In this document: piece by piece, positions 1 through 61,496 of the stretch | Position numbering within the stretch: the stretch's first letter is position 1 | Layout of the letters: every line of letters begins with the position of its first letter | IMG/VR virus record: IMGVR_UViG_3300021963_000137 | Span: 1-61,496 of that record | DNA: 61,496 nt | From: a virus | Taxonomy: Duplodnaviria > Caudoviricetes | Reading direction: 5' to 3' (one strand) | Notes under the pieces: model-generated | Seen by the model: only the letters and a program-made list of their open reading frames with translations | What the model was told of the DNA's origin: nothing | Database searches by the model: none | Position numbers and translations under genes: made by a program

Positions 1-137
1 AAAATGCTCAATCATTATTTGAAGTAGCTGATAAAACATGTTATGGTGGTTTGAATACTTATATTGGTGACTATCTTAGAGACTTAGGTAAATTACATTG
101 GAAAGTAAAAGCAACTATTGGAAAGAGTTTTAAATGA
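1..137 (+). CDS. dps: 3' part of Dps-family gene (duplicate of the end of 59054-59515)
   Basis: Near-identical to 59379-59515. Confidence 0.85.
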   Translation, partial: NAQSLFEVADKTCYGGLNTYIGDYLRDLGKLHWKVKATIGKSFK

Positions 138-388
138 AACAATATCAAAACTATAACATCTTTGCTTTAAGAGGTGATAGAGAAACATCTGACATGGATG
201 TATGTACAAATCTAGGGTTAGACCCTAAACTAGCTGGTACGCCAGATATTAATGAAGCTGCTATCCGAAAGATGCACAAAGATAATTATGAAGGATACCT
301 TACAAAAGGTTATTCTCCAGATGAAGCTTTATCTTTGGCTGATACAAATGCAGATAGTGTTCGTCAAGAAATTAAAAGACTGATTTAA
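134..388 (+). CDS. Hypothetical protein, 84 aa (duplicate of 59512-59766)
   Basis: ORF overlapping the dps stop; conserved in both copies with 1 aa change. Confidence 0.8.
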   Translation: MKQYQNYNIFALRGDRETSDMDVCTNLGLDPKLAGTPDINEAAIRKMHKDNYEGYLTKGYSPDEALSLADTNADSVRQEIKRLI

Positions 389-433
389 AAAAAATAGCCC
401 TTCAAGGAATTATCCTTGAGGGGCTTTTTATTT
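387..433. terminator. Bidirectional rho-independent terminator between the two arms
   Basis: A-tract, AGCCCTTCAAGGA-ATTA-TCCTTGAGGGGCT hairpin, T-tract; lies between convergent genes. Confidence 0.9.
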
Positions 434-435
434 TG

Positions 436-3400
436 CTATGCGTGAGTCATCTGAGCAATACCATGTTTTATTACATTACCGTTTGTACGTAATGCTTTAA
501 AACCTTGATCTACTTTTCCTTCAAATTCATTTGCAAAAATCTTAAACATATTTTCTGCACCACCTAATTGTTGGTAAGATTCAATCATATTAAATAAGTC
601 TCTAAATTGTGAACCAGATACTGTTAGATTAGGTATACCATCAATCCAACCTGCTTTCTTAGCTTTATCTAATAATTGATTGTTCTTTGCTTTAAGATCT
701 TCCCAACTTTTGATTGAATCTTTTGATCTATTTTTAATATACGCTTCATACTCTGGACTATTATTAGTCTTCTTATTTAAGTCTTCAAAGAAAGCCCCTA
801 ATGCAGGGAAATCTCCTTTAGTACCTATACCTACGTCTGATGCACCAGCTGTTCTTCTAAACACTTCGTCTTTAGCTTTAATGTAAGCATTCTCTAATTG
901 TTTAGCAAACTTTTTAATTTCAGGTATTGCCTGAGGAATTGCTACGTTATTATAAGTATTACGATAAAGATGCATTGTATCCATTGTTGTGATTAATGAA
1001 TCATGAACAGTAGCTACTGGTAAAGGAATTTTTCTATCCGCATTTAAATCTAACATCATTAGCTTAAGCAAGTCAGCATCAGTAGATTGAATAGGCATAA
1101 CACCTAATAACCTAGACAATGCAGAGCCAAGAGCATTTTCAAACAAATCAAATTTATTTTTGGCTTTGTTATAGAATGATTGATTAGGTTTACCAGCAGC
1201 AGCATTGTACATTCTTCTTGCAGCTTGTACTTCAACAATACCTTCAGGAGCTAAATAAGTATTTGTTTCAATACCTCTATCTACAGTAGTATATGGTTGT
1301 CCTTCAGGAGTCATACCCGTTCCTTCTATATCTCTGAATTGATCAGGAATAAAACCTAAGTCAACAGAAGAATATACAGTGTCATCACCCGTAATACCTT
1401 TTAAAATAGGTATTGAGTTAATAACAGCAAACATACGACCAACCTTTTTAAGCATTCTAGTAAAGCTAGGGTCAATTACTTTTCTTAGAGTTGCATCTAA
1501 TGCGTTAGCTAAATCTTGAGCTGCTTCCGTTGAACTATTGTAATTGGGTAAAACATATTCAGCAAATACAGAATTATATTCTTGAGAATTTTCTAAGAAA
1601 GATAATACATGATCAAAGAACATTCCAGAATCTTTACCATAAGAATTCTGCATTAAAGGTGCCTTAAATAAATCAGTTGCTAATTTTTCATTGACTGCAT
1701 TGCTAAAGAAATTTTTCCAACCATCAAGTCTATCTTTGTTATCAACAATTATATTAGATAAATTATCACCAATAATACTTAAAGCATAGCCACGCATATC
1801 AGATAAGTTAGGGTTATAAGAACCTAATCTAATTGCAACTGTTGGTTTACCTGCATACAAAGATTGAATAAAGATACCATTTTGGTTTCCATCATCATAG
1901 TTTAAAGCACTAAGCTTAATAAAACGATTAGCCATTGCTGGATCTATTGCTGCCATACCTAATTGAGCAAAGTCATCATAAAGATTTTGATGTGACTGGG
2001 CTTCACCTCTAGGCATATTAGCAAGTAGGTTAACAATGTTTGATCCTTCAGCTACATTACCTGATAACCAATCATTATATTCTTTACCTAACATACCTAA
2101 ATGTTTACCAATCTCAGGTGTATACATTCTAATTAATTGTATCTCAGGTTGTTTAACAATATCTTTATTGAGTACAGTTGGGTCACCACTATAACTATAG
2201 TAATTAACTACAGCACATTCCATAAGACCAAGAGCAGTTCTTTCATCAGGAGTTAATGCCATTAAAGCTTTGTTACGGGCTTTACCTGACTTGCTAAATA
2301 TACCCATTGCTTTGTCTTGTAAGTTTTTAATTTTTACAGGATCAAAGAAATGATTAGCGTAAGTTAAACCTTGAATACCAAAGTTAAGCATCTCACGAGT
2401 AGCATTTTTAGACGCTAGTATATCAGTTCCAGCATTAGTTCTGAAAAATCGTTGGTTAGCCATTGAATGAGAGTAACCTGTATACACTACACCTTTAATC
2501 TTCTGAGCATTTGCTAAATCATATTCCATAAATTGAATAGCATTATTTATAGTAGTTTTTGCATGTTGATTTTGTAACTCAACAAATTTAGCTCTAGATA
2601 CTGGGTCATTATTATTATAGTCACTAGGGGGTTTAACTCTTTGTTTAAGCTTATTGTAGTCTGATAAAGATACTTTATGACGTTTAGCAAATGGACTTGA
2701 AGAATAGAAGCCTTCTGGACCATCTACCATATTTTTTTTAATATCTTCTAATTGAATACTAGTAGACAACATGGCTTTTGGTAGGAAAATTTCACCGATA
2801 GAACTAAATATATCTTTAACTGTTTCAGCTACAGGTTGTTTAGCACCTTCTATAAATAAAGAATTCTTTGTACCTTGTGAACCAGGCTTAATAAAATTAG
2901 AACCAGATATTTGTGGTACCTTAGAAGGTAAAGATCTACGTTCATCACCAGCTAATGCAGCAGACATATAGCTTAATTCAGCTGCTAAATCTTTCATTTC
3001 TTTAGAAGAACCATACACAATATTATTATCTTTATCTAACATAGGCAGGTGACGATGTTGAGCAATCTCTGCTTCAACTTTAGCTTCTGCTAATTGTCTT
3101 ACTGCTTGAGCAGGTATATTCATACCTAAGTTAGATAAGGCATTGTGCATTGAAGCAATAGTAGAGTTAACCAAATTAGTTTTTGGTTGGGCATCCATAA
3201 GATTACCGTTTTTGTCTCTTACTTCAGCAACATCTTCAAACGGATCTGTCTTAATACCATTTTTAAATAATCGTGTTTGCTCAGTAGCTCGTGCATGCGC
3301 AATACCTAACACTGTAGAGATTGGTCTGGCATATTCTAAAGGAATATTATTAGTATTTAAAATTTCTAAACCAGCAGGAACACCATAGTACCCTTCAGCA

Positions 3401-4050
3401 GTACTTCTAATAACAGCTTCAGGGCTAAACAAATCAGCAGCAGTAGCATCTGACACCATGCTTAATGCAGGTGCTGCACTATCAGCCCATTGTTTAATAA
3501 TACTATCATCCATACCCATAAATTGAGAAGTACCAGCTGGCATAGATTCTGCTGAAGATACTTCTGCTCTTGCCCTAAGAATAGCTTGACCTGCCTCTAC
3601 TGGATCTTCAGTCATTAAGGCAGGAGCCATATTAGGTCTGGTAGATAAGTCAACTTCTTGTTGTTGACCATACTCAGCCATAGTAATAGGCTGAGTCATA
3701 TACTCACCAGTCTGAGGGTCAAACTGAGGCATACCCTGTTCATCTTCTACTAGGCTAAGTCTTTCTCGACCAGCAAGAGATGATTGAGTAGCCTGAGCTA
3801 GGTCTTCAGGAGTTGATTGTGCAGATAACCTATCTATATTAACTGGACCAGCAATACCCCCAGCGGGTAGGGGTACTACAGGAATAGGCTGTGGATTATA
3901 TACATCCATAGCTTGTTTAACTGCTTCTGTCCCAGGTATTTCTACCTGAGGTGCAGCACCAGTACCAAAGGCTTGGTTAGAGAATGCTTGCAATTGCTCT
4001 GCACTTAAAGGTGCTTTGCCTTGCGTATTTACATTTACATTAATTGCCAT
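436..4050 (-). CDS. Putative virion-encapsidated single-subunit RNA polymerase (internal virion protein)
   Basis: Motif A-like YDDGNQNG, motif B-like KAPLMQNSYG (Kx7YG), PIQSTDA, motif C VHDS, in the canonical order; last gene of the ejection-protein block. Confidence 0.75.
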   Translation of the reverse strand: MAINVNVNTQGKAPLSAEQLQAFSNQAFGTGAAPQVEIPGTEAVKQAMDVYNPQPIPVVPLPAGGIAGPVNIDRLSAQSTPEDLAQATQSSLAGRERLSLVEDEQGMPQFDPQTGEYMTQPITMAEYGQQQEVDLSTRPNMAPALMTEDPVEAGQAILRARAEVSSAESMPAGTSQFMGMDDSIIKQWADSAAPALSMVSDATAADLFSPEAVIRSTAEGYYGVPAGLEILNTNNIPLEYARPISTVLGIAHARATEQTRLFKNGIKTDPFEDVAEVRDKNGNLMDAQPKTNLVNSTIASMHNALSNLGMNIPAQAVRQLAEAKVEAEIAQHRHLPMLDKDNNIVYGSSKEMKDLAAELSYMSAALAGDERRSLPSKVPQISGSNFIKPGSQGTKNSLFIEGAKQPVAETVKDIFSSIGEIFLPKAMLSTSIQLEDIKKNMVDGPEGFYSSSPFAKRHKVSLSDYNKLKQRVKPPSDYNNNDPVSRAKFVELQNQHAKTTINNAIQFMEYDLANAQKIKGVVYTGYSHSMANQRFFRTNAGTDILASKNATREMLNFGIQGLTYANHFFDPVKIKNLQDKAMGIFSKSGKARNKALMALTPDERTALGLMECAVVNYYSYSGDPTVLNKDIVKQPEIQLIRMYTPEIGKHLGMLGKEYNDWLSGNVAEGSNIVNLLANMPRGEAQSHQNLYDDFAQLGMAAIDPAMANRFIKLSALNYDDGNQNGIFIQSLYAGKPTVAIRLGSYNPNLSDMRGYALSIIGDNLSNIIVDNKDRLDGWKNFFSNAVNEKLATDLFKAPLMQNSYGKDSGMFFDHVLSFLENSQEYNSVFAEYVLPNYNSSTEAAQDLANALDATLRKVIDPSFTRMLKKVGRMFAVINSIPILKGITGDDTVYSSVDLGFIPDQFRDIEGTGMTPEGQPYTTVDRGIETNTYLAPEGIVEVQAARRMYNAAAGKPNQSFYNKAKNKFDLFENALGSALSRLLGVMPIQSTDADLLKLMMLDLNADRKIPLPVATVHDSLITTMDTMHLYRNTYNNVAIPQAIPEIKKFAKQLENAYIKAKDEVFRRTAGASDVGIGTKGDFPALGAFFEDLNKKTNNSPEYEAYIKNRSKDSIKSWEDLKAKNNQLLDKAKKAGWIDGIPNLTVSGSQFRDLFNMIESYQQLGGAENMFKIFANEFEGKVDQGFKALRTNGNVIKHGIAQMTHA

Positions 4051-7000
4051 TTATTTTCCTTTAAAAGCATTTACAAGTTCTTCTGCCGTATAGTTACTTA
4101 CTACAGGGAAACTACCAATAACAGGCATAGCTCTCATTATCTTTTTAGCGCCCTTCATTTCTTTTCCTTCAGCTATATTGTATGCACCTTCAATAGGCTT
4201 AGCTACCCATGATACAACAGGTGAAGCACCCTTAGCTTTATCTACAGCCCATTCTAAAGGCTTCTCCGTAAATTTAGCACTACTAAATTCAATAGTAGGT
4301 GATATAGCTTCAGTTATCTTTTCTGCCTGACCAATTAAACCTGATGAATTTAAAATACGTTGAGCTTTCTTTGCTCTACTTTTTACATAAGGGCTATCTT
4401 CACCATAAGATAATTGATCTTTAAACATATTAACAAAAGCACTCATAATTAATGTCATACCCATAGTAGCAAAAGCATCATACCTCATACCAACACTACC
4501 ATTAAGGATGTGTTGCTTATATAGTCTGGGTAGTAGAACTGCTGTAGCTGTACCCATAAACTTTTGCATAGTGGTAACCATTTTAAACCTTGGATCATTA
4601 TAAATCTTTGGTGTGTTAAATGGTTGTGGATTAACAATACGAGAATCAACAAAATTAATTAATGCAGTATAAATATTATCTTGTATAGCTTCATATATAG
4701 GAGCATTTTGTTCTGTATTTAAAAATCCACCTTCAAAAGGAGACATATTAAACTGACTTCCCATAACATCTATTGCATTAAGCATATGAGGTACATTTAA
4801 ACCATACTGCTGTAATTGAATTAAAGCTTGTTGTTGTTCTACAGTTAAACCTTGCCCAGTAGCAAATGCAACATCACGAATAGCAGGGTCAACTCCACTA
4901 AGTGTGTTAAGTTGGGTCATCATAATATCACCAGCAACACTAAGAACAGCCATACGGTTAGCATCTGTCTGCGCTCTTAAAGAAATAGCAGAAACAAACA
5001 CACCCATAATCTTACGTAGTTTGTTAGTATCAGTACCACCAAAGTCATATTTGTTAGATGCATCAAAGCCAGCTTCATGAAAACCTAATCTACTAAAAGT
5101 TTTTCTATTGTAATATCTTTCATGTAGATTATCTATTTCTTTTTGAATTGCATCAAGAGATGCTTGAGAAGCATTAGGTGCATTTAATTTAGAATTTAAC
5201 TCATCTAATCTTTCCTGTAAACTTACATCAGGTATTTGTCTTAAATGCTTAATACCAAATAATGAGGCAGCAAATGATGCACCCTTAGCCATATCAGTAG
5301 CATATTCAGTAGCATATTCTTGTGCATAGGTAGAAAATTGTTTTCCTAATAATTTAGCAGGAGTACCTAAGCTTGCTAAGGTTGCTTCAGCTTGAGAAGA
5401 AATAGCTGCTTTAGATAATGAAGATAACAATGCTGCTGTAACTAAATAATTTTGTAAAGAAGATATAAAAGGACTTTCAATATTATTGTAGTCGTTATTA
5501 GTAATATCATACCATGCTCTTACTTCTGTTGTTGCAGCTTTAAAAGCTTTTTCATCAAACACTCCATTAGAGTCATTAAATTCACCTGCATCTTTGGCAG
5601 CTAATAAAAGCTTACCAAGGATATTACCATCTTTTCCAAGATAAGTTGCATGCATCACTTGATGAGCTGTTCTTTCTTTCATATGCTCAATACTATCAAG
5701 GATATTACTATGAAATATATGTTGCAAATTAGGATTAGTAAAGAAACCATATTGGGATAAATAGTCTACTGCAGCACTTGCTTTTGTTCTATTAGAGCTA
5801 TTAAGGTTATTAACAGCAGTAGTAGCTTCTGATCTTGTTGCTCCACTATTAACCATTTCATTTACAATAAGTGGTTTATTATTATTAAGCTTAGGAACAT
5901 CAATACGAGATGATTGAAATAAAGCATTTTCATCTAGTAAATGATTAAATGGTAACCCAGCATCAATAGCAGATTGTGCCATTGATTTTCTAGTATTATC
6001 TAATTTTTCTTTCCAATTTTGAAGAATAACATTTTGTTCTGTATTAAGTGGAAGTTGTAAACCCTGAGACCAATAATTGTTATAAGCCTCTTTTACCATT
6101 TCATTAACAGACTGTTTGTTAACACCAAAACCCATTATACCAGTTAACTTAGAAGCTAAATCGTATGCTCCACCATCAGACCATTTACCCATAAGCTTTT
6201 GTTGAAATACAGAAGCAGAGTCTCCTGGTAATATACCAAAACCTCCCATTATAGCTTTAAGGTAGGCTGAATTATATTTAAAGTTACCATTAGAATCTGT
6301 AATACTTGGGATAGCAGTATGGCTTAGTTGTCTCCACAAAGATAATGGATCAGAAATTGTTTGCTTAATACCTTCAAACCAACCTTTGTTTGTAGGTAAA
6401 TTAGTTAAAGAGGTATCAGGATGATTTGAGGGTTGAACAGCAGTTTGTCGAGCTAATTGAGTAATATCAACATGACCACCATTTTGAGTTGCTAACCGTT
6501 CTTGATTATCAGCTTGAAATGCTTGTGAATCTCCAACAGCTTTATCATAAAGTCTTTGAGCGTCTACAGCTGAATGCCATCCAGCCATATCAGTTACGCC
6601 TCTTGCTCCATGAAAACCAGCACCCATAACAGCACCACCAACAAAGGCATCTTCTAACTGGTCTTTATAATCTAAATTATATTTATAATTACGATTAAAT
6701 TGACCTGATTGACCTAGCATTTGAAGCTCTTGTTGTAATAACTCAGTACCACCTTCACCACCAGCAGCTATAGTAGCTCTTCCAGTAGCTTTAGCAGCAC
6801 CTTCCATAGATAACAATTGCCTTGTAGCAAATTCTTTTCCAAAGCCTGTGAATGCTAATATCTCTTGTTTAGTAGCTTCTTGTAAAATCTTTTCAGCTTC
6901 TACTCTAGTTGCTGCCTTACCATTTTGAATCATAGCATTAATAACTTCTTCTTTACCTGTAATAGTAAATAAATTAGCACCTAATTTACCAGATAAAAAA

Positions 7001-8352
7001 TCAAGACCTATTCTATCTAATGTACCCGAACCAACACCAGCAGCAATAGCTAATGGTACATTCTTTTTGTCATCAGGTTGGTCAGCATAAAATTGTCCTG
7101 TATAAAGAAAAGAACCAGGTACTGTAGATAAAGCTAAACCTAAAGACGAACCACCAGAGGCATATGCAGCACCCATTGTAATAATCATTTGAGGTAATGT
7201 ACCTGCAAACAAATTACCTGTGTATGTTAATGTATCTTTGGCAGTATTCCACCAACCTGAATCAGTATTAATATCTCTAAATGAAGATAATGTTGCAGGT
7301 AAATCTGCTTGAGTCATTTTAATACCATTGACATGAGCCTTAGCATTGTCTTTAAGTTCATCCCAACCAGTCTTTTCACCAACCATTTCTACGTTACCCC
7401 AAAAGCCTTTGGATATGTCTTTAAGAGCACTGTATAACACTGTACCTTGTTGATTATAAGCTTGGTTCATTATAGTTCTGTCATCATGACGAAACTGTAC
7501 ACCACCTACTATATCAGGCAAATAGGAAGCATAAAACATTTGTTGTTGAGCTGCTTCTTTTTGTTTTAATAATTTAGCTTTAATTTCAGGAGGTATTTGT
7601 TGTCCACCATTTGTTGTGTAGGACATAGCTCCTTCAAAACCTACTGCATTAAAGTCAGGTACCATTTCAGGTTTACCTTCACTAGCTAGTATAGCATCAA
7701 TCTTTTTAATAGTATCTCTGGCATTATTAATACCTTTAATACCTGTACTGTTTTTATATGCAGCATATTGTTCTTCGTTAAAAGCATTTACCTTAGGAAC
7801 ATACTGACGTCTTCCCGCCTCAGCAAACTCCTTGTCCCTACGCTCATTTTCTTTAACTATTCCTGCTAATATAGGGTCTTTTTTAGCTCTTTCAGGAAAA
7901 GCTTTTAAGACAGTTTGCATGTTATAGTACTGAGCAGCAGACTCATCATCAGTAAATCTATTAGGTTCTACTGCACCTATTTTTGTTAAAAAGTTACCAG
8001 CACTTTCACCAGTACTAGGATTAATAACCTTAGCTACTTCACGATTATAACTGGATTTACCAGTAGGTTGTATATCAGTAAATCCAGCTTGATTAAGTAT
8101 CTTAGGAATTTGTGGTGCTACGCCTTGCTCCTGAGGAGGTATAAATATACCTTCATACCTATGACCAACCTCAGGCGCATTGTACCCTTCAATACGATAA
8201 GCTTTATTATTTACTTTAATAGTATCAGGATCAACCCATTGTTGAGTACCTTTTACTTGTTTGTTATTAACAGTTAAAGCAGAGCCTGAAGAAGGGGCTA
8301 TAGATGCTTTATCAGCGAGTACATCATCAACATAATCATCTAACGATTTCAT
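4051..8352 (-). CDS. Large internal virion/ejection protein with N-terminal thermonuclease (SNase)-like domain
   Basis: 1433 aa, Ala/Gly-rich hydrophobic stretches; VDPDTI...YRIEGYNAPE...YNR resembles the SNase DGDT/RLxGIDAPE/YGR motifs. Confidence 0.65.
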   Translation of the reverse strand: MKSLDDYVDDVLADKASIAPSSGSALTVNNKQVKGTQQWVDPDTIKVNNKAYRIEGYNAPEVGHRYEGIFIPPQEQGVAPQIPKILNQAGFTDIQPTGKSSYNREVAKVINPSTGESAGNFLTKIGAVEPNRFTDDESAAQYYNMQTVLKAFPERAKKDPILAGIVKENERRDKEFAEAGRRQYVPKVNAFNEEQYAAYKNSTGIKGINNARDTIKKIDAILASEGKPEMVPDFNAVGFEGAMSYTTNGGQQIPPEIKAKLLKQKEAAQQQMFYASYLPDIVGGVQFRHDDRTIMNQAYNQQGTVLYSALKDISKGFWGNVEMVGEKTGWDELKDNAKAHVNGIKMTQADLPATLSSFRDINTDSGWWNTAKDTLTYTGNLFAGTLPQMIITMGAAYASGGSSLGLALSTVPGSFLYTGQFYADQPDDKKNVPLAIAAGVGSGTLDRIGLDFLSGKLGANLFTITGKEEVINAMIQNGKAATRVEAEKILQEATKQEILAFTGFGKEFATRQLLSMEGAAKATGRATIAAGGEGGTELLQQELQMLGQSGQFNRNYKYNLDYKDQLEDAFVGGAVMGAGFHGARGVTDMAGWHSAVDAQRLYDKAVGDSQAFQADNQERLATQNGGHVDITQLARQTAVQPSNHPDTSLTNLPTNKGWFEGIKQTISDPLSLWRQLSHTAIPSITDSNGNFKYNSAYLKAIMGGFGILPGDSASVFQQKLMGKWSDGGAYDLASKLTGIMGFGVNKQSVNEMVKEAYNNYWSQGLQLPLNTEQNVILQNWKEKLDNTRKSMAQSAIDAGLPFNHLLDENALFQSSRIDVPKLNNNKPLIVNEMVNSGATRSEATTAVNNLNSSNRTKASAAVDYLSQYGFFTNPNLQHIFHSNILDSIEHMKERTAHQVMHATYLGKDGNILGKLLLAAKDAGEFNDSNGVFDEKAFKAATTEVRAWYDITNNDYNNIESPFISSLQNYLVTAALLSSLSKAAISSQAEATLASLGTPAKLLGKQFSTYAQEYATEYATDMAKGASFAASLFGIKHLRQIPDVSLQERLDELNSKLNAPNASQASLDAIQKEIDNLHERYYNRKTFSRLGFHEAGFDASNKYDFGGTDTNKLRKIMGVFVSAISLRAQTDANRMAVLSVAGDIMMTQLNTLSGVDPAIRDVAFATGQGLTVEQQQALIQLQQYGLNVPHMLNAIDVMGSQFNMSPFEGGFLNTEQNAPIYEAIQDNIYTALINFVDSRIVNPQPFNTPKIYNDPRFKMVTTMQKFMGTATAVLLPRLYKQHILNGSVGMRYDAFATMGMTLIMSAFVNMFKDQLSYGEDSPYVKSRAKKAQRILNSSGLIGQAEKITEAISPTIEFSSAKFTEKPLEWAVDKAKGASPVVSWVAKPIEGAYNIAEGKEMKGAKKIMRAMPVIGSFPVVSNYTAEELVNAFKGK

Positions 8353-8369
8353 AATAACCCCTTTTCAGT

Positions 8370-11300
8370 TTATTTTTTCTTAGGTTCAGTATAGGATTTC
8401 CATTTAGGAAGACCACTTGTTTCTGCTATAGCCCAATCTTGGAACGTGCTATAGTTCTCCTGAGTATAACCCGATTTTTCCATTTTAGTTCTAACATCTG
8501 CTGGTATATTCTTATAAGCCCTTTTTAAAGCTTCATATGCAGCTTGATCATCTATCACTACATTATCTTTATTATATTTATTTTGAATAACTCTATCTAA
8601 AGCATTAGTAAATTCAGCCATAGATTTTCCAGATAAATTTTTACCATTAGGCTTCCACAAATCTTTGTCAGAGGGACTTGTAGTTTTAGCAATATTACTT
8701 CTAATAACTTTCCTAATACCGTCAGGATCTTGAAGTCCACTTTCTACAAGTTGAGGAATAGCTAAATTCATAACATCTGCTTTGCTATCAATAGTTAGTC
8801 CTCCAGGAATACTAGAAAGTATTCTATTAGAATTATTAGCTACTGCTTTAGCATTAAAAGGTTTTCCATCTTTATCTTTAGCACCTTCAGGTATTAAAGC
8901 TTCAACCTTTCTAGCAACAGTATCTTCTTCATATCGATGAGCTTCAATACTTTTAACAGCGTTAAATGGAATTAACCTACCATCCATAGTCTGATACTGA
9001 CCTTTATGATATTGAACTGGCATAAGTTCACCATCTACAAGCATCATATCGGGTTTCTTAGGATACTTACCTTTACCACCACCTTCGCCATCATCATCAC
9101 TACCACTACCATTTTTACGACCATACCCAGGAGGATAATGCTGAACATTAGCTGCTAGATATGTAGTAACAGCACGCATATTATTCATCCAGTCTTCAGG
9201 TGTTTCAAAATTACCTTTTAACATACTCATAGCTTGACTTCTTACTGCAGGAGATACATCCATAGCTAAATACTTTTGTAAATTATCACTAAGATGCTCT
9301 TGATCTTTTCTGGCAGCAGCAGATTTTTCGTAAGTCCATTTGTTATCTTCTTTTAACTGTTGGAATTTACGGTATTGTATTTCGCTTTCAGCTCTAGCTT
9401 CTTCTTTTCTTTCTGCTAAAGATAATCTTTTCTCATTAAGTTTCCTATCAGCTTCTGCTTTCTTATCGGCTTTAGCTTGTCCAGCTAATGTAATAGCAGT
9501 ACGCATATCTTCACGTTCAGCTTGAGCAGCTAATTGCTTATCTTGACGCTTGTTAGCCTCTTCTTGAGCCTGTCTACGTAAAGAAGTTTCAAATGCTTGT
9601 CTACCACCATAAGATAATGCACGAGCAGTGTCATAACCCATAGCACGACCTGCTACAGTAGCTACAGCTAATCGAGCAACTTCCTGATCATTTAAACCTA
9701 AGACACTCTTAATACCTTTGTATGTAAATAAATCTTTAAGCGAATCAATAGCAGACTCATCGTCTTTATTAGCTATAGCTTTATCAACAGCTTTTTGAGA
9801 ACCTTTTAATTGTTTAATCCAATATTCAGGTCTGGTATCATCATCTTCTGGTTTTAATGGAGGAACAATTTTACCTTCATTAGCATCTATTATTGCTTGC
9901 ATCTCAGCATTAAATGCTTGTTTAGCATTTGGATCAGGGATGAATGCAACTGGCTCTACAGGCATGTTGATGGTACTATTGTTACCACCAACAGACTTAG
10001 CTACAACAGGAGGAGGTACAGGAAAACGATCTTTACCTTCAACAACTACCTTAGGTTTAGCAGCAAGCATTGGTAAAGGTTCAATTACTTCCATACCTAC
10101 ATTTTTAAAAGGTCTTTCTGGGATGTCAAATTCTGAACTAACACTACCATTGATTTTTGCTTGTACATCTTTAAGCTTCATGTCTGCAGTTACATCTGGA
10201 TAAGCAGAACGAGGAACAGCATCTTCTATTTTATCTTTTGTTGTAGAAATATTAACTAGATTTTCAGGGATTACCTTTTGTTGATAATCTATTACTGGGC
10301 CAGCAATTACTGTTGGTTCAAGTATAGGGCTAGACTCAGGTACATCTTCAACACCATTTTCATAATGATAACTAGCTGAACTACCTCTATTAAAGTCATA
10401 TACTCTTTCAGTACCATCTTCAAAAGAAGAACCTGGTACATCAGAATGCTCATATGCTAATGATGGTACAGGTACTTGAATGGTACCTTCATTATAGTTC
10501 ATTAATTGAGGTACTGCAGAAGTGCCGTCAGCATATAACGTATCAGTATATCCTACAGGTATTTTAACACCTAGTCTATCAGAAAAAGGTGATTGACCAG
10601 CATTAACTCGCATGTCTCTATAAGCAGCAGCTTTATTAGCTATTGCATCATTCATTTGACCTTGAGTAATTAATTGAACTTCTTTGTTACTTAATGTAGG
10701 AACTAAACTAGGGTATTGACCCTTATTATCATCAAGAGTATACTCAGTCATTGCACTAGGTCTAATAGATATTTCTTGATTATAAACAGGTATTTCACCC
10801 ATATAACCTTTTCCTTTAGGCATAGGCATCTCATATGATATTGAACCTTGAGTAGGATTATCATTCTGATAACGGAAGCCGTCAGGAGCTAACCCTTTAC
10901 CTTTAACTTTTTTAGTACCATCTTTGTATCCAGCAGCCTGTTGTACTCTACTAGGGATAACATCTGAGTTAACAATGTTAATAGAGCCATCACGAAATTC
11001 TAAAAAACCTTTTTTAGTTTTGTTAGCTTTTCTACCTTCTTGAACCATACGTTTAATAATGGGTTTATTCTTAGGGTCTTGTGCGGCAGGTTCAGGGATA
11101 ACAGCTTCGCCAGGAGTTAGCATAGCAGGTACTGTATCTGTATTTTGTTTAGCAGCTTTCCTAGCTTTAGCAGCATCTTCTGCTTGATATGGCAACATGT
11201 GCTGACCACGTTTAAATAGTTCTGTCCCTGCTAATGGGTTAGGTGATTTAACTTTTAATGGAGCACCTAAGGTACCCATCTTATATTTGTGAACGTCTTC

Positions 11301-11465
11301 TTTATGACCTAATGTTTGTCCAGCCTTACCAGCAGCTTCTACAAGTTTAATTTCATGTAGTTGTTGTTTACGGGCTTCCTCCCGTTCCATCTTAGCTGTT
11401 TCTCTGGCTTCTTGAGAAGCAAACTTTAAGTACTCTCTGTGTTGTTTAGCAGATAGTGGTCCCAT
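8370..11465 (-). CDS. Internal virion protein
   Basis: 1031 aa; TDTVPAMLTPGEAVI motif, repeated [FY]x[DEN]G[TSV] motifs, coiled-coil region; position in ejection block. Confidence 0.65.
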   Translation of the reverse strand: MGPLSAKQHREYLKFASQEARETAKMEREEARKQQLHEIKLVEAAGKAGQTLGHKEDVHKYKMGTLGAPLKVKSPNPLAGTELFKRGQHMLPYQAEDAAKARKAAKQNTDTVPAMLTPGEAVIPEPAAQDPKNKPIIKRMVQEGRKANKTKKGFLEFRDGSINIVNSDVIPSRVQQAAGYKDGTKKVKGKGLAPDGFRYQNDNPTQGSISYEMPMPKGKGYMGEIPVYNQEISIRPSAMTEYTLDDNKGQYPSLVPTLSNKEVQLITQGQMNDAIANKAAAYRDMRVNAGQSPFSDRLGVKIPVGYTDTLYADGTSAVPQLMNYNEGTIQVPVPSLAYEHSDVPGSSFEDGTERVYDFNRGSSASYHYENGVEDVPESSPILEPTVIAGPVIDYQQKVIPENLVNISTTKDKIEDAVPRSAYPDVTADMKLKDVQAKINGSVSSEFDIPERPFKNVGMEVIEPLPMLAAKPKVVVEGKDRFPVPPPVVAKSVGGNNSTINMPVEPVAFIPDPNAKQAFNAEMQAIIDANEGKIVPPLKPEDDDTRPEYWIKQLKGSQKAVDKAIANKDDESAIDSLKDLFTYKGIKSVLGLNDQEVARLAVATVAGRAMGYDTARALSYGGRQAFETSLRRQAQEEANKRQDKQLAAQAEREDMRTAITLAGQAKADKKAEADRKLNEKRLSLAERKEEARAESEIQYRKFQQLKEDNKWTYEKSAAARKDQEHLSDNLQKYLAMDVSPAVRSQAMSMLKGNFETPEDWMNNMRAVTTYLAANVQHYPPGYGRKNGSGSDDDGEGGGKGKYPKKPDMMLVDGELMPVQYHKGQYQTMDGRLIPFNAVKSIEAHRYEEDTVARKVEALIPEGAKDKDGKPFNAKAVANNSNRILSSIPGGLTIDSKADVMNLAIPQLVESGLQDPDGIRKVIRSNIAKTTSPSDKDLWKPNGKNLSGKSMAEFTNALDRVIQNKYNKDNVVIDDQAAYEALKRAYKNIPADVRTKMEKSGYTQENYSTFQDWAIAETSGLPKWKSYTEPKKK

Positions 11466-11466
11466 T

Positions 11467-11988
11467 TTAAATCCATTTCATTGACTTGGCTAACATTAAT
11501 GCGCCTATACCCCAACCAACTGGTCCCATACTAGCAAGCATACCTGCTTCACCAGCAGCAGCACTACCACCAGCTAATGCAGTAGCTTCAGACATTGCGG
11601 CAGTTTGAGCCGCTGTAGTTGCAGCAGATCCAGCAGCGCCTGTACCTATACCTGCCATAGTGCTTGTTGGTGCAGCAACTGTTGGATAACTAGCCATAAC
11701 ACTCTGTTCTACTACAGGAGCGCCACCAGTACCAATAGGACCAGCTGTCATATCTTTATAGGCACCATAAGCATAATTACCACCTTTTTCAACACCTTTG
11801 TTAATAGCCATACTTCTTAATTGTTCTGCATCTCTATTAGGTTTTTCTTGTATAACCTGTCCTGGCTGCATTTGTTCGTTATTAGCTTGTAAAGGAACAA
11901 TAGTATTAGATAGAGGAGCAGCAACTAAAGGTTGTTGCGCTGATTGTGATGATTGATTTGCCCAATCCCAAGGATCATTGTTAATCAT
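11467..11988 (-). CDS. Small internal virion protein with hydrophobic Gly/Ala-rich C-terminus
   Basis: C-terminal MGPVGWGIGALML segment; gene context. Confidence 0.55.
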   Translation of the reverse strand: MINNDPWDWANQSSQSAQQPLVAAPLSNTIVPLQANNEQMQPGQVIQEKPNRDAEQLRSMAINKGVEKGGNYAYGAYKDMTAGPIGTGGAPVVEQSVMASYPTVAAPTSTMAGIGTGAAGSAATTAAQTAAMSEATALAGGSAAAGEAGMLASMGPVGWGIGALMLAKSMKWI

Positions 11989-12680
11989 TATTTACCTCCA
12001 CCAGTTTGAACTACTTGAGTAGATTGTCTTGCAGGATTACCATAAATACTTGAAGCAAATCGTTGATAGCCTTGCCATGCAGCATCTAATTCTTGTTGAT
12101 CAATAGCTCGTTTTTGTCCACCACTAGACTCTAACATTTTAATTAAGTTAGATTGATCAGAGGATAATGCAGCAGCATTTGTATTTAATCCTTGTTCAGC
12201 AGCAGCTTTATTTTGAATTATTTGTTGAGCAAACTTTGCTTTAGTAGCGTCTTCAGCAGAAGCATTAGCTAAGTTTTGTCTGTAAGAACCTAATGTTCCT
12301 GATGCACCATAGTCTTGACCAATTTTAGCAGCACCCATACCAACATCTAATTCAAGTGCGTTTTTAAGTTGATCAGCTCCACCTGTATTAGCCATGTCTT
12401 CTAAACGAGCACGCTGACCTGTTAATGTTCCTCTATTAGCTGCAACAGCTTTTTCTAAATCAGATAAGCCTGAATCCCAAGCTTTAGCTTGTAAATCACT
12501 TTTACCTGCTACTTTACTTAATTCACCTCTTTCAAAAAGAGTTTGTCCAGTACTTTGAACATTGCGTATCGCTGGTCTAAATTCTTCAGGAATGTTTTCT
12601 GTAGTAACTTCTTTTGTACCACCCCCTCCACCACTACCGCCATAACGCTTTGTAACTTTACCTATTTTCCATTTGCTCAT
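11988..12680 (-). CDS. Ejection/DNA pilot-like protein
   Basis: N-terminal GGSGGGGG, Gln/Ala-rich helical body, C-terminal GGGK; follows the GNAT-like gene. Confidence 0.55.
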   Translation of the reverse strand: MSKWKIGKVTKRYGGSGGGGGTKEVTTENIPEEFRPAIRNVQSTGQTLFERGELSKVAGKSDLQAKAWDSGLSDLEKAVAANRGTLTGQRARLEDMANTGGADQLKNALELDVGMGAAKIGQDYGASGTLGSYRQNLANASAEDATKAKFAQQIIQNKAAAEQGLNTNAAALSSDQSNLIKMLESSGGQKRAIDQQELDAAWQGYQRFASSIYGNPARQSTQVVQTGGGK

Positions 12681-13107
12681 TATATGTTCCTTCTAAATCT
12701 TTTCTCATAACTACGTATGCTTGTTTAAAACCAGGAACATACTTGGGTAATTCTTTTGCCCATCCTGGTCTTCCCCATTGTTCAATAGCTTTACATCCCA
12801 TTTGTTTTGCAAACTTTTCTACAGTGGGAAATACTTTAGATTGCTCTTCAAAATCTTTACCTGCAAAGGCTATAATATGAAGTGTTTTATATTGCGCATA
12901 TTGTATTACTTGTGTTAATGCGGCACCAACAATATTGTTATTGTTGTTACCTATCACCCAACAATGTGTAGTGTTATTAAGTATATTACGCATATGATCA
13001 GTTAAAGTAGATTCACTTTGACCTTTATCTATTGCTTTTTCTAACAAGCTGGAAATAGCAGCCCAGTGTTTTAAAACTAATTCTGGAGGTAGTATTACTA
13101 TTTCCAT
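12658..13107 (-). CDS. GNAT-like virion assembly protein (T7 gp13 position)
   Basis: LHIIAFAG...FAKQMGCKAIEQWGRPGW pattern; precedes ejection proteins. Confidence 0.6.
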   Translation of the reverse strand: MEIVILPPELVLKHWAAISSLLEKAIDKGQSESTLTDHMRNILNNTTHCWVIGNNNNNIVGAALTQVIQYAQYKTLHIIAFAGKDFEEQSKVFPTVEKFAKQMGCKAIEQWGRPGWAKELPKYVPGFKQAYVVMRKDLEGTYNEQMENR

Positions 13108-13131
13108 ACTTATTCCTTTTAATATTATTTG

Positions 13132-13779
13132 TTAATAAAATTCTTCAATGATTACAACGCCAGCAGCTCCTGCTCCTCCAGATTGTCCAGGGTTACCAGA
13201 TTGACCACCACCTCCACCACCGCCATAGGCTTGTCCAGCGCCACCTGCACTATTTAAATTAGCAAGTCCACCACCACCTAAGCTAGAGGATCCACCTATT
13301 CCACCTGGGCCATAAGTACTACCACTATACACATGACCAACTGAACCACCTTGTCCACCAATATTTATATTACCGTTTGATCCTACGCCACCTGCACCAC
13401 CAATACCATATGATGCGCTTGACCCGCCTGTTGCAGAAATTACTGTGATAGGTGAACTTCCAAAAGATGAGGTTCCACCAGCTCCTCCAACTACATATGG
13501 ATGTGTTGAGGACAAAGAGCTTGCTGAATAATAACGGATAGCTGTGCCTCCACCACCTCCTCCAGCGCCGCCAGGAGTAGTACCTCCACTAGTGTTTGTT
13601 CCACCATTACCACCTCCACCAACAACAGTTACTTTTATTGATTTAAGACCTGTAGGCTTTGACCAAGTACCTGATGATGTGTAAACGTTTATAAGGTTAA
13701 CTCCTGTAGATCCAGAAGATGTTTGTGAAGAAGAATCAGGAAATGTTATTCCTGAAGAATTGATTGTTGTTGTTGCCAT
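13132..13779 (-). CDS. Glycine-rich tail fibre/adhesin domain protein
   Basis: YTSSGTWSKP...VTVVGGGG...GAAGVVIIEE pattern of phage glycine-rich domains. Confidence 0.7.
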   Translation of the reverse strand: MATTTINSSGITFPDSSSQTSSGSTGVNLINVYTSSGTWSKPTGLKSIKVTVVGGGGNGGTNTSGGTTPGGAGGGGGGTAIRYYSASSLSSTHPYVVGGAGGTSSFGSSPITVISATGGSSASYGIGGAGGVGSNGNINIGGQGGSVGHVYSGSTYGPGGIGGSSSLGGGGLANLNSAGGAGQAYGGGGGGGQSGNPGQSGGAGAAGVVIIEEFY

Positions 13780-13787
13780 ATTTTTCC

Positions 13788-14150
13788 TTAACTTCCTGAG
13801 ACTGCACCACCAGCACTAATTGAATTATTTGTAGTAATTGCTCCAGTAGAGGCAATAGTTACTAAGGTTGTTGATCCATACTTAATAAGTAAATTACCAC
13901 CTGATTCAGTTATTGAAAAGTTTGTTGATACTAAGCTAGGTGCTGATCCTGTAATACTAATAGGCCATGTTCCTGTTGCTGTTGTACCAGAGTTTGAAGG
14001 TACATTTAAACTTGTTCTAGCATCTGCGGCTGTTGCTGCATTAGTGCCACCTTTAGAAAGAGGAACTACAGCATTTAATACAGTAGGAGGTACTTGACCC
14101 GAAGTATCTACCGAATTAGCAAAATTTGCTAAATTAACTGCTTGTGTCAT
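13788..14150 (-). CDS. Small tail fibre-related protein
   Basis: PLSKGGTNATAADARTSL fibre motif. Confidence 0.55.
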   Translation of the reverse strand: MTQAVNLANFANSVDTSGQVPPTVLNAVVPLSKGGTNAATAADARTSLNVPSNSGTTATGTWPISITGSAPSLVSTNFSITESGGNLLIKYGSTTLVTIASTGAITTNNSISAGGAVSGS

Positions 14151-16290
14151 TTGTTTGACCTTTCACTTGTAAACGTAGTTCATCTATTTGATCTTGCATA
14201 ACTTTGAACATATCTGCTATTGTTGGTTTTTGATCTATTACAACAGGCATATCCATACCTAATACACCCGCAGCGCTTACAGAAGATGCTGATGCTTCGC
14301 CATATTTATTAAATGAACAATATTGGTAAGGTTGTCCTGCAATATTTAATGTACCTATTTCAGTTAAATTGTATGATGTTGATGTTGATCCAGGAATTGA
14401 ATAATCTGATGTTGGCCTTAACAATACCCCATTAAGAAACATTAAATGCGAATTTCTATAATAAGGAGTTGGAAACACTACATTGTTAGAAGATATAATT
14501 GTTTCAGTAATGTTTTCACCAAATATAAGGACACTAGAGGCATTAAAAGAAAAAGTAACTACATCACAATTACCACCTTTAGATGCTGTTCTTAATATAT
14601 ATCCTTGAGCTGTTCCAAAATAATCATAATCACTATCAACAATTAAAGTACCATTTATAAATAATAACTCAGAACCATTAGCAGAAGTTGATGATATATA
14701 AGTTTGTCCATCTGTTAATGTAGAACTAGTTGTTATAAAAGGAACTTTATCAGCAGACGTAGCACCATCAATTAAACGAATATAATATATTGCTATTTTA
14801 TCATTTACTGCACAGGCATTTGTAAATGTTACTGTGGTTGTAGTTCTTGTATAATCAGTCCCTGGCTTAAGAAATGCACCATTCCTAAATACTAATATCT
14901 GATTTGTTTGTGCGTTAGAAAAAGTAAATACTGTTTGTCCTGATGTTGCAGTAGTAAGCATTGAACTAAATAATACTTGATCAGAAGCACCTGTTCTATA
15001 TACTCTACCAAATTGATCTACACCAATAGTAGCTGTTGTAGTAATATCAATATCAAAACCACTAGTAGTTGATCCTTGCCCATATGGTGTTAAATTAACA
15101 TTAGTAATACCAGTAGTGTTAGTATAATAGGAAATATTACCATCAGTAGGGCTTGTAATACCTGTAACAACAGATCCTGTTCTTTGATACATATCAATGT
15201 AATCAATTAAATCAGATTGCTCACATATATTTTGCCAACCAGAATTGTCTGGAGCATTTTGAGTTAAACTAAATTGAACTACATTAGATGAATTAGTTCT
15301 TACCCATAAATTAACTGTAGTTAAAAATGTTCCACCTGCTGCAAACCATGTATAATCAGCAGGATTATTATCTACTGTTAATACATCAGATGCTTGTAAA
15401 CCATAATAAGTTTTACCTGAAGGATTATTACTAATACTTGTTCCTGTAATACTAGTAGCATATTGCACTAATAAATATCTGTATGGTGATTCAATAATAA
15501 GTGGTGCTTCAGATATAATACCAATAGTATCTACTGTGCCTAAGGTTGATACATCTAAATTGAGTACATCCCCTTTGTATTCAAGATATCCTAACGGTCT
15601 TGTTTGTGCAGGTAATACATCAATATTACGCCCACCATAAGCTCTATAATATAGCTCATAAGTGGTTCCAAAGGTAAAAGGTGACCAATCAAACAAAGTT
15701 GGATCTACTGAAGTAGAACCATCAGTGCTTGTATATATACCATAATAAGTTTTATTTGTAGGTGTTGTAGATAAACCTGTGCCTACAGAATCATCTGCAT
15801 ATCTAATAATTAAATATTGATTAAATACTGCAGATGGATTATCTAAATCAATAGATCTTTGAGGTACAATTCTCCATTGTCTGCTATCGTCAGGTGCCTC
15901 TGTAGATACTGCAAATGTTGCAAATCGTCCACCAGTAGTAGCTACCCATAATACTTTACTAATACCAAATCCACCATCAGCTACTTCATACCATGTGTAT
16001 GCTGCTGGATTTAAACTTTCAATAACCGTATCATCATTCCTAACACCAAACCATGTTCTTGAATAAGGGTTATCAGATATATTTGTACCAATAGCATCAT
16101 CAGCATATTTGACATCAAGATATCTATAAAGATAGCCAACAAGATTTCCTGAATTATCAGCTATTGAACCAGTACTAGTATTAGTAGATACTACTGAATT
16201 TGAAATACTAGAATTATTTTGATAATCTAAAAATACTTGAGTTAAAAAAGAATTTAAATCTGTGTTATCCGTGATAGGTGGATTAAGCAT
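14134..16290 (-). CDS. Tail protein with three ~100-aa repeats
   Basis: Three copies of YLxxxYAxxxxGTxxSxxPxxxT[WY][FY]G...P...W; C-terminal beta-rich repeats and short coiled coil. Confidence 0.65.
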   Translation of the reverse strand: MLNPPITDNTDLNSFLTQVFLDYQNNSSISNSVVSTNTSTGSIADNSGNLVGYLYRYLDVKYADDAIGTNISDNPYSRTWFGVRNDDTVIESLNPAAYTWYEVADGGFGISKVLWVATTGGRFATFAVSTEAPDDSRQWRIVPQRSIDLDNPSAVFNQYLIIRYADDSVGTGLSTTPTNKTYYGIYTSTDGSTSVDPTLFDWSPFTFGTTYELYYRAYGGRNIDVLPAQTRPLGYLEYKGDVLNLDVSTLGTVDTIGIISEAPLIIESPYRYLLVQYATSITGTSISNNPSGKTYYGLQASDVLTVDNNPADYTWFAAGGTFLTTVNLWVRTNSSNVVQFSLTQNAPDNSGWQNICEQSDLIDYIDMYQRTGSVVTGITSPTDGNISYYTNTTGITNVNLTPYGQGSTTSGFDIDITTTATIGVDQFGRVYRTGASDQVLFSSMLTTATSGQTVFTFSNAQTNQILVFRNGAFLKPGTDYTRTTTTVTFTNACAVNDKIAIYYIRLIDGATSADKVPFITTSSTLTDGQTYISSTSANGSELLFINGTLIVDSDYDYFGTAQGYILRTASKGGNCDVVTFSFNASSVLIFGENITETIISSNNVVFPTPYYRNSHLMFLNGVLLRPTSDYSIPGSTSTSYNLTEIGTLNIAGQPYQYCSFNKYGEASASSVSAAGVLGMDMPVVIDQKPTIADMFKVMQDQIDELRLQVKGQTNDTSS

Positions 16291-16291
16291 T

Positions 16292-17833
16292 TTATCTCCT
16301 ATCTATTTGTTTAGAATCAAGTGACATAGTAGCTAAACGCCAATAGCCAGTGGTTGTTATTCTGTAATTCATTACACGACCATATACTCTTGGATCAACT
16401 TTGTAACCCTGAGATTTTTCATTGTTAGGTAAAAATGTAAATGTATCTTTTAAATCAGGATCATCTATTGATAAATCAATATTATCTACATAATTGTTTT
16501 GCCCTATTACTCTTATAGTAATACTTGCATTACTAGGTACTTGATCAAATATAGGATACACAGAACTAATCATTGTACTTCCAGTAACATCCCCTGTGTT
16601 TAATTTTTTCTTTTCAATATAAGATGTATATGCGACTAATGCTGAACCATTCCACATTAAATAATTGCTATCTGTTACTAATGTTTGTGTTGTATTAGTA
16701 CACATGTATATTACTTCAGTTCCATATTGAAATGTAGTAGATACATTAGCAGGACCAGTAAATGCGTAAGTTAAAGATGGTAATGTTCTTTTAGACCATG
16801 TGTTATTTTTGTAATTAAACACTAAAGCTTCATTACATACTGTAGAAGAGCCTTTAGGGTAGTTAATCCATATTTCTTTATAAAAAGAATTTTTAACTAG
16901 ATGTACTTTATTAATATAATTTTTATTTAAATTATTAAAGAAATATTTTTTAATTCTAAAGTCAGCAATAGACTCAATAGCGCCTGAACCATTATGTGTG
17001 TATATATCATTACGATCAACAACAAAATGTTTACCATCAACTTCAATAACACAATCAGTACTTAAAATACCATATGACTTACTATAAGGAGATACTCTAG
17101 TATTAGCACCAATAGTAAGTATGTTAATACAATCAGAAGAATATATGTACATATTTCCTCTTAGCTCACACATATCTAAGATAGGAGATGTAGAGCTTAT
17201 TTCAAATTCATCTGCTGTGTCTGTTGTAAAACCTGGTTGCCATACAGAAGGTACTGAGCCTGTAGCAGCTTGAACTGATACTCTAACAGTGCTAGGTGCA
17301 TAAGTTAAAATACCACTTTGATTTAATGTTAAGTTAGCTGCAACTAATGAGTAACCTAATGATCTAATAACTTTAGCTGTTACTGTTAAACCTGATACAT
17401 AATTCCATCCTGGTAATGGTTGAAAGGTATTATCTGCAGAAAGACTGCCATATAAACAATATAATGGAGTAGTAGCACCATTGTTAAGAATAACGGCATA
17501 ACCACCATTAAATAAAGTACCTTGCCAATCACTATTTGTATATGATCCAGACCCACTAGAAAACATAGATGAAGTATTTCCAGCAGAATCTACTCTAACT
17601 ATATTTCCATTTTTAGCAAATATATTGTACCCTGTGTCTGGTCTTCTCCAATGAATTCCATAGTCAGGTGCAATAGCAACAGTTCTGGAAGTGGTTTCCC
17701 CAGTAGTTGCTTGTACAGACTCGTCATCAAATCTTATATTTAGTACGTCTGTAAAAGTGTTCATTGGTAGGATCATAGGAGGCATATCTGCGTTCCACCC
17801 ACCCCTACCAAATTGTTCTATAGGTGTAGCCAT
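16292..17833 (-). CDS. Tail nozzle/stabilisation protein (T7 gp12 / P22 gp10-like)
   Basis: 513 aa, beta-propeller-like composition; EIWINYP...ALVFNYKNNTWS motif. Confidence 0.65.
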   Translation of the reverse strand: MATPIEQFGRGGWNADMPPMILPMNTFTDVLNIRFDDESVQATTGETTSRTVAIAPDYGIHWRRPDTGYNIFAKNGNIVRVDSAGNTSSMFSSGSGSYTNSDWQGTLFNGGYAVILNNGATTPLYCLYGSLSADNTFQPLPGWNYVSGLTVTAKVIRSLGYSLVAANLTLNQSGILTYAPSTVRVSVQAATGSVPSVWQPGFTTDTADEFEISSTSPILDMCELRGNMYIYSSDCINILTIGANTRVSPYSKSYGILSTDCVIEVDGKHFVVDRNDIYTHNGSGAIESIADFRIKKYFFNNLNKNYINKVHLVKNSFYKEIWINYPKGSSTVCNEALVFNYKNNTWSKRTLPSLTYAFTGPANVSTTFQYGTEVIYMCTNTTQTLVTDSNYLMWNGSALVAYTSYIEKKKLNTGDVTGSTMISSVYPIFDQVPSNASITIRVIGQNNYVDNIDLSIDDPDLKDTFTFLPNNEKSQGYKVDPRVYGRVMNYRITTTGYWRLATMSLDSKQIDRR

Positions 17834-17856
17834 TAGGTTCTTCCTTTGTTTTGTTT

Positions 17857-17874
17857 CCTATTAGGGGTCTTCTA
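17857..17874 (-). promoter_or_regulatory. Candidate phage RNAP promoter (variant GACCCCTAATAGG)
   Basis: One mismatch to the GTCCCCTAATAG core; intergenic, upstream of the tail/ejection block. Confidence 0.65.
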
Positions 17875-18336
17875 CGGTTGTAAGCCTTTAAGGTAAACTG
17901 TTTTACCATTTTGTTTTACAGCAGTTAAACACTCACATTTAAGATTATTAGGGTCATATGATACGTGTACCCATCCTGAGTCAGGTATCCCTTGTGTATA
18001 AAATTCAAGAATTAATTGTGTAAATTTAAAGTTGTCTTTAATATATTGAGCTAGGTCACCATTAGCTACACCTACAACCTCGATATCCGCAGCCATACCT
18101 TTACAATGGTCTGATGTCTTTGACCCGCCTACAGCAGCATTAGATTCAGGTGAACGATAAGCACTATTAACAGTTACTTTACCATAGTGGTCTCTCACAG
18201 GCTGTAATACCTTTTCACATAATACTTTTAAATTATTTAATGCAGTATCATCAGGAGTATTATCTAAGCCCAGTCTTGTGGCTGTTTCTGATTTAGTTAA
18301 TTCTTTTAAAGAAAAGTTAGTGCTTAACTGGGTCAT
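17872..18336 (-). CDS. Endolysin, peptidase M15A family
   Basis: SAYRS...N..VGG...SDHCKGMAADI and WVHVS zinc-ligand motifs. Confidence 0.9.
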   Translation of the reverse strand: MTQLSTNFSLKELTKSETATRLGLDNTPDDTALNNLKVLCEKVLQPVRDHYGKVTVNSAYRSPESNAAVGGSKTSDHCKGMAADIEVVGVANGDLAQYIKDNFKFTQLILEFYTQGIPDSGWVHVSYDPNNLKCECLTAVKQNGKTVYLKGLQP

Positions 18337-18799
18337 TTAATTTATCCTTAATTTCATTATATTGACTGATACAAACATTTAATTTACGAATAGCAGTGTC
18401 ACCCTCTGCAACTATTGAGATAAGATCTTGAGCAACCTGTCTGTCAAGTTCGGCTCGTGTTTCTCCTGAGTTACTTCTACTGGGAGTGGAGGTATCTGAG
18501 GTGGTTGATACACTACAGTCGGGGGCTTTGGTGGAGATAGGAAGGAACAACTTGCGCTCACCATTAGCAACGGCAACACGAAGGTTAGCAATTTTCTTTT
18601 CAGCATCTTTTTCTTTCTTTCTTAATACAGTAGCATATGTTGTTGCCACTTCACCCATCTGTTTTTCTTTTTCTCTGGCAACATCATTTGCGGCAGATAC
18701 TTGTAGTGCTGTCTCTACTCCTGCATCATAGCTACCTTTCCAATACCCTAAACCAAGGGCTATTAGTATAGCTATAATACATGCTAATATTGTTTTCAT
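18317..18799 (-). CDS. Rz-like inner-membrane spanin (start revised to 18799)
   Basis: N-terminal TM segment MKTILACIIAILIALGLGYW, coiled coil, C-terminal Cys; contains an embedded lipoprotein ORF. Confidence 0.8.
   Translation of the reverse strand: MKTILACIIAILIALGLGYWKGSYDAGVETALQVSAANDVAREKEKQMGEVATTYATVLRKKEKDAEKKIANLRVAVANGERKLFLPISTKAPDCSVSTTSDTSTPSRSNSGETRAELDRQVAQDLISIVAEGDTAIRKLNVCISQYNEIKDKLNDPVKH
18412..18606 (-). CDS. Rz1-like outer-membrane spanin embedded in Rz
   Basis: Lipoprotein signal ending SASC, Pro-rich mature part, fully nested in another frame. Confidence 0.8.
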   Translation of the reverse strand: MLKRKLLTFVLPLLMVSASCSFLSPPKPPTVVYQPPQIPPLPVEVTQEKHEPNLTDRLLKILSQ

Positions 18800-19122
18800 T
18801 CTCCGTGCATCTTTCCTCTGGTATACGCTTGAGCAGCCATAAACGCAACAACAATAGTAGTCATACCAGCACAATAAGTAGTTAATAATCCTGTTAATGC
18901 AGATACTTTATCTAACATAAATAAACTAGAACCAAATAGAATAGTAAGTACAACAGGGAGTCCTAAAGCAAACCATGCCATAATACGCTGTTGATCAGCC
19001 ATTTTATCCATGTTCTCAATCATCATCATTCGTTCTGAACGAGACAATTCTTCATCACTTACAATACCATCTTTGTCACTGTCAAACTGATTGTATACTG
19101 AATCTTTTTCTAGTTGCTTCAT
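18796..19122 (-). CDS. Holin-like two-TM protein with N-terminal EF-hand-like loop
   Basis: Two hydrophobic helices; DSDKDGIVSDEE; upstream of spanins and endolysin. Confidence 0.6.
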   Translation of the reverse strand: MKQLEKDSVYNQFDSDKDGIVSDEELSRSERMMMIENMDKMADQQRIMAWFALGLPVVLTILFGSSLFMLDKVSALTGLLTTYCAGMTTIVVAFMAAQAYTRGKMHGE

Positions 19123-19298
19123 TAATTATCCTTTGATTTTGATTGTTTACGTTCTATTTGTTTTTGTATTTGTTCTGTCTTTTGAAGAAGTGCTTGAGCC
19201 TTAAGCTCTGTTTCATATGCCCTAGAAAACAATAAAGCACCTATAGGCAATAATATAGTAACTAATACACAAGCAGCAACCCATCCTAAATACCACAT
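19122..19298 (-). CDS. Small membrane protein (start revised to MWYLGW)
   Basis: GAGGAG RBS before the ATG at 19298; TM segment then short coiled coil. Confidence 0.55.
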   Translation of the reverse strand: MWYLGWVAACVLVTILLPIGALLFSRAYETELKAQALLQKTEQIQKQIERKQSKSKDN

Positions 19299-19309
19299 TG
19301 GAGACTCCT

Positions 19310-19996
19310 CTAAAGGGTTAGGTACAGGAACCACAGGTGGAGGTATCCAGCTAGGAATATCACTGCCAACACCCATGCTACTGTTATTTTTGTTTGTTTT
19401 TCTAACTGCCTTTGTTGCCATAGCTCCTGCCTCTTCTTAGCTTCTTCTTTTAGCCTTGCTTGGGTTTGCTCCTCTTCAATTTTGTCTCTCATACCAAACA
19501 CTTCAGAGTACAACGCCCCCATTTCTGGTGGGCTTTGATACACCATGCACTCTCTAATTTGAATAACTAAACTGTCCATTTCTTGTTGTGCCATTACTCG
19601 GTTAAGTGCTGACTCCATTAAGTTCTGATCAGGATCATAGACATTCTTTGACTTCTCTTCCTCTTCCCTGATGTGTGCTGCTAATTGTTCTTGGAGCTTA
19701 AAGAATTCTGTAAGGTTTTTAACGATGTCAACTTTGACTTGAGTTTCGTCAACAGCAACATAGTCAGATTTTTTAGATTTAACAGCAGGTTTTGCAACTT
19801 GAGTTTTAGGTTTGTTATCAAAGAACCCAACAAGCGTTGCCCATATTCCTTTGACCTCTTTGCCAATGGCAACAACTTCATCAGCAGTTCTTTTAATCTC
19901 AACAAAAGACTCTTTAGCTTGCTTGTAAAGATCACACCCAGCTTGGATATTTTTAACCAAACCAGCCGCAAGGAGGCAAATACTGATAGGATCAAT
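19310..19996 (-). CDS. Coiled-coil protein with C-terminal TM segment (probable ATT start)
   Basis: Frame open upstream of 19960 to ATT-GAT-CCT-ATC (xDPISI), preceded by GGGGTG. Confidence 0.65.
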   Translation of the reverse strand: MDPISICLLAAGLVKNIQAGCDLYKQAKESFVEIKRTADEVVAIGKEVKGIWATLVGFFDNKPKTQVAKPAVKSKKSDYVAVDETQVKVDIVKNLTEFFKLQEQLAAHIREEEEKSKNVYDPDQNLMESALNRVMAQQEMDSLVIQIRECMVYQSPPEMGALYSEVFGMRDKIEEEQTQARLKEEAKKRQELWQQRQLEKQTKITVAWVLAVIFLAGYLHLWFLYLTL

Positions 19997-19997
19997 T

Positions 19998-20207
19998 TCA
20001 CACCCCTATTAAATGTTTAATAAATTCTGCTGCAGTACCTGGACCTAATAATACACATAGCATTACGCCATAAAGTAAATATTCAATTTTAGTCATACGA
20101 GCAGCACCATCAGAAAGGCTTTTAGATATATTAGCATATCTTTCTGCGCACACTTGTTCGTGTGTCATTAACTTAGCTTCTGTTATTGTTACAGTAGTAT
20201 CTGACAT
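19998..20207 (-). CDS. Small membrane protein of the lysis region
   Basis: HEQVCAERY motif plus C-terminal TM segment. Confidence 0.6.
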   Translation of the reverse strand: MSDTTVTITEAKLMTHEQVCAERYANISKSLSDGAARMTKIEYLLYGVMLCVLLGPGTAAEFIKHLIGV

Positions 20208-20224
20208 TATTCTAATCCTTTAAT

Positions 20225-20728
20225 TTAAGTATTTGGCGTAATAGTAAACGGATTAGGTAATTCACTTGAAATCCATGTAGTATGCCCATATTCATTTGTT
20301 AACTCTCTACAAATAGTAAGAGAGTGTGTTGCAATAATTGCTTTTGCAATTTCTGTTAAAGCAATTTTTGCTTCTTCTTCTGTATCACAATATTGATGAG
20401 TACCAGTTAATGTATTAAAAACTTGATATTTACCCATTGAAAAAACCTTTCCTATATAACGCACAAACTTTTCAGTTTTTCTTTGTTCAATATACCATGC
20501 CAAATCTCTGCTTAAATTATTATCTATTAAAAATTCAATACATTCTATTTCAGTACGGCCCCACATATTAGCAACAGTAAAATAATGATCATCAGCAGAT
20601 GAGTCGTCTTTTGTAGGATCATAATTCTTTTGATTTGGTCTATCAAAACTTATTCCACAAGAACCTAAATGTAAGAGTAATTCTTTAGTAATAATAATTT
20701 GATTATTTTCATTAACTCGTTCTGTCAT
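20225..20728 (-). CDS. Hypothetical protein, possibly tail-fibre associated (start revised to 20728)
   Basis: ATGA overlap with the adhesin stop codon. Confidence 0.55.
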   Translation of the reverse strand: MTERVNENNQIIITKELLLHLGSCGISFDRPNQKNYDPTKDDSSADDHYFTVANMWGRTEIECIEFLIDNNLSRDLAWYIEQRKTEKFVRYIGKVFSMGKYQVFNTLTGTHQYCDTEEEAKIALTEIAKAIIATHSLTICRELTNEYGHTTWISSELPNPFTITPNT

Positions 20729-21732
20729 GACACACTCCCATAAACTCTGGTAGTGTTTCCACTTACCCAAGTAACTGTAAATCCATTTAAAGACACTGCT
20801 TTACCTCCTACCCAACCTGAGCCACCTGAGGCACCCCATCCACCGCCACCTCCAGATCCGCTACCAACACTACCGCCTACTCTAGTGCCTGTAGCTCCAG
20901 CAGCATTTCCAGCACCACCATTACCACCACCACCAGAACCACCTGCACCGCCTGAGCCTGGAAATATCCTTCCACCTCCTGCGCCACCACCATAGTTAGT
21001 AGTTGTAGTTTTACCGCTTGTGCTTACAAATGATCCACCACCACCGCCACCTGCGCCTCCTCCTTGCGCTTGTGACACTGTGTTTCCTGTTCCACCAACT
21101 GCGCCTGCACTCCCAATTGCTCCCCCTGCACCGCCACTAATCCCAGCACTGGTAGGAGCAGCACCTGCGCCGCCACCTGCGCCACCCCCGCCACCTGCAA
21201 AACCGCCGACATTTTGCATGTTTAAGCCACCACCGCCGCCCCCGCCAATATAGGCAGAAGCATTGGTATTATTAATTGTAGTGTGATAGCCCAAACTAAG
21301 AGCAGGACCCCCTGGTCCATTGACCGAGCCTCCTCCACCAAGACCACCTTGACCCATTATGTAGCCATTATTTACAAGAAGAATTGTGTCACCAGTTGTC
21401 CCTCCTGATAACGTTAATCCATGCGTTCCTGTAGATGATGACCAAAGGTATATACCTGAGTTTACTGTAATAGTAATATCTGATGCACCAGCTACGTAAC
21501 CACTAATTGAAGAAACATTTAAGGAAGCATTATTAGTATTAGCTGAAAAAGTGTATGAGATTGAAGCTCTATTTGATTTTCCATAAAAGTTAGACAATGC
21601 AATTTGTCCAGAAGGAACTCCAGCTAAAGTGCGGTATGACGCTTGATTAATGTTTGCACTTGTTGTTCCTGCCTGACCAAGTTCTACGTTAATAGCGTTA
21701 AACGAAATTGCGCCTGATGCTGGTAATGTCAT
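20725..21732 (-). CDS. Glycine-rich receptor-binding adhesin (T-even gp38-like)
   Basis: MTLPASGAIS...NFYGKS N-terminus, polyglycine blocks, directly after the fibre gene. Confidence 0.7.
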   Translation of the reverse strand: MTLPASGAISFNAINVELGQAGTTSANINQASYRTLAGVPSGQIALSNFYGKSNRASISYTFSANTNNASLNVSSISGYVAGASDITITVNSGIYLWSSSTGTHGLTLSGGTTGDTILLVNNGYIMGQGGLGGGGSVNGPGGPALSLGYHTTINNTNASAYIGGGGGGGLNMQNVGGFAGGGGGAGGGAGAAPTSAGISGGAGGAIGSAGAVGGTGNTVSQAQGGGAGGGGGGSFVSTSGKTTTTNYGGGAGGGRIFPGSGGAGGSGGGGNGGAGNAAGATGTRVGGSVGSGSGGGGGWGASGGSGWVGGKAVSLNGFTVTWVSGNTTRVYGSVS

Positions 21733-21744
21733 TTTTAAACTCCG

Positions 21745-24700
21745 TTATTTTAATTTTTCTTCAAGTATTTCTATTTTATTATTTAACTCTTTAATAGCTT
21801 CAATTAATAAAGGCACAAGTTTTTCATATCTAACAGTTAAATATTGTTCATCAATAGGTGCAGGTGCAACTACTTCAGGCATAATTGCTTGGACTTGTTG
21901 TGCAGAAACGCCTACTTCTCTTATTGGTTTATAACCCAAATCTTGTGCAGTTTGATTTGCTTCATAATAAAAACCATTTAAGGTGTTTACTTTATCTAAA
22001 GCATTTTTAATATTGCCAAAATTTGTTTTTAAACGATCATCAGAATAATATGCTGTTACGTTATTAGTTGCTCTAATTTCTCCAGCAGTTCCAGAACCAG
22101 CAGTGCCAACACCTAAACTATTCATTTGAAAGTTGTTTGCGGTATTTGTTGCATTAGCTGTAGTTGCTGTAGTTGCTGTAGTTGCTGTTGTAGCTGTAGC
22201 AGCATTACCTGTACAAGAACCTGATGAGCCATCAATATTGACACCTGTTAACGATTGCGTAGCACTTGCCCTATTAACTGCAATACTTGTTGTACCTAGA
22301 TTAAAAGAGGATGTAGTATAAAAGCCATTAGTTACCGTAGCCGCATTACCAGTACATGAAGCAGATGAACCTGTTGTGTTTTGATTGAGCGTTGGAAATG
22401 TACAGTTAGTTAAAGTGCCGCTTGATGGTGTACCAAGTGCGCCCCCACTGACTAAATTCCCGCTTGCAGTGCCAGTCAAAGCTGCAGTAATAGTTCCTGC
22501 ACTAAAATTACCTGATGCATCTCTAGCAACAATAGTGCTTGCTGTATTTGCATTTGTTGCGTTAGATGTAACTGTAAATGTAGCTGCGGTAGATTGATTT
22601 GCAGTAAATGTTTGTGAACCAGATAACCCTGTTCCTGATACTGCTAATGTTAATGTGCCATTATTTACATTACTTGCAGTCGTAGCTGTAGCAGCATTAC
22701 CTGTACATGAACCAGAAGAACCTGTTGTGTTTTGATTTAGCGTAGGTATATCAGCAGCAACAATAGCTCTAAATGTAGCAGTACCAGCCGCTCCATTAGG
22801 TGCAGCATAAAAATAATTAGCTATTTGAGAGCCAGATAAACCAGCAGCAGTTCCTGTTGTATTTTGGTTTAAAGTAGGAAATGTACAATTAGTTAATGTT
22901 CCACTTGCTGGAGTACCTAATGCACCGCCTTGAACAACAATAGTTGAACTAGCATCTGGTAATGTAAATGTTCTTTCGGTAGTTGTTGGTCCAGTAAATT
23001 TAGTAAATCCATTACCAGTACCACCATAAGTGGATGAAATAATGTTTGTTACATCTGCTGAACCATTAAATGAGCCACCATGAATTGATCTTGCTGTTGT
23101 TAATGTTGCAGCAGAACCTGTTGTATTTTGGTTTAAAGTAGGAAATGTACAATTAGTTAATGTTCCACTTGCTGGAGTACCTAATGCAGGTGTAACTAAA
23201 GTAGGTGATGTAGATAATACAACATTACCACTACCTGTAGTACTATAAGAAGTACCCCATGCACTACCTGTAGAATTTACAATACCTGCACCTGGGTAAG
23301 TAAATGTGCTTGGTGCAGCAAATTGAATAAAAGTAATACCAGTTGTTCCTACTGTAATAGGTAATACTGTTTGTTGTACCCAAGATGTATTAGCATTAAC
23401 TGTACCTAATAATACTAATAAAAAGTCACCAGCATCAATTTGATCGGTACCTGTTCCTGAGCTATCAAAGTCAGTAGCACGAGTTAATACCCATGCAGTA
23501 GATCCTGAACCTACATTGGTAACTGTATATACACCATTTTGAGAACTTGTAGATTGATTTTTAACTAATATACGTTGACCTACAGTTGGAGAAGCACTAT
23601 CAATAGATAATGTTGCAAACGTAGTTGTTTTAGTTAATGTGGCACCTACTCCTGATGTGCCATTGTTATAAGATACAGTACCTAAATCTGCAGTAGTTGC
23701 ATAATTACATGCTGCATGAAAGTTAACACCTACCGCAAGGGAGTCTACATACAGCTTATTAGTAATATCAGTATCTGCTGAAGGTGCTGTAGTAATGGAA
23801 CCTGTTGTTAAAGCAACTGAGGTAATGTCTGTATTTGTACCTGATTTAGCAGCATTTAAATTAGTTCTTGAGGTAGTTACATTACCAACATCTGATAAGT
23901 TGTTAGATGAAAGTAATACACCTGCAGCAGACACATATGCTGTTAACCATGCAGAACCTGAGTATACTCTCATTTCATTGCTAACTGTATTAAAATACAA
24001 TGCGCCTGTTAATAAAGCATTACCATCATTATCTAATGTAGGGTTTGAAGATTTAGCTCCAAGGTATCTGTCATCAAAAGAATCATAAGATGCTGCTGCA
24101 GATATTGCAGAAGCATTAGCACTACTAGCTGAAGTAGAAGCACTAGATGCGCTAGATGCTGCATCACTTGCTTGGGTAGTAGCTATCCCTGCTTGAGTTG
24201 TAGCTGTTGTTGCACTAGTAGCCGAATTGTTTGCTTGAGTAGTAGCTATCCCCGCTTGGGTAGTTGCAGTTGATGCACTAGTAGAAGCAGATGATGCACT
24301 AGATGCTGAATTTGTTGCTGATGTAGCAGCAGATGTAGCTGAACCACTTGCAGATGTAGCACTATTAGCAGCATTGGTTGCACTAGTTGAAGCAGCAGAC
24401 GCACTAGAAGCAGCATTAGTAGCTGATGTTCCTGCAGATGTAGCAGAGCTACTTGCGCTTGTAGCACTAGTAGAGGCGTTAGATGCTTGTGTAGTAGCTA
24501 TACCAGCCTGAGTTGTAGCAGTTGATGCACTAGTTGAAGCAGCAGACGCACTAGAAGCAGCATTAGAGGCTTGAGTAGTAGCTATACCCGCTTGAGTTGT
24601 AGCTGTTGTTGCTGACCCAGAAGCACTTGTAGCACTATTAGCGGCATTAGTTGCTGATGTAGATGCTTCACTTGCTTTTGTAGTAGCCGTTGTTGCTGAT

Positions 24701-25311
24701 GTACTTGCTGATGTAGCAGAATTAGATGCACTAGTAGCACTAGTAGAAGCACTGCTTGCGGATGTTGCAGCATTAGTTGCACTTGTAGATGCTCCACTAG
24801 CAGAAGTTGCGGCATTAGTTGCACTAGTAGAAGCAGATGATGCACTAGCTGCTGCCTCAGTAGCTTTGGTTACTGCAATATTTGCTTGAGTATTAGCATT
24901 TGTTGCTGAAGTTGCAGCAGAAATTGCTGCTGAACCAGCATTTGATGAACTTGCTGAAGCGCTATTTGCAGAAATACCCGCAGATACTGCTGAATTATAC
25001 GAGCTAGTTGCAGAAGTTGCAGCAGCAGTAGCACTTACTGCTGCCGCAGCAGCACTTGCAGCAGCATCATTAGCATCTTCAGCAGCAATATTGCTGTATT
25101 GTACTGCAGTTACAATATCAAGATTATCATATTCACCACCAGCAGAGACACTTCCCGTCATGCCTGGAGCTTGCTGATAACCTGATGTATTTGTAGGTGC
25201 GTCAGAGGAAACAGTATTAACTGTTTGTTGAGCACTAGTCTGTGCTAAGTCTCCGTACTCACCACCAGCAGCCATACCTGCGGTAACCCCAGCTGTTTGT
25301 TGGTATCCCAT
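21745..25311 (-). CDS. Long tail fibre with C-terminal intramolecular chaperone (peptidase S74)
   Basis: Ala/Ser/Thr repeats, RILVKNQ...NGVY motif, YSDDRLK...GVSAQQVQ...VRYEKLVPLLIEAIKEL. Confidence 0.9.
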   Translation of the reverse strand: MGYQQTAGVTAGMAAGGEYGDLAQTSAQQTVNTVSSDAPTNTSGYQQAPGMTGSVSAGGEYDNLDIVTAVQYSNIAAEDANDAAASAAAAAVSATAAATSATSSYNSAVSAGISANSASASSSNAGSAAISAATSATNANTQANIAVTKATEAAASASSASTSATNAATSASGASTSATNAATSASSASTSATSASNSATSASTSATTATTKASEASTSATNAANSATSASGSATTATTQAGIATTQASNAASSASAASTSASTATTQAGIATTQASNASTSATSASSSATSAGTSATNAASSASAASTSATNAANSATSASGSATSAATSATNSASSASSASTSASTATTQAGIATTQANNSATSATTATTQAGIATTQASDAASSASSASTSASSANASAISAAASYDSFDDRYLGAKSSNPTLDNDGNALLTGALYFNTVSNEMRVYSGSAWLTAYVSAAGVLLSSNNLSDVGNVTTSRTNLNAAKSGTNTDITSVALTTGSITTAPSADTDITNKLYVDSLAVGVNFHAACNYATTADLGTVSYNNGTSGVGATLTKTTTFATLSIDSASPTVGQRILVKNQSTSSQNGVYTVTNVGSGSTAWVLTRATDFDSSGTGTDQIDAGDFLLVLLGTVNANTSWVQQTVLPITVGTTGITFIQFAAPSTFTYPGAGIVNSTGSAWGTSYSTTGSGNVVLSTSPTLVTPALGTPASGTLTNCTFPTLNQNTTGSAATLTTARSIHGGSFNGSADVTNIISSTYGGTGNGFTKFTGPTTTERTFTLPDASSTIVVQGGALGTPASGTLTNCTFPTLNQNTTGTAAGLSGSQIANYFYAAPNGAAGTATFRAIVAADIPTLNQNTTGSSGSCTGNAATATTASNVNNGTLTLAVSGTGLSGSQTFTANQSTAATFTVTSNATNANTASTIVARDASGNFSAGTITAALTGTASGNLVSGGALGTPSSGTLTNCTFPTLNQNTTGSSASCTGNAATVTNGFYTTSSFNLGTTSIAVNRASATQSLTGVNIDGSSGSCTGNAATATTATTATTATTANATNTANNFQMNSLGVGTAGSGTAGEIRATNNVTAYYSDDRLKTNFGNIKNALDKVNTLNGFYYEANQTAQDLGYKPIREVGVSAQQVQAIMPEVVAPAPIDEQYLTVRYEKLVPLLIEAIKELNNKIEILEEKLK
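22853..23188. repeat. Exact 72-bp direct repeat in the tail fibre gene (22853-22924 and 23117-23188)
   Basis: Identical DNA encoding ALGTPASGTLTNCTFPTLNQNTTG; diverged copies near 22370 and 22720. Confidence 0.85.
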
Positions 25312-25322
25312 TTGGTGTCTCC

Positions 25323-26237
25323 TTAAATTAATCCGTTAGTATTAAAGTTAACTTGTACGTTACCACCAGATGCTCTACGCCATTTTTCTTCTTTGTTAAG
25401 TGAGAATACATTTTCATTAAATCGTTTTTCGTAACGTTGTTCCATTGCCTGGTCAAACATGTATGCGCCTAAATTGTATAAAGCACCCCATACAACTAAT
25501 CTTTCATTATTATCTCTTAACCAATTAGATACTTCTTTACCAATATAATATTTAGTTGTTACTGTAGCATTATAAGCAGCAGCCTCTGCATATGTTGCAA
25601 AGCATTTTGTAACAGAAGATGCGGTAGAAAAGTATAGTGGTGTATCTGTATTTACACCTGTTAAAGTTAAATATGGTTGATCAGCATCTGATAAACTAAT
25701 TAAATAATTAATAGGTACAACGCTATATAAAGCATTTAATGCAGGTAATCTGCGATAGTAATGGATTTCTACTTCGGCACCTACAGCTAATTGGGGATGA
25801 ATAAATATTTTGTTATCCTGCCACATCCAGTTATATACTGAATATTTTTCTGAATATAAATCAAAGAAAGTTCTACTATCTGTTACTTCATTAAATACTT
25901 TACTTACATTAGATGGATAGGTAGAATATGATGTACCAATATTATCTTGTGCTAAAGTTCTAACATAAACAAACTGAGTTAAATCTTCAGGAATAGCAAA
26001 AGAAGTATAAGCATTACCATAAGGCATACCTAAACTATTTTCTCCTGAATTGTCTGTACTTGCAACTGTGTAAACAACAGTAGCTTCTAATGGAGGAATA
26101 CGTAATTGTCTGTAGCATTCGTCAGCAGAATAGGTTAAACAATCCTGAATGACGCTGTCGGGTATAGTTGCTACTTCGGGTTTATTACTCCAGTCTCTTA
26201 CTTTAGCGACTAAAGCGTCAAATCTAGGTGTTGCCAT
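25323..26237 (-). CDS. Head-tail adaptor (tail tubular protein A-like)
   Basis: Position after the capsid block; YYRRLPAL and SNWL...LVVWGAL motifs. Confidence 0.65.
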   Translation of the reverse strand: MATPRFDALVAKVRDWSNKPEVATIPDSVIQDCLTYSADECYRQLRIPPLEATVVYTVASTDNSGENSLGMPYGNAYTSFAIPEDLTQFVYVRTLAQDNIGTSYSTYPSNVSKVFNEVTDSRTFFDLYSEKYSVYNWMWQDNKIFIHPQLAVGAEVEIHYYRRLPALNALYSVVPINYLISLSDADQPYLTLTGVNTDTPLYFSTASSVTKCFATYAEAAAYNATVTTKYYIGKEVSNWLRDNNERLVVWGALYNLGAYMFDQAMEQRYEKRFNENVFSLNKEEKWRRASGGNVQVNFNTNGLI

Positions 26238-26246
26238 TTAAATTCC

Positions 26247-26570
26247 TTATAAAGCTTTTACATTACTCGTTTTTAGTAATGGATAATCCGATTCAATAAC
26301 TTGTTTTAATTTTCTTAGGTTAGTTGGATCCTGCATAAAGTCAGGAGCATGTACATCTAACCCATGTTTAGTTAACATATCAATAGCAACAATATCAGGG
26401 ATAATAGCAAATGATCTATATGTTCTGCCATTACGGGAAATAGAATCTAACTCTCGTTGTTGAGAAGCATAGTCTTTATAGTCCTGAACATTTTGTTCTA
26501 ATTGAAAATTCTTTTCGTCTGTTTTAACAACAAAGCTTTTAGCATTGTTTTCTTGTGATAAAAATCCCAT
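26247..26570 (-). CDS. Hypothetical protein of the head module
   Basis: ORF with AGAGG RBS. Confidence 0.6.
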   Translation of the reverse strand: MGFLSQENNAKSFVVKTDEKNFQLEQNVQDYKDYASQQRELDSISRNGRTYRSFAIIPDIVAIDMLTKHGLDVHAPDFMQDPTNLRKLKQVIESDYPLLKTSNVKAL

Positions 26571-26582
26571 GTGTCCTCTTAA

Positions 26583-26870
26583 TTAGTTTTTTAATGCTGC
26601 AGAAAATGATCCATCAACAGTAAAACAACCGTATTCATAAAGAATACCACCAGATGCATACGCACTTACTGCGGTTACTACTAAAGCACCAGCTGTGCTA
26701 TTAGCGCCATCATAATACTTAACTTGGCTAATACGACCACGAACTACGTTAGGTGCTCTATAGTCTGAACCAGCATCTAGGCTGTCAGCAGTAGTTGCAA
26801 TATTAACAACATAGTTATCAGGGATGTATTGGCGAGTACCATCTGTCGCTGTAATTCTTAGAAATTCCAT
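26583..26870 (-). CDS. Hypothetical virion-module protein
   Basis: ORF with AAGGA RBS after the capsid terminator. Confidence 0.6.
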   Translation of the reverse strand: MEFLRITATDGTRQYIPDNYVVNIATTADSLDAGSDYRAPNVVRGRISQVKYYDGANSTAGALVVTAVSAYASGGILYEYGCFTVDGSFSAALKN

Positions 26871-26886
26871 TTGTGTTCCTTATAAT

Positions 26887-26916
26887 AAAAAAGGAGGAAG
26901 ATTTCTCTCCCTCCTT
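26887..26916 (-). terminator. Rho-independent terminator after the major capsid gene
   Basis: AAGGAGGGAGA-GAAA-TCTTCCTCCTT followed by a T-run on the minus strand. Confidence 0.85.
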
Positions 26917-26934
26917 GTTTAGGTTATGTAACGA

Positions 26935-28050
26935 TTAAGCGCCAGATAAACCGAAAATCATACCACAACCTTTAGGGTTACGGCATTCTAGTGTACCTTC
27001 TTCAACGATTTGACCAATGATAGAGTCACCTAATTGGCCTAAGTCAACTTCTTGTAGAGGACGTAAAGAAGCATAGCTGAACCACATTGGATCATATAAG
27101 AACGCTGTGAAGTTAGCTGTGTCGTTTAAACCAGAAACAGTAGTATTAGAGATACCCATAACATAGTTAGGAACAACCATAATGTCACCGAAGTCAGACA
27201 TGTAAATCTCAACTGACTGACGGAGTTTACCGTCTTGGTCAATGTTACGGCGAACGTTACCGTCACCAGCATTGCTTGAGCTAGAGCCAGCAGACTGTGC
27301 CTTAGCAGAGAATACACGGCGGTTAGCAGGAGACAACATTAGTTTAGTAGCTTTACCACCGTTTTCGTAGATAGCTTGCATAACAGTGTCAACATGTGAC
27401 AAAGCTAAGCTGTTCTTATCAGCGCCAGTAACAGTAGTGAAAGTACCAGCAATACCACCGCCTGGATTAGTAGGAGCAGTATACTCGCCTGGAGTAGTCA
27501 ACACGTTAAGTGCTGTAGCAGGAGTAGTAGTGGCTGCAGTGTAGTTAACCCATGCTTGGTAACCACCAAAGGTACGAGTACCAGAGCCGTTAGAGCTGTC
27601 CCAGCTGTTAACTAAGTCGAACTCAACGTCACGGCGTAGTTCGGTACCACGCTTCTTGAGTTGATATGCGTATTCGTCAGCAACACCAGCTTGGTCAACA
27701 GCACGTTTAGTACCAGTAACAGTAACAGTTTTGCTGTTAATCTGAGTGTAGTTACCTAAACGAGTACGATAGGGTTCAGTAACTTGGTTAGTTGCTTGGG
27801 TAGCGTAAGAGACACCTTCAGCAACGGGATTAGATGCAGGAGGTGACAACTCGTCAGTTTGCCATTCGTGGAAGACAGCAGTAGCTTTTGTCTTACCAAT
27901 AGATGACATAAAGGGAGTTTCATCTCGAGAAATCATAGAGATAAAGTTAGCGAGGTCTTCACGTTCGCCAGCATTTACTGCATTACCTGTGGATGCAGAG
28001 CTACGAGCAGCAGCCTTAGGGCCGCCTGTAGCAAAAGTTTGAATAGCCAT
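26935..28050 (-). CDS. Major capsid protein (SU10/DUF5309 type)
   Basis: REDLANFISMIS..ETPF...HEWQTDEL, NYTQI, YQLxKxxxELxRDVE, YMSDFG motifs; strong codon bias. Confidence 0.9.
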   Translation of the reverse strand: MAIQTFATGGPKAAARSSASTGNAVNAGEREDLANFISMISRDETPFMSSIGKTKATAVFHEWQTDELSPPASNPVAEGVSYATQATNQVTEPYRTRLGNYTQINSKTVTVTGTKRAVDQAGVADEYAYQLKKRGTELRRDVEFDLVNSWDSSNGSGTRTFGGYQAWVNYTAATTTPATALNVLTTPGEYTAPTNPGGGIAGTFTTVTGADKNSLALSHVDTVMQAIYENGGKATKLMLSPANRRVFSAKAQSAGSSSSNAGDGNVRRNIDQDGKLRQSVEIYMSDFGDIMVVPNYVMGISNTTVSGLNDTANFTAFLYDPMWFSYASLRPLQEVDLGQLGDSIIGQIVEEGTLECRNPKGCGMIFGLSGA

Positions 28051-28079
28051 TTTTAAGTTTCCTTATAGTGAGTTTTGGT

Positions 28080-29222
28080 TTATAGTTTTTTGCTCACAGA
28101 AGAAATACGTTTTAGAAAATCTAATTCGTCTTGTTTTGATCCTTGACCAGAAAGAACTTTGGAACGGTTGGTACTAACATTCTGCTGCTCCTTCTGGGAG
28201 TTCGAAGTTCCCTTTTTAGAGGGTATCGACTTTACCGATGGTGCTGCTTTACGTTTCACTTCGCCTGTTTCCTTTGCGGTTTTTAGCTTACGATAATCAT
28301 TAATAAATTTAACTACTACTGGATCATATACTTGATTTAACAACTCTTCAGGTAAGCCTTCTTTAAGGGCAAACTCTCGGATACTTGTAGCAACTTTTTC
28401 AGAATAATCAGGAATATGATTCATGATATTTTCTTCATAGTTCTTTAATAGTTGTTGTTGATACTCAACTTGTTGAGCCTGTAATTGTTCCATTATTGCT
28501 GAAGTTTTAGCTTCACGACTATTGCGTGCTGCCCAATACTTTTCTTGCACTATTTCTAATTGATCTCTTAATTCACGAGCAGTGTATGAGTCACCGTCTT
28601 CTCGTGCTTTATCAATTTCGGATTTAACCTTATGGTACTCTTTGGCAAGATTAGTTTCAACAATAGTCAATTCTTGATTGATTACTGTACCTAATTGAAT
28701 TACTTCTTGAAGCTTTTCATTTCTTTCTTGTTCGACCTGTTTCTTCAGTTCGCCTAGTTCACGCCCCTTTTGAGATAGATGCTTATCAGTAGAATAGCCT
28801 TTACGGATTTCTTCTAGGGTCACGTACTCTGTTTTACCGTCAACGGTTACAGGTACTTGATATTCCCAATCAATATCTTCTTCAGAAGGTAGTTCAGAGT
28901 TTTGGGTAGACGCATCATCCTCATCTTTACTTTCTTCTTCAGTTGCTGTTGATTCTTCTTCTTCATCTAGGTCAGTTGCAGACTCTTCATCGTTCTCTTT
29001 TTGGGCTTCTTCTTCCGATGATTCGTCTGGATTTGGGACGCCTAAGTCTTCCTCTGGTAGAGATTCTTCTTTATCCAACCCAAGCATTTTAGCTGCTGGT
29101 GAGTTGCGAAGAATGTCATCAAGACTCTTTGCTTCCAAATCTGCACTATAACTTCCGTCATCAAAGTCCTTACTCGATACATTCGAGGCAGGTGTGTTGG
29201 TAGAGAGATGTTGTAGATTCAT
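28080..29222 (-). CDS. Capsid scaffolding protein
   Basis: Very acidic N-half, VTVDGKTEYVTLEEIRKGY motif, coiled coil; directly before the capsid gene. Confidence 0.85.
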   Translation of the reverse strand: MNLQHLSTNTPASNVSSKDFDDGSYSADLEAKSLDDILRNSPAAKMLGLDKEESLPEEDLGVPNPDESSEEEAQKENDEESATDLDEEEESTATEEESKDEDDASTQNSELPSEEDIDWEYQVPVTVDGKTEYVTLEEIRKGYSTDKHLSQKGRELGELKKQVEQERNEKLQEVIQLGTVINQELTIVETNLAKEYHKVKSEIDKAREDGDSYTARELRDQLEIVQEKYWAARNSREAKTSAIMEQLQAQQVEYQQQLLKNYEENIMNHIPDYSEKVATSIREFALKEGLPEELLNQVYDPVVVKFINDYRKLKTAKETGEVKRKAAPSVKSIPSKKGTSNSQKEQQNVSTNRSKVLSGQGSKQDELDFLKRISSVSKKL

Positions 29223-29245
29223 AAATTATTTACCTTTGTGTCCAA

Positions 29246-29509
29246 TTAAACTGCAACAGCAGTTTTTTTAGCAGCCTTAGCTGCCGCCATCTTTTTGACA
29301 AAAGCTTCTTTGTCTTCAACCTTTGTAGCTTTAATGGGTTGACCACTCATTCGATCAATCACATCAATAGCACCTTGTAGGCTTACCAAGATGGGTGCAT
29401 AGCGTTGGGCTAAACCCGTACCGCCATTCTCTCCTGCTCTAGATAGTTCTCGTAAGATTTCTTCTCTAGAACGAATTAATACTTCTTTAACATTTGAATA
29501 ATTACTCAT
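29246..29509 (-). CDS. Hypothetical protein (start revised to MSNYS)
   Basis: GAAGG RBS; overlaps the upstream stop. Confidence 0.55.
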   Translation of the reverse strand: MSNYSNVKEVLIRSREEILRELSRAGENGGTGLAQRYAPILVSLQGAIDVIDRMSGQPIKATKVEDKEAFVKKMAAAKAAKKTAVAV

Positions 29510-29864
29510 TGCCTTCTTCCCCTTCTTGGGATTCCTGTTTTTGTTTGTGCATAAACTGAACGTTCTTGCCGTATCTTTCAATACCAATTAATTTCTCTTT
29601 AACAGAGCCTAATGCCATAGCTGTGTGATACAAGAATTCTCTTTCTTTAGAACAGTGAGGTTCAGTTTTAAGCCATGTAACAAAGAGATCTGCTAAGATC
29701 TCTCCGTATGCATCGCCAAAGAATTGTTCACGTTCTCTTACTGAGAACTCAGCCTTTCCAAGAGCTGTTTGAGCATCTCGGAAAGGTTCAACTTTATATT
29801 CACCAGTTTCATGGTTCATTTTTGGTTTGACTCTTCTTTCAAACCCATCTTTATATTTGTCCAT
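29502..29864 (-). CDS. Hypothetical protein following portal
   Basis: W......ERExLY motif; position between portal and scaffold. Confidence 0.65.
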   Translation of the reverse strand: MDKYKDGFERRVKPKMNHETGEYKVEPFRDAQTALGKAEFSVREREQFFGDAYGEILADLFVTWLKTEPHCSKEREFLYHTAMALGSVKEKLIGIERYGKNVQFMHKQKQESQEGEEGNE

Positions 29865-29873
29865 ATCTTAATA

Positions 29874-32120
29874 TTATTGTGGCATTTCTGCCGCTGGTCC
29901 TTGAGGTTGAGGAGCTTCCATACCATTAGCGGGTCTAGAAGCATCTCCATGCGAGTCTGACGTAATAAAGTCTTTTGCCATAGCTAATAGAACTTTAATA
30001 TCAGGTTGTTTAGGTGGATCAACACCTTCTTTAGCTGCTTGGATATAAATCTTACCCCATTCTTGGTAGGATTTATCTAATGCAACCATAAGTTGTTTTG
30101 TATTATCTTGCATAGCATTTTTAGCTTGGACATTAGTTAAATCAATAGTAGCTTGTCTTTGAGCCATATCTAGCATTTTAACTTGTTCTTCTAATTGCTT
30201 AAGCTTTTCAGTAGCCTTTATTTCATTGTCTCTTGACTCTTGTGCTTTTTGTTTAAAGTCAGGAGCCGTATAATCAACAATATAGTCTAATGGATCTAAG
30301 TCCATAGCTTCAAGAGTCTTACATGCAATACGTACAGCTGCTTCTGGATTGATAGCGCCACCAGCACCTGCTTGTAATAATGCAGGTAAAAGCTGTTGAC
30401 CTACCATAGACATCTTTTTAACAACGTTACTATTGCCATTCTCACCTACATCCGCATCAATATACATGAGCATATTGTTAGGCAATGTTGATGGATCAAC
30501 TGACTTGAAGATATCATTTTGATCAGTGTATTTAACTACCTTACCACGTAGCTTAGATCTCATAGTACGATATACACCGTCACATAAACGTTTAAATCCT
30601 GTCTCAGCAAATCTACGTGCCATAAATTGAATACGTACTTGTGCTGCAGACATAGCCTTCTGCATCTTTTCTTCACTGTTACCTGATACATATAATGTAT
30701 CATTTAAACCTTGAGCAGCTTTACCCATACCAGTAGCTTGTTCTTTATGAACCTGTAGCAATTCTAGGATTGGTACAGTGCCAGGACTAATAGTGTCTGG
30801 AGTCATAGAAGACACAGCTGTCTGTGGGTTTCCATTAGTAGCAATAATCTGTTTAGGCTTCATATTCTGAAGAGCACTAAAGTCTACTACATTAGGATCA
30901 GCTAATTTAGGTGCATAGTTAGTTAAGTATACATTCTCTACGAAGCCACGAAGAATAGCGGTAGTAGCTAATGTAGATGGGCGAACCATATCTGCAACGC
31001 TAATACCAAAGAATTCGTGAGGTACTTCAAAGGGACAAAGAGTTGCTAAAGGAATCATATCACAATCTTCTTCAAGCAGGATTGTTGACCCTGCAATAAT
31101 GAAGTGTTTTAATTCGGCAATACCGTCTCCGTCTCTGTCTACTCTTAACCAACATTCAATAACAGTTAATTGTCTGTTAGCTTCTGAAGGGAATAGTTCC
31201 CTTGAATTTCCCCCTAGCCAGTACTCTTCGCCGACTAGACGCTTTCGAGCTGCTTGCTCTTCGGTGTACTTGGTGGCCCAATCATATGACCCATCACCAA
31301 TAGCGTCCCAATCGATGTTCTCTGCAATATCGGGGAAAAACTTTCTGACCTCAGAACGGGTCATATCAATCTGAATACCTACGAATGCTGCATCATCTAG
31401 TGAGTGCGCATCCCTTGTAATCCTAAAACATTCTGGATGTACGTTCTTAATAAGAACTCGTGTCTTATTTGTTTTACGTTTTAAACGAACATCCTTATAT
31501 ACTACTAGAAACTCTGAGTTACCATCAAGGTTTGTTGTTAACTCTTGCTCATAATTAAGGTTTCCTATGATTTCTACATCGGAATCTGACAAAATAAGGT
31601 CTAGATTTTCTTGAGAAATAGAGTCATATTCTTCGAAATTATAGTCAAAATCCTCAATAAACTCCCAACGAACAATACTATTTTTCCACAAAAGAGCTGA
31701 CTTAACCCATGTATTAAGGATTTCCCAGCCAGGATTTTGTTTAAAGATAGCATAATTAACTAAATCAGAAGCTACCTTAGCATGATGATAGTCTGTGGGT
31801 GTTGGTCCAGCAGGAAGAAACCTTGCTAGCTTGTTATTGTTAAACATTAGTTCAGCAATAATAGCTGTGTAACCTTCAACCGCCTCTACTGTGTCAGATG
31901 AAACAATCTGAGACACACCTTGAGGAGTCAAATGGTACTGTGGCATCATACCATATTCGTATGTAGCCTTTTGTCTTTCACGAGCCAAGTCAGAACTGTT
32001 TAAGAAGTCACCAACAGAGTTCATTACACCCTGTTCGATCATAGCTAATAGTTCATTATCACCTACTGGCTCTTTATACCTGTCAGTAAGCCTGATAGGG
32101 GTAGTTGTATTATCTGCCAT
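29874..32120 (-). CDS. Portal protein
   Basis: SQIVSSDT, ECWLRVDRDGDGIAEL, PHEFFGISVAD motifs; about 750 aa. Confidence 0.9.
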   Translation of the reverse strand: MADNTTTPIRLTDRYKEPVGDNELLAMIEQGVMNSVGDFLNSSDLARERQKATYEYGMMPQYHLTPQGVSQIVSSDTVEAVEGYTAIIAELMFNNNKLARFLPAGPTPTDYHHAKVASDLVNYAIFKQNPGWEILNTWVKSALLWKNSIVRWEFIEDFDYNFEEYDSISQENLDLILSDSDVEIIGNLNYEQELTTNLDGNSEFLVVYKDVRLKRKTNKTRVLIKNVHPECFRITRDAHSLDDAAFVGIQIDMTRSEVRKFFPDIAENIDWDAIGDGSYDWATKYTEEQAARKRLVGEEYWLGGNSRELFPSEANRQLTVIECWLRVDRDGDGIAELKHFIIAGSTILLEEDCDMIPLATLCPFEVPHEFFGISVADMVRPSTLATTAILRGFVENVYLTNYAPKLADPNVVDFSALQNMKPKQIIATNGNPQTAVSSMTPDTISPGTVPILELLQVHKEQATGMGKAAQGLNDTLYVSGNSEEKMQKAMSAAQVRIQFMARRFAETGFKRLCDGVYRTMRSKLRGKVVKYTDQNDIFKSVDPSTLPNNMLMYIDADVGENGNSNVVKKMSMVGQQLLPALLQAGAGGAINPEAAVRIACKTLEAMDLDPLDYIVDYTAPDFKQKAQESRDNEIKATEKLKQLEEQVKMLDMAQRQATIDLTNVQAKNAMQDNTKQLMVALDKSYQEWGKIYIQAAKEGVDPPKQPDIKVLLAMAKDFITSDSHGDASRPANGMEAPQPQGPAAEMPQ

Positions 32121-32183
32121 TGTTAACCTTTCTGGGTTATTCAATCATTCAATCAAGGTCAACAATGACCTAATATATTTCTT

Positions 32184-32930
32184 TTAGCTACAAACTGCTG
32201 TAGCAATACAGTATTCAATAACCATGTAGTCAGTAGCTGTTGCTAGTTGACCAGTAACTCTTAATGCTAAATCATTTTTAGTTTCTTCTGTGGCATATAC
32301 TGCGGCTGAAGCAGAAGCACCATGACCAAGGGCTGTAAGAGGGGTACACACCTGACTATTAGTTTTACCACGATTAGCTAAATCTTTATCAATATTAGTA
32401 GTTAAACTAGTTGTAATAGCTGCATTATGAATGGTTGTAGAACCAAATATAATTTTAGGTGTTTTGTTGTTAGCATTAGTAGGTGTAGAAATTAATAGTT
32501 TAACCAACAATTGACCTGATGGCCCCATTAAATTACCAGGAACAATAGCCCTAATCAAAGAAAGATCAGAGGCAGTAGTTTGCGTATATGAGCTATTAGA
32601 ACCTACTGCATTAACATGAGATACTGTTGTAGGGTCATAAGGGGTAAATGGGGTAGTCGTTGGGTTAATATAGATTGTGTATACTTGACCTACAGTAGTA
32701 CTAGAAAACTCTGTATAATATAATCCTGCAGAACCACCTACCACTGCTCCAGCAGGTAACCAAACCCATGCATCACCATAAATTGTTGGTAATGCTGTTG
32801 TTAATGTAATTGTTCCATTAGTTGCTACTGTTCCATTAGAAGGAATAATAACGGGAATACTTGCTCCAATAATACCTGATTCTTCTGTGGGTACACTAGT
32901 AAATACTGTACCTAAATTTAATTGCCCCAT
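32184..32930 (-). CDS. Hypothetical beta-rich, probably virion-associated protein
   Basis: Thr/Ser/Gly-rich 248-aa ORF in the late arm. Confidence 0.55.
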   Translation of the reverse strand: MGQLNLGTVFTSVPTEESGIIGASIPVIIPSNGTVATNGTITLTTALPTIYGDAWVWLPAGAVVGGSAGLYYTEFSSTTVGQVYTIYINPTTTPFTPYDPTTVSHVNAVGSNSSYTQTTASDLSLIRAIVPGNLMGPSGQLLVKLLISTPTNANNKTPKIIFGSTTIHNAAITTSLTTNIDKDLANRGKTNSQVCTPLTALGHGASASAAVYATEETKNDLALRVTGQLATATDYMVIEYCIATAVCS

Positions 32931-33016
32931 GTGTCTATTCCTTTAATAAAGTGCTACTACTTTGTTCCTTCCCCCATGAGTAGCCAACAAGGTTGGACAC
33001 AAGGGAACTTTGTTTA

Positions 33017-33172
33017 TTATTTATTTTGTCCTCTGATAGCCAAGTATTGACCATCAGCCTCTTTTAGTTTACCATCCTGTTTAGGATATACTAGTTTATT
33101 AGGTTGTTGAGGCTTAATCAAAGCCTTTAATTGTTCTTTTTCTTTACCACGTAGGTTTAAATCAATAGCCAT
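33017..33172 (-). CDS. Small basic hypothetical protein, 51 aa (not in ORF track)
   Basis: MAIDLNLRGKEKEQLKALIKP...GQNK; fills the operon gap. Confidence 0.5.
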   Translation of the reverse strand: MAIDLNLRGKEKEQLKALIKPQQPNKLVYPKQDGKLKEADGQYLAIRGQNK

Positions 33173-33178
33173 ATTAGT

Positions 33179-33460
33179 TTACCATTTCACTTTGTTAGCC
33201 CAGTATGCCGCTGATAACGGTCCTTTAGCAATATTACTTGCATGTCTAGCCTTAAAAGATTCTCTACGCTTTCTGTATGATTCTGACTCTCCCTCTTTTT
33301 TGGGAGACCCTTGAGTACCTTGTTCACCAAAACGAATAGTCTTAACAGTGTCCCCACTCTTAGCAACTACTACATGACTTTTTGTAGGATGACTAGGTGT
33401 CTTCTTAGGTTTATTAAAACCAGATACACCAGCCCTCTCTAATCTAGGATCTTTTGCCAT
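33179..33460 (-). CDS. Small basic phage protein (DUF6321-like)
   Basis: KTIRFG...RRESFKARH...SAAYWA..W motif. Confidence 0.7.
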   Translation of the reverse strand: MAKDPRLERAGVSGFNKPKKTPSHPTKSHVVVAKSGDTVKTIRFGEQGTQGSPKKEGESESYRKRRESFKARHASNIAKGPLSAAYWANKVKW

Positions 33461-33606
33461 TACTTCCCCTTCTTAGCAGTCTTAGCCGAATCTTTAAAAG
33501 CTTTGTTTGTAGGAGCACCCTTAGTTCCAGGTTTCCTCATTTTCTCTTTAGACCCTTCAGCAATCCGTTTTTTCTTAGCATGTATATTATCGTATAATCC
33601 TGCCAT
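33460..33606 (-). CDS. Small basic phage protein, 48 aa (not in ORF track)
   Basis: MAGLYDNIHAKKKRIAEGSKEKMRKPGTKGAPT; GAGGA RBS; stop overlaps the next start. Confidence 0.7.
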   Translation of the reverse strand: MAGLYDNIHAKKKRIAEGSKEKMRKPGTKGAPTNKAFKDSAKTAKKGK

Positions 33607-33615
33607 ATTATTCCT

Positions 33616-35256
33616 CTATATCCAAGTGGTTTCTAATTGTTGAAAGTTCCCCATCTTTTGTGTAAAAGGAACATTAGTTGTTGTTAGTCTATCTCCGTGT
33701 GTCCTGATTACTTCCAGAGCAATAGCAAGAGCGATAACGGTATCATCATTGTGACCAACAATAGCATTTGTCCGACCATTGTCATCAGCCACATAATTCA
33801 TTAGCTCCCCAATAATAGTTCTTGAAGGTATCCATATTTCTTCCTGTTCAATAGCACTCTTAAGAAACCCAATAATAGCTGGCTTAGAAGATGTTGTTGT
33901 TCTCCAACCCATCCGCATACCTTCATCTTTAGATACATTAGCCATTTTAGTTTGATAATACATATTAACATAGCCCATTTGAACTAGTCTATTTAATGTG
34001 GCAATACCCATACTGTTAGACTCTACCGCCATTAAAGCGTTATTATAGTATCTTCCTAGATAGAACAATAGATCTCCAAACTTACTGGGATCAATCATAT
34101 TATTTCTATACGTGGCACATATCTCTTTTTCTGCATTCATAACTACTGCAGCAGAATGGTCTTTACCTACCCCTAAGGATACGTCTGCAGCTATAACAAA
34201 GGATTGATCAAAGGATGGATATTTAAATATCTCAATAGAACCCTGTCGGGCATCCTCCATCATCATACTTTCAAAGTTAAATTCTCTCTGAGCTAATATA
34301 GGTTGTGGTATTAGTTTATTTAACTTTTCAATACTGAATACATTAGAGCCTGAAACAATAAAGGCTTCTTCAGGAGTCGCTGGGTACTCCTGTTTAAATT
34401 TGTCTACCCCACTCTCAGCTATCTTGAGTCTCCTCCAGTATAACTGATCATTATCTAAATTAAACCTTGTAACTAATATTTCTTCTTCATCTGTTTTCTC
34501 AAACCCCTCAGGGCTATTCCTACGATATTCAGACATAAGAAACCAAGGTACAAATATAGGTATATATTCATTCTTACCAGCTACAGCATCTGTCCATAGT
34601 CTATGAAATGAGTTTCCTACCCCATTAGCTGTACTCTCAAGGATAACCTCGGTACCGTCTGCTTGGGAGATCCCCTGAAATAAACCTGCTAGGATTTTTT
34701 CATCATGAAGCCAGAAGGATACTTCTGAAAGATGTGCGATCGTAGGCGTAATACCCCTACCCGCCTCAGGAGAACCTGCTGTATACAATCTATAACCAGA
34801 ATCATTATGTTCAAACATAATCTCTTTTGCGTTAGATCTCTTTAAAGTAGGTGAAAACTGTGTAGGCATATTAGAAATAATATTCCTGGACATAGTAAAT
34901 AAAGCATCAGATGTTGCAGCATCATGAGCCATAACAACACTCTTGTTGTAAGCATTGAAATAAGACTTCCAGAATACTCTACCAGTAGTATATGTAGAAA
35001 GACCCATCTGTCGGGCTTTTAAAATAATAGCCCTAACTTTTCCAGTTTCTTTTAGTTGACCTTCAATAGCATCATTAACGATCTTTTGTGCATCATTAAA
35101 TTCAAAAGGTTGGAATCCTAGTCGGGAGTCTTTGGGTAGAATCTTTATTTGCTCTTTTGCAAAGAGTTCAAAGTTATTTTGGTATTCTGCGAGTTTTTCT
35201 CTGCGCTTTAGTTCCCTTAAAGCCTCTAGCTTGCGGGTGTTTGAAGTGGTTGTCAT
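33616..35256 (-). CDS. terL: Terminase large subunit
   Basis: Walker A ILKARQMGLST, Walker B AHLSE, ESTANG, nuclease AADVS and HNDDTV motifs. Confidence 0.92.
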   Translation of the reverse strand: MTTTSNTRKLEALRELKRREKLAEYQNNFELFAKEQIKILPKDSRLGFQPFEFNDAQKIVNDAIEGQLKETGKVRAIILKARQMGLSTYTTGRVFWKSYFNAYNKSVVMAHDAATSDALFTMSRNIISNMPTQFSPTLKRSNAKEIMFEHNDSGYRLYTAGSPEAGRGITPTIAHLSEVSFWLHDEKILAGLFQGISQADGTEVILESTANGVGNSFHRLWTDAVAGKNEYIPIFVPWFLMSEYRRNSPEGFEKTDEEEILVTRFNLDNDQLYWRRLKIAESGVDKFKQEYPATPEEAFIVSGSNVFSIEKLNKLIPQPILAQREFNFESMMMEDARQGSIEIFKYPSFDQSFVIAADVSLGVGKDHSAAVVMNAEKEICATYRNNMIDPSKFGDLLFYLGRYYNNALMAVESNSMGIATLNRLVQMGYVNMYYQTKMANVSKDEGMRMGWRTTTSSKPAIIGFLKSAIEQEEIWIPSRTIIGELMNYVADDNGRTNAIVGHNDDTVIALAIALEVIRTHGDRLTTTNVPFTQKMGNFQQLETTWI

Positions 35257-35274
35257 GGGGTGTAGTTATAGTTT

Positions 35275-35293
35275 CTCTATTAGGGGACTACTC
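35275..35293 (-). promoter_or_regulatory. Candidate phage RNAP late promoter GAGTAGTCCCCTAATAG
   Basis: Repeat motif at the head of the whole late arm, about 20 nt upstream of terL. Confidence 0.8.
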
Positions 35294-35344
35294 TTTATAC
35301 TTTTTATTTATAGCCCCTTAGTCTTTGTGTGTGAAAAAGAATCA

Positions 35345-35500
35345 GGGGTTTGTTGTTCTCCCCCTCCTGTGTCGTGTGACCCCCCTGTCTCGTGGTGGTC
35401 GGTCGTGCTGCGGTGTCGGGTCGTTCCTGCCTCTCTTCTTCTGTCGGTGGTGCTGTGGCGCTGGTGCTGTCGACTTCCTTTGTTAGCGCTGTCTTGGAGT
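35345..35500 (+). other. Adenine-depleted GC-rich non-coding leader (possible genome-end/first-injected region)
   Basis: 4 A in 156 nt; no A from 35380 to 35472. Confidence 0.6.
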
Positions 35501-35505
35501 TCATT

Positions 35506-35661
35506 ATGCGTTCTATCCTCTTGTTCGTTTGTCTTCGCCGTGGTTTTGGTTTGTCCTTCTCTACTGCCTGTGGTCACTTGCTTAATGCTTGGGGTACTGC
35601 TCAGTGGTACAGTGACATGTCTACTGTTGACCTGTTCCTGTTAGCTACTCGTAAGTCTTAA
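35506..35661 (+). CDS. First early gene, 51 aa
   Basis: GGAG RBS then ATG at 35506. Confidence 0.5.
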   Translation: MRSILLFVCLRRGFGLSFSTACGHLLNAWGTAQWYSDMSTVDLFLLATRKS

Positions 35662-35711
35662 GGGCTTTCTCGATTGGCTCCTTGTGGGGTCTTTCGAGAG
35701 CGTCTTGCTCT
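35662..35711 (+). repeat. Early intergenic structured element type 1, diverged copy
   Basis: Hairpin followed by GAGAGCGTCTTGCTCT. Confidence 0.6.
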
Positions 35712-35726
35712 GTTTGGGAGGTTGGT

Positions 35727-35870
35727 ATGTATCTCGGTGACTTGCTTCGTAAGAAGCTTGCTGAGCTGCCACCTGTGGATGAGGCGGCACTTGATGCTTA
35801 CCTTGACGAAGTAGAAGAAGAATTCTGCTTTGTTTGTGGTAATGAGTGTTGCAATCATCCTCAGGATTAA
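35727..35870 (+). CDS. Small acidic early protein with C-terminal Cys cluster
   Basis: GGGAGG RBS; CFVCGNECC. Confidence 0.6.
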   Translation: MYLGDLLRKKLAELPPVDEAALDAYLDEVEEEFCFVCGNECCNHPQD

Positions 35871-35875
35871 GAGGC

Positions 35876-35921
35876 TGCCTGTAGCATCCTGTTAGGGTGC
35901 TATGGAGAGCGATCTTGCTCT
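35876..35921 (+). repeat. Early intergenic structured element type 1
   Basis: TGCCT-hairpin-GGAGAGCGATCTTGCTCT. Confidence 0.75.
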
Positions 35922-35940
35922 ATTCTAAAAGGGGTTTGTT

Positions 35941-36156
35941 ATGTCTTCTTCTTTTGTTGTCTACGCTGTGTCTGCTTCTGCTCCTCAGTGTGTTGTTGCT
36001 AGCTTTGATACTGTTGCTGAAGCTAATGCTGCTGCTTGGTTGGCTAACTCTATCGATAGTACTTGTGACTATCGTGTTGATGAGGTCTTGCTTGATGATT
36101 TGCTTTGTTCTGAGTGGAAGACCAAGGAGAGAATGTCAGGATACGAGTTACTTTAA
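35941..36156 (+). CDS. Small early protein
   Basis: AGGGG RBS; bounded by repeat elements. Confidence 0.6.
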   Translation: MSSSFVVYAVSASAPQCVVASFDTVAEANAAAWLANSIDSTCDYRVDEVLLDDLLCSEWKTKERMSGYELL

Positions 36157-36165
36157 TAAGATCTT

Positions 36166-36208
36166 TGCCTATTGGGTATAACAACCCAATGGAGAGCGAT
36201 CTTGCTCT
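36166..36208 (+). repeat. Early intergenic structured element type 1
   Basis: TGCCT-different hairpin-GGAGAGCGATCTTGCTCT. Confidence 0.75.
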
Positions 36209-36232
36209 TGTACATAACTCAAGGAGATTAAC

Positions 36233-36430
36233 ATGTACACAATCCTCAACGTCCTTACCGCTATCATGTGGTATGCTGCTGCATCATGGTCTATAGATCA
36301 GATCTATACTCATGACAACAATAGCCCTCTTATGATTGCTATCTTAGTTGCATCAGCTGTCTTAGCGGGTATGCAAGCATTTGATCTGATTAACAACATT
36401 GAAGACAAACACAACCAAGGAGAACTGTAA
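36233..36430 (+). CDS. Small two-TM early membrane protein
   Basis: AAGGAG RBS; two hydrophobic segments. Confidence 0.65.
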   Translation: MYTILNVLTAIMWYAAASWSIDQIYTHDNNSPLMIAILVASAVLAGMQAFDLINNIEDKHNQGEL

Positions 36431-36571
36431 TGTACTACGTATACCATAGGCTCACTAAGGTATTGATTGCTAAGACTACATCAGTCAGAGTGCTCAATGA
36501 GTACGATCCAACATACTATGAAGTAGTAACCTACTAATAGCATACCTTCTCGGTTAGAGAGACCAGGGCAT

Positions 36572-36587
36572 CAGGGGTAAGTACCTG
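36572..36587 (+). repeat. Early intergenic structured element type 2
   Basis: CAGG-GGTAAGTA-CCTG hairpin. Confidence 0.6.
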
Positions 36588-36615
36588 CCGTTAACATCAA
36601 CTCAAGGAGAACGTT

Positions 36616-36906
36616 ATGTCAGTAGCAGAAATCAAACCAGCATTCGCTATCAAAGGCGATACAACAACAACAGCCTACACATCTACACCATCTATCTTGA
36701 TGGCAGTGTTTGTAGACAAAGAAAACAAATACTGGTATGCAGTAGATGATCAGCAGACTATCCGTAAGATGTCCATCACACGGGATGTTGAACATGCTCG
36801 TAGAGAGTATAAGATTGCTCGTAACCTTGTAGGCAAGAAGGTATACTTTGGTGTCACACAAGGATGGGATGGTAATGTATGGTTCAATGAAGTCATTGAA
36901 GCTTAA
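36616..36906 (+). CDS. Early hypothetical protein
   Basis: AAGGAG RBS. Confidence 0.7.
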   Translation: MSVAEIKPAFAIKGDTTTTAYTSTPSILMAVFVDKENKYWYAVDDQQTIRKMSITRDVEHARREYKIARNLVGKKVYFGVTQGWDGNVWFNEVIEA

Positions 36907-36914
36907 CCTGTAAG

Positions 36915-36965
36915 ACAGTCTTCACGGCTGTATAAAAGTGAGACCTCTTGGGGTAAGTACCAAGA
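36915..36965 (+). repeat. Early structured element type 2 preceded by a predicted pseudoknot
   Basis: TCTTGG-GGTAAGTA-CCAAGA hairpin; ACAGTC/GGCTGT and TTCAC/GTGAG pairings. Confidence 0.6.
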
Positions 36966-36997
36966 TCACATAACACACTCAACACAAGGGGATAAAC

Positions 36998-37246
36998 ATG
37001 AAATACATGCTGTTAACACCAGTAACACCAGAGGACTTCTGCCTCGATACCTTCGAGGAAGTACAGGAGTCAGCACAAGAATTCGGATGTAACATAATGT
37101 TATCAACAAAGATAACAGGAGGAACAATTGCATTCTTTGTAGCTAAGACAAAAGAAGCACTAGAGAGTATGTGCTCACAGGTAGACCTAGATGGTACCGT
37201 AATAGGGTACTCAGAAACCTATGACCAACTCGTAGTAATCAGTTAA
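36998..37246 (+). CDS. Early hypothetical protein
   Basis: AAGGGG RBS. Confidence 0.65.
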   Translation: MKYMLLTPVTPEDFCLDTFEEVQESAQEFGCNIMLSTKITGGTIAFFVAKTKEALESMCSQVDLDGTVIGYSETYDQLVVIS

Positions 37247-37260
37247 CCAAAGAGAATAAT

Positions 37261-37452
37261 ATGAACTACCATACCTATATGACGTTACCATTAGAACGAT
37301 TCCTAGAAGAACTTAAACAAGAAAGAGATAGGAGGGTATACCTAAGGACAAAATCTCTGCAGGAAGTACTACAAGGATATACCCAGACATACACCCGACA
37401 GGCAACTGAGGAGAAGTATGCAGAGAACGTAGCGAGAGGAGGTTTTTTGTAG
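37261..37452 (+). CDS. Early hypothetical protein
   Basis: ORF in operon. Confidence 0.55.
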   Translation: MNYHTYMTLPLERFLEELKQERDRRVYLRTKSLQEVLQGYTQTYTRQATEEKYAENVARGGFL

Positions 37453-37516
37453 AAAGTATTTTGTGTGTGCTAAAAGTGTAACAAAGTGAATCAAAATGAA
37501 CATAAAGGAAGTTCAA

Positions 37517-37849
37517 ATGAAACAACACATCCATCATGACGCCATCATAGCGTGGGCTAAAGGTGCTAAGATACAATTCCAAGACACCACTAGTGCAGCT
37601 AAATGGCATGACTCAGAAAGCCCTATGTGGTATGAAGATCACATATACCGAGTAAAGCCTGAACCAATCATCCGAGACGTAACCCATAACCTCTACATTA
37701 ACAGTGTAGAAGAACTAGCCTTAGCATTCGAAGAAAGAGGAGTAGGCAGAGTGCATCCATCATACAAACTCATAGGCTCAATCAAGCTTACATTCCAAGA
37801 CAAAAAACTAGTTAACTATTCAGAAGTATTCATTGACGGAGTAAGCTAA
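37517..37849 (+). CDS. Hypothetical phage protein (start revised to MKQHIH)
   Basis: AAGGA RBS; H...IIAWAKGAKIQ...P.W....YRVKP motif. Confidence 0.65.
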   Translation: MKQHIHHDAIIAWAKGAKIQFQDTTSAAKWHDSESPMWYEDHIYRVKPEPIIRDVTHNLYINSVEELALAFEERGVGRVHPSYKLIGSIKLTFQDKKLVNYSEVFIDGVS

Positions 37850-38055
37850 TGATCTTCCTTCCACTACTCTTTGTATGCCTAACTGACAACGTAACATGTC
37901 AATTCGGTATACTAAAAGCAACAGATGACTTTAACAAATGTCTCATACAAGTCCAAGAGGCTTCTAAAGAACTCGAAGATAATCCTACAGTAGGAGTATT
38001 CAGAGCAACGTGTGCAGAAATAAATGATGTAACTTTAAAAGGAAAACAAACATGA
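37849..38055 (+). CDS. Small Cys-containing protein with hydrophobic N-terminus
   Basis: Coupled ORF; four Cys; similar to 41478-41669. Confidence 0.6.
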   Translation: MIFLPLLFVCLTDNVTCQFGILKATDDFNKCLIQVQEASKELEDNPTVGVFRATCAEINDVTLKGKQT

Positions 38056-38486
38056 ATCCAGAAGTCAAACAACTGTGGCTAGATGCCTTACGTTCAGGTA
38101 AATACACTCAAGGTAAATCTCTACTCAGACCAACTGAAAGCACCTATTGTTGTCTAGGTGTGTTATGCCAGATAGCAGAAGAAAGAGGTATATGTGAATA
38201 CATTCCTTCAGACGAACATGAAGGATTCACAATTAAATATCCAGATGTATTCCAAGATGGTTTTTGTGACGGAAATGTATACGAAGAATCTGAACTACCT
38301 TGGGTAGTAAAACAATGGGCAGGATTAGATAACGAGAATCCTAAAGTAACACTCAATGAAAGGAACACAAAAGAACACCTAAAAGGTACAATGCAAGACA
38401 ACACCATAATAACCTTAGCACAGTTAAATGACGAACATAATTATACATTCACAGAATTAGCAGACATCATTGAGGAGCAATTATGA
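38052..38486 (+). CDS. Hypothetical phage protein
   Basis: W..ALRSGKY.QG..L...CCLGVLC...LND...F.E.AD.IE motif. Confidence 0.7.
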   Translation: MNPEVKQLWLDALRSGKYTQGKSLLRPTESTYCCLGVLCQIAEERGICEYIPSDEHEGFTIKYPDVFQDGFCDGNVYEESELPWVVKQWAGLDNENPKVTLNERNTKEHLKGTMQDNTIITLAQLNDEHNYTFTELADIIEEQL

Positions 38487-38722
38487 TTAAAAGAGATAAA
38501 AGCATGGGTGCATTGTTAACCAAAAACATCACCTATACACTGCACATTAACCAAGAACAGTTAGACCTACTCGAAGAACTACTCGGCTTTGTAGGCGGTA
38601 TAGGTCGTAACAGAGACATGACTAACGAACTACAAATGGCTCTTGAACAATATGCCACAAGAGACAGAGACATGTGTGAAACAAACTACTTCAAAGAAGA
38701 AAGCTTAGTGGTAGTCAAATGA
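38483..38722 (+). CDS. Hypothetical protein
   Basis: GAGGAG RBS, coupled ORF. Confidence 0.6.
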   Translation: MIKRDKSMGALLTKNITYTLHINQEQLDLLEELLGFVGGIGRNRDMTNELQMALEQYATRDRDMCETNYFKEESLVVVK

Positions 38723-38907
38723 TGTTCGAAACATTACTCATCATCCTGTCAATAGTCATTGTATCATACATTCTGATATTCGTATCAGACTATATGCTTA
38801 ATGACTCCGATCAAGAACGTCTCAATCAAGAATACGCAGAGAAAGCCAGAAAACACAATGAGCTTATGGTCAAAAAGGAGAATCGTAATGGCCCATTCAG
38901 CGGCTGA
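38719..38907 (+). CDS. Small membrane protein
   Basis: N-terminal TM segment. Confidence 0.55.
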   Translation: MMFETLLIILSIVIVSYILIFVSDYMLNDSDQERLNQEYAEKARKHNELMVKKENRNGPFSG

Positions 38908-39038
38908 AATATACTTTGATCTTATCAAACGTATCAAAGATAAAGTCAAAGCAGACATATCCATTGTGTATGATCCTGAAACTGGTATCCAAAAACATTT
39001 TCTTAAAGGTAAATTATTAAAAGTTAAAAAGGTATCCG

Positions 39039-39344
39039 ATGGAACAAAACCTAACAGCAATAATCTATGACAAGAAAGGAAGAATCTTAAGTATAGGTAA
39101 AAACAGTTATACCAAGACACATCCTTTTCAAGCGTTACATGCTAAAAAGCAGAATATGCCTGAGAGAATCTTTTTACATGCTGAAGTTTCAGCTATTGTG
39201 AGATGTTCTGATATATCTAAAGCACATAAGATGCTTGTTATCAGAACAAACAAAGAAGGTAGACATCTATATGCAAAACCATGTAATATATGTATGTCTG
39301 CTATAAAGTCAGTAAACATTAACCAAATTGAATGGAGTATATAG
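39039..39344 (+). CDS. Small cytidine-deaminase-fold protein
   Basis: HAE and PCxxC zinc motifs (LHAEVSAI, KPCNIC). Confidence 0.75.
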   Translation: MEQNLTAIIYDKKGRILSIGKNSYTKTHPFQALHAKKQNMPERIFLHAEVSAIVRCSDISKAHKMLVIRTNKEGRHLYAKPCNICMSAIKSVNINQIEWSI

Positions 39345-39520
39345 TATGTTCTTAGCTATTCTACGTGATGACTTCTCTTTAGTAGGTATCGGTGAATCCA
39401 TTGAAGAAGCCTTTGATGCTCTCCATGACCAAGAGTCAGGTGCAGAGATTGAAGACTGTGACTTCTTTGACCTAGTCAACCCAATGCGATTCACCTACGT
39501 ACTCACTCAGAAGTAAACTC

Positions 39521-39540
39521 TAGTTGTCCCCTAATAGGGA
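39521..39540 (+). promoter_or_regulatory. Candidate phage RNAP promoter AGTTGTCCCCTAATAGG
   Basis: Repeat motif; followed by an AT-rich tract. Confidence 0.8.
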
Positions 39541-39604
39541 ATTCTGAAAAAATAATATTTATTAATATATTATTAATAAAAGAACTTAATTAAGATAAAT
39601 AAAA
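39541..39604. other. AT-rich tract, candidate replication origin
   Basis: Nearly pure A/T directly downstream of the phage promoter. Confidence 0.5.
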
Positions 39605-39636
39605 AAGAGAATAATAACAAATGTTACTATTCTCTT
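39601..39636 (-). terminator. Terminator of the inverted small-terminase-like gene
   Basis: AAGAGAATAGTAAC-ATTT-GTTATTATTCTCTT then T-run on the minus strand. Confidence 0.65.
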
Positions 39637-39642
39637 AATTAC

Positions 39643-40023
39643 TTACTCTGATAGACCTTCTTCGGAGATTATCTTCTTAAGTTCTTCATCAGTCAGATCC
39701 ACTGTCTTGTTAGTGTTAGTCTGTTCAATCCTAGCTAGCTTAGGATTCTCATACTCTGCTATCATATTAGCGTATCTTGCTGCATCCTCAAAGTTATCTT
39801 CCTGAAGTGCTTTAAACATAGCCATTCTAAGCACATCAAGTGAAGATACCTGAGGAAGATCATCTAAAGCTCTTTGAAAGGCTTTAGCCGTTATCTTAAA
39901 TTCCTCTGCTAACTTAACGTTTAATGACCTAGATGCTGCACTCTTAAGCTGATTAGCTCGTGCAGTCTCCGAGGTAATAACCTTAAGATTAGCTAAGGAA
40001 TTAGGATGTATTCCTTTTGACAT
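39643..40023 (-). CDS. Putative terminase small subunit
   Basis: HPNSLANLK N-terminus, DLTDEELKKI C-terminus, own late-type promoter. Confidence 0.6.
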   Translation of the reverse strand: MSKGIHPNSLANLKVITSETARANQLKSAASRSLNVKLAEEFKITAKAFQRALDDLPQVSSLDVLRMAMFKALQEDNFEDAARYANMIAEYENPKLARIEQTNTNKTVDLTDEELKKIISEEGLSE

Positions 40024-40046
40024 ATTTTTAATCCTCATAGTAGTTT

Positions 40047-40064
40047 CCTATTAGGGGACTACTC
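40047..40064 (-). promoter_or_regulatory. Candidate phage RNAP late promoter GAGTAGTCCCCTAATAGG
   Basis: Shares an identical 17-mer with the terL promoter. Confidence 0.8.
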
Positions 40065-40088
40065 AATCTTTAATCCATAGGAACAATC

Positions 40089-40598
40089 ATGACAGTAGCA
40101 ACAAATGACACAGTTAACGTAATCATCAAAGATGTAGAATTACACTGGGCTAAATTAGATAAGCCTGTTGATCCCTTCGGTACTCTACAATATGAGTTAC
40201 AGATTCAGGCTCCCAAGAAACGTGAGAAAGAGTTATCTGCTTTCGGTAAAGTTAAAGTTATCGATGGTGGTAAAATCTCTATTAACCTGAAAAAGAAAGC
40301 TCTTAAAGCTGATGGTACTGATGCTGCTAAAGTACGTGTTGTAGATGCCACTAAAGAAGCACTTGATCCAAAGCTTATCGGTAATGGCTCTATCGGTAAT
40401 GTTATGGTTATGCAGAAGCCTTATGAGATCAAGGCTCCTAACGGTAAAGTAACTAAGTCAGGTATCTCCAATATGCTCACAGCTGTACAAGTTACTAAGC
40501 TTGTTAAGTATGAACGTAAGAGTGAAAACTTTGTAGACTTCGATGCTGAAGAGTCTACTGGTGTTCAAGAAACAGCAACAGAAGATTCACCATTCTAA
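40089..40598 (+). CDS. Single-stranded DNA-binding protein (T7 gp2.5-like)
   Basis: IGNGS motif, AVQVTKLVKY, acidic tail ending in PF. Confidence 0.75.
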   Translation: MTVATNDTVNVIIKDVELHWAKLDKPVDPFGTLQYELQIQAPKKREKELSAFGKVKVIDGGKISINLKKKALKADGTDAAKVRVVDATKEALDPKLIGNGSIGNVMVMQKPYEIKAPNGKVTKSGISNMLTAVQVTKLVKYERKSENFVDFDAEESTGVQETATEDSPF

Positions 40599-40629
40599 AT
40601 CTATCAGTTAGTCATAACTGACTAATAAT

Positions 40630-40663
40630 AACCCTTCAAGGAATCCTCTTTGAAGGGTTTTTT
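40630..40663 (+). terminator. Rho-independent terminator after the SSB gene
   Basis: AACCCTTCAAGGA-ATCC-TCTTTGAAGGGTT plus T-run. Confidence 0.85.
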
Positions 40664-40678
40664 AATCAAAGGTAATAT

Positions 40679-40897
40679 ATGTATAAATTTGCTTTTAAAG
40701 ATAAACACACAAAACACTTAGATTATCCTAACGGAGACCTAATGACAGAACAGTCATGTGCATTAATCACATACAAAATTAATGAAGATCATCATGATGT
40801 AGTAATAAATGTAGAAAATATGCACTTCAGAGAAGAAGATCTAAACGAATTAATTGCTTTCTTAACAACTCTAAACAACAAAATCAAAGGACTCTAA
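40679..40897 (+). CDS. Hypothetical protein
   Basis: AAGGT RBS. Confidence 0.55.
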   Translation: MYKFAFKDKHTKHLDYPNGDLMTEQSCALITYKINEDHHDVVINVENMHFREEDLNELIAFLTTLNNKIKGL

Positions 40898-40898
40898 A

Positions 40899-41285
40899 AT
40901 GGCTAAGCTTAACAAAGATCAAATCAAATATGCTGTTCAACGTGCTAATGCTAAACTAAATGAAAAAGAGGAATTACAAAAAGAATCTATTCCTGTAATA
41001 GAAAACCCATTGTATAATGCAAAGGCTGTCTACAATGCTATCTACTCAGGTAAACAAATGCCTTTTGAACAATTCGAAAAAGAATTTAATCATGGTTACT
41101 ACTTTGCTAATGGGGTTCGTGATTTAGCAGCCTATGACAAAGAATTCACAGCGGAACATGATCGTTATAATCTGTTGCTAAGAAAAATCTCTGAAGACAT
41201 CAATGTACAACGTATTGCTATCCAAGATAAACTATACCTCTCAGATGATGCTGCTGAAGTATTAGCCTTAATTGATGCTCTCTAA
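40899..41285 (+). CDS. Hypothetical protein
   Basis: AAGGA RBS, 128 aa. Confidence 0.65.
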   Translation: MAKLNKDQIKYAVQRANAKLNEKEELQKESIPVIENPLYNAKAVYNAIYSGKQMPFEQFEKEFNHGYYFANGVRDLAAYDKEFTAEHDRYNLLLRKISEDINVQRIAIQDKLYLSDDAAEVLALIDAL

Positions 41286-41477
41286 ACCTCGTAGTCTTTT
41301 TGTAGCATTCATATGTATGTATCTAGGACTGTACATCCTGATACCATCATCTGTAGAACCACATAAGCCAAGTGAATTAATGACTATGGCTAAAATGCGT
41401 TCTAAAGAAAAAGTATGTAACAAAAAGAAACTAAAACCTTCTCTTAAAAAACAATGTGAAAGATGGGGTATTTATAT

Positions 41478-41669
41478 ATGACAATATACATAATAGTTTT
41501 ATACATTTGCATAGAAACTAAATGTCAGTTCTTTCAAGCAGAAGGATACATAACTGATGAAAAAGAATGCAAAAGAGAAGTTGCAGCACAAATAGAAAAA
41601 GGAAAAAGTGATGGTATTAAAGTAGATGGTGCATGTATTGACTTAGAAGTTCAAGGAAAAAGAATATGA
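41478..41669 (+). CDS. Small Cys-containing protein, probable paralogue of 37849-38055
   Basis: Hydrophobic N-terminus, C...CQF...C...C. Confidence 0.55.
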   Translation: MTIYIIVLYICIETKCQFFQAEGYITDEKECKREVAAQIEKGKSDGIKVDGACIDLEVQGKRI

Positions 41670-41799
41670 ACGAAGTCCAACAATTCTACGAGGCTATCCG
41701 TAAAAAATGGCCTGTACCAACTAAACCTTGGGAAGAGCTTCATCCACAAGAACAAATGATGCTTATCCAAGCCATAAATATAATACTACAGGTATTACA

Positions 41800-42351
41800 A
41801 TGACAGATCGTATACACATAACAGCATCAGGAAAAAAGATACAAGTATGGGATGACATAATCCCAGCAAACTTACAAAGTGTATTCTTTCAATACATAGT
41901 AGCATCAAGATACTCTATTGGATGGGCTGATCAAAACTCAGAAACAGGAGCAAGATATAGATATCTACATTGCCAAATGACTGACGAAGAAACTTTTCAT
42001 GGTGGAATATACCCATATATTCTAACAACCAAAATAAAAGATCATCTTGAAGGATATGTTTTTGAAAAATCAGTAGTCAATCTAAGCACTCCATCTGATG
42101 TAAATTTCTTTCATACTCATGACAAAAACGGTCTTATCCTACTCTACTATCCTAATCCAATTTGGCAAAATCATTGGCATGGAGAAACCTTATTCTCAAA
42201 TGAATCATCTAAAGAAATTGAATATGCTATATCATACAAACCTGGTAGACTAGCACTATTTGACTCATCAATTTCACATTCTATAAGACCACAATCAATT
42301 GTTGCAGACAATTTTAGATTTACTTATGCAATGGTATTTGTAAAGGGATAA
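41800..42351 (+). CDS. 2OG-Fe(II) oxygenase family protein
   Basis: FHTHD, LYYPN..W...WHGET.F, PGRLALFD...SH, terminal R motifs. Confidence 0.75.
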   Translation: MTDRIHITASGKKIQVWDDIIPANLQSVFFQYIVASRYSIGWADQNSETGARYRYLHCQMTDEETFHGGIYPYILTTKIKDHLEGYVFEKSVVNLSTPSDVNFFHTHDKNGLILLYYPNPIWQNHWHGETLFSNESSKEIEYAISYKPGRLALFDSSISHSIRPQSIVADNFRFTYAMVFVKG

Positions 42352-42352
42352 A

Positions 42353-42634
42353 ATGGATATCTATGAAGGTGAATTCAATACAGACGTACTATGGGACTTC
42401 GACTATACAGACTATGAGGATACCGAAACAACAGTTCTCTATTCTGTAGAACCCGCAGAACCATGGGTAGGTATCATGCATGACGGTTATGAATACCAAG
42501 TATTATTATACCGTAATGACATACTATTAAGAGATATTACTGATGAATTATCTGATAAAGATCATGCAGCAATATATCATGCCTGTGTAACCAACTTTGA
42601 GGAGATTAAAAATAGTCAATACGAACCATTCTAA
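42353..42634 (+). CDS. Acidic hypothetical protein
   Basis: ORF in operon. Confidence 0.55.
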   Translation: MDIYEGEFNTDVLWDFDYTDYEDTETTVLYSVEPAEPWVGIMHDGYEYQVLLYRNDILLRDITDELSDKDHAAIYHACVTNFEEIKNSQYEPF

Positions 42635-42812
42635 TAGCTTTGGGTCATCAAAGTATTTTGTATTTAACCAACAAGGTTATGACCGTATGTATTTCGGTGT
42701 AGCTGGTCGTGAAATCAGTCTACTAAACGCAGTTCTATTCTTAACACATAAAGAGGCACAAAAACATGCAGACAATCTCAATTCCCGTATCACAGATCAA
42801 AAAGAAACGCAC

Positions 42813-43074
42813 AATGAACCCTGAAGTACAAGCTAAAGGTGCTATTGCTCTTGAAAAATGGCGTAAAGAAAAAGCCAAAGCACATGCTAAAGGTGGTAAA
42901 ACATTAGCTAACTGGATTGCTAAAGAAGAAGCTAAGAAAGCATCTCGTACAATCTCTCCATTAACAGCTATTCGTAATTTCTGTGTTGACTGTGTAGGCG
43001 GTAGTACTCAAGAAGTATCTAACTGTTCTAACCAAAAATGTAACTTATACATTCATCGTCCATACCAACTATGA
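42813..43074 (+). CDS. Small protein with C-terminal four-Cys domain
   Basis: SPLTAIRNFCVDCVGG...C....C.LY..RP. Confidence 0.65.
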
Positions 43075-43224
43075 GATTATACGAACTAAATCGTAATACA
43101 CTATTCACTCTTACAGGTGATGATCGTATCTACAAACTACATAACCTTGATGGTATGTATTCATACATCACAGATGCTATGGATAATGTATATCATTTTG
43201 CAGTATTTACTGAAGTGGAACCAT

Positions 43225-43545
43225 ATGAAAGCAATATTCGCATACAAACTGTTTCGTAAACGTAAAAACGGTACCTATGGTCCATTATTTATTAATAGAC
43301 CACAAATGCTCTTTGTAGGTATAACCTATGATGCTGAAGATCATCCTACTAAAGGATATGCTCACAGACCAGGTTGGCACTGTTGTTCTTTACCTATAGC
43401 ACCACACCTATCTAAAAAAGGTCGTGTATGGTGTGAAGTTAAAATTGAAGGATACACAGAACACATAAGACCATACAGTCAAGGTGGCTTGTGGTATACA
43501 GCAGATAAATTAACTATCCTAAAGGAAATAGATGTTAAGGCATAA
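43225..43545 (+). CDS. Hypothetical phage protein
   Basis: AYKLFR...PLFIN...HPTKGYAHRPGWHC...PHL...QGGLW. Confidence 0.6.
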   Translation: MKAIFAYKLFRKRKNGTYGPLFINRPQMLFVGITYDAEDHPTKGYAHRPGWHCCSLPIAPHLSKKGRVWCEVKIEGYTEHIRPYSQGGLWYTADKLTILKEIDVKA

Positions 43546-43966
43546 AGAACATACCTATCTTGCTGGTCCTATTGAAGGATTAACCAAAGAACAAGCAATG
43601 AAATGGAGAACAGAAGCTTCTTTTGAACTAGCTAACTTTGGTGTTGATACATTAGACCCAACTCGTAGAACATCTTTCATTGACAGTAACCATCTAACAA
43701 CCAAGAATGCTGCAAGACGAGTATGGAAGGCTGACCTTCAAGATATCGCCTATAGTACAGTTGTATTAGCTAATCTATCAGACAATCTCCCAGGAAAAAA
43801 GTGGGGTACTGTATGTGAGATAGCTCATGCACATACCAAAAATAAAATCATTATTGTTGTTATGGATAAAGATCAATTCGAACATCCATTCATAACACAA
43901 TATGCTACTGAAGTGCATCATACGTTAAAAGATGCTATTGAAGCTGTAAAGGAGTATTACCTGTGA
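43532..43966 (+). CDS. Nucleoside 2-deoxyribosyltransferase-like protein
   Basis: YLAGPI, DL..I, GT..EI motifs. Confidence 0.75.
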   Translation: MLRHKEHTYLAGPIEGLTKEQAMKWRTEASFELANFGVDTLDPTRRTSFIDSNHLTTKNAARRVWKADLQDIAYSTVVLANLSDNLPGKKWGTVCEIAHAHTKNKIIIVVMDKDQFEHPFITQYATEVHHTLKDAIEAVKEYYL

Positions 43967-44138
43967 TTCCTTATAACTACAGAAAATTACTAGCTTTTAT
44001 GCTAAGCTTAATGTTCGTATTTGCAACAATAGAATTCTGGTTAACTGTGCTAAAAGTTATCATAATAGGAAGTAGCTTAGGGATCATATATGCAATCCTA
44101 ACCTATGAATCACCAATCAACATCAACAGGAGATAACA

Positions 44139-44648
44139 ATGCCAAACTGGACAGCAAACAGTGTTATCATCACTGCAAACAATAATGCACAACAAAATAA
44201 AATCAAAGAGCTACATGATAGAATGTTTAGTGGTGATGAAACCTTTTTAGATGGTTTGTTTGAATACTTCGTACCATCTTCCAAAGGTGATGACTGGTAT
44301 CAATCTAACATTGATAACTGGGGTACTAAATGGGATGCCACTGATGTAGTCCTTGAAAATAGTGATGAAACAACATTCATCCATTTAACCTTTGATACAG
44401 CATGGAGTCCTCCTGAAGCATTCTATGATAACCTAAATAAACAAGGTTATACTGTTGAAGCTACATTCTGTGAACAAGGTTGTGACTTCATCGGTTATTA
44501 TCGTAATGGTGAATTCGTATCTGAATCATTTAATGATGGTACATTTAACTATGAAGATGATGACTACTATGAAAAGCAAGATGAACGTATCTCGTCTTAC
44601 TTTGCTATTAATAACTTTACACACCAACCAACACACGCAGGAGGTTAA
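44139..44648 (+). CDS. DUF1281/Api92-like ferredoxin-fold protein
   Basis: MPNW, NWGTKW, FDTAWSPP motifs. Confidence 0.75.
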   Translation: MPNWTANSVIITANNNAQQNKIKELHDRMFSGDETFLDGLFEYFVPSSKGDDWYQSNIDNWGTKWDATDVVLENSDETTFIHLTFDTAWSPPEAFYDNLNKQGYTVEATFCEQGCDFIGYYRNGEFVSESFNDGTFNYEDDDYYEKQDERISSYFAINNFTHQPTHAGG

Positions 44649-44649
44649 T

Positions 44650-44913
44650 ATGCCATACATTCGTAGCATTGATCGAGATCGTTTAGACTATATTACTGAT
44701 GCAGTACTTAATACAGGTATCACATCAGCAGGTGAAATGAACTATCTGTTTACAATTATTGCAAATGAATATCTTAATCGTAATGGTAAAAACTACCAAT
44801 ACATTAACGATGTTGTAGGAGCTTTAGAAGGTGCTAAGCAAGAATTCTATAGACGTATTGCTGCACCTTATGAAGATATTAAAATCACAGAAAATGGAGA
44901 TGTATATTTATGA
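44650..44913 (+). CDS. Conserved phage hypothetical protein (MPYI family)
   Basis: GGAGG RBS; GEMNY...GALE.AK.EFYRR...PYED.KI..NGDV. Confidence 0.7.
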   Translation: MPYIRSIDRDRLDYITDAVLNTGITSAGEMNYLFTIIANEYLNRNGKNYQYINDVVGALEGAKQEFYRRIAAPYEDIKITENGDVYL

Positions 44914-45368
44914 ACATTGATGATGATCGACAACTGTGGAAATCAAAAGATCCACAAGATGATTCATTCAAGTCAGACTTCTATGATGCATGGGCTAAAA
45001 AACAAATATGGCCTTACCCTGAAAAATCATGGACTGATACTTTTGCAAAAGCGTATAATAAAGAAATTAATTATGAAGCCGCTAAAAAAGAAGAATATAC
45101 TCTAGATGAAAACTTCTTTATACAATCAAGCATAGATGCCGTTATTAATCCTAAACACTACAAGAACGTAGCAGCAGGTAAACAATACATGGAACTCATG
45201 GTTGACATGCTTGATGGTAAATCAGGTGTAGAAGCACACTTGTTCGGTCAAATTTATAAATACCTCATGCGTTGTGGTAATAAAGATGATGAAGTACAAG
45301 AGTTAGAAAAAGCTCTATGGTATTTAAATGCTCTTATTAAATACAAGAAAGAAGGTGTTGTACTATGA
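44910..45368 (+). CDS. DUF3310 (T7 gp1.7-like nucleotide kinase) domain protein
   Basis: INPKHY...KYLMRCGNK...LEKALWYL. Confidence 0.75.
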   Translation: MNIDDDRQLWKSKDPQDDSFKSDFYDAWAKKQIWPYPEKSWTDTFAKAYNKEINYEAAKKEEYTLDENFFIQSSIDAVINPKHYKNVAAGKQYMELMVDMLDGKSGVEAHLFGQIYKYLMRCGNKDDEVQELEKALWYLNALIKYKKEGVVL

Positions 45369-45592
45369 AAATAGAATTAGAACATGAAACCTTTACAAAA
45401 GCAATAGCTCAAGAACTTAAAGAGCAATATCATTCTTTTAAACGTGATCTTGATAATGATACACATGTAGGTTTATTTTCTCTTGATAAAGAAGAAGATA
45501 AAAAACAAATGAAAGAATTTTTAAATGCCTTTGAAAAAGTGCATAGCTACTATTCAATTTATCGTATTGATGAATATCCGCATGAAAGCTAG
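45365..45592 (+). CDS. Hypothetical protein
   Basis: Coupled ORF. Confidence 0.55.
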   Translation: MKIELEHETFTKAIAQELKEQYHSFKRDLDNDTHVGLFSLDKEEDKKQMKEFLNAFEKVHSYYSIYRIDEYPHES

Positions 45593-46344
45593 AAACAAAG
45601 TAGTCAGAGACAGTATTCGTAATCCTAAACGTAATGCTGGTAAACACAAAGATAAACGTGAAGACATACTAAAACAATTATCTCAACTTGAAGAAGAAAT
45701 GGTTTTAATTAAGTCACGAGTAAAACAATTTGAGGAGTTATATAATGAAAGTACAGAGCATAGATGAACATGAAGATGGTAGTGCTACATTAATTATGGA
45801 TATGACTAATGAAGAAGTACGTACCTTAATTGAATACGCTATGATAGAGCTACTTAAAAAGTTTATTGCAGATACAGGAAAAAATAAACAGTGGACAGAC
45901 TAAAAGAAATACGTACTTTCTTTGGTAAACTGTATGGTACATATGGTAGAAAACAAATTACAATGGTACAATCAAAAGCGTATGAATGTACTGAATGCCA
46001 ACAGATATTCTTAAACAAAAAACAAGGAATAAATCATGAGTGTATTGAAACCATATCGTAATAACTTATTTGCTTCTAGAGATACCATAGAAGAAGCATT
46101 AGACTATTGTACTATGATAGCTAGTGGTTGCGGTGAATATCATGGCGCAGTTCTTACAGCTATTATGGTATTAATAAACACTGTATGTAAAGTAGAAGAA
46201 GCAAGTGAGTAGCTGGCTCATTATAACAATAGGTTTTGTATACCTTTATATATCAATAGAACAGTTATATAGAGGTAATACAGGAATGGCAATAACTTAC
46301 TTTGGATATGCCTTCGGTAACGTAGGTTTATATATGTTAGCAAA

Positions 46345-46554
46345 ATGAATATTGAAGAACAAAAAGCTTTTGTTAAAGCATATAGTAATAATGTTGCTCA
46401 TAATCCTGATGATTTTGTAGCAGACTTTGTTGCTAAATATAACTTAAATCAAGACATTGATTACTCATATGAACACACATCTATAATGGACGCATTAGGG
46501 ATGTGGCATGACGCTATCAAATGGAAACTAAATGAACTTAATAAGAACAGTTAA
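46345..46554 (+). CDS. Hypothetical protein
   Basis: ORF in operon. Confidence 0.5.
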   Translation: MNIEEQKAFVKAYSNNVAHNPDDFVADFVAKYNLNQDIDYSYEHTSIMDALGMWHDAIKWKLNELNKNS

Positions 46555-47137
46555 AAAGTTTGTTACAGGCACTGATAAGTACTTTGATATCTACGAATGT
46601 ACTGTTGACGAAGTTGAGTCTTATACATCTGACTCAGGTAAATCAATGATACGTGTTAAGATAAATGAAGTAGAATACTCAGGCTTGTATAACAAATGGG
46701 TGTATGAATACCTATGTGAGAACGAAGGAACAACTTCCTTTGTAGTCATGTGGAGAGCACCTAAGGGTAAGCCTATGTTGGCATACCTAAAAGAACTATG
46801 GCAGAACCATATTGAAGGAGTAACAGATGGAGAAGTGTCCAGTGAATCTGACGCTTATAGCCCAAGCGGTGAGTCATTTTGTTATCTTTGGGTCAATAAA
46901 GATACAGACAGAAAGTATATCGGAAAGCACAAAGGAACAGCAGATGATGGATATGTCTGCAGTTCTGAGTCGATGCTTGAAGAATACAATGATTGTCCAT
47001 CACGATTCATCAGGACAATCTTAGCATATGGTACTGACCAAGAAATGCATGAGTTAGAAACAATGTTATTGTTGCAACTCAAAGCTTCTAAGTCAGAATT
47101 GTTTTATAACTTGAGTAACAATTTAAGGAAAGACTAA
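46532..47137 (+). CDS. Protein with C-terminal GIY-YIG-like endonuclease domain
   Basis: FCYLWVN...KYIGKHKG..DDGY..SS...E...FYN. Confidence 0.7.
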   Translation: MNLIRTVKKFVTGTDKYFDIYECTVDEVESYTSDSGKSMIRVKINEVEYSGLYNKWVYEYLCENEGTTSFVVMWRAPKGKPMLAYLKELWQNHIEGVTDGEVSSESDAYSPSGESFCYLWVNKDTDRKYIGKHKGTADDGYVCSSESMLEEYNDCPSRFIRTILAYGTDQEMHELETMLLLQLKASKSELFYNLSNNLRKD

Positions 47138-47138
47138 C

Positions 47139-47396
47139 ATGTCTACGCAAGATTGGTGCAAAACATATAACTATAATCAAGTAATTGATACACGCAACTT
47201 TGAAATCTGTATTGATCTTAATGCTAAGTACGGATACTTCGAACACAAACTATTAGGAGAAGATTGTGCTGGTGGTTTGTGGTTTGATGAATGTATGTTT
47301 CTACAAGACTACGATGGTGTTTATGAGTTACCTGGTGAAGTCATCAGAGAGCTTAGTAGCCGCAGCTATATAGATGCTGAAGAATTTCAACCTTAA
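47139..47396 (+). CDS. Hypothetical phage protein
   Basis: GYFEH...GGLWF...L.DYDGVYELP motif. Confidence 0.65.
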   Translation: MSTQDWCKTYNYNQVIDTRNFEICIDLNAKYGYFEHKLLGEDCAGGLWFDECMFLQDYDGVYELPGEVIRELSSRSYIDAEEFQP

Positions 47397-47400
47397 ACCG

Positions 47401-47419
47401 CAGTTGTCCCCTAATAGGA
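47401..47419 (+). promoter_or_regulatory. Candidate phage RNAP promoter AGTTGTCCCCTAATAGG
   Basis: Repeat motif upstream of the DNA replication block. Confidence 0.8.
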
Positions 47420-47561
47420 GTGAACATGAAAAAGACAATCGTAACAGTTGTGTTTGAACTTAGAGATGAACTATCTAAAGATCAAACCTTAAATACAATA
47501 GACTGCCTTATTGACAGTGATGGTATGCTCAAAGGAGAAACTTATAACGTGGTAGATATTG

Positions 47562-47837
47562 ATGTCATCGAAGAATAATCTTATAGCACGTATCACACAA
47601 GAAGAATGTGCTGAAGTGATACAGGCTATTTCTAAAGCATTACGCTTTGGAGTAGATCATGTGTCACCTGTTACAGGTATCACTAACAAATCTCATCTTG
47701 AAGACGAGATGGGACAATTGATTGCTATGATGCAGCTACTAGCTGATGAATGGAAATTAGAACGTGATAACGTAACAGCAGCATATAAACAAAAACAAAA
47801 GAATTATGACTTATGGGATAAACAATATGCTGATTGA
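47562..47837 (+). CDS. MazG-like NTP pyrophosphohydrolase
   Basis: EECAEVIQAISK..RFG...LEDEMG. Confidence 0.65.
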   Translation: MSSKNNLIARITQEECAEVIQAISKALRFGVDHVSPVTGITNKSHLEDEMGQLIAMMQLLADEWKLERDNVTAAYKQKQKNYDLWDKQYAD

Positions 47838-47950
47838 AGATCATGGTGATATTCTTACTATTTTGTTTGTTCTTAAACCACCTAAAGACCATACTCAACT
47901 ATGGCATTTAACAGAAGTATGTAAAAAACTACAGGAGCTAGTGATACAAT

Positions 47951-48418
47951 ATGAAAACTCAGAAGGATTGGGATCAGTTTTATCTGAAGATAGCACAGCT
48001 AGTAGCGCAACAAAGCTATGCTAAAGACCGTAAAGTAGGTGCTGTTATCGTTAAGAATGATAACATCATTTCTTTTTCTTACAATGGAACACCACGAGGA
48101 TGGGATAATGAAACTCAGACAGATGATGGACAAACTAAATCAATGGTACTACACGCTGAAGCTCAAGCTATTGCTAAGTTGGCTCGATCAACCTTATCTA
48201 GTGATAGCGCTACTCTCTACTGTACCCTTAGTCCTTGTATTGATTGTGCAAAGCTTATTAGTGAAGTGGGTATTAAACGGTTAGTTTATATTGATGAATA
48301 TAAATGTACTCAAGGTATTGATTTCTTAATAGCTAACAATGTATTAGTCAATGAAGAATATTCAACAACAAGATTAGCCAGTAAAGAATGGTTAGCTAGA
48401 ACAGGATTACTATGGTAG
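47951..48418 (+). CDS. dCMP deaminase
   Basis: KVGAVIV, YNGTP, HAE, TLSPCIDC. Confidence 0.9.
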   Translation: MKTQKDWDQFYLKIAQLVAQQSYAKDRKVGAVIVKNDNIISFSYNGTPRGWDNETQTDDGQTKSMVLHAEAQAIAKLARSTLSSDSATLYCTLSPCIDCAKLISEVGIKRLVYIDEYKCTQGIDFLIANNVLVNEEYSTTRLASKEWLARTGLLW

Positions 48419-48597
48419 ATATTTATTTGTTAGTAGCACTTGTTTTATTTCTTGGTGTATATAACTGGAAATTAATAACTCAAGTTAATGACCAAGAAGA
48501 ACAATTAGAAATGGCTAATGATTTAATTTTAACTATGGCAGAAGAACTACAAAGTTTAGGTTCGCCTAATGTTAAGGTAGTTGAACGTGAAAAATAA
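48412..48597 (+). CDS. Small membrane protein
   Basis: N-terminal TM segment. Confidence 0.55.
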   Translation: MVDIYLLVALVLFLGVYNWKLITQVNDQEEQLEMANDLILTMAEELQSLGSPNVKVVEREK

Positions 48598-49063
48598 ACT
48601 ATTTCCTGGTATCACAGTAGAAGTAGTATGTTTACCTAATTGTGAGAAAGAAATAGGTAAACTATTCTTTGATTGCTTAGAAGATTATGTTGAAAGGTTT
48701 AATAAACCAGTTCAATTTCTTAATTTTAAAATACAAATCTGTGCAATAGAATACCCTATTGGCGCAGAGATGGGTATCACTATGTTCAATGAGCAAGATG
48801 ATCGTATACTTATACAAGTAAAAGATCCATTTGTTTCTGAATGCGAGTATAGTGATTGGGCTATGGAAAAATTTATTTGTGTGTTATGTCACGAGATTGT
48901 TCATGCCTGTCAACATTTAACAGGTAGTACTGGTATTAAAATTCCAAAGTATAAGAATAATACAAACAATATACATGATGAATATTTCTTTGATCCTATT
49001 GAAATAGAAGCCAGAATTTTAGAATCAGTTTATTCTACCTATTATGGACAAACTTTATTATGA
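48581..49063 (+). CDS. Zinc metallopeptidase-like protein (HExxH)
   Basis: LCHEIVHACQ...Y...P.EIEA. Confidence 0.7.
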   Translation: MNVKNKLFPGITVEVVCLPNCEKEIGKLFFDCLEDYVERFNKPVQFLNFKIQICAIEYPIGAEMGITMFNEQDDRILIQVKDPFVSECEYSDWAMEKFICVLCHEIVHACQHLTGSTGIKIPKYKNNTNNIHDEYFFDPIEIEARILESVYSTYYGQTLL

Positions 49064-50919
49064 AAAAATTAAGGCTATGTGTAGACATAGAAACAAACGA
49101 CCTGATGCCTAAAGTAGATACTATATGGTGTCTAGTAGCGGTTGATTCAGATACAGGTACTGTATACTCTTTTTCGGATTACGATAATGAATTACCATCA
49201 CTTAAAGAAGGTCTTGATTTTATTAGCACCGCTGATATTTTATTCGGTCATAACTTTATTGGTTATGATCTTGTTGTGCTTAAACATTTACTGGGATGGA
49301 GTCCACCTAATACAGTAAAATTAGTAGACACTTGGATACTATCTATGCTTAACCAATACAAACGAGATCACAAACATGGTCTTGAAGGTTGGGGTTCTAA
49401 ATTAGGTTTTCCTAAACTAGAATTTAATGAATTCAATAAGTATAGTAAAGAAATGCTTACATATTGTATTCGAGATGTAGAACTTAATGTTAAGGTATAC
49501 AAGGTACTTGTAGAAGAAGCTACTAAAATTATATCTAAACATCCTACATATAAAACAGGTATTGAAGTTGAAATGGAGTTTGCTACTATTGAATCTGAAA
49601 TCCAATACAAAGGATGGATGTTTGATATGGCGGGTGCTCAGACTCTGTTAACTAAAATCAATAATAAGCTTGAAGCTATTGAAGCAGTACTTGAGCCTAA
49701 GATAGGTTTAAGATGTCTTAAAGTAGATAAAGCTGATGAATACAAAGAACCTGCTTGGCGTAAAGATGGTTGTTATACAGTAGCAACTGTTAAACACTTT
49801 GATATACCACAAGAAGCAGGTAAAGAAGATAGACCTATTGCTGGTCCATATTGTCGTATTGCTTTTGAACAAGGTAAAGTAGGCAGTATTGAAGTAGTAA
49901 AAGATTGGTTGTATAGTCTTGGATGGGTACCTGATGAATGGAACGTTGAAAAGATTAACGGTAAATTCGTAAACAAAAGCCCTAAGATTACAGAATCTTC
50001 TCTTGAAAAGTTAGGACCAGATGCTATGCTAGTGTCTGAGTATTACACAATCAGAAGCCGTAAAGGTATTTTAGAAGGATGGATTGATGCTGTTAAACAA
50101 TCAAAAGATAACCGTCTTCATGGGCGCATGTGGACTATTGGGACTCCTACCTTTCGTTGTCGTCATGAGCTTGTTGCTAATCTCCCTAGCGTTGATTCGG
50201 TTTATGGCAAAGAGATGCGAGGACTTCTTATCTGTGAAGCTGGAACAAGTATTGTGGGAGCCGACTCATCGGGTAACCAGATGCGTGGTCTATGTCATTA
50301 CATTGGTAACGATGATTTTACTAATGAAGTAATCAACGGAGATGTACATACAAAGAATGCTGAGATTCTTAGCACAGTATATCCATGCTCTCGTAAGACA
50401 GCTAAACCTTGGCTATATGCTTATCTCTTCGGAGCAGGAGCAGGTAAGTCTGGTTTAATTCTTACAGGTAAACGTGATGCTACTATCGGTAAAGCTTCTC
50501 AAGATAAATTTGAGACTGCTATTCCAGGATTAAAAGAACTTAAAGATAAACTTAATGGTATGTTTGAAAAAACATCAGGATCATTTGGTAAAGATAAAGC
50601 TTTTATTCGTGGTGTTGATGGTAGATTAATCTTTGTTAGTTCTGGTCATCAGGTATTAAACTACTTGCTGCAAACAGCTGAAGGTGTTACTTGTAAAGCA
50701 GCTATTGTTTATCTTAAACGTAAGCTACAAGAACGTGGTATACAATTCTACTTTGCTATTCATTATCATGACGAACTAGCAGTAGTAGTTAAAGATGAAT
50801 ATGCAGAAGAAGTAAAAGAGTTAGCCATTGAAGCGTTCACTGAAGCACCTAAATGGTTTGGTATTAATTGTATGGGTGGTGACGCTCACATTGGAAAAAC
50901 ATATGCAGAAGTACACTGA
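49060..50919 (+). CDS. DNA polymerase family A with 3'-5' exonuclease
   Basis: DIET exonuclease motif, GADSSGNQMR motif A, RKTAKPWLYAYLFG motif B, HDE motif C. Confidence 0.95.
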   Translation: MKKLRLCVDIETNDLMPKVDTIWCLVAVDSDTGTVYSFSDYDNELPSLKEGLDFISTADILFGHNFIGYDLVVLKHLLGWSPPNTVKLVDTWILSMLNQYKRDHKHGLEGWGSKLGFPKLEFNEFNKYSKEMLTYCIRDVELNVKVYKVLVEEATKIISKHPTYKTGIEVEMEFATIESEIQYKGWMFDMAGAQTLLTKINNKLEAIEAVLEPKIGLRCLKVDKADEYKEPAWRKDGCYTVATVKHFDIPQEAGKEDRPIAGPYCRIAFEQGKVGSIEVVKDWLYSLGWVPDEWNVEKINGKFVNKSPKITESSLEKLGPDAMLVSEYYTIRSRKGILEGWIDAVKQSKDNRLHGRMWTIGTPTFRCRHELVANLPSVDSVYGKEMRGLLICEAGTSIVGADSSGNQMRGLCHYIGNDDFTNEVINGDVHTKNAEILSTVYPCSRKTAKPWLYAYLFGAGAGKSGLILTGKRDATIGKASQDKFETAIPGLKELKDKLNGMFEKTSGSFGKDKAFIRGVDGRLIFVSSGHQVLNYLLQTAEGVTCKAAIVYLKRKLQERGIQFYFAIHYHDELAVVVKDEYAEEVKELAIEAFTEAPKWFGINCMGGDAHIGKTYAEVH

Positions 50920-51757
50920 TAATGATATTCAGTTTGACATGGCAATTATAGATGCAGACAGTATCATGTATCAAATTGCTTTTGTTGAACCCTCTCCAGC
51001 TAAATGCAAGAAAGGTCTTGACAATAAGCTAAAAGAAATTATGGAAAACACTAATGCCTCTAATGGTGTAGTGTTTATTAAAGGTAGTAATAACTTTAGA
51101 TATGAAGTTGATATTGCTTATAAAGGAAATCGTAAAGATACTATTGAACCTGAAGTAAAAGATCGTATTGAAATGTTATATGAATACGCTAAAGACTTCT
51201 GTGTATTAAGCGATAAAGGTGAGGCAGATGATCTTTGTGGTATCACTGCTCGCAAAGCTCTTGATGAAGGTAAACTATATATTGTATCTCACATAGATAA
51301 AGATCTTAATGCTATCACAGGATGGCATCATAACTTTAAGACAGGTGAGATATATCATATGGATGACTCACAAGCTTATCGTTTCTTAATGACTCAAATC
51401 CTTACAGGAGATGCTACAGATAATATCCAAGGGTTACGTGGTGTAGGTATTAAGACAGCTGAAAAGCTAATTAAAGATACACCTAATAACCTCTTGTGGG
51501 ATAAGGTTATCGAGTTGTGGAAAGCAAAACAAGGAGACTTGTGGTATAATAATTTCCTGAAGTGTGCTAACTGTATTTACATCAGGGAGTTTGAAGAAGA
51601 TCTCAGACCATTAACTTTTGAAGAAATAAAAGAAAGATTAGTATGGACTATGGACATTGGCATCCCCTTACAGACAGACCAGACGGAGCCTTTGGATTTA
51701 TCTACTATGTCGAAAACCTCCAAACAGGAAGACGATACATTGGAAGAAAGCAATTAA
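50903..51757 (+). CDS. 5'-3' exonuclease (T7 gp6-like)
   Basis: IDAD, YKGNR, EADD, DKDL, GDATDNIQG motifs. Confidence 0.9.
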   Translation: MQKYTDNDIQFDMAIIDADSIMYQIAFVEPSPAKCKKGLDNKLKEIMENTNASNGVVFIKGSNNFRYEVDIAYKGNRKDTIEPEVKDRIEMLYEYAKDFCVLSDKGEADDLCGITARKALDEGKLYIVSHIDKDLNAITGWHHNFKTGEIYHMDDSQAYRFLMTQILTGDATDNIQGLRGVGIKTAEKLIKDTPNNLLWDKVIELWKAKQGDLWYNNFLKCANCIYIREFEEDLRPLTFEEIKERLVWTMDIGIPLQTDQTEPLDLSTMSKTSKQEDDTLEESN

Positions 51758-52059
51758 TCAGTGAATCAAAACGACTACTACCTGGAGCAACAAGAAGAAC
51801 CATCACTCGAAGAGAGAGTGATTGGAGAGATTATAGATCCTCGTGCAGAGAACTCTTGGATGATATTAACTACTACGGATTTGATTCATTTACTTTTGTT
51901 ATCTACGAATGGGTATTTGGAAAAGGAATGCTTACGTATCGGGAAGTCCAAGAGCAATGGGAATGTGAAGTCCTTTCGAGAATTGAAACACCTGATGGAG
52001 AACGCCTCTACTACAATGGGAATATTGGGGCAGTAAAATTTCTTAAACCAAAGCTATGA
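51643..52059 (+). CDS. GIY-YIG-like endonuclease
   Basis: FGFIY...YIGRKQ...ESDWRDY.SS...YYNGNI. Confidence 0.75.
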   Translation: MDYGHWHPLTDRPDGAFGFIYYVENLQTGRRYIGRKQLISESKRLLPGATRRTITRRESDWRDYRSSCRELLDDINYYGFDSFTFVIYEWVFGKGMLTYREVQEQWECEVLSRIETPDGERLYYNGNIGAVKFLKPKL

Positions 52060-52209
52060 AAAATAAAAAACCTGAACCTTTAAAAGAATATATTAGTCTT
52101 AAGGATGAATTTAAAAATCAATTCCAAAAGAAAAAGTCTACTCAACAAGAGGCTAGACAGCGTAGAAAAGAAATTAGAGATATGAAGGAACAAAGGGAGT
52201 GGAATTAAT

Positions 52210-53814
52210 ATGTCCCGCTGGATACATGCACCATGTCCTAAATGTAGTTCATCAGACGCATTTAGTTACAAAGAAGATGACTCGCATGGCTTTTGTTTTA
52301 GCTGCCAGAAGTCTTCACCTATAGACCCTAACTTCAAACCAACTGTATATCACAAAGAGAATTACAACATGCATACTTTAGAGGAAATTAAAGATTATGA
52401 CACTAGAGGTTTTCAAGAAAGAGCTATCACAAAAGTGGTTGCATCTCATTATGGAGTTAAAGTATCATATGCAGAAGATGGCACGATCAGTAGCCACTTC
52501 TATCCATATACTCGTGGCGGTGTCGTTGTTGCCTATAAGGAACGTAAACTACCTAAAACATTCCTTATACATGGTGACTTTAAAGATACTGAATTATTTG
52601 GTCAAAATGTTTCCTCAGGTGGTAAGCGCATTGTTATTACTGAAGGAGAATTGGATGCACTTGCCGTGGCACAAGCCCAACACGATAAGTATGCTAAATT
52701 CTATCCGTCAGTCGCAATCCCGTCGGCATCGGCAATGGCTCTAATCCTTAATCAACGTGAGTACCTTCGTAGTTTTGATGAAGTAGTACTTATGTTTGAT
52801 ATGGATGAACCTGGTAGGAAAGCTACTCAACAAGCAGCTAAAATTATTGGTTACGATAAAATTAAGGTAGCAGACTTACCTGAAAAAGATCCATGTGATG
52901 TGTTAATTAAACATGGTTCAGCAGAGTTAATGAAGTGTATCTTTAATGCTCGTACATACAGTCCTGCTGGTGTAGTTAAAGGTGAAGAGATTTGGGAACA
53001 GTATCAACGTAGACAGTCTACTGTATCTGTACCTTATCCTCATTGTTTGAATGGCTTAAATGAAAAGCTATATGGCATGAGACAAGGTGAGATTGTATTG
53101 TTTACTTCAGGTACTGGCTCAGGTAAATCAACTGTTATTAAAGAAATTGTATTTGAAATACTAAGTAAAACTACTGACATGGTAGGTATGGTTTCTCTTG
53201 AAGAATCTGTAGGTGATACTGCTCAGAAGTTTATTAGTATGCAACTTAAAAAGAATCTTAATGTTGATGTTGTATCTGAACAAGAACAATATCAAGCTTT
53301 CCAAACAGTCTTTGGTGATGAACGATTAATCTTATTAGACCATCAAGGTTCTGTTAGTGATGAGTCTCTTATTGATAAGATGGAACACCTAGCATTGATG
53401 GGTTGTAAATATATTATCCTTGATCACATCACTATTGCTGTATCTGAAGGTGCTAAAGGTAAGACAGGTAATGAGGCAGTTGACTCTGTTATGTCTGACT
53501 TACTTAAGATAGCTAAGAAACATAACGTATGGTTAGGTGTTGTATCTCACCTACGTAAAGGTGAAAAACCTTTTGAAGAAGGTAACCTACCTACTATTGA
53601 TGACATCAAGGGTTCTGGTTCTATCAAACAAATTTCATTTGATATCATCGCCTTTGCACGTAATATGATTGCTGAAACAGAAGCAATGCGTAATACTATT
53701 CGCCTTCGTGTTCTCAAATCTCGTTTTACTGGTCTTACAGGTGACTGTGGTACTACTAAATATGATGCTGGCACAGGGCGACTACAACAAAATACATTCG
53801 TAGACTTTCAATAA
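52210..53814 (+). CDS. Primase-helicase (T7 gp4-like)
   Basis: CPKC...CFSC zinc finger, TOPRIM EGE.D and DMD, Walker A GTGSGKST, DIKGSG. Confidence 0.95.
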   Translation: MSRWIHAPCPKCSSSDAFSYKEDDSHGFCFSCQKSSPIDPNFKPTVYHKENYNMHTLEEIKDYDTRGFQERAITKVVASHYGVKVSYAEDGTISSHFYPYTRGGVVVAYKERKLPKTFLIHGDFKDTELFGQNVSSGGKRIVITEGELDALAVAQAQHDKYAKFYPSVAIPSASAMALILNQREYLRSFDEVVLMFDMDEPGRKATQQAAKIIGYDKIKVADLPEKDPCDVLIKHGSAELMKCIFNARTYSPAGVVKGEEIWEQYQRRQSTVSVPYPHCLNGLNEKLYGMRQGEIVLFTSGTGSGKSTVIKEIVFEILSKTTDMVGMVSLEESVGDTAQKFISMQLKKNLNVDVVSEQEQYQAFQTVFGDERLILLDHQGSVSDESLIDKMEHLALMGCKYIILDHITIAVSEGAKGKTGNEAVDSVMSDLLKIAKKHNVWLGVVSHLRKGEKPFEEGNLPTIDDIKGSGSIKQISFDIIAFARNMIAETEAMRNTIRLRVLKSRFTGLTGDCGTTKYDAGTGRLQQNTFVDFQ

Positions 53815-53823
53815 AAGGAATAC

Positions 53824-56025
53824 ATGAATCCAGTACAATATCTATCTGAAAGAGTAGCCAAAGTCGTGGTCAACTCAGATAAGATTTATAATGAAGGTGC
53901 TCGACTATTAGCACATCATCCAACATGGGAATATGACTTAGAAAGGTTTGTAAATGAATCGTGGGACACACTCCTCCGCTACTGTATTCGCAACAAGAAT
54001 GCAACTCATAGCGCATCAGTTAAACTTACTTTTGCAAGTGACCTTATCGGAAAACGAATCGCAAGAGCTATTGGAACTGATGAAAGCAACATCAAATCAA
54101 CTCTCGCTCTTGGAGACATTCTACTCGAAACATTTCTCCAAGATAGTCTTATAGATATCTTCAGAGAGTATGATGGATTTAAAGCTCCATACATGGTGCG
54201 TATTGTCAACATGCCTGACAATATTAAGCCTACATTAATAGGTACTTCATTTGAACCTTTATTACCTATAGCTGGTCTATATAGTAACCTTACTAAAGAA
54301 CCATTCATTAAAGGATGGACTAACAGTAAGCTGTTTCATGAGTACTTAGATAAACCTTTTGTACGTGCATTAGAAACATTACGCCAACAACCTTGGGTAT
54401 TAAATCAAGGTGTGTTAGAAGGTATGAGAAACTATAAGCCAACTGAAATACTAAAGTTGGTTGATGATGATGGTGTATTATATGACTACAACATTCATTA
54501 TGAAAATTTAGAACTACCAAAGAAGCTTAAGCACCTAGATGGTACTTCTTTCCTTGGTAAGAAAGACCCTAAGCTACAACGTATGCTTAGTAAGTTCTTT
54601 GAATACAATCAAGTAGTAAAGAAAGCTGAATTGATTGGTGATAGATCATTCTATCAAGAAGTATCCTGTGACTATCGTGGTCGAGTATACTATGCTGAAT
54701 CCTTCTTAGAGTTTCAGGGTAGTGACTTGGCTCGTAGTCTCTTTTTATTCCAGAATAAAAAAGAAATGGATGATCGTGGTTACTTCTGGCTTAAGGTTCA
54801 TACAGCAGGATGCTATAATGAATCGTTTAATGTTAATAAATTACCACATTATTTTACTACTGACTATAAGACTTATTTAAAAGGAGAAGGTTTAGATACT
54901 ATCTCCCTTGATAAAATGACTCTTGAAGATAGAGCTATATGGGTAGATAATAATTTAATTAAATTAGCTAACATTGCTAATCAATATACTATAGATACAT
55001 CCGCTGAAAAGCCTTATAGTTTATTAGCTTGTTGTCTTGAAATTAAAAATTATATCCAAGCTAAATCTAAAGGTAAGAAGCATATGTCTGGTCTTCCTAT
55101 ACCTATTGATGGTAGTAATAATGGATGGCAGCATCTGGCAGCTATGTCTAGAGATACCCAAGCAGCTACCTTAGTATCATTAGTACCTACACCTATACAG
55201 AAAGACTTTTATGTAGCTGTGGCTAAAGAGCTAATTAACATTATGCCTGACTACTTTAAACAAAAGAATATGCCTATGAAAGATATCCGTAAAGGTATTG
55301 CTAAACGAGGTTCTATGACTCGTGCATACTCAGCAGGTAAACAACGTATTGCTAAGAATATGTATGATGACTGCCATGTAGAAGGATTTACTGTTAAATA
55401 TGGTATCACAGAAAAAGAATGTGGAGACTTAGCAGGTAACCTAATTAAGGCTATTAATGCAGTATGCTCTGGTCCATTAAAGACAACTAAGTTCTTACAA
55501 AAAATTGCTGAACATGAGCTTAACTCTGGTCGTAATCAACTATCATGGCATACACCTTCAGGATTCCCTGTAGTGTATAAAGCATTTCTTCAGCATGAAC
55601 GTAAACATAGAGGTACTATTAGAGGTATACCTGGAAACCCTAAAGGAAGGATTAGACATGTTATTAAAGTGGATGTACTCAATAAAGATACAGGTGAAAA
55701 AGTTCCTTGTAGACGCTCCTTTGCTTCTGGCATCAGCCCTAATCTCGTTCATAGTTACGATGCTGCTCATATGGCTAATGTTATCTCTATTTTTAATGGC
55801 AACTTTGGTGCTGTCCACGACAGCTTTAGTACTCATGCCAGTGAAGTGGATTTTCTTCAGGAAGTAACTAAGATGACCTTTGTAGCACAGTATGATATAG
55901 AAAACTTCTTTAGTAATCTTATGGATACATTAATGCTTAACAAAGATACATTCACTTACCCTCCACCAGAAGAAGGTACATTAGATTTAAAACAAGTCTA
56001 TGAATCTAAATACTTTTTCTGCTAG
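53824..56025 (+). CDS. T7-type single-subunit DNA-directed RNA polymerase
   Basis: DYRGRVY, motif A IDGSNNGWQH, motif B RKGIAKRGSMTRAY, PNLVHSYDA, motif C VHDSF. Confidence 0.95.
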   Translation: MNPVQYLSERVAKVVVNSDKIYNEGARLLAHHPTWEYDLERFVNESWDTLLRYCIRNKNATHSASVKLTFASDLIGKRIARAIGTDESNIKSTLALGDILLETFLQDSLIDIFREYDGFKAPYMVRIVNMPDNIKPTLIGTSFEPLLPIAGLYSNLTKEPFIKGWTNSKLFHEYLDKPFVRALETLRQQPWVLNQGVLEGMRNYKPTEILKLVDDDGVLYDYNIHYENLELPKKLKHLDGTSFLGKKDPKLQRMLSKFFEYNQVVKKAELIGDRSFYQEVSCDYRGRVYYAESFLEFQGSDLARSLFLFQNKKEMDDRGYFWLKVHTAGCYNESFNVNKLPHYFTTDYKTYLKGEGLDTISLDKMTLEDRAIWVDNNLIKLANIANQYTIDTSAEKPYSLLACCLEIKNYIQAKSKGKKHMSGLPIPIDGSNNGWQHLAAMSRDTQAATLVSLVPTPIQKDFYVAVAKELINIMPDYFKQKNMPMKDIRKGIAKRGSMTRAYSAGKQRIAKNMYDDCHVEGFTVKYGITEKECGDLAGNLIKAINAVCSGPLKTTKFLQKIAEHELNSGRNQLSWHTPSGFPVVYKAFLQHERKHRGTIRGIPGNPKGRIRHVIKVDVLNKDTGEKVPCRRSFASGISPNLVHSYDAAHMANVISIFNGNFGAVHDSFSTHASEVDFLQEVTKMTFVAQYDIENFFSNLMDTLMLNKDTFTYPPPEEGTLDLKQVYESKYFFC

Positions 56026-56041
56026 TTGTCCCCTAATACCG
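56023..56041 (+). promoter_or_regulatory. Candidate phage RNAP promoter, variant at the start site (AGTTGTCCCCTAATACC)
   Basis: Repeat motif overlapping the RNAP stop codon, upstream of RNR. Confidence 0.7.
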
Positions 56042-56062
56042 AAGAATAAACAAAAGGAACTC

Positions 56063-57940
56063 ATGAACTCTTATCAACAACTTATCGCTAAATCCCGTTA
56101 TGCCCGTTACTTACCTGAAAAGAAACGTAGGGAGAATTGGAATGAAACCTCTGAACGTTGGGTAGCTTTCTTTCAAAGAGAATTAAAAAATAAAATTAAA
56201 CCAAATGACAGTATCTGGGAAATTTTAGGTAATGAGATTAATAATTTGTCTACATTACCCTCAATGCGTTCTATTATGACAGCTGGAGAGGCATTACGCC
56301 GTACTAATGTGGCTGCATATAATTGTTCTTATTTACCTATTGATAGTCCTCGTTGTTTTGATGAGGCCATGTATATCCTATTATGTGGTACTGGAGTGGG
56401 CTTCTCGGCTGAACAGCAATATACCAGTCAGTTACCTCCAGTACCTTTCTTAGTAAATGATTATTCTTTTATCATTAAGGTTGAGGACAGCAAAGAAGGT
56501 TGGTGTGACGCATATCGTACACTTATTAATAACTTATACAAAGGTATTATTCCTCACTGGGATACATCTTTAGTACGCCCAGCAGGTGCTCCACTTAAGA
56601 CCTTTGGTGGTCGTGCTTCTGGTCCTGGCCCATTGATTGACTTGTTCAGCTATACAGTTAACAAGTTTATGGTAGCTCAAGGACGTCAACTAAAGCCTAT
56701 TGAGTGCCATGATATCATGTGTAAGATTGGTGAGGTAGTTGTGGTAGGTGGTGTACGCCGCAGTGCTATGATTAGCTTAGGAGACTTAGGAGACTATGAC
56801 CATGCTACTGCTAAGACAGGTACATGGTGGGAACAACATGGTGAACGTGCTTTAGCTAATAACTCAGCTGTATACAATAGTAAACCTTCTGTAGGCGAGT
56901 TCATGAAGGAATGGTTAGACATCTACAACAGTCATTCAGGTGAACGAGGAATCTTTAATCGTGAAGCATCACAAAAACAAGCAGCAAAATGGGGAAGACG
57001 ATCAGCTAGTGTTGATTACGGAACTAATCCCTGTTCAGAAATCATCCTTAAGCCCTACCAGTTTTGCAACTTATCCACCGTTGTTGTCTCACCAGAGGAT
57101 ACTCTTGCCTCCCTCAAACACAAGGTCAGAGTGGCTACTATTATGGGTACCATGCAGTCAACCCTAACTTACTTCCCTTACCTACGTGATATCTGGCGTA
57201 CTAATACTGAGTCAGAACGCCTGTTAGGTGTGTCTATGACTGGTATCCTTGACAATCAACTATTACGTGGTCAAGGTAATATGAATTTAGAAGAAGTATT
57301 ATCTATCCTACGTGACGTAGCTCGTGAGACTAATGAAGAATGGGCTGAGATCTTAGGTATCTCTGCTTCAACAGCTATTACTTGTGTTAAGCCTGAAGGT
57401 ACTGTATCTCAGTTAACACAAACAAGTAGTGGTATTCATGCTGGACATGCACCATATTATATCAGACGTATTCGTCAGGATAAAAAGGATCCTTTAACAC
57501 AGTTCTTAATTGAACAAGGTGTTCCTCATGAAGACTGTGTTATGAAGCCTGATCAAACATCTGTGTTTAGCTTCCCACAACGTTCACCAGGATTTACCCG
57601 CAAGGACTTAACCGCTATTGAACACTTAAATATCTGGTTAATGTATCAACGTCATTGGTGTGAACACAAACCATCTGTCACTATCTCTGTTAAAGAACAT
57701 GAGTGGATGGAGGTAGGTGCATGGGTATATGAACACTTTGATGAATGTACTGGTATTAGCTTCTTACCTGATGATGGTGGTACTTATCGTCAGGCTCCAT
57801 ACGAAGATATTGACTTGTCAGTATATCATCGTTTAAAAGATACACAACCCACTATTGATTGGGAAAATTTTATTGAAGATCGTGATAATGTTGAGGGTGC
57901 TCAAACATTAGCATGTACAGCTGGAGGATGTGAGATTTGA
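56063..57940 (+). CDS. nrdJ: Ribonucleotide reductase class II (adenosylcobalamin-dependent)
   Basis: YNC, GGVRRSA, TNPCSEI, VKPEGTVS, C-terminal CxxxxC; no small-subunit gene. Confidence 0.88.
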   Translation: MNSYQQLIAKSRYARYLPEKKRRENWNETSERWVAFFQRELKNKIKPNDSIWEILGNEINNLSTLPSMRSIMTAGEALRRTNVAAYNCSYLPIDSPRCFDEAMYILLCGTGVGFSAEQQYTSQLPPVPFLVNDYSFIIKVEDSKEGWCDAYRTLINNLYKGIIPHWDTSLVRPAGAPLKTFGGRASGPGPLIDLFSYTVNKFMVAQGRQLKPIECHDIMCKIGEVVVVGGVRRSAMISLGDLGDYDHATAKTGTWWEQHGERALANNSAVYNSKPSVGEFMKEWLDIYNSHSGERGIFNREASQKQAAKWGRRSASVDYGTNPCSEIILKPYQFCNLSTVVVSPEDTLASLKHKVRVATIMGTMQSTLTYFPYLRDIWRTNTESERLLGVSMTGILDNQLLRGQGNMNLEEVLSILRDVARETNEEWAEILGISASTAITCVKPEGTVSQLTQTSSGIHAGHAPYYIRRIRQDKKDPLTQFLIEQGVPHEDCVMKPDQTSVFSFPQRSPGFTRKDLTAIEHLNIWLMYQRHWCEHKPSVTISVKEHEWMEVGAWVYEHFDECTGISFLPDDGGTYRQAPYEDIDLSVYHRLKDTQPTIDWENFIEDRDNVEGAQTLACTAGGCEI

Positions 57941-58206
57941 ACTTATATAAATTTTATACTGATACATGTGTACCATGCAGACAAATGAATAATCGTATTA
58001 AAGATGTAGATTTTAATTTTGATTATGGTGTAGTATTAACTAATGTTAATGCTACTGAAAACACAGAGCTTAGAGACAAGTATGGGGTTAAGACTGTACC
58101 TACCTTTGTACTAGCCGATGATAAAGATAATATGATTCGTAAGATTAGTGGATCTATTTCTTTACCTGAGTTAGATACTTTTATTACAGGCACAGCCGTC
58201 CCCTAA
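57937..58206 (+). CDS. Thioredoxin-like protein
   Basis: CVPC, YGVKTVPTF. Confidence 0.85.
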   Translation: MNLYKFYTDTCVPCRQMNNRIKDVDFNFDYGVVLTNVNATENTELRDKYGVKTVPTFVLADDKDNMIRKISGSISLPELDTFITGTAVP

Positions 58207-58211
58207 TAGGG
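58193..58211 (+). promoter_or_regulatory. Candidate phage RNAP promoter for the tRNA pair
   Basis: AGCCGTCCCCTAATAGGG immediately before the first tRNA. Confidence 0.75.
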
Positions 58212-58216
58212 AACAA

Positions 58217-58291
58217 TGCGGGATAGCTCAGTAGGAGAGTGCTGGACTCATAATCCAGAGGTCAGTGGTGCGAATCCACTTTCCGCAACCA
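58217..58291 (+). tRNA. tRNA with CAT anticodon (Met; Ile2 not excluded)
   Basis: Acceptor TGCGGGA/TTCCGCA, anticodon arm CTGGA-CTCATAA-TCCAG, encoded CCA. Confidence 0.88.
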
Positions 58292-58299
58292 AACAACAA

Positions 58300-58374
58300 G
58301 GGTCATTAGTTCAATGGATAGAACAGTGATCTTCTAAGTCACGAGTGCATGTTCGATTCATGCATGACCCACCA
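58300..58374 (+). tRNA. tRNA-Arg (TCT)
   Basis: Acceptor GGGTCAT/ATGACCC, GTGAT-CTTCTAA-GTCAC, TTCGA T-loop, encoded CCA. Confidence 0.92.
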
Positions 58375-58384
58375 TAGGACACAT

Positions 58385-58726
58385 ATGAAATCTAAAAAAT
58401 ATAACTCAAGAAAATTCCTTAACAGCAAACACGGATTAGCAGCTATTGAAGTTAGTTGTGATATCTGTGATTGGTCTATGGATACTAATGTTACTATCTC
58501 TGATTGTAATAGGAATGTTACATTAGACTTTAGTATTTATAAAGAAAAAGATTATGCTGAGAAATCTAAAAAGTTATCTTTAATTATTAATGAATTAATG
58601 GTATTAAAGGAATTTATGGATCTTAATGCTGATGAGTATATTGAAGCAAGAAAACAATTAGATTTAAAAAACAGTAAACGAAAGTCAAAACCACTTTCAG
58701 AATTATTAGGGGAATTAGATGATTAA
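58385..58726 (+). CDS. Hypothetical phage protein (start revised past the tRNA)
   Basis: AGGA RBS; RKFLN...ISDC.R...LDF. Confidence 0.65.
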   Translation: MKSKKYNSRKFLNSKHGLAAIEVSCDICDWSMDTNVTISDCNRNVTLDFSIYKEKDYAEKSKKLSLIINELMVLKEFMDLNADEYIEARKQLDLKNSKRKSKPLSELLGELDD

Positions 58727-58958
58727 CGAATACGATATTCAAGATATGCGTGAAGATAGTATTGTCTTTGAATGCAAACACAGTAACCCCAAACTAATTA
58801 CCCGTATGGAGATGTCTGCTCACTCTCATATCACTGAAGTGGTAGAGCAGTTTGAAAGGTTTCTACGAGGTATGGGTTACTTTCCTCCATCAGGATGTCA
58901 TCTGGAATTTGTAGATGACCATACATATACTATGGATTGGGCAGACGCTAATGAGTAA
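58719..58958 (+). CDS. Hypothetical protein
   Basis: FERFLRGMGY motif. Confidence 0.6.
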   Translation: MINEYDIQDMREDSIVFECKHSNPKLITRMEMSAHSHITEVVEQFERFLRGMGYFPPSGCHLEFVDDHTYTMDWADANE

Positions 58959-59064
58959 GGGTAGTAATCGTAGACCTACTGACGAAAAGAAATACAAAGA
59001 TAACTACGATCAGATCTTTGGTAAAACTAAACAACCAATTAAGGAACAATCTAATGGTAAATAA
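58951..59064 (+). CDS. Small peptide, 37 aa (not in ORF track)
   Basis: MSKGSNRRP....Y.DNYDQIF; overlaps both neighbours. Confidence 0.55.
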   Translation: MSKGSNRRPTDEKKYKDNYDQIFGKTKQPIKEQSNGK

Positions 59065-59515
59065 TATTTCTGTAGTGTTATTACCACTACGTAATCTTTT
59101 TGCAGATAACTTTGTTGTATATTACAAGTCACATGGATACCACTTCAATGTTGAAGGACCAACTTTTGCTCAAGACCATGAGTTATTAAATGAAATTTAT
59201 GATTTCCTTTGGGCACAACATGATAGCTTAGGTGAACAATTACGTCAGCTAGATAAGCCAGCATTACCCTCTCTTAAAGCTATTTTAGATACAACAGAGA
59301 TTTCTGAGTGTAACAAACTAGGTGAGTCTAGTAAGACCATGTTTACTGAATTATGTAATGACTTTGAAATATTAATTCAAAATGCTCAATCATTATTTGA
59401 AGTAGCTGATAAAACATGTTATGGTGGTTTGAATACTTATATTGGTGACTATCTTAGAGACTTAGGTAAATTACATTGGAAAGTAAAAGCAACTATTGGA
59501 AAGAGCTTTAAATGA
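59054..59515 (+). CDS. dps: Dps-family ferritin-like protein
   Basis: HGYHFNVEGPTF...H...Y...D..GE..R and C-terminal K..W. Confidence 0.85.
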   Translation: MVNNISVVLLPLRNLFADNFVVYYKSHGYHFNVEGPTFAQDHELLNEIYDFLWAQHDSLGEQLRQLDKPALPSLKAILDTTEISECNKLGESSKTMFTELCNDFEILIQNAQSLFEVADKTCYGGLNTYIGDYLRDLGKLHWKVKATIGKSFK

Positions 59516-59766
59516 AACAATATCAAAACTATAACATCTTTGCTTTAAGAGGTGATAGAGAGACATCTGACATGGATGTATGTACAAATCTAGGGTTAGA
59601 CCCTAAACTAGCTGGTACGCCAGATATTAATGAAGCTGCTATCCGAAAGATGCACAAAGAAAATTATGAGGGATACCTTACAAAAGGTTACTCTCCAGAT
59701 GAAGCTTTATCTTTGGCTGATACAAATGCAGATAGTGTTCGTCAAGAAATTAAAAGACTGATTTAA
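59512..59766 (+). CDS. Hypothetical protein, last gene of the plus arm
   Basis: 84-aa coupled ORF. Confidence 0.8.
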   Translation: MKQYQNYNIFALRGDRETSDMDVCTNLGLDPKLAGTPDINEAAIRKMHKENYEGYLTKGYSPDEALSLADTNADSVRQEIKRLI

Positions 59767-59812
59767 AAAAAAATAGCCCTTCAAGGAATTATCCTTGAGG
59801 GGCTTTTTATTT
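59765..59812. terminator. Bidirectional terminator (duplicate copy)
   Basis: Same hairpin as 387-433. Confidence 0.9.
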
Positions 59813-59814
59813 TG

Positions 59815-61496
59815 CTATGCGTGAGTCATCTGGGCAATACCATGTTTTATTACATTACTATTTGTACGTAATGCTTTAAAACCTTGATCTACTTTTCCTT
59901 CAAATTCATTTGCAAAAATCTTAAACATATTTTCTGCACCGCCTAATTGTTGGTAAGATTCAATCATATTAAATAAGTCTCTGAATTGTGAACCAGATAC
60001 TGTTAGATTAGGTATACCATCAATCCAACCTGCTTTCTTAGCTTTATCTAATAATTGATTGTTCTTTGCTTTAAGCTCTTCCCAACTTTTGATTGGGTCT
60101 TTTGATCTGTTTTTAATATATGCTTCATACTCTGGACTATTATTAGTCTTTTTATTTAAGTCTTCAAAGAAAGCGCCTAATGCAGGGAAGTCTCCTTTAG
60201 CACCAATACCTACGTCTGATGCACCAGCTGTTCTTTTAAACACTTCATCTTTAGCTTTGATATAAGCATCTTGTAATTGTTTAGCAAACTTTTTAATCTC
60301 AGGTATTGCCTGAGGAATTGCTACGTTATTATAAGTATTACGATAGAGATGCATTGTATCCATTGTTGTGATTAATGAATCATGAACAGTAGCTACTGGT
60401 AAAGGTATTTTTCTATCCGCATTTAAATCTAACATCATTAGCTTAAGCAAGTCAGCATCAGTAGATTGAATAGGCATAACACCTAACAATCTAGACAATG
60501 CAGAGCCAAGAGCATTTTCAAACAAATCAAATTTATTTTTGGCTTTGTTATAGAATGATTGATTAGGTTTACCAGCAGCAGCATTGTACATCCTTCTTGC
60601 TGCTTGTACTTCAACAATACCTTCAGGGGCTAAATAAGTATTTGTTTCAATACCTCTATCTACAGTAGTATATGGTTGTCCTTCAGGAGTCATACCCGTG
60701 CCTTCTACATCTCTGAATTGATCAGGAATAAAACCTAAATCAACAGAAGAATACACAGTGTCATCACCAGTAATACCTTTTAAAATAGGTATTGAGTTAA
60801 TAACAGCAAACATACGACCAACCTTTTTAAGCATACGAGTAAAACTTGGATCAATTACTTTTCTTAAAGTTGCGTCTAATGCGTTAGCTAAATCTTGTGC
60901 TGCTTCAGTTGAACTGTTGTAGTTAGGTAAAACATATTCAGCAAATACAGAATTATACTCTTGAGAATCTTCTAAGAAAGATAATACATGATCAAAGAAC
61001 ATTCCAGAATCTTTACCATAAGAATTCTGCATTAAAGGCGCTTTAAATAAATCAGTTGCTAACTTCTCATTAACTGCATTACTAAAGAAATTTTTCCAGC
61101 CATCAAGCCTATCTTTGTTATCAACAATTATATTAGATAAATTATCACCAATAATACTTAACGCATAACCACGCATGTCAGATAAGTTAGGGTTATAAGA
61201 ACCTAATCTAATTGCAACTGTTGGTTTACCTGCATACAAGGATTGAATAAAAATACCATTCTGATTTCCATCATCATAGTTTAAAGCACTAAGCTTAATA
61301 AAACGATTAGCCATTGCGGGATCCATTGCTGCCATACCTAATTGAGCAAAGTCATCATAAAGATTTTGATGTGATTGAGCTTCACCTCTAGGCATATTAG
61401 CAAGTAGGTTAACAATGTTTGATCCTTCAGCTACATTACCTGATAACCAATCATTATATTCTTTACCTAACATACCTAAATGTTTACCAATCTCAG
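59815..61496 (-). CDS. Partial duplicate of the putative virion RNA polymerase (C-terminal half)
   Basis: About 10 aa differences from the first copy; truncated by the window end. Confidence 0.8.
   Translation of the reverse strand, partial: EIGKHLGMLGKEYNDWLSGNVAEGSNIVNLLANMPRGEAQSHQNLYDDFAQLGMAAMDPAMANRFIKLSALNYDDGNQNGIFIQSLYAGKPTVAIRLGSYNPNLSDMRGYALSIIGDNLSNIIVDNKDRLDGWKNFFSNAVNEKLATDLFKAPLMQNSYGKDSGMFFDHVLSFLEDSQEYNSVFAEYVLPNYNSSTEAAQDLANALDATLRKVIDPSFTRMLKKVGRMFAVINSIPILKGITGDDTVYSSVDLGFIPDQFRDVEGTGMTPEGQPYTTVDRGIETNTYLAPEGIVEVQAARRMYNAAAGKPNQSFYNKAKNKFDLFENALGSALSRLLGVMPIQSTDADLLKLMMLDLNADRKIPLPVATVHDSLITTMDTMHLYRNTYNNVAIPQAIPEIKKFAKQLQDAYIKAKDEVFKRTAGASDVGIGAKGDFPALGAFFEDLNKKTNNSPEYEAYIKNRSKDPIKSWEELKAKNNQLLDKAKKAGWIDGIPNLTVSGSQFRDLFNMIESYQQLGGAENMFKIFANEFEGKVDQGFKALRTNSNVIKHGIAQMTHA

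What the first reader, a model, noticed from the sequence alone, without database searches (positions are those of the whole stretch)
436..4050. A second, hidden RNA polymerase: compact virion-packaged RNAP as the last ejection protein
Seen: the C-terminal part has, in canonical order, NQRFF...DILASKNATREML, YDDGNQNG (about 1876-1899), KAPLMQNSYG (Kx7YG, about 1636-1665), PIQSTDA and VHDS (997-1008). Known: these correspond to motifs A, B and C of T7-family RNAPs (DGSxSG, Rx3Kx7YG, IHDS), with both catalytic Asp present. Coliphage N4 packages a 3,500-aa virion RNAP whose catalytic core is about 1,100 aa. Inference: this 1204-aa protein, with a Pro/Gln/Ala-rich N-terminal ~200 aa, is a stand-alone mini virion RNAP injected with the DNA. 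The motif B Arg is replaced by Thr (TDLFK), so mechanism or activity may differ.
Basis: partly seen in the sequence, partly recalled or inferred. Interest (0 to 1): 0.95.

Follow-up and report, generated by a model that had tools for sequence, protein, structure and literature searches.

The report
Hidden second phage RNA polymerase
The last gene of this marine phage's virion-protein block encodes a very divergent but apparently active T7/N4-type RNA polymerase, probably carried in the particle and injected with the DNA, although the phage also has an ordinary T7-like polymerase.

Summary
ORF 436-4050 (minus strand, 1204 aa) carries the quoted motifs at the quoted coordinates.

RNA polymerase identity:
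- In 56 homologues down to about 15% identity, R534, R552, D720 and D1017 are invariant. K796 is K or R in all 56, and Y804 is kept in 55.
- An AlphaFold2 model (pLDDT 92, pTM 0.92) matches only single-subunit RNA polymerases at the top of PDB: yeast and human mitochondrial, T7 and N4 mini-vRNAP, E 7e-15 to 2e-10.
- Sequence methods fail: no Pfam, PHROG or PDB hit.

Virion packaging is inferred, not shown:
- It is the last cistron of the late structural arm, directly after two giant proteins.
- This order, with a convergent T7-like RNAP, holds in 9 of 9 related loci, including the isolate CRP-7.
- The protein is almost cysteine-free, like the N4 vRNAP.

No paper describing it turned up in 7 searches. 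The scan had already noted the same family on other genomes.

Verdict: a real, unannotated polymerase family and a new variant of the virion-RNAP theme. Confidence is about 0.9 for an active RNAP and about 0.6 for an injected one.

The parts
436..4050 (-). Gene for the 1204-aa divergent single-subunit RNA polymerase (P0001), candidate compact virion RNAP
   Evidence: ORF and translation. AF2 model has pLDDT 92.0 and pTM 0.92. Foldseek top hits are all single-subunit RNAPs. The family has 89 cluster representatives at E<=1e-3.
2443..2469 (-). HSMANQRFF block (aa 528-536), counterpart of the DxxGR motif; R534 invariant
   Evidence: R534 is kept in 56 of 56. Position 533 is Q24, G17, H8. hhalign places it on the DYRGR block of the canonical RNAP profile, with low statistical support.
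2386..2412 (-). SKNATREML block (aa 547-555) with invariant R552
   Evidence: R552 is kept in 56 of 56 and K548 in 48 of 56.
1876..1899 (-). Motif A, YDDGNQNG (aa 718-725); catalytic D720; G725 where family A DNA polymerases have the steric-gate Glu (that rule is recalled)
   Evidence: D720 is kept in 56 of 56 and G725 in 50 of 56. D720 sits at the end of beta strand 711-716 (model numbering) and is followed by a helix. It aligns with the invariant D429 of the canonical RNAP profile.
1636..1665 (-). Motif B, K-x7-YG (aa 796-805), on the O-helix-like helix
   Evidence: K796 is K47/R9, Y804 is kept in 55 of 56 and G805 in 41 of 56. The helix is 784-798 in model numbering. T792 occupies the canonical Arg position.
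1072..1092 (-). IQSTDAD block (aa 987-993), counterpart of the HSxD / QGxxAD block that precedes motif C
   Evidence: Q988 and D991 are each kept in 55 of 56. The block is conserved in CRP-7 gp33.
997..1008 (-). Motif C, VHDS (aa 1015-1018); catalytic D1017
   Evidence: H1016 is kept in 55 of 56 and D1017 in 56 of 56. The motif lies in the turn between strands 1007-1010 and 1013-1017 of the model. This is the only stretch that Pfam sees: DNA_pol_A, E 0.034.
396..425 (.). Strong hairpin terminator (13 pairs, 7 G-C) flanked by T/A runs, between the convergent arms, just after the stop codon
4051..8352 (-). 1433-aa cysteine-free, all-helical protein. Its stop codon is followed at once by the polymerase ATG. 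Candidate gp16-like ejection protein.
   Evidence: Gene junction. It always lies directly upstream of the polymerase homologue. It has 0 Cys. The AF2 model is all helix but only pLDDT 52.9. Its best Foldseek row is the PhiM1 pre-infection ejectosome, E 0.027, which is not significant.
8370..11465 (-). 1031-aa cysteine-free protein of a mosaic family whose other members carry cell-wall hydrolase domains
   Evidence: Of 61 homologues, 5 have PF01464 (SLT) and 11 have PF05838 (GH108 lysozyme). The window's copy has no Pfam hit and 0 Cys.
17858..17869 (-). Nearest upstream copy (1 mismatch) of the phage promoter-like core GTCCCCTAATAG on the late strand
   Evidence: Seven sites have <=1 mismatch. 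Fourteen sites have <=2 mismatches, against 3.1 expected.
59815..61494 (-). Second, partial copy (aa 646-1204) of the same gene, from the overlapping end of the assembly; a different allele
   Evidence: 98% protein identity. 68 of 1677 nt differ, as 56 synonymous and 10 non-synonymous codon changes.
53824..56025 (+). The phage's canonical T7-like RNA polymerase (733 aa)
   Evidence: PF00940, E 3.4e-55
35341..36965 (+). Start of the early arm: adenine-poor leader plus five intergenic hairpin elements and no T7-type promoter core. Candidate template region for the injected polymerase (inferred).
   Evidence: The leader and the elements recur in two relatives.

Best explanation
P0001 is a catalytically competent, very divergent member of the T7 / mitochondrial / N4 single-subunit RNA polymerase superfamily. 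It founds a family of its own, about 1160-1460 aa long and almost cysteine-free.

Proposed mechanism:
1. It is made late, as the last cistron of the structural and ejection-protein arm, which carries the T7-type promoter core.
2. It is packed into the capsid with the two giant helical proteins encoded just upstream.
3. It is expelled with them through the tail at infection.
4. It then transcribes the first genes of the early arm (about 35.3-39.5 kb). These genes lack the T7-type promoter core and instead carry conserved hairpin elements.
5. The canonical T7-like RNAP (53824-56025) then takes over middle and late transcription.

Shown here: the gene, the motifs and their conservation, the fold, the synteny, the cysteine depletion and the purifying selection.

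Inferred: polymerase activity, packaging and ejection, the template and the promoters.
For: Fold:
- The AF2 model has pLDDT 92.0 and pTM 0.92.
- Foldseek against PDB gives 73 hits at E<=1e-3, and every listed row (to rank 48) is a single-subunit RNAP. Examples: yeast mtRNAP 8c5u_A 7e-15, human POLRMT 2e-12, T7 RNAP 3e2e_A 1e-11, N4 mini-vRNAP 3c46_B 3e-11.
- In BFVD, every named row to rank 42 is an RNA polymerase or N4-type vRNAP piece, apart from two 'Coil containing protein' rows and one 'Uncharacterized protein' row; 13 rows carry no name. The first DNA polymerase is at rank 44, E 6.8e-5.

Catalytic residues:
- R534, R552, D720 and D1017 are kept in 56 of 56.
- K796 is K or R in 56 of 56, and Y804 is kept in 55 of 56.
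- G725 (50 of 56) sits where DNA polymerases have the steric-gate Glu (that rule is recalled).
- A collinear motif-by-motif hhalign alignment to the phage's own RNAP profile places DxxGR, A, B and C in order.

Selection: between the two alleles, 56 codon changes are synonymous and 10 are non-synonymous.

Late and virion context:
- The arm holds terminase, portal, scaffold, major head, structural and fibre proteins, and then the three giant proteins.
- The upstream gene's stop codon is followed at once by this gene's ATG, and a strong terminator follows this gene.
- A promoter-core copy lies upstream at 17858.
- The order 1400-aa protein, polymerase, convergent T7-like RNAP holds in 9 of 9 loci.
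- CRP-7 gp33 is a member: hhalign probability 100%, E 2e-44.

Cysteine:
- P0001 has 1 Cys in 1204 aa, and 48 of 56 family members have none.
- The five consecutive genes 436-12680 have 1 Cys in 4071 aa.
- The canonical RNAPs have 9-14 Cys in about 730 aa.
- N4 vRNAP has 0 in 3500 aa. CRP-7 gp33, gp34 and gp35 have 0, against 14 in its RNAP.

Neighbours: relatives of the 1031-aa protein carry SLT or GH108 domains (16 of 61), as expected of ejected cell-wall-piercing proteins.

Early arm: no promoter core occurs on the plus strand before 39526. Sigma-70-like sites are not enriched, 17 against 21.5 in shuffles. The hairpin elements are conserved.
Against: - There is no direct evidence that the protein is in virions or is ejected, and no transcript data.
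- Sequence-profile links to known RNAPs are not significant: hhalign against the canonical RNAP profile has probability 1.2% and E 0.045, and against N4 mini-vRNAP E 0.33 with a misregistered alignment. Pfam RNA_pol matched only 2 of 39 members, best E 0.0011.
- TM-scores to known RNAPs are modest, 0.40-0.52 on the target.
- The Asp-Asp geometry in the model was not measured.
- The canonical motif-B Arg is absent: T792 here, and 17 of 56 members have no basic residue there.
- The phage already has a complete T7-like RNAP, and phages of that type normally rely on the host polymerase for early genes (recalled), so a virion enzyme is not strictly required.
- The early hairpins could equally be RNA processing or termination sites. 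One of the two second-class hairpins folds no better than shuffles, z 0.11.
- The identity of the 1433-aa neighbour as an ejection protein rests on a low-confidence model and a non-significant match.
Confidence: 0.6

Rival explanations
1. It is an active second RNA polymerase that is not packaged. It is made late and works in the cytoplasm on a special gene class, or primes replication, comparable in logic to N4 RNAPII being a separate phage enzyme for one temporal class.
For: The fold and catalytic residues are as for the best explanation. Nothing measured here shows packaging. The phage has a clear division of promoter-like elements, so more than one specificity is plausible.
Against: The T7-type promoter core already heads the late arm (35277, 17858) and the middle genes. 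That leaves the earliest genes as the class without it, and a late-made unpackaged enzyme cannot serve them. Extreme cysteine depletion is shared with the adjacent giant proteins and with N4 vRNAP, but not with any replication or transcription protein of this genome. The position directly abutting the 1433-aa protein is fixed in 9 of 9 loci.
Confidence: 0.15
2. It is an ejected structural protein that keeps a polymerase fold. Its main job is mechanical: anchoring or pulling the DNA as part of the ejectosome, in the slot of T7 gp16. RNA synthesis is secondary or lost in some members.
For: It occupies the last place of the ejection block. In Schitoviridae the vRNAP takes the gp16 slot and is the last ejection protein (passages of PMC13434306). 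The motif-B basic position is variable. The family evolves much faster than the canonical RNAP: 27% against 73% identity in L021-L023, and 51% against 78% in L013.
Against: Both metal-binding Asp, the motif-B Lys/Arg and Tyr, and two Arg are kept in 55-56 of 56 sequences at about 15-48% overall identity. That is hard to explain without catalysis. A separate 1433-aa helical protein already fills a gp16-like role.
Confidence: 0.12
3. It is another kind of nucleotidyl transferase on the same palm fold, such as a DNA polymerase, a primase-like enzyme or an RNA-templated polymerase, and not a DNA-dependent RNA polymerase.
For: The only Pfam signal is to DNA_pol_A at motif C, E 0.034. The block before motif C (IQSxDA) looks more like the QGxxAD of family A DNA polymerases than the HSQD of T7 RNAP (both recalled).
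Against: Foldseek ranks RNAPs 9-10 orders of magnitude ahead of the first DNA polymerase. The match spans the RNAP-specific N-terminal domain, with about 1000 aligned columns. Gly, not Glu, sits five residues after the motif-A Asp. No exonuclease domain was detected. The phage already has a family A DNA polymerase and a primase-helicase.
Confidence: 0.06

Closest known systems
Coliphage N4 virion RNA polymerase gp50 (Schitoviridae), in particular its central mini-vRNAP domain (residues 998-2103; PDB 2po4, 3c46, 9pnq)
   Same: Both have the single-subunit T7-type polymerase fold: Foldseek E 3e-11 to 2e-10, TM on target 0.39-0.43. Both are very divergent in sequence yet keep the DxxGR-like, A, B and C motifs (motif set per PMC4496689). 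Both are encoded with the ejection proteins and both have essentially no cysteine: 0 of 3500 in N4, and 0 in 48 of 56 family members here. The size of P0001 (1204 aa) is close to that of mini-vRNAP (1106 aa).
   Different: There is no detectable sequence relationship: BLASTP E 0.27 and hhalign E 0.33. P0001 is free-standing, whereas in N4 the domain is flanked by about 1000-aa and 1400-aa domains in one 3500-aa chain. The host phage is not a schitovirus; it is CRP-7-like, with an SU10-type portal. It also encodes a canonical single-chain T7-like RNAP, which N4 lacks (N4 uses the heterodimeric RNAPII and then the host enzyme; PMC4496689). Packaging and hairpin-promoter use are proven for N4 and only inferred here.
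T7-like phage RNA polymerases and mitochondrial RNA polymerases (Pfam PF00940)
   Same: They give the best structural matches: yeast mtRNAP 7e-15, T7 RNAP 1e-11, BFVD phage RNAPs 5e-14. The motif order is the same and the residue-level counterparts are collinear.
   Different: P0001 is not recognised by PF00940, and only 2 of 39 members match weakly. It is about 470 aa longer than the phage's own RNAP. Its DxxGR block reads NQR. Thr, Lys or Ser replaces the motif-B Arg. The C-terminal region after motif C is 187 aa long. It is cysteine-free. The gene sits in the virion block, not the early or middle region.
Roseobacter phage CRP-7 gp33 (QBQ72826.1, 'hypothetical protein')
   Same: It is a true family member: hhalign probability 100%, E 2e-44 over 854 columns. 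It has the same position after gp35 and gp34 and faces the T7-like RNAP gp30. It has 0 Cys.
   Different: Pairwise similarity is detectable only around motif C, BLASTP E 1e-5. The passages of the CRP-7 paper that I read describe only ORF30 as an RNA polymerase and do not mention ORF33 (PMC6918029).
Crassvirus phi14:2 virion RNAP (gp66)
   Same: It is the other structurally characterised ejected phage RNA polymerase (statement in PMC13434306).
   Different: It has a different fold class, not the T7 right-hand type (recalled: two-barrel). It was not among the Foldseek matches listed.

Membership tests
T7 / mitochondrial / N4 single-subunit RNA polymerase superfamily | Right-hand polymerase fold with the RNAP-type N-terminal domain, thumb, palm and fingers | tested here: met
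   The AF2 model has pLDDT 92. All Foldseek PDB rows listed to rank 48 are single-subunit RNAPs, E 7e-15 to 2e-10, with 960-1390 aligned columns. BFVD gives the same picture.
T7 / mitochondrial / N4 single-subunit RNA polymerase superfamily | Two metal-binding Asp, in motif A and motif C | tested here: met
   D720 and D1017 are kept in 56 of 56. They lie at a strand end and in a beta-turn-beta respectively. Their distance in the model was not measured, because no coordinates are available.
T7 / mitochondrial / N4 single-subunit RNA polymerase superfamily | Motif B R-x3-K-x7-YG on the O helix | tested here: inconclusive
   The K-x7-YG part is present: K796 is K47/R9 and Y804 is kept in 55 of 56. 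The Arg position is T in the query and K34, S11, N4, T2, R2 in the family.
T7 / mitochondrial / N4 single-subunit RNA polymerase superfamily | DxxGR (TxxGR in N4) motif | tested here: inconclusive
   The Arg (R534) is invariant and is followed by two aromatic residues. The preceding residue is Q in the query and G in only 17 of 56. The D/T position is not conserved.
T7 / mitochondrial / N4 single-subunit RNA polymerase superfamily | Significant match to Pfam PF00940 or another sequence profile of the family | tested here: not met
   The query has no PF00940 hit. Only 2 of 39 members match, best E 0.0011. hhalign to the canonical RNAP profile gives E 0.045 and probability 1.2%. The PDB profile search found no polymerase.
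T7 / mitochondrial / N4 single-subunit RNA polymerase superfamily | DNA-templated RNA synthesis | not testable with these tools
   Needs purified protein.
Schitoviridae-type virion RNAP (N4 gp50) | Physically present in virions and ejected into the host | not testable with these tools
   Only context is available: late arm, conserved order, cysteine depletion.
Schitoviridae-type virion RNAP (N4 gp50) | Giant three-domain chain of about 3500 aa (NTD, RNAP, CTD) | tested here: not met
   P0001 is 1204 aa and the RNAP fold spans nearly the whole chain. Family lengths are 1160-1464 aa.
Schitoviridae-type virion RNAP (N4 gp50) | Sequence homology to N4-like vRNAPs | tested here: not met
   BLASTP E 0.27. 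hhalign E 0.33. tblastn of P0001 against 50,697 phage records found no match.
Schitoviridae-type virion RNAP (N4 gp50) | Encoded within the ejection-protein operon | tested here: inconclusive
   It directly follows two giant cysteine-free proteins. Relatives of one of them carry SLT or GH108 domains. The other has a non-significant best match to a phage ejectosome chain. Neither is proven to be an ejection protein.
Schitoviridae-type virion RNAP (N4 gp50) | Hairpin promoters at the first early genes | tested here: inconclusive
   Five intergenic hairpin elements lie at 35.66-36.97 kb. Three fold well (z -3.6 to -4.5), and two share a fixed 8-nt loop on different stems. They recur in two relatives. 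A promoter function is untested.
Family A DNA polymerases (PF00476) | Profile match, a steric-gate Glu five residues after the motif-A Asp, and DNA polymerases as the best fold matches | tested here: not met
   PF00476 reaches only E 0.034 (13.5 bits against a cut-off of 34.3) over 42 residues. Gly occupies the gate position in 50 of 56. The first DNA polymerase in BFVD is at rank 44, and none appears in the PDB listing.

The most novel reading that the evidence does not exclude
CRP-7-type marine podoviruses carry a free-standing, cysteine-free miniature virion RNA polymerase that evolved, or was retained, independently of the N4 lineage. It is threaded through the tail behind a gp16-like protein. 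It then starts on conserved hairpin-loop elements behind an adenine-free leader at the head of the early arm. In this reading it both transcribes the first genes and draws the genome into the cell, and then hands over to a conventional T7-like RNAP. That would be a two-phage-polymerase relay with no need for the host enzyme. It would also suggest that the giant schitovirus vRNAP arose by fusing such a module to its ejection partners.
Probability: 0.25. Interest if true: 0.92.

Novelty: new variant of a known kind. Interest (0 to 1): 0.8.

Why it matters
A T7-type polymerase carried in the virion is currently described as unique to, and a hallmark of, the N4-like Schitoviridae (passages of PMC13434306, June 2026). 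If this protein is packaged, several things follow.
- The strategy exists in a second, unrelated and environmentally widespread podovirus group. The family has 89 cluster representatives. The stretch 34500-37500 of this genome, the early-arm region, was held at a share of half its words or more by two marine and one estuary metagenome runs.
- Here the enzyme is one third the size and coexists with a normal T7-like RNAP.
- It would be a tractable minimal model for how a folded polymerase passes through a phage tail.
- It would be a new, deep branch of single-subunit RNAPs with unknown promoter logic, which is potentially useful for in vitro transcription.
- It would offer a testable route to the origin of the 3500-aa N4 enzyme.
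- It shows that profile searches miss a whole polymerase family that fold prediction recovers.
- A cultured member exists (CRP-7), so the decisive experiments are feasible.

Tried and rejected
Searches that found nothing for P0001:
- Pfam gave only a 42-residue DNA_pol_A hit, E 0.034.
- PHROGs gave nothing.
- phmmer against PDB gave nothing. The family profile against PDB gave only chance rows, best E 0.2.
- tblastn against 50,697 phage records gave nothing.
- hhalign of the family profile was not significant against the window's RNAP alone (E 0.035), against an 18-sequence RNAP profile (E 0.045) or against N4 mini-vRNAP (E 0.33, wrong register).

The neighbours:
- The 1433-aa and 1031-aa proteins have no Pfam or PHROG hit.
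- The atlas search of the 1433-aa protein returned unnamed clusters, plus one SNase-bearing cluster at 0.89, which is a lead only.
- The AF2 model of its residues 234-1433, built from 13 sequences, was poor (pLDDT 52.9). Its Foldseek search gave no row at E<=1e-3. The top row, a PhiM1 ejectosome chain at E 0.027 and TM 0.16-0.18, is suggestive at most.

Promoter core: CTATTAGGGGAC was absent from four more distant relatives and present only in the 91%-identical one, so it could not be used for comparative mapping.

Sequencing runs: all 24 runs listed are kept as contigs, not raw reads. Genome ends and transcript starts therefore could not be examined, and read laying was not used.

Ideas considered and rejected:
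- That the motifs are chance. The conservation and the fold rule this out.
- That the ORF is an assembly artefact of the overlapping ends. Full-length homologues exist in 12 viral contigs.
- That the N-terminal 200 aa are a disordered linker.

Literature: seven full-text searches found no description of this family or of a compact virion RNAP outside Schitoviridae. What I read of each paper:
- PMC6918029: passages only.
- PMC12629253: passages.
- PMC10747016: passages.
- PMC4496689: passages.
- PMC13434306: passages.
Supplementary files were not opened. The CRP-7 paper's supplementary ORF tables might hold an annotation that I could not see.

Full report
WHAT THE WINDOW IS. The 61,496-base window is a complete IMG/VR virus record. 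Its two ends overlap: 1-2117 matches 59379-61496 at 96.5% identity. The genome is therefore about 59.4 kb, and the assembly ran once round a mixed population.

It has two arms. The minus-strand arm (35256 down to 436) is structural:
- terminase, then an SU10-type portal (PF23899, E 4.5e-124);
- scaffold and major head protein;
- virion structural proteins and fibre proteins, one fibre with an S74 chaperone domain;
- then several small unknown proteins and three giant ORFs of 1031, 1433 and 1204 aa.

The plus-strand arm (from about 35.3 kb) holds small early genes. After them come a family A DNA polymerase, a 5'-3' exonuclease, a primase-helicase, a canonical T7-like RNA polymerase (53824-56025; PF00940, E 3.4e-55) and a ribonucleotide reductase. 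By portal similarity the closest named phage is Roseobacter phage CRP-7 (52.6% identity). CRP-7 has the same layout.

THE OBSERVATION. ORF 436-4050 on the minus strand gives a 1204-aa protein, P0001.

A search of 1.84 billion cluster representatives found 89 relatives at E<=1e-3, of which 54 were at E<=1e-30. Most are 1160-1460 aa long, and no known polymerase is among them. Those that carry a source name are all called 'hypothetical protein', and none has a precomputed Pfam domain.

I aligned 56 full-length members, 48% to 15% identical to the query. Conservation in that alignment:
- The invariant columns are R534, R552, D720, D1017 and N1034.
- H1016, Q988, D991 and Y804 are each kept in 55 of 56.
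- K796 is Lys in 47 and Arg in 9.
- G725 is kept in 50.

THE FOLD. An AlphaFold2 model of residues 6-1204, built with a 67-sequence alignment, is confident throughout: mean pLDDT 92.0, pTM 0.92, and 1002 of 1199 residues at pLDDT 90 or more.

Foldseek against PDB gave 73 matches at E<=1e-3. Every row listed, to rank 48, is a single-subunit RNA polymerase:
- yeast mitochondrial RNAP, 7e-15;
- human POLRMT, 2e-12;
- T7 RNAP, 1e-11;
- N4 mini-vRNAP, 3e-11 to 2e-10.
These matches have 960-1390 alignment columns and TM-scores of 0.40-0.52 on the target.

Against BFVD the top rows are T7-like phage RNAPs (5e-14) and pieces of N4-type virion RNAPs. The first DNA polymerase appears at rank 44 with E 6.8e-5.

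Secondary structure places the key residues where a palm and fingers should have them (model numbering is P0001 minus 5):
- D720 is at the end of a beta strand and is followed by a helix.
- K796 lies within a long helix and Y804 just past its end.
- H1016-D1017 sit in the turn of a beta hairpin.

I could not measure the Asp-Asp distance. Model coordinates are not exposed, and both VIA libraries were unavailable.

HOW REMOTE IT IS. Sequence methods do not find the relationship.
- Pfam sees only 42 residues around motif C, as DNA_pol_A at E 0.034.
- PF00940 touches 2 of 39 family members, best E 0.0011.
- PHROGs, PDB phmmer and a PDB profile search find nothing relevant.
- hhalign of the family profile against an 18-sequence profile of the phage's own RNAP type is not significant: probability 1.2%, E 0.045.

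Even so, that 587-column alignment lines up the DYRGR block with aNqRFF, PIDGSNNG with DGnQNG, the K-x7-Y block, and VHSxDA...VHDS with IQsxDg...VHDa, all in order. I read that as consistent with the fold result, not as independent proof.

There is no detectable sequence link to N4 vRNAP: BLASTP E 0.27 and hhalign E 0.33 in the wrong register. The family is therefore roughly equidistant from T7-like, mitochondrial and N4 enzymes, and it is a deep branch of its own.

RNA OR DNA POLYMERASE. Four points favour an RNA polymerase.
- Fold ranking puts RNAPs 9-10 orders of magnitude ahead of DNA polymerases.
- Gly is present five residues after the motif-A Asp, where family A DNA polymerases have the ribose-excluding Glu (that rule is recalled).
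- No exonuclease domain was detected.
- The genome already has a family A DNA polymerase and a primase-helicase.

The Thr at the canonical motif-B Arg position is real. That column is variable in the family: K34, S11, N4, T2, R2. The phage's own canonical RNAP also has Lys four residues before the motif-B Lys; K490 and K494 are both invariant in A4. I give the Thr little weight.

IS IT A VIRION PROTEIN? Nothing here shows that directly. The indirect case has five strands.

(1) Expression context.
- The gene is the last cistron of the structural arm.
- The stop codon of the 1433-aa gene is followed at once by its ATG.
- The only strong terminator in 1-18.5 kb (13 pairs, 7 G-C) lies right after its stop codon.
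- The repeated core GTCCCCTAATAG has seven sites with at most one mismatch. Fourteen sites have up to two mismatches, against 3.1 expected.
- That core heads the late arm at 35277 and recurs at 17858 upstream of this gene.

(2) Conserved order. In 9 of 9 loci examined, a homologue of the 1433-aa protein is followed by the polymerase homologue, and a T7-like RNAP gene converges on it. The nine comprise eight metagenomic loci plus CRP-7. CRP-7 gp33 is a true member: hhalign probability 100%, E 2e-44.

(3) Cysteine. This lead came from earlier notes of this scan, and I tested it here.
- P0001 has 1 Cys in 1204 aa. Of 56 members, 48 have none, 6 have one, and one each has two and four.
- The five consecutive genes from 436 to 12680 hold 1 Cys in 4071 aa.
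- The canonical RNAPs have 9-14 Cys in about 730 aa. The replication proteins of this genome run at 1.4-2.3%.
- N4 vRNAP, counted from EF056009.1, has 0 Cys in 3500 aa.
- CRP-7 gp33, gp34 and gp35 have none, against 14 in its RNAP.

(4) Neighbours.
- Relatives of the 1031-aa protein form a mosaic family. Of 61, 5 carry an SLT transglycosylase domain and 11 a GH108 lysozyme domain. That is what one expects of proteins that leave the capsid to breach the cell wall.
- The 1433-aa protein is predicted all-helical, but the model is poor (pLDDT 52.9).
- Its best Foldseek row is a chain of the PhiM1 pre-infection ejectosome. At E 0.027 and TM below 0.2 this is only a hint.

(5) Selection and rate.
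- The two alleles in the window differ at 68 of 1677 nt, as 56 synonymous and 10 non-synonymous codon changes. The gene is under purifying selection.
- It nevertheless diverges far faster than the canonical RNAP: 51% against 78%, 43% against 66%, and 27% against 73% identity in the same genome pairs.

THE EARLY ARM. This part is context and was followed only partly.
- On the plus strand the promoter-like core first appears at 39526.
- Sigma-70-like sites in 35-42 kb are no more frequent than in shuffles, 17 against 21.5.
- The arm starts with an adenine-poor leader: 7 A in 35341-35503, including a 93-nt A-free run, in a genome with 31.6% A.
- Five intergenic elements follow. Three are double or extended hairpins that share an AGAGC...GCTCT unit. 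As RNA they fold at z -3.6 to -4.5.
- The other two are hairpins with a fixed GGTAAGTA loop on different stems. They fold at z 0.11 and -2.49.
- The leader and both element types recur at the head of the early arm in two relatives whose polymerase homologues are 51% and 43% identical. One of them has 9 A in 630 nt and a 228-nt A-free run.
- By contrast, the T7-type promoter core is not conserved in those two relatives.

These elements are candidates for the promoters of an injected polymerase. N4 uses three hairpin promoters at its first early genes (PMC4496689, passages). They could equally be RNA processing or attenuation sites. I treat this as inference.

COMPARISON WITH WHAT IS KNOWN. The closest functional analogue is the N4 virion RNAP. 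Recent structural papers call a T7-type virion polymerase 'unique to' and a 'hallmark of' Schitoviridae. They list only N4 gp50 and the crassvirus phi14:2 enzyme as structurally characterised virion RNAPs (PMC13434306, passages).

P0001 differs from N4 gp50 in these ways:
- it is free-standing and one third the length;
- it has no sequence similarity to N4 gp50;
- it lives in a CRP-7-type podovirus;
- it coexists with a canonical T7-like RNAP.

The CRP-7 genome paper names only ORF30 as an RNA polymerase in the passages I read, and it does not mention ORF33, proteomics or mass spectrometry (PMC6918029). Its supplements were not seen. Seven full-text searches found no description of this family.

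Earlier notes of this scan describe the same kind of gene on several other genomes and reached similar readings. They are not independent evidence, but they show that the feature recurs.

VERDICT. The polymerase identity is well supported; I put an active single-subunit RNAP at about 0.9. The virion-injection reading is the best explanation but remains inferred, at about 0.6 for the whole statement. I class it as a new variant of a known kind and score interest at 0.8. A cultured member, CRP-7, makes the decisive experiments straightforward: virion mass spectrometry, Asp-mutant transcription assays and rifampicin-resistant early RNA.

Noticed in passing
window 1-2117 and 59379-61496: The two ends of the record overlap at 96.5% identity (73 mismatches, 1 gap), so the assembly joined two alleles of a genome of about 59.4 kb. 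IMG/VR classes the record as linear because the repeat is not exact.
   Followed up: yes
window 35341-35503; L025 787-1416; L024 (reverse strand): The head of the early arm has an adenine-poor sense-strand leader: 7 A in 163 nt, with a 93-nt A-free run. It is conserved and much longer in a relative (9 A in 630 nt, 228-nt A-free run) and shorter in another (58-nt run). A similar GTGTG.GAAA.AG box precedes it in all three. No explanation was tested. An A-free strand has no stop codons, no ATG and no A/T-containing palindromes.
   Followed up: partly
window 35662-35711, 35876-35921, 36167-36208, 36562-36590, 36940-36965: Two classes of intergenic hairpin element occur before the first early genes. 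The first class shares an AGAGC...GCTCT unit. The second has a fixed GGTAAGTA loop on stems that differ in sequence (CAGG/CCTG, CTTGG/CCAAG, and in a relative GCAAGG/CCTTGC). Both classes recur in relatives G001 and G002.
   Followed up: partly
window 17858, 35277, 39526, 40048, 47406, 56028, 58198: Seven copies (at most 1 mismatch) of the core GTCCCCTAATAG, oriented with local transcription. This is probably the promoter of the canonical T7-like RNAP. The core is absent from four more distant relatives and present in the 91%-identical one.
   Followed up: partly
window 8370-11465: The 1031-aa protein belongs to a mosaic family that shares a module of about 190 aa. Different members carry SLT (5 of 61) or GH108 lysozyme (11 of 61) domains. 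The window's copy has no recognisable hydrolase domain.
   Followed up: partly
window 4051-8352: The 1433-aa protein is predicted to be entirely helical, but from a low-confidence model. An atlas neighbour cluster carries an SNase domain in 48% of its members (score 0.89, a lead only). This fits another first-stage note of a degenerate thermonuclease-like N-terminus.
   Followed up: partly
window 56000-57940 versus L001 35552-36391 and 37184-38170: The ribonucleotide reductase is one 646-aa gene here. In CRP-7 it is annotated as two ORFs (matching aa 21-356 and 369-646), separated by another gene and placed inside the structural arm.
   Followed up: no
window 58217-58374: Adjacent tRNA-Met (CAT) and tRNA-Arg (TCT) genes. 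The CRP-7 paper also reports a tRNA-Arg (TCT).
   Followed up: no
window 21745-25311: The 1188-aa fibre protein has an S74 chaperone domain at its C-terminus and several internal repeat families (21- and 63-nt periodicities; 81-nt repeats at 98% identity).
   Followed up: no
window 40630-40659 and 39605-39636: Two strong terminator-like hairpins (13-14 pairs with T runs) lie in the early/middle arm, on either side of a short minus-strand ORF (39643-40038) that has its own promoter-core copy at 40048.
   Followed up: no

Follow-up and report, generated by a model that had tools for sequence, protein, structure and literature searches.

Bacteriophage N4 uses its virion RNAP (gp50) first, then RNAPII (gp15 plus gp16) and finally, for the late genes, the host RNAP (PMC4496689). 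The N4 virion polymerase is encoded among the late genes, is injected, and reads hairpin promoters at the end of the genome that enters first; in these hairpins fixed bases are combined with freely covarying stems (PMC4496689). It is one of three ejection proteins (PMC13434306). According to a 2015 review, RNAPII is heterodimeric in all phages with a virion polymerase but two (PMC4496689). In the Alteromonas phages AltAD45-P1 to P4 the N4-type virion polymerase is re-partitioned among adjacent giant genes (1404 + 2481 aa) (PMC3821669). Transcription of the first genes by a virion polymerase, followed by a second phage-encoded polymerase, has been described for the crAss-like phage phi14:2 and for the Thermus phage P23-45. 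The only cultured relative found of the phage analysed here is Roseobacter phage CRP-7 (MK613349). In the accessible text of the CRP-7 paper only ORF30 is named as an RNAP, and gp33-35 are annotated as hypothetical in the database record. No published description of the two-polymerase arrangement reported below was found.

The window, a stretch of 61,496 nt from an uncultured, short-tailed aquatic phage, covers the whole genome of a CRP-7-type podovirus. Positions 1-2117 are repeated at 59379-61496 with 97 % identity, as an assembly overlap of two alleles, and the unit genome is therefore approximately 59.4 kb long. Because of this terminal repeat, the 552-aa ORF at 59815-61473 is the second allele of the C-terminal part of the second polymerase. 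These two points correct the description in the initial annotation. The genome is organized in two divergent arms, a late arm (- strand) and a replication arm (+ strand), which converge on a hairpin terminator at 396..425 (13 pairs, 7 of them G-C, T-runs on both sides). A near-copy of this terminator, 83 % identical, is located at 40624-40664.

The replication arm encodes, after the primase-helicase gene and near the end of the arm, a canonical single-chain T7-type RNAP of 733 aa (53824..56025, + strand; PF00940, E 3.4e-55; PHROG 414, 1.6e-94). Its sequence matched mitochondrial RNAP (E 2e-29) and T7 RNAP (E 1e-24) in the PDB, and the motifs DYRGR, DGSNNGWQH and HDS were invariant in 12 relatives. 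Exactly seven T7-type promoter-like sites (GTCCCCTAATAGG) of approximately 20 bp were found, with scores of 29-35 bits; the next best sequence scored 18.4 bits, and the maximum in 20 shuffles was 15.3 bits. The first site of the + arm is at 39518..39543 (34.6 bits, exact 11-mer at 39526-39536). It is followed in the replication arm by 47398..47423 (47406; 33.5 bits), by 56020..56045 (56028; 30.3 bits), which lies directly after the stop codon of the RNAP gene and precedes the gene of the ribonucleotide reductase, and by 58190..58215 (58198; 34.8 bits), directly before the genes for tRNA-Met and tRNA-Arg (58217-58374). On the - strand, sites were found at the head of the late arm (35271..35296, 35288; 29.1 bits), where the 11-mer ends 22 nt before the ATG of terL, in front of the inverted gene 39643-40038 (40042..40067, 40059; 33.0 bits), and within the late arm (17852..17877, 17869; 33.5 bits), preceding 16292-17833 and all genes down to the second polymerase. 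The same motif thus fronts late genes and replication genes. The + strand carries no such site from 35.3 to 39.5 kb, as the initial annotation had noted in placing the motif only from 39.5 kb onward and on the late arm.

All 7 loci with a T7-type RNAP at least 84 % identical to that of the window carry the GTCCCCTAATA variant of the motif, compared with none of the 29 loci at 82 % or less; the second polymerases of the seven loci are 47-97 % identical. Other subgroups carry their own promoter variants at the same place before terL. Since the variant follows the identity of the T7-type RNAP and not that of the second polymerase, these sequence comparisons support the assignment of the motif to the T7-type enzyme.

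The late arm ends with a gene (436..4050, - strand) that follows two giant ORFs and codes for a protein of 1204 aa, the candidate virion polymerase. This ORF had no match in Pfam, PHROG, the PDB sequences or, by tblastn, in 50,697 phage records. Its AF2 model (pLDDT 81, pTM 0.82) gave 70 Foldseek matches at E <= 1e-3 in the PDB, the best at E 3.6e-13; among the matches listed, all were single-subunit RNAPs (mitochondrial or T7), aligned over approximately 930-1240 columns. In BFVD the model matched T7-like phage RNAPs (1e-13) and pieces of N4-like virion polymerases (1e-9 to 5e-7), the N4 enzyme being structurally no nearer than the T7-like ones. The residues D719-D720-G-N-Q-N-G, K796...Y804-G, Q988..D991 and H1016-D1017 were invariant in 19 sequences, and D720, Y804-G805, D991 and D1017 were still invariant when 11 members at approximately 20 % identity were compared. 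The family comprises 216 clusters at E <= 1e-3, and its full-length members are nearly all 1100-1600 aa long. The two alleles differ, over 559 codons, by 56 synonymous and 10 non-synonymous changes, none of them in the catalytic motifs; the gene is under purifying selection between the alleles. The best explanation of the modelled fold and the conserved residues is that the protein is an active polymerase that belongs to the T7 / mitochondrial / N4 superfamily and has diverged to an extreme degree.

The initial annotation had proposed to search related genomes for co-occurrence of the two enzymes. The gene of the T7-type RNAP converges on that of the second polymerase in 36 of 46 related loci; in the other 10, where it was not seen, the flank is at most 3.9 kb long and 3.8 kb is needed. 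The same convergence was found in all 24 loci of a clade that is only approximately 20 % identical. These observations support the conclusion that both polymerases have been kept together across a deep phage family.

It appears somewhat probable that the two single-subunit RNAPs encoded by the phage are used in sequence, first the one carried in the virion, then the T7-type enzyme. The 1204-aa polymerase would be packaged together with the two giant candidate ejection proteins and, in the next cell, would transcribe the first 4 kb or so to enter (35.3-39.5 kb), where conserved elements consisting of a hairpin plus a fixed sequence are found instead of an ordinary phage promoter. Part of this early transcription would have to continue into the gene of the T7-type RNAP, which could then take over at its seven promoters, ahead of the genes for replication and tRNAs and of the two late operons. 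Such a program might be independent of host RNAP. The four features from which the initial annotation had derived a cascade are present in the sequence, and the observation as a whole is confirmed. The cascade itself is plausible and received partial support, from the presence of both enzymes, their co-conservation, the link of the motif to the T7-type enzyme, its position ahead of replication and late genes, and the late-operon position and low cysteine content of the second polymerase. A tidy cascade is argued against by the location of the T7-type RNAP gene: approximately 18 kb separate it from the early region upstream, and its own promoters at 39526 and 47406 as well as a terminator-like hairpin (40630-40659) lie in between.

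The elements of the earliest region belong to two structured families, E1 and E2, which differ from the T7-type motif and are confined to the + strand at 35.69-36.96 kb; no copy of either was found near the T7-type RNAP gene. E1 is present at 35649..35718, 35858..35927 and 36145..36214, each copy with a variable stem-loop followed by a fixed box (AGAGCGTCTTGCTCT at 35697-35711 in the first; 35906-35921 and 36193-36208 in the others). E2, a stem-loop with the fixed loop GGTAAGTA, is present at 36534..36593 (loop at 36576-36583) and 36910..36969 (loop at 36952-36959). The elements are located 17-40 nt before start codons. The strict E1 pattern was found in 44 of the 72 related sources examined and variant forms in others; the relatives have three element classes with unrelated loops, compared with two here. 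In both families compensatory stem changes occur beside fixed bases. Upstream of the elements, a block conserved in all subgroups (35322..35344, + strand) marks the start of an adenine-poor leader; it may be either the first of the early promoters or the end of the genome.

A different reading of this region, rather unlikely but the strongest of the alternatives, is a scheme like that of T7 or phiKMV, in which host RNAP reads the early region and may continue through much of the replication arm as far as the gene of the T7-type RNAP. E1 and E2 would then be RNA elements (processing, stability, antitermination or translational control), and the second polymerase, still injected, would have its main role in, for example, DNA pulling or the priming of replication. 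The T7-type RNAP gene occupies the distal end of the replication arm and lacks any early-type element in its vicinity, which fits this scheme; phiKMV-type phages carry the RNAP gene as the last of the middle region. E1 can alternatively fold into one long interrupted stem (92.3 % of cells paired), which lies directly after each stop codon and resembles an RNA processing or stability site, and the RNA fold z-scores of the first and third copies are -4.1 and -4.7. The early genes of T7 are separated by RNase III hairpins. Moreover, the fixed sequences of E1 and E2 are unchanged between genomes with second polymerases of only 32-51 % identity, whereas the T7-type promoter changes between enzymes that are 80-84 % identical. 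Such constancy is more simply explained by a more conserved reader, either of host origin or one of the early proteins, and two or three element classes with unrelated loops are awkward for one polymerase.

Several findings argue against transcription of this region by host RNAP. A sigma70-type scan of 35000-41000 gave 13 sites where 17.2 were expected, and the + strand is free of them from 35000 to 37698. The consensus was of the E. coli type, which may not be the host's, and the absence is therefore weak evidence. Within these limits the scan agrees with the initial annotation, which saw no good sigma70 promoter ahead of the first early genes. On the coding strand, A is nearly absent from the leader (35345-35500), which therefore cannot accommodate a TATAAT-type -10 box. 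In the outer parts of E1 the sequence itself is fixed and not only the pairing, and its small 5-bp hairpin shows a compensatory change of its own (ACAGC/GCTGT, three instances in two contigs), which points to sequence-specific recognition. Finally, conservation of the catalytic residues of the second polymerase across the 216 clusters means that a polymerase role is under selection.

The two genes preceding that of the second polymerase in the late arm code for giant proteins without cysteine, of 1433 aa (4051..8352, - strand, directly upstream) and 1031 aa (8370..11465, - strand), both candidate ejection proteins. The former had no family in Pfam or PHROG and the latter none in PHROG. Of 46 related loci, 42 have a homologue of the 1433-aa protein upstream of the second polymerase, and the remaining four begin within the polymerase gene. 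The model of the 1433-aa protein is nearly all helical and of low confidence (pLDDT 59.6), and a fold search with this poor model gave no match at E <= 1e-3. In one Atlas neighbour cluster an SNase domain is present in 48 % of the members (score 0.89), which can be taken as a lead only. Promoters of the late arm were found only at 35288 and 17869, with no strong - strand terminator between the 17869 site and 436, and this is best explained by late synthesis of the second polymerase, presumably in one operon with the two cysteine-free giants. The second polymerase has one cysteine in 1204 residues, and members of its family have 0-2 each; the T7-type RNAP (10/733), DNA polymerase (12/619), primase-helicase (9/534) and reductase (14/623) contain 1.4-2.3 %. 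The late-operon position and the near-absence of cysteine, which it shares with its giant neighbours, are as expected for an injected protein and support that role.

Late expression is also compatible with an unpackaged enzyme acting late in the producing cell, on a subset of late genes, in late replication priming or in concatemer processing. This appears improbable, because T7-type promoters already serve the late genes and the late arm yielded no third repeated motif, because the low cysteine content is like that of the two neighbours and unlike that of every cytoplasmic phage enzyme, and because the gene is always last in the giant-protein cluster, a position in which N4-type phages encode injected proteins (PMC13434306). 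That the 1204-aa protein is a polymerase-descended ejection or structural protein that no longer polymerises is very improbable: sequence searches fail to recognise it as an RNAP, and a threonine stands four residues before the motif B lysine, where T7 RNAP has arginine, but the two catalytic aspartates, the tyrosine-glycine of motif B and neighbouring residues remain invariant down to approximately 20 % identity, and selection between the alleles is purifying.

Compared with T7 and phiKMV (Autographiviridae), the phage shares a PF00940 RNAP, conserved promoters of approximately 20 bp ending in TAATAGG, which resembles the T7 consensus, the use of these promoters for replication and virion genes, and terminators made of a hairpin plus T-run. 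It differs in having two divergent arms rather than a single gene direction, 59 kb rather than approximately 40 kb, an RNAP only 24-27 % identical to its Autographiviridae matches over 81-94 % of the length, a second polymerase, and no sigma70-type early promoters detectable with the E. coli-type consensus. CRP-7 shares the two-arm layout; its primase gene is followed by that of a T7-type RNAP (33 % identical), and its late arm ends in the three giant ORFs gp35, gp34 and gp33, whereas its early intergenic elements differ in sequence. By hhalign, CRP-7 gp33 is homologous to the second polymerase (probability 99.2 %, E 2.5e-19, 655 columns, HD motif kept); the relationship is very distant, as tblastn gave no match between the two. 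In phi14:2 and P23-45 the order of a virion polymerase and then a second phage polymerase is similar to that proposed here, but the enzymes are two-barrel (cellular-type) and not T7-type single-subunit polymerases. The re-partitioned genes of AltAD45-P1 to P4 are still similar to N4 gp50 by BLASTP, and a separate T7-type RNAP is not reported in the consulted parts of that paper (PMC3821669).

The resemblance to N4 lies in a polymerase that is encoded among the late genes and may be injected, in the compensatory stems beside fixed bases in E1 and E2, which match the pattern of the N4 early promoters (PMC4496689), and in the row of three giant proteins, comparable to the three N4 ejection proteins (PMC13434306). 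The hairpin loops are 5-8 nt long here, whereas those of N4 have 3 nt. The second polymerase has 1204 aa compared with approximately 3500 aa in N4 and other Schitoviridae, and has no detectable sequence similarity to the N4 enzyme (neither by PHROG nor by tblastn against the phage records). The partner enzyme is a single 733-aa chain and not a heterodimer, and its gene is outside the early region. The late genes are fronted by the motif of the T7-type enzyme, whereas N4 leaves them to host RNAP; in the initial annotation the phage was regarded as fitting neither the T7 nor the N4 model. The phage may start infection with an enzyme of its own, as N4 does, but with a polymerase one third the size.

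The IMG/VR virus contig of 61,496 bases carries a completeness rating of 99 %. Positions 1-2117 recur at 59379-61496 with 97 % identity, giving a unit genome of approximately 59.4 kb. The genes form two arms, pointing away from each other at 35256/35392 and meeting at 388/436, where there is a strong hairpin terminator. The minus-strand (late) arm encodes terL, portal, scaffold, major capsid protein, tail fibres and virion proteins, and ends with giant ORFs of 1031, 1433 and 1204 aa. The plus-strand arm begins with about 4 kb of small genes without known function, followed by genes for an SSB-like protein, an endonuclease, a family A DNA polymerase, an exonuclease, a primase-helicase, a T7-type RNAP, a class II ribonucleotide reductase and two tRNAs. 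Comparison of ten early ORFs with PHROG was uninformative: six were without a family, the families matched by three others all have unknown function, and the last matched dCMP deaminase. Roseophage CRP-7, the closest named phage, has an identical layout and an RNAP that is 33 % identical.

The hairpin at the arm junction (390-430) has an 83 % identical copy at 40624-40664, after the SSB-like gene. A 201-aa ORF of the replication arm (46532-47137) matched a homing-endonuclease PHROG weakly (E 1.8e-6). A general repeat search of the window returned mostly coding repeats of the tail fibre. At 24100-24930 the tail-fibre gene (1188 aa) holds a long series of diverged repeats, their period being 21 nt (7 residues).

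The initial annotation had described a single-chain T7-type RNAP near the end of the replication arm, and this was confirmed: the 733-aa single-chain protein encoded at 53824-56025 (plus strand) matched PF00940 with E 3.4e-55. Its sequence matches included mitochondrial RNAPs and T7 RNAP, and the DYRGR, DGSNNGWQH and HDS motifs are retained across its family. The repeated promoter motif, described in the same annotation as present only from 39.5 kb onward and on the late arm, was searched for in the whole window with a weight matrix made from seven sites, using 20 shuffles as control. The seven sites scored 29-35 bits, the next best match 18.4 and the shuffles at most 15.3. The distribution described was borne out, as no T7-type promoter site fell between 35.3 and 39.5 kb. 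Each of the seven directly precedes a gene or the tRNA pair and is correctly oriented; those on the late arm lie 22 nt before terL and at 17869. The promoters at 39526 (plus) and 40059 (minus) face each other across gene 39643-40038 (131 aa, no informative family), the only well-supported minus-strand gene of the plus arm, to which the terminator-like hairpin at 39605-39636 belongs.

Before terL, relatives carry the variants GTCGGTACATAATAG or GTCGGTTCCTAATAG. The variant of the window, GTCCCCTAATAGG, was present in all seven loci with a T7-type RNAP of at least 84 % identity, although the second polymerases there cover 47-97 %, and in none of 29 loci whose T7-type RNAP is 82 % identical or less. 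Because the variant tracks the T7-type RNAP and not the second polymerase, the motif belongs to the T7-type enzyme. Judged by these sites, the transcripts of this enzyme would cover the replication genes, both late operons and the tRNAs. An exchange of roles, with the virion enzyme reading GTCCCCTAATAGG and the T7-type enzyme reading the early elements E1 and E2 (see below), was rejected, since the motif follows the T7-type enzyme and the early genes have to be transcribed at a time when that enzyme is still absent. Between T7-type RNAPs that have the GTCCCCTAATA promoter and those that lack it, 21 positions show fixed, scattered differences. Two of these, H595 and K607, presumably fall within the expected specificity loop by alignment to T7, too weak an indication to be relied on.

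The second polymerase is the 1204-aa protein encoded at 436-4050 (minus strand), a single-subunit RNAP by predicted structure. Residues 6-1204 were modelled with AlphaFold2 from an alignment with 18 homologues, and the model was confident (pLDDT 81, pTM 0.82). Foldseek comparison with the PDB gave 70 matches at E <= 1e-3 (best E 3.6e-13). The matches listed were only single-subunit RNAPs (yeast and human mitochondrial RNAP, T7 RNAP; E 3.6e-13 to 1e-9), which spanned about 930-1240 columns, most of both proteins, with target-normalised TM scores of 0.37-0.54. Among the predicted viral structures of BFVD, Foldseek ranked T7-like phage RNAPs best (1e-13), followed by pieces of N4-like virion RNAPs (1e-9 to 5e-7). 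Three stretches are invariant in the near-family alignment: D719-D720-G-N-Q-N-G..Q, K796..M800..Y804-G-K and Q988..D991..K996...H1016-D1017-S. We take these to match motifs A, B and C of T7 RNAP in form and spacing, the T7 equivalents of the catalytic residues presumably being D537, D812, K631 and Y639. D720, Y804-G805, D991 and D1017 are unchanged in 11 members that are only about 20 % identical.

Searches by sequence gave a different picture. The 1204-aa protein had no match in Pfam and PHROGs (N4-like families included), in a phmmer search of PDB chains or in a tblastn search of the phage collection. For 17 family members PF00940 gave nothing at E <= 1, and Pfam gave solely a sub-threshold DNA_pol_A match in two of the 17. 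Profiles of 19 and 17 relatives searched against PDB chains yielded motif C of Taq polymerase at E 2.7 and otherwise unrelated proteins. No match was obtained by hhalign to the T7-type RNAP of the window as a single sequence, and with a 12-sequence T7-type RNAP profile motif C alone was aligned (probability 0.13). The Q..D...HDS stretch was aligned with motif C of the T7-type RNAP of the window by hhalign and of Taq polymerase by HMMER, in both cases non-significantly. We conclude that the protein is a real, extremely divergent and probably active single-subunit RNAP. The proposal of a very divergent second RNAP in the virion block is thus upheld by the predicted fold (Foldseek E 3.6e-13) together with the invariant catalytic residues. 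For annotation the lesson is that structure prediction reveals whole polymerase families invisible to sequence models.

When 1.84 billion representatives were searched with a profile of the polymerase core, 216 clusters were detected at E <= 1e-3, of which 169 reached E <= 1e-10. Among the 150 clusters listed, nearly all full-length members had 1100-1600 aa with the core C-terminal; the longest had 1606 aa, and none was of N4 size. Close relatives were found in 46 IMG/VR loci. The T7-type RNAP gene is convergent on the second-polymerase gene in 36 of them; the remaining 10 have at most 3.9 kb of sequence beyond the second-polymerase gene, the distance needed in the window being 3.8 kb. A homologue of the 1433-aa protein is encoded directly upstream of the polymerase in 42 of the 46, and the other four start inside the polymerase gene. 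In a deeper clade (about 20 % identical) the T7-type RNAP gene was immediately convergent in all 24 loci. The search of related genomes for co-occurrence of the two RNAPs, suggested in the initial annotation, was therefore positive in both groups. In CRP-7, gp33 is the homologue of the second polymerase (hhalign probability 99.2 %). It is annotated as hypothetical in its record, and in the available text of the CRP-7 paper ORF30 alone is named as RNAP. The family is large and aquatic, and has been annotated as hypothetical until now.

In two related loci (L008 and L012) the T7-type RNAP is 100 % identical to that of the window and the second polymerase 49 %, and from such comparisons the two enzymes appear to evolve at very different rates. 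The same two loci are mosaic relative to the window in other genes (primase-helicase 98 %, 1433-aa protein 43 %). Either the putatively injected proteins would have been swapped between lineages or they evolve far faster.

The earliest genes carry elements of other kinds. A leader block at 35322-35344 (plus strand), TCTTTGTGTGTGAAAAAGAATCA, is conserved across all subgroups, and in the leader that follows it the coding strand is nearly without adenine. The coding strand has 0-2 A per 50 nt at 35345-35660 and in the leader and first gene(s) of four related loci (L059, L068, L084, L105). In L105 the scarcity continues across an open reading frame for some 500 nt, which points to a constraint on the nucleic acid rather than on the protein. 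The distinct structured elements previously noticed in the earliest genes proved to be of two classes, located at 35.69-36.96 kb on the plus strand. In E1 (three copies) a variable hairpin is flanked by a fixed 5' box and the fixed 3' box GGAGAGCG(A)TCTTGCTCTGT; in E2 (two copies) one hairpin is followed by a second that has the fixed loop GGTAAGTA. Both are confined to the early region, with no copy elsewhere in the genome, and each copy sits in the gap between a stop codon and the following ribosome-binding site, 17-40 nt upstream of the ATG.

The elements were surveyed in the window and in 71 of 80 terL-anchored loci; nine were omitted because their sequence before terL was too short. Of the 72 sources, 44 had the strict E1 pattern and 45 the E2 loop, and variant forms were found in other sources. 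In the variable stem of E1, seven of eight pairs had compensatory changes (27 copies), and in its small 3' hairpin AGAGC/GCTCT was replaced by ACAGC/GCTGT in three instances from two contigs. In an alternative, longer composite stem 92.3 % of the cells were paired. Early promoters of N4 combine fixed bases with freely covarying stems, according to an excerpt of PMC4496689. E1 and E2 are candidates for hairpin promoters of the earliest genes.

Related genomes contain further elements. In three loci (L063, L097, L115) a third class, TACCTGTAG, a variable hairpin and CTATGGGTA, occurs once or twice per genome before early genes. Five loci of subgroups B and C (L068, L074, L076, L084, L121) have three to four G-rich repeats (AAGTCT, 1-3 nt, GGG) between the terL promoter and the conserved block TCTTTGTGTGTGAAAAAG, just upstream of the block; the window has one copy. 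Such repeats might serve in packaging, in recognition of genome ends or as an origin. In CRP-7 the early intergenic regions (300-1200) contain a hairpin, twice with the loop TGTAAT, and about 40 nt beyond it, before each ATG, a conserved TATATCTCG..AAAGGA box. This arrangement is analogous in design to E1 and E2 but unrelated in sequence. Two metatranscriptome runs (labelled lake water and freshwater) contained 5-6 % of sampled words. Their matches over 35001-55000 were assembled contigs of relatives, mostly 88-97 % alike, from which starts, strands and transcription are not readable.

We lean towards a scheme in which the injected second polymerase reads the early genes and the T7-type RNAP then takes over. 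More tentative is its full form, in which the whole programme of this 59-kb podovirus would run without host RNAP. Here a compact (about 1200-aa) virion polymerase of a previously unrecognised family would enter the cell with the DNA and read DNA-hairpin promoters of two classes in the adenine-poor, first-entering segment. Its transcripts would extend by read-through to the T7-type polymerase gene, and the T7-type enzyme would then transcribe all middle and late genes. If this is true, the design would be of ancient origin and common among aquatic phages (216 clusters of the protein; the two genes are linked in each informative contig).

Several observations count against parts of this proposal. 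E1 and E2 are unchanged while the second polymerase falls to 32-51 % identity, and there are two or three element classes; both count against E1 and E2 being promoters of this polymerase. Fixed bases with covarying stems would also fit a protein-bound RNA element. The tidy cascade is opposed by the position of the T7-type RNAP gene, which lies some 18 kb further downstream, has no early-type element nearby and follows a terminator-like hairpin at 40630-40659. Less probably, the early genes are instead transcribed by host RNAP, the second polymerase serving another role. In 35000-41000 no sigma70-type match was found on the plus strand before 37698, the consensus being of E. coli type, which may not be that of the host.

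That the second polymerase is a virion protein we infer from late expression, gene position and cysteine scarcity. The only promoters of its operon are the T7-type sites at 35288 and 17869 and no strong terminator precedes 436, which indicates that it is made late. It would be improbable as a non-packaged late enzyme: late expression itself would suit that role, but the late genes already have T7-type promoters, so a polymerase made only late would be most useful to the next infection. Its gene is the final one of the late arm, behind two giant cysteine-free ORFs (4051-8352 and 8370-11465, minus strand), and the order is the same in relatives. The two neighbours are candidate ejection proteins. 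N4-type phages have three ejected proteins, the polymerase among them, according to an excerpt of PMC13434306. The second polymerase has one cysteine in 1204 residues, its neighbours none in 1433 and 1031, and members of its family 0-2, whereas the cytoplasmic enzymes of the phage contain 1.4-2.3 %. Lack of cysteine is, in an excerpt of PMC10747016, one of the features suggesting a virion RNAP. A model of residues 235-1433 of the 1433-aa protein had a pLDDT of 59.6, and a fold search of this low-confidence model against the PDB gave no match at E <= 1e-3 and no likeness to known ejection proteins. An Atlas neighbour cluster of the same protein bears a TNase-like name, with an SNase domain in 48 % of members (score 0.89), and is a lead only.

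That the second polymerase is an inactive relic is very improbable: the two alleles in the assembly overlap, which do differ at 10 non-synonymous codons, have 56 synonymous differences in the same 559 codons and leave the motifs untouched.

A limited literature search found no report of a second, compact single-subunit RNAP in phages of the CRP-7 type. To our knowledge, a virion-carried single-subunit polymerase is known in detail only from N4-type phages, as a 3500-aa enzyme. If our reading is true, a virion RNAP of one-third that size and a T7-type enzyme covering the late genes would be a second, simpler solution and a new form of a rare strategy, with a possible route to full independence from host transcription. 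The cultured relative CRP-7 makes the scheme testable, and one or two new orthogonal polymerase-promoter pairs would be of interest to tool builders.

By analogy, the logic of the system would be most similar to that of N4. In both, the polymerase gene lies among late or virion genes beside ejection proteins, which are putative here. The 1204-aa protein has neither detectable sequence homology to Schitoviridae gp50 nor its three-domain architecture of about 3500 aa. The partner is one 733-aa chain instead of the heterodimeric RNAPII, and T7-type promoters precede the late genes, which in N4 are transcribed by host RNAP. By size, sequence and partner enzyme the second polymerase thus stands outside the N4 vRNAP family. 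That the three giant proteins represent a split gp50 was rejected, as here the polymerase comes last in the row and is not the middle part. Like the Autographiviridae (T7-like), the phage has a PF00940 RNAP whose own conserved promoters stand in front of middle and late genes, but they have all their genes on a single strand and only one phage polymerase, whereas this genome has two divergent arms and two polymerases. The phage is not T7-like by gene order or polymerase number. The view that it fits neither model is therefore retained: it departs from N4 in the size, sequence and partner of the polymerase, and from T7 in gene order and polymerase number.

Follow-up and report, generated by a model that had tools for sequence, protein, structure and literature searches.

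The head of the early operon is purged of adenine in a podovirus genome and in related phage loci

In phage T7, gene 0.3 enters the cell before any other gene, and its protective product is made from the leading DNA while entry halts, after which the remainder of the genome enters safely, as described in the available part of PMC3874165. The same part of that source states that most Type I enzymes methylate adenines of both strands, and it presents the leading regions of conjugative plasmids (ardA/ardB) as first-entering DNA that carries early counter-defence genes. In phage genomes more generally, restriction-site avoidance leaves recognition words under-represented via selection on DNA. T4-type phages carry mobile early cassettes that are flanked by stem-loops, with a promoter in the flank, and cassettes are gained or lost when the copies recombine; these cassettes are not known to be base-starved. 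At the RNA level, the MazF single-protein-production system uses engineered ACA-less mRNAs, from which the RNase target has been removed by synonymous recoding (PMC9102682, in the part available).

The window analysed here is a whole contig of 61,496 bp from a marine phage, with the A-free feature lying in mid-record. Like the class I early region of T7, the locus belongs to a podovirus whose single-subunit RNA polymerase has its own promoters and whose first genes are read by another polymerase, and the logic proposed below, in which a protective protein would be made before the rest of the DNA is exposed, is likewise that of T7. T7 leading DNA is, however, ordinary in composition and site-free by circumstance, whereas here one base is excluded wholesale. 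Also unlike T7, no Ocr-like protein was found among the early proteins, 18 kb separate the operon head from the polymerase gene, the late arm is oriented the opposite way and polar entry is presumed. The pattern shares selection against recognition words with classical avoidance, but the latter concerns particular words genome-wide, whereas a local shift in composition drops whole word classes here. The likeness to plasmid leading regions lies in the proposed early counter-defence genes; plasmid DNA, by contrast, enters single-stranded with hairpin promoters, and we know of no base exclusion reported for these regions. ACA-less mRNAs resemble the locus in the removal of a target, but they are man-made, lack one trinucleotide rather than a base and have no leader. 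As in T4-type phages, small early genes lie between copies of a conserved stem-loop; unlike there, a promoter is only one of several possible roles of the repeat, and the genes are base-starved.

The A-poor stretch opens the only early operon of the phage and comprises a leader of ~160 nt and the first one to three small exchangeable cassettes. It lies where the two arms diverge, as the first-pass annotation had recognised: the leftward late arm begins with the terminase large subunit gene (33616..35256, minus strand; PHROG phrog_2, E 6e-28; 57% identity to CRP-7 TerL) and the early arm occupies the plus strand. The late arm is driven by a match to a T7-type phage-RNAP promoter consensus, GTCCCCTAATAGAGAA (35273..35288, minus strand). 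This consensus has 9 matches genome-wide at up to 3 mismatches versus 0.69 expected, three of them exact (35288 minus, 39526 plus and 58198 plus); none of the 7 plausible sites falls in 35340-39525. The first such promoter of the early arm (39526..39541, plus strand, exact match) bounds a 4.2-kb region that needs another polymerase. The only RNA polymerase found is a T7-type enzyme of 733 aa, encoded 18 kb downstream (53824-56025; phrog_414, E 1.6e-94). The operon head is instead preceded by a conserved early motif, TTTGTGTGTGAAAAAGAATCA (35324..35344, plus strand), presumed to be the early promoter or its core, at whose 3' end the A-free stretch begins. The motif is unique within the window at up to 3 mismatches, and a regular expression for it matched 60 of 73 sequences (72 loci plus the window). 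A sigma-70 scan called no promoter-like site at 35324-35344, and by-eye -35/-10 fits failed too.

All downstream features lie on the plus strand. The adenine-purged untranslated leader (35345..35505) contains 5 A in 161 nt and a terminator-like hairpin at 35443-35474. It is followed by early gene 1 (35506..35661; 51 aa), which is A-starved (13% A, third-position A in 2 of 52 codons) and has homologues in 7 loci. Early gene 2 (35727..35870; 24% A) encodes an acidic, Cys-rich protein of 47 aa and occurs in only 1 other locus; early gene 3 (35941..36156; 18% A, third-position A in 6 of 72 codons) encodes an acidic protein of 71 aa and occurs in only 2 others. No Pfam family was found for genes 1-3. 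A conserved hairpin with a 5-bp stem, also present in relatives, lies upstream of each of genes 2-4, as a variant copy, GAGAGCGTCTTGCTCT, at 35696..35711 and as exact copies, GAGAGCGATCTTGCTCT, at 35905..35921 and 36192..36208 (2 exact matches versus 0.01 expected). The hairpin may act as a promoter, a terminator, a processing site or a recombination site. At the last copy the A-starved zone ends, as judged from 100-nt composition bins, and early gene 4 (36233..36430; 65 aa; homologues in 10 loci) is the first with a normal, A-rich composition (31% A). A contig from run X3 joins 35716 to 36213, so that the cassettes between the hairpin copies are absent from it.

Adenine makes up 31.6% of the genome. 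The near-absence of A noted in the first-pass annotation was reproduced, with 4 A in the 156 nt of 35345-35500 (C 43, G 52, T 57) and none in the 93 nt of 35380-35472. The genome's three longest A-free runs cluster at 35345-35562 (93 nt, 35380-35472; 47 nt, 35516-35562; 34 nt, 35345-35378), and the fourth-longest in the whole 61.5 kb measures 31 nt. By chance, 9e-12 A-free runs of at least 93 nt are expected; over 300 shuffles, the longest run per shuffle was 27 nt on average and in no case longer than 47 nt. The depletion is real and far beyond chance. Positions 35345-36160 are T/G-rich (A 117, C 167, G 229, T 303 in 816 nt), and 36200-37000 are A-rich (A 265, C 167, G 164, T 205 in 801 nt). 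The AT skew shifts from -0.42 (35001-36000) to +0.26 (37001-38000), and the cumulative skews reach their AT minimum at 36391, their GC minimum at 35103 and their keto maximum at 36177. Counts and skews thus bear out the flip in strand composition that had been placed near 36200; the downstream side, described at the time as A/C-rich, is rich in A only. Palindromes, for which counts by region had been proposed, are scarce: 35345-35562 contains 3 of four bases, versus a genome mean of 12.7 per 218-nt window, and only 3 of 563 windows of that size hold three or fewer.

The feature recurs in relatives, where it had been suggested to look for it. In 70 related metagenomic loci, an A-free run at the same place measures at least 40 nt in 65, at least 90 nt in 46 and at least 150 nt in 27; farther down the same strand, the longest A-free run has a median of 17 and a maximum of 26. 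Directly upstream of its first plus-strand gene, the isolate Roseobacter phage CRP-7 has A-free runs of 224, 168, 104 and 62 nt, and nine annotated genes (gp63-gp71) lie between its terminase and the zone, leaving aside the probably spurious gp72. Across 51 distinct relatives, A amounts to 0.2-0.9% at +50 to +100 from the early motif and is back to ~30% by +1100. Zone length (median 245 nt, range 15-1110) tracks cassette number rather than a fixed distance. Some lineages combine an A-poor leader (9-17% A, counted by hand) with a near-normal first gene (23-27% A), and A-rich lineages have the same promoter as A-starved ones. T-free runs in 43 zones reach 11 nt at most, and the leader is never T-free in place of A-free. 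Two more distant phages that share the terminase (MW202692.1 and KX257490.2) lack the trait, with longest A-free runs of 38 and 41. The trait is conserved and the sequence is not. Literature searches on adenine-free or A-less phage early genes, CRP-7 and roseophages returned no description of it, and the adenine-purged operon head appears to be so far undescribed.

Selection acts on the nucleotide itself, and amino-acid use shifts along with it. Nine A-starved genes from one family, with 1103 codons in total, have A 18, 89 and 16 times at codon positions 1, 2 and 3; the corresponding counts are 35, 21 and 20 in an A-rich orthologue from locus L078 (96 codons; homology E 5e-12). It is the loss of A from synonymous third positions (16 in 1103 codons versus 20 in 96) that identifies the nucleotide as the target, whereas third-position T is kept and even preferred (58-98 T per gene). 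Lys, Ile, Thr, Asn, Gln and Met are almost gone from the A-starved genes. Residual A is found only where function needs it, in start and stop codons, in ribosome-binding sites (which read GGGG before ATG, or GGAGG before GTG/TTG) and in codons for Asp, Glu and Tyr (GAC, GAG, TAC and TAT contexts). The early proteins matched no known anti-restriction family. The commonest first-gene family is predicted with a pLDDT of 82 to fold into a small domain resembling an OB fold; its matches in PDB and BFVD are weak and of a generic OB type, the best at E 5.9e-3 and none at E 1e-3 or better. A homologue search with the A-rich first-gene protein returned only itself (1 of 1 candidates), and several first genes encode small membrane-like peptides.

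The genome as a whole is visibly shaped by restriction avoidance. CCGG (0 versus 21.8 expected) and CGCG (0 versus 13.5) are missing and GGCC is reduced (14 versus 38.4), as are the hexamers GTGCAC (0; 6.8-10.9 expected), GAGCTC (0), CCTAGG (0) and CCATGG (1 versus 8). In the zones of 43 relatives, CCGG, GGCC and CGCG reach 0.20, 0.21 and 0.30 of the shuffle expectation, the lowest values of the 16 G/C-only tetramers; this depletion is genome-wide, not zone-specific. The zone contains ~4-fold fewer palindromes per kb than the control region. Its residual A's show no palindrome avoidance beyond composition: A/T-containing 6-mer palindromes number 76 versus 77.7 expected (ratio 0.98; control region 0.89), the ratio for A/T-containing 4-mer palindromes at residual A's is 0.82 versus 0.94 in the control, and the rare leader A's of the window create GTCGAC and AGCGCT.

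Adenine is probably avoided as an escape from a factor that, early in infection, targets A or A:T pairs. As to the nature of that factor, we tentatively prefer a reading in which the operon head is a target-free, first-exposed duplex, which would join restriction avoidance taken to an extreme with a race of the T7/Ocr style. The operon head would be the first phage nucleic acid met by the cell. A duplex with one A-less strand could hold no palindrome containing an A:T pair, a point on which we agree with the first-pass annotation. Such a strand would exclude sites with adenine on both strands, namely those of the usual Type I, most Type II and most BREX-type systems and head-to-head Type III pairs; the remaining possible G/C-only palindromes would be purged singly, as across the whole genome. 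The operon head would then be transcribed and translated regardless of host restriction, yielding early, probably counter-defence, proteins. The ordinary A-rich genome would enter once these exist, and the race known from T7 gene 0.3/Ocr would become sequence-independent. For this scheme we infer slow DNA entry from the operon-head end, protection of the duplex rather than the transcript, and counter-defence functions of the cassettes. The divergence point may be the physical genome end, as the first-pass annotation proposed. One contig spans the junction (35179-35921), none of 11 near-full-length contigs, the window included, is cut there as read by hand, and contig ends are not enriched there, with 10 of 59 cut flanks at 100-1000 nt from the terminase start versus 13 and 17 in the 2-3 kb and 3-4 kb bins; a collapsed terminal repeat would give a like picture. 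Assembled contigs from runs X1, X2 and X3 and from the RNA run X8 showed neither starts nor ends of molecules and no RNA over the zone, a result that is neutral. In favour of the scheme, A-starvation is limited to the transcription unit of the early motif (2% A, versus 29-42% downstream of the 7 phage-type promoters), and both the deletion of cassettes between hairpins and the rarity of genes 2 and 3 fit accessory counter-defence genes. The start right behind the early motif, conservation of the trait without the sequence, nucleotide-level selection, restriction avoidance across the genome, the low palindrome density of the zone and the T7 precedent also speak for it. Several observations count against it. 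Where an A-poor leader precedes a normal first gene, a site-free leader alone would give little protection, and a T-free strand would serve a duplex equally well, yet is never seen. The residual A's without palindrome avoidance, the genome-wide extent of the G/C-only depletion, the dependence of zone length on cassette number and the lack of a known anti-restriction family weigh on the same side, as does the CRP-7 terminase, which is called distantly related to T4-like ones in the available part of the CRP-7 paper and would fit headful packaging.

Nearly as likely as protection of the DNA, though itself doubtful, is avoidance at the level of the transcript. A-dependent endoribonucleases, whether defence RNases of MazF, ToxN or HEPN type or a host-shutoff RNase carried by the phage, would find no target in a first mRNA that lacks A and whose naked leader is the most exposed part. 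The depletion begins at the presumed transcription start, peaks in the untranslated leader and is always on the sense strand, never as T-freeness. The context independence of A-avoidance, with residual A's that do not shun palindromes, also agrees with an RNA target, and an A-poor leader before an ordinary first gene fits a leader not covered by ribosomes; polar DNA entry would be unnecessary. However, we know of no constitutive A-specific RNase for such hosts, toxin RNases are usually activated after the first transcript, and later phage mRNAs are A-rich and would need separate protection. RNase E favours A/U-rich RNA, and the retention of, or even preference for, U at third positions argues against its evasion. 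A laboratory analogue is provided by the ACA-less mRNAs, which escape MazF (PMC9102682, in the part available).

It is unlikely that the segment serves as a T-free template, a 'boot sector' from which host polymerase would read the first genes before a protective protein is made, thymine in virion DNA being modified or replaced (e.g. by dU or 5-substituted U) or the template being attacked at T. The strand polarity fits, with a template lacking T and a non-template strand of 41% T. A dCMP deaminase and a second, small deaminase-like ORF are encoded on the early arm together with a MazG-like pyrophosphatase and a protein like nucleoside deoxyribosyltransferase, and Pfam detected no thymidylate synthase or dUTPase among the 43 ORFs of this arm; dU-substituted roseophages that use a deaminase and a (pyro)phosphatase exist, according to the available part of PMC8323127. 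Against this, A/T-containing sites are purged genome-wide too, which would be needless were A:T pairs masked, and a thymine-hypermodification set of hydroxymethylase, DNA kinase or transferase was not found among the ORFs scanned. Furthermore, the clade assembles readily from many ordinary metagenomes, and only the first 0.2-1 kb of the 4.2-kb region not read by phage polymerase is T-free in the template.

Equally improbable is a leader that works as a regulatory element or functional RNA (an attenuator, an anti-terminator, an occluder of translation or a sponge for protein), its composition arising as a side effect and hydrophobic products accounting for the low A of the genes. Conserved leader blocks (a hairpin of GGGTTCGCCCC type, a run of C and the block GGCGCTG), the terminator-like hairpin, the pairing of the ribosome-binding site with a CCUCC-like stretch in the minimum-energy fold and the small membrane-like peptides of several first genes would agree with such a role. 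Yet the leader had no Rfam match at E up to 1, RNAalifold returned no consensus pairs for 28 relatives, and the folding energy equals that of shuffles (z = +0.42). The synonymous positions of soluble, folded proteins are purged of A as well, and an A-rich orthologue exists.

We give very little credence to a terminal or packaging signal or to a mutational artefact (strand-biased A hypermutation, DGR-like). In the window genome the zone adjoins the terminase gene at the arm junction, but gp63-gp71 separate the two in CRP-7, and no evidence was found for the packaging signal that the first-pass annotation had suggested. As to mutation, C is not depleted, and no reverse transcriptase, the enzyme a DGR would need, was detected among 42 large ORFs (PHROGs) or the 43 early-arm ORFs (Pfam). 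Functional A's are precisely kept and A-rich lineages have the same promoter, a pattern better explained by selection.

The notion that the segment is a template for a virion RNA polymerase found no support, the T7-type enzyme being the only RNA polymerase found. The giant late proteins (1204, 1433 and 1031 aa) had no match in sequence searches of Pfam, PHROGs or PDB and were rejected as N4-type virion RNA polymerases. The 1433-aa protein has look-alikes in polyvalent-protein and lysozyme clusters of the atlas, which serve as leads only. Chi-like, primase-site, UV-dimer, R-loop, H-NS and Rho ideas were dropped, since none explains a context-free exclusion of one base over leader and genes. ATP-sparing transcription, an idea of the first-pass annotation by which the first transcript would be made while ATP is scarce (membrane leakage at injection, ATP-degrading defence effectors), would match context-free A avoidance in RNA from the first bases but is highly improbable, as tRNA charging still needs ATP, ATP is normally the most abundant NTP, such effectors fire only after infection is sensed and no result of this analysis supports it.

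If our preferred reading of a target-free duplex is true, phages would escape unknown defences by dropping one letter from their first-exposed nucleic acid rather than through single sites or DNA modification, and this letter-deletion solution would be effective in any host. The locus is also a natural experiment: under selection at the nucleotide level, folded proteins have come to use a reduced amino-acid alphabet, and an A-rich orthologue serves as control. The trait flags very early, fast-exchanged small genes, which make good candidates for new functions in counter-defence. An annotation trap comes with the trait as well, because a T-less strand has no stop codons and gives rise to spurious long ORFs on the wrong strand, such as gp72 of CRP-7. 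An adenine-free first module may possibly, though we hold this with reserve, be a general strategy of mobile elements: a 'boot' segment whose duplex and transcript would lack sites for m6A-restriction and BREX, targets of A-specific RNases and the need for ATP as a building block, and whose proteins would use an alphabet of ~13 amino acids. With CRP-7 and its RCA roseobacter host, a cultured pair exists in which the question is directly testable, and if the general reading is true, CRP-7-type phages would be the first culturable system for identifying the selective agent.

The window is a complete contig of 61,496 bp, and adenine is nearly absent from its plus strand at the head of the early operon, with 4 A in the 156 nt of 35345-35500 and none in the 93 nt of 35380-35472, so that the A-scarce leader described in the first-pass annotation is confirmed by count. 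Runs of 93, 47 and 34 nt, all within 35345-35562, are the longest A-free stretches in the genome; the fourth longest measures 31 nt. At the genomic A content of 31.6%, 9e-12 A-free runs of at least 93 nt are expected; in 300 shuffles, the longest run averaged 27 nt and never exceeded 47 nt. The whole of 35345-36160 is T/G-rich (14% A), and from about 36200 the same strand contains 33% A. Of the previously proposed flip from T/G-rich to A/C-rich sequence, the T/G-rich and A-rich sides hold, but the strand does not become C-rich (C approximately equals G). Cumulative skews turn at this junction, with a GC-skew minimum at 35103, an AT-skew minimum at 36391 and a keto maximum at 36177.

The genome is podovirus-like and two-armed. 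Leftward, the late arm opens with the terminase gene (33616-35256, minus strand), continues with genes for portal, scaffold, capsid, tail and lysis functions and closes with three giant ORFs. Opposite to it, the early arm begins at about 35.3 kb, where the first-pass annotation had placed its start, and runs rightward through many small genes, then an SSB-like gene and genes for a deaminase, DNA polymerase, exonuclease, primase-helicase, T7-type RNA polymerase (733 aa, 53824-56025) and ribonucleotide reductase. Between the exonuclease and primase-helicase genes lies one for a GIY-YIG SegE-like homing endonuclease (51643-52059; Pfam E 2.3e-27), and the ORF at 46532-47137 gave a weak homing-endonuclease match. 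The 16-nt consensus GTCCCCTAATAGGGAA, a candidate promoter of the phage polymerase, had 9 matches (up to 3 mismatches) in the window vs 0.69 expected, including sites on the minus strand at 17854-17869, 40044-40059 and, immediately before the terminase gene, 35273-35288, and on the plus strand at 39526-39541, 47406-47421, 56028-56043 and 58198-58213. One copy directly precedes two tRNA genes, tRNA-Met (CAT; 58217-58291) and tRNA-Arg (TCT; 58300-58374); the latter tRNA is also reported in the paper on Roseobacter phage CRP-7. The interval 35340-39525 contains no match, which means that some other polymerase, presumably that of the host, has to transcribe the initial 4.2 kb of the early arm. The A-free stretch starts directly at the 3' side of a 21-nt early motif (35324-35344, plus strand; the presumed early promoter or its core), which is unique in the genome and did not emerge as a canonical site in a sigma-70 scan. 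Low adenine is not a general trait of transcription starts, since A amounts to 29-42% downstream of seven phage-type promoters.

A look for the same feature in relatives had been suggested as a check, and it was found there. In CRP-7, the closest cultured phage (terminase 57% and RNA polymerase 33% identical), A-free runs of 224, 168, 104 and 62 nt lie at the record end, immediately upstream of the first plus-strand gene, and the remainder has no run above 33 nt. A terminase scan of IMG/VR yielded 204 relatives, and 80 loci were retained. Where the sequence upstream of terminase extended to 400 nt or more (70 loci), an A-free run at this place reached at least 40 nt in 65, 60 nt in 55, 90 nt in 46 and 150 nt in 27; the five loci lacking a run of 40 nt were L028, L069, L073, L078 and L082. 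Further along that strand, the longest runs never exceeded 26 nt (median 17 nt). Of 73 sequences, 60 could be anchored with a regular expression matching the early motif; across the 51 distinct sequences, A stood at about 30% in the motif, fell to 0.2-0.9% at +50 to +100 and returned to about 30% only near +1100. The A-starved zone had a median length of 245 nt (range 15-1110) in anchored relatives; its sequence is poorly conserved, and its length varies even between phages with 95-99% identical terminases. Two more distant phages sharing the terminase lack the trait. Its presence in an isolate genome and dozens of independent assemblies rules out an assembly artefact.

The zone is partly coding, and codon usage indicates that selection acts on the nucleotide. 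The commonest first-gene family is present in at least 29 loci. Nine A-starved members (1103 codons) contain 18, 89 and 16 A at codon positions 1, 2 and 3 and are almost without Lys, Ile, Thr, Asn, Gln and Met; the orthologue in L078 and L082, from a lineage without the zone, has 35, 21 and 20 in 96 codons and a normal amino-acid alphabet, the orthology being based on BLASTP (E 5e-12) and common invariant residues. In the window, third-position A occurs in 2/52, 8/48 and 6/72 codons of genes 1 to 3, and in 16/66 and 34/97 codons of genes 4 and 6. Many first genes carry altered translation signals (GGGG with ATG, or GGAGG with GTG or TTG; in two cases GGGG with GTG), and the 523 residual A's of 43 zones lie mainly in GAC, GAG, TAC and TAT contexts, which correspond to codons for Asp, Glu and Tyr, to ribosome-binding sites and to starts. 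A mutational origin is unlikely, given that C shows no depletion, A's with a function are exactly retained and A-rich lineages share the motif and first gene. In CRP-7, a plus-strand ORF of 128 codons (5609-5995 of the extracted locus) bears the same N-terminal signature, with 2, 6 and 1 A by codon position. Since stop codons cannot arise on a strand without T, the overlapping gp72 (locus 5272-5967; record 57271-57966, minus strand) is probably a false ORF.

The commonest first-gene protein is confidently predicted to consist of a disordered tail followed by a small OB-like domain (pLDDT 82, above 90 at residues 30-117); a fold search gave no match reaching E 1e-3, and a homologue search with the A-rich version returned only the query. 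Invariant Cys-Ser-Asp and Trp-Phe motifs are common to L003 (1364-1714, minus strand), L078 (1604-1891, minus strand) and about 29 loci. The tail is low-complexity Ala/Ser/Val of variable length, and the protein exists in A-starved and A-rich versions.

The hairpin GAGAGCG(A)TCTTGCTCT (35696-35711, 35905-35921 and 36192-36208) precedes genes 2, 3 and 4 (starts 35727, 35941 and 36233), and the composition flip follows its third copy. A contig from a public sequencing run joins 35716 to 36213, a natural variant without the cassettes between hairpin copies, which suggests that early cassettes are shuffled by recombination at this repeat. Genes 1 to 4 recur in 7, 1, 2 and 10 of the related loci examined, and the cassettes thus act like accessory genes. 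The junction may be the physical genome end, as the first-pass annotation proposed; in assembled contigs from 23 runs, which carry no read starts, one contig bridges 35179-35921. Among 59 loci with a cut upstream flank, 10 ends fell 100-1000 nt from the terminase start vs 13 at 2-3 kb and 17 at 3-4 kb, although a collapsed terminal repeat would look alike. The cluster at 2-4 kb (30/59 cut flanks, in the early arm of loci L003-L082) probably reflects strain-variable early cassettes that break assemblies.

A known or conserved structured RNA was rejected, as the leader had no Rfam match, 28 sequences yielded no consensus base pairs and 129 of 200 shuffles folded at least as well. The virion RNA polymerase invoked in the first-pass annotation was not found: the three giant late proteins (1204, 1433 and 1031 aa; 436-4050, 4051-8352 and 8370-11465, minus strand) had no sequence match in Pfam, PHROG or PDB. 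Polyvalent-protein (LPD3, PBECR3, MuF_C) or lysozyme/SLT domains occur in Atlas look-alikes of the 1433-aa protein, which suggests that the three may be internal proteins of the virion that are ejected.

Restriction avoidance has left a strong mark on the genome. CCGG and CGCG are absent (21.8 and 13.5 expected), GGCC occurs 14 times vs 38.4, GTGCAC, GAGCTC, CCTAGG, TGGCCA and AGGCCT are missing and CCATGG occurs once vs 8; GCGC is not avoided (46 vs 35.9). This footprint could indicate the host's enzymes. The 43 zones of relatives are much more G+C-rich, and CCGG, GGCC and CGCG (0.20, 0.21 and 0.30 of shuffle expectation) are the lowest three of their 16 G/C-only tetramers; GCGC, within a conserved block, is not depleted. 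This depletion is genome-wide rather than zone-specific. Zones contain about four-fold fewer palindromes per kb, as had been supposed, by composition alone: with composition allowed for, residual A's showed no palindrome avoidance (6-mer ratio 0.98 vs 0.89 in controls; 4-mer ratio 0.82 vs 0.94), and the rare A's of the window's leader form GTCGAC and AGCGCT.

An A-less strand gives a duplex without A:T-containing palindromes and without sites needing adenines on both strands; its transcript likewise offers no A-dependent cleavage site and is made without ATP as substrate. That A was purged so that the first-exposed DNA offers no restriction targets is tentatively favoured, as a possibility short of probable, because restriction is a constitutive first-line threat, has left its imprint on the genome and has a well-documented precedent in T7, whose gene 0.3 is first both to enter and to be expressed, the remainder then entering safely; the majority of Type I enzymes methylate adenine in both strands (both from PMC3874165). 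By rough estimate, a random segment of 0.2-0.8 kb has a chance on the order of tens of percent of holding at least one site if the host carries a few systems of 6-bp-equivalent specificity, which suggests that the benefit of a site-free segment could be large. Close behind, and rather doubtful in itself, is evasion of an A-dependent RNase by the first mRNA, which is favoured in that A is avoided regardless of context, some lineages keep only an A-poor leader and polar DNA entry is unnecessary. That the zone serves as a T-free template in a phage whose thymine is altered is improbable; the removal of A/T-containing sites across the entire genome speaks against it. Genes of the early arm include one for a dCMP deaminase and another deaminase-like ORF (cytidine/dCMP-deaminase folds at 39039-39344 and 47951-48418), as well as genes for a MazG-like and a deoxyribosyltransferase-like protein; thymidylate synthase and dUTPase were not found among 43 early-arm ORFs scanned. 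The smaller deaminase ORF (101 aa; Pfam E 3.3e-7, 30.6 bits, cut-off 25) is the second-to-last of the region free of phage promoters. The zone was never T-free instead of A-free, with a longest T-free run of 11 nt in 43 zones. A literature search found no phage described as having an early leader or operon head free of adenine, and the accessible text of the CRP-7 paper does not mention the trait; the clade includes a cultured phage-host pair for testing A-starvation.
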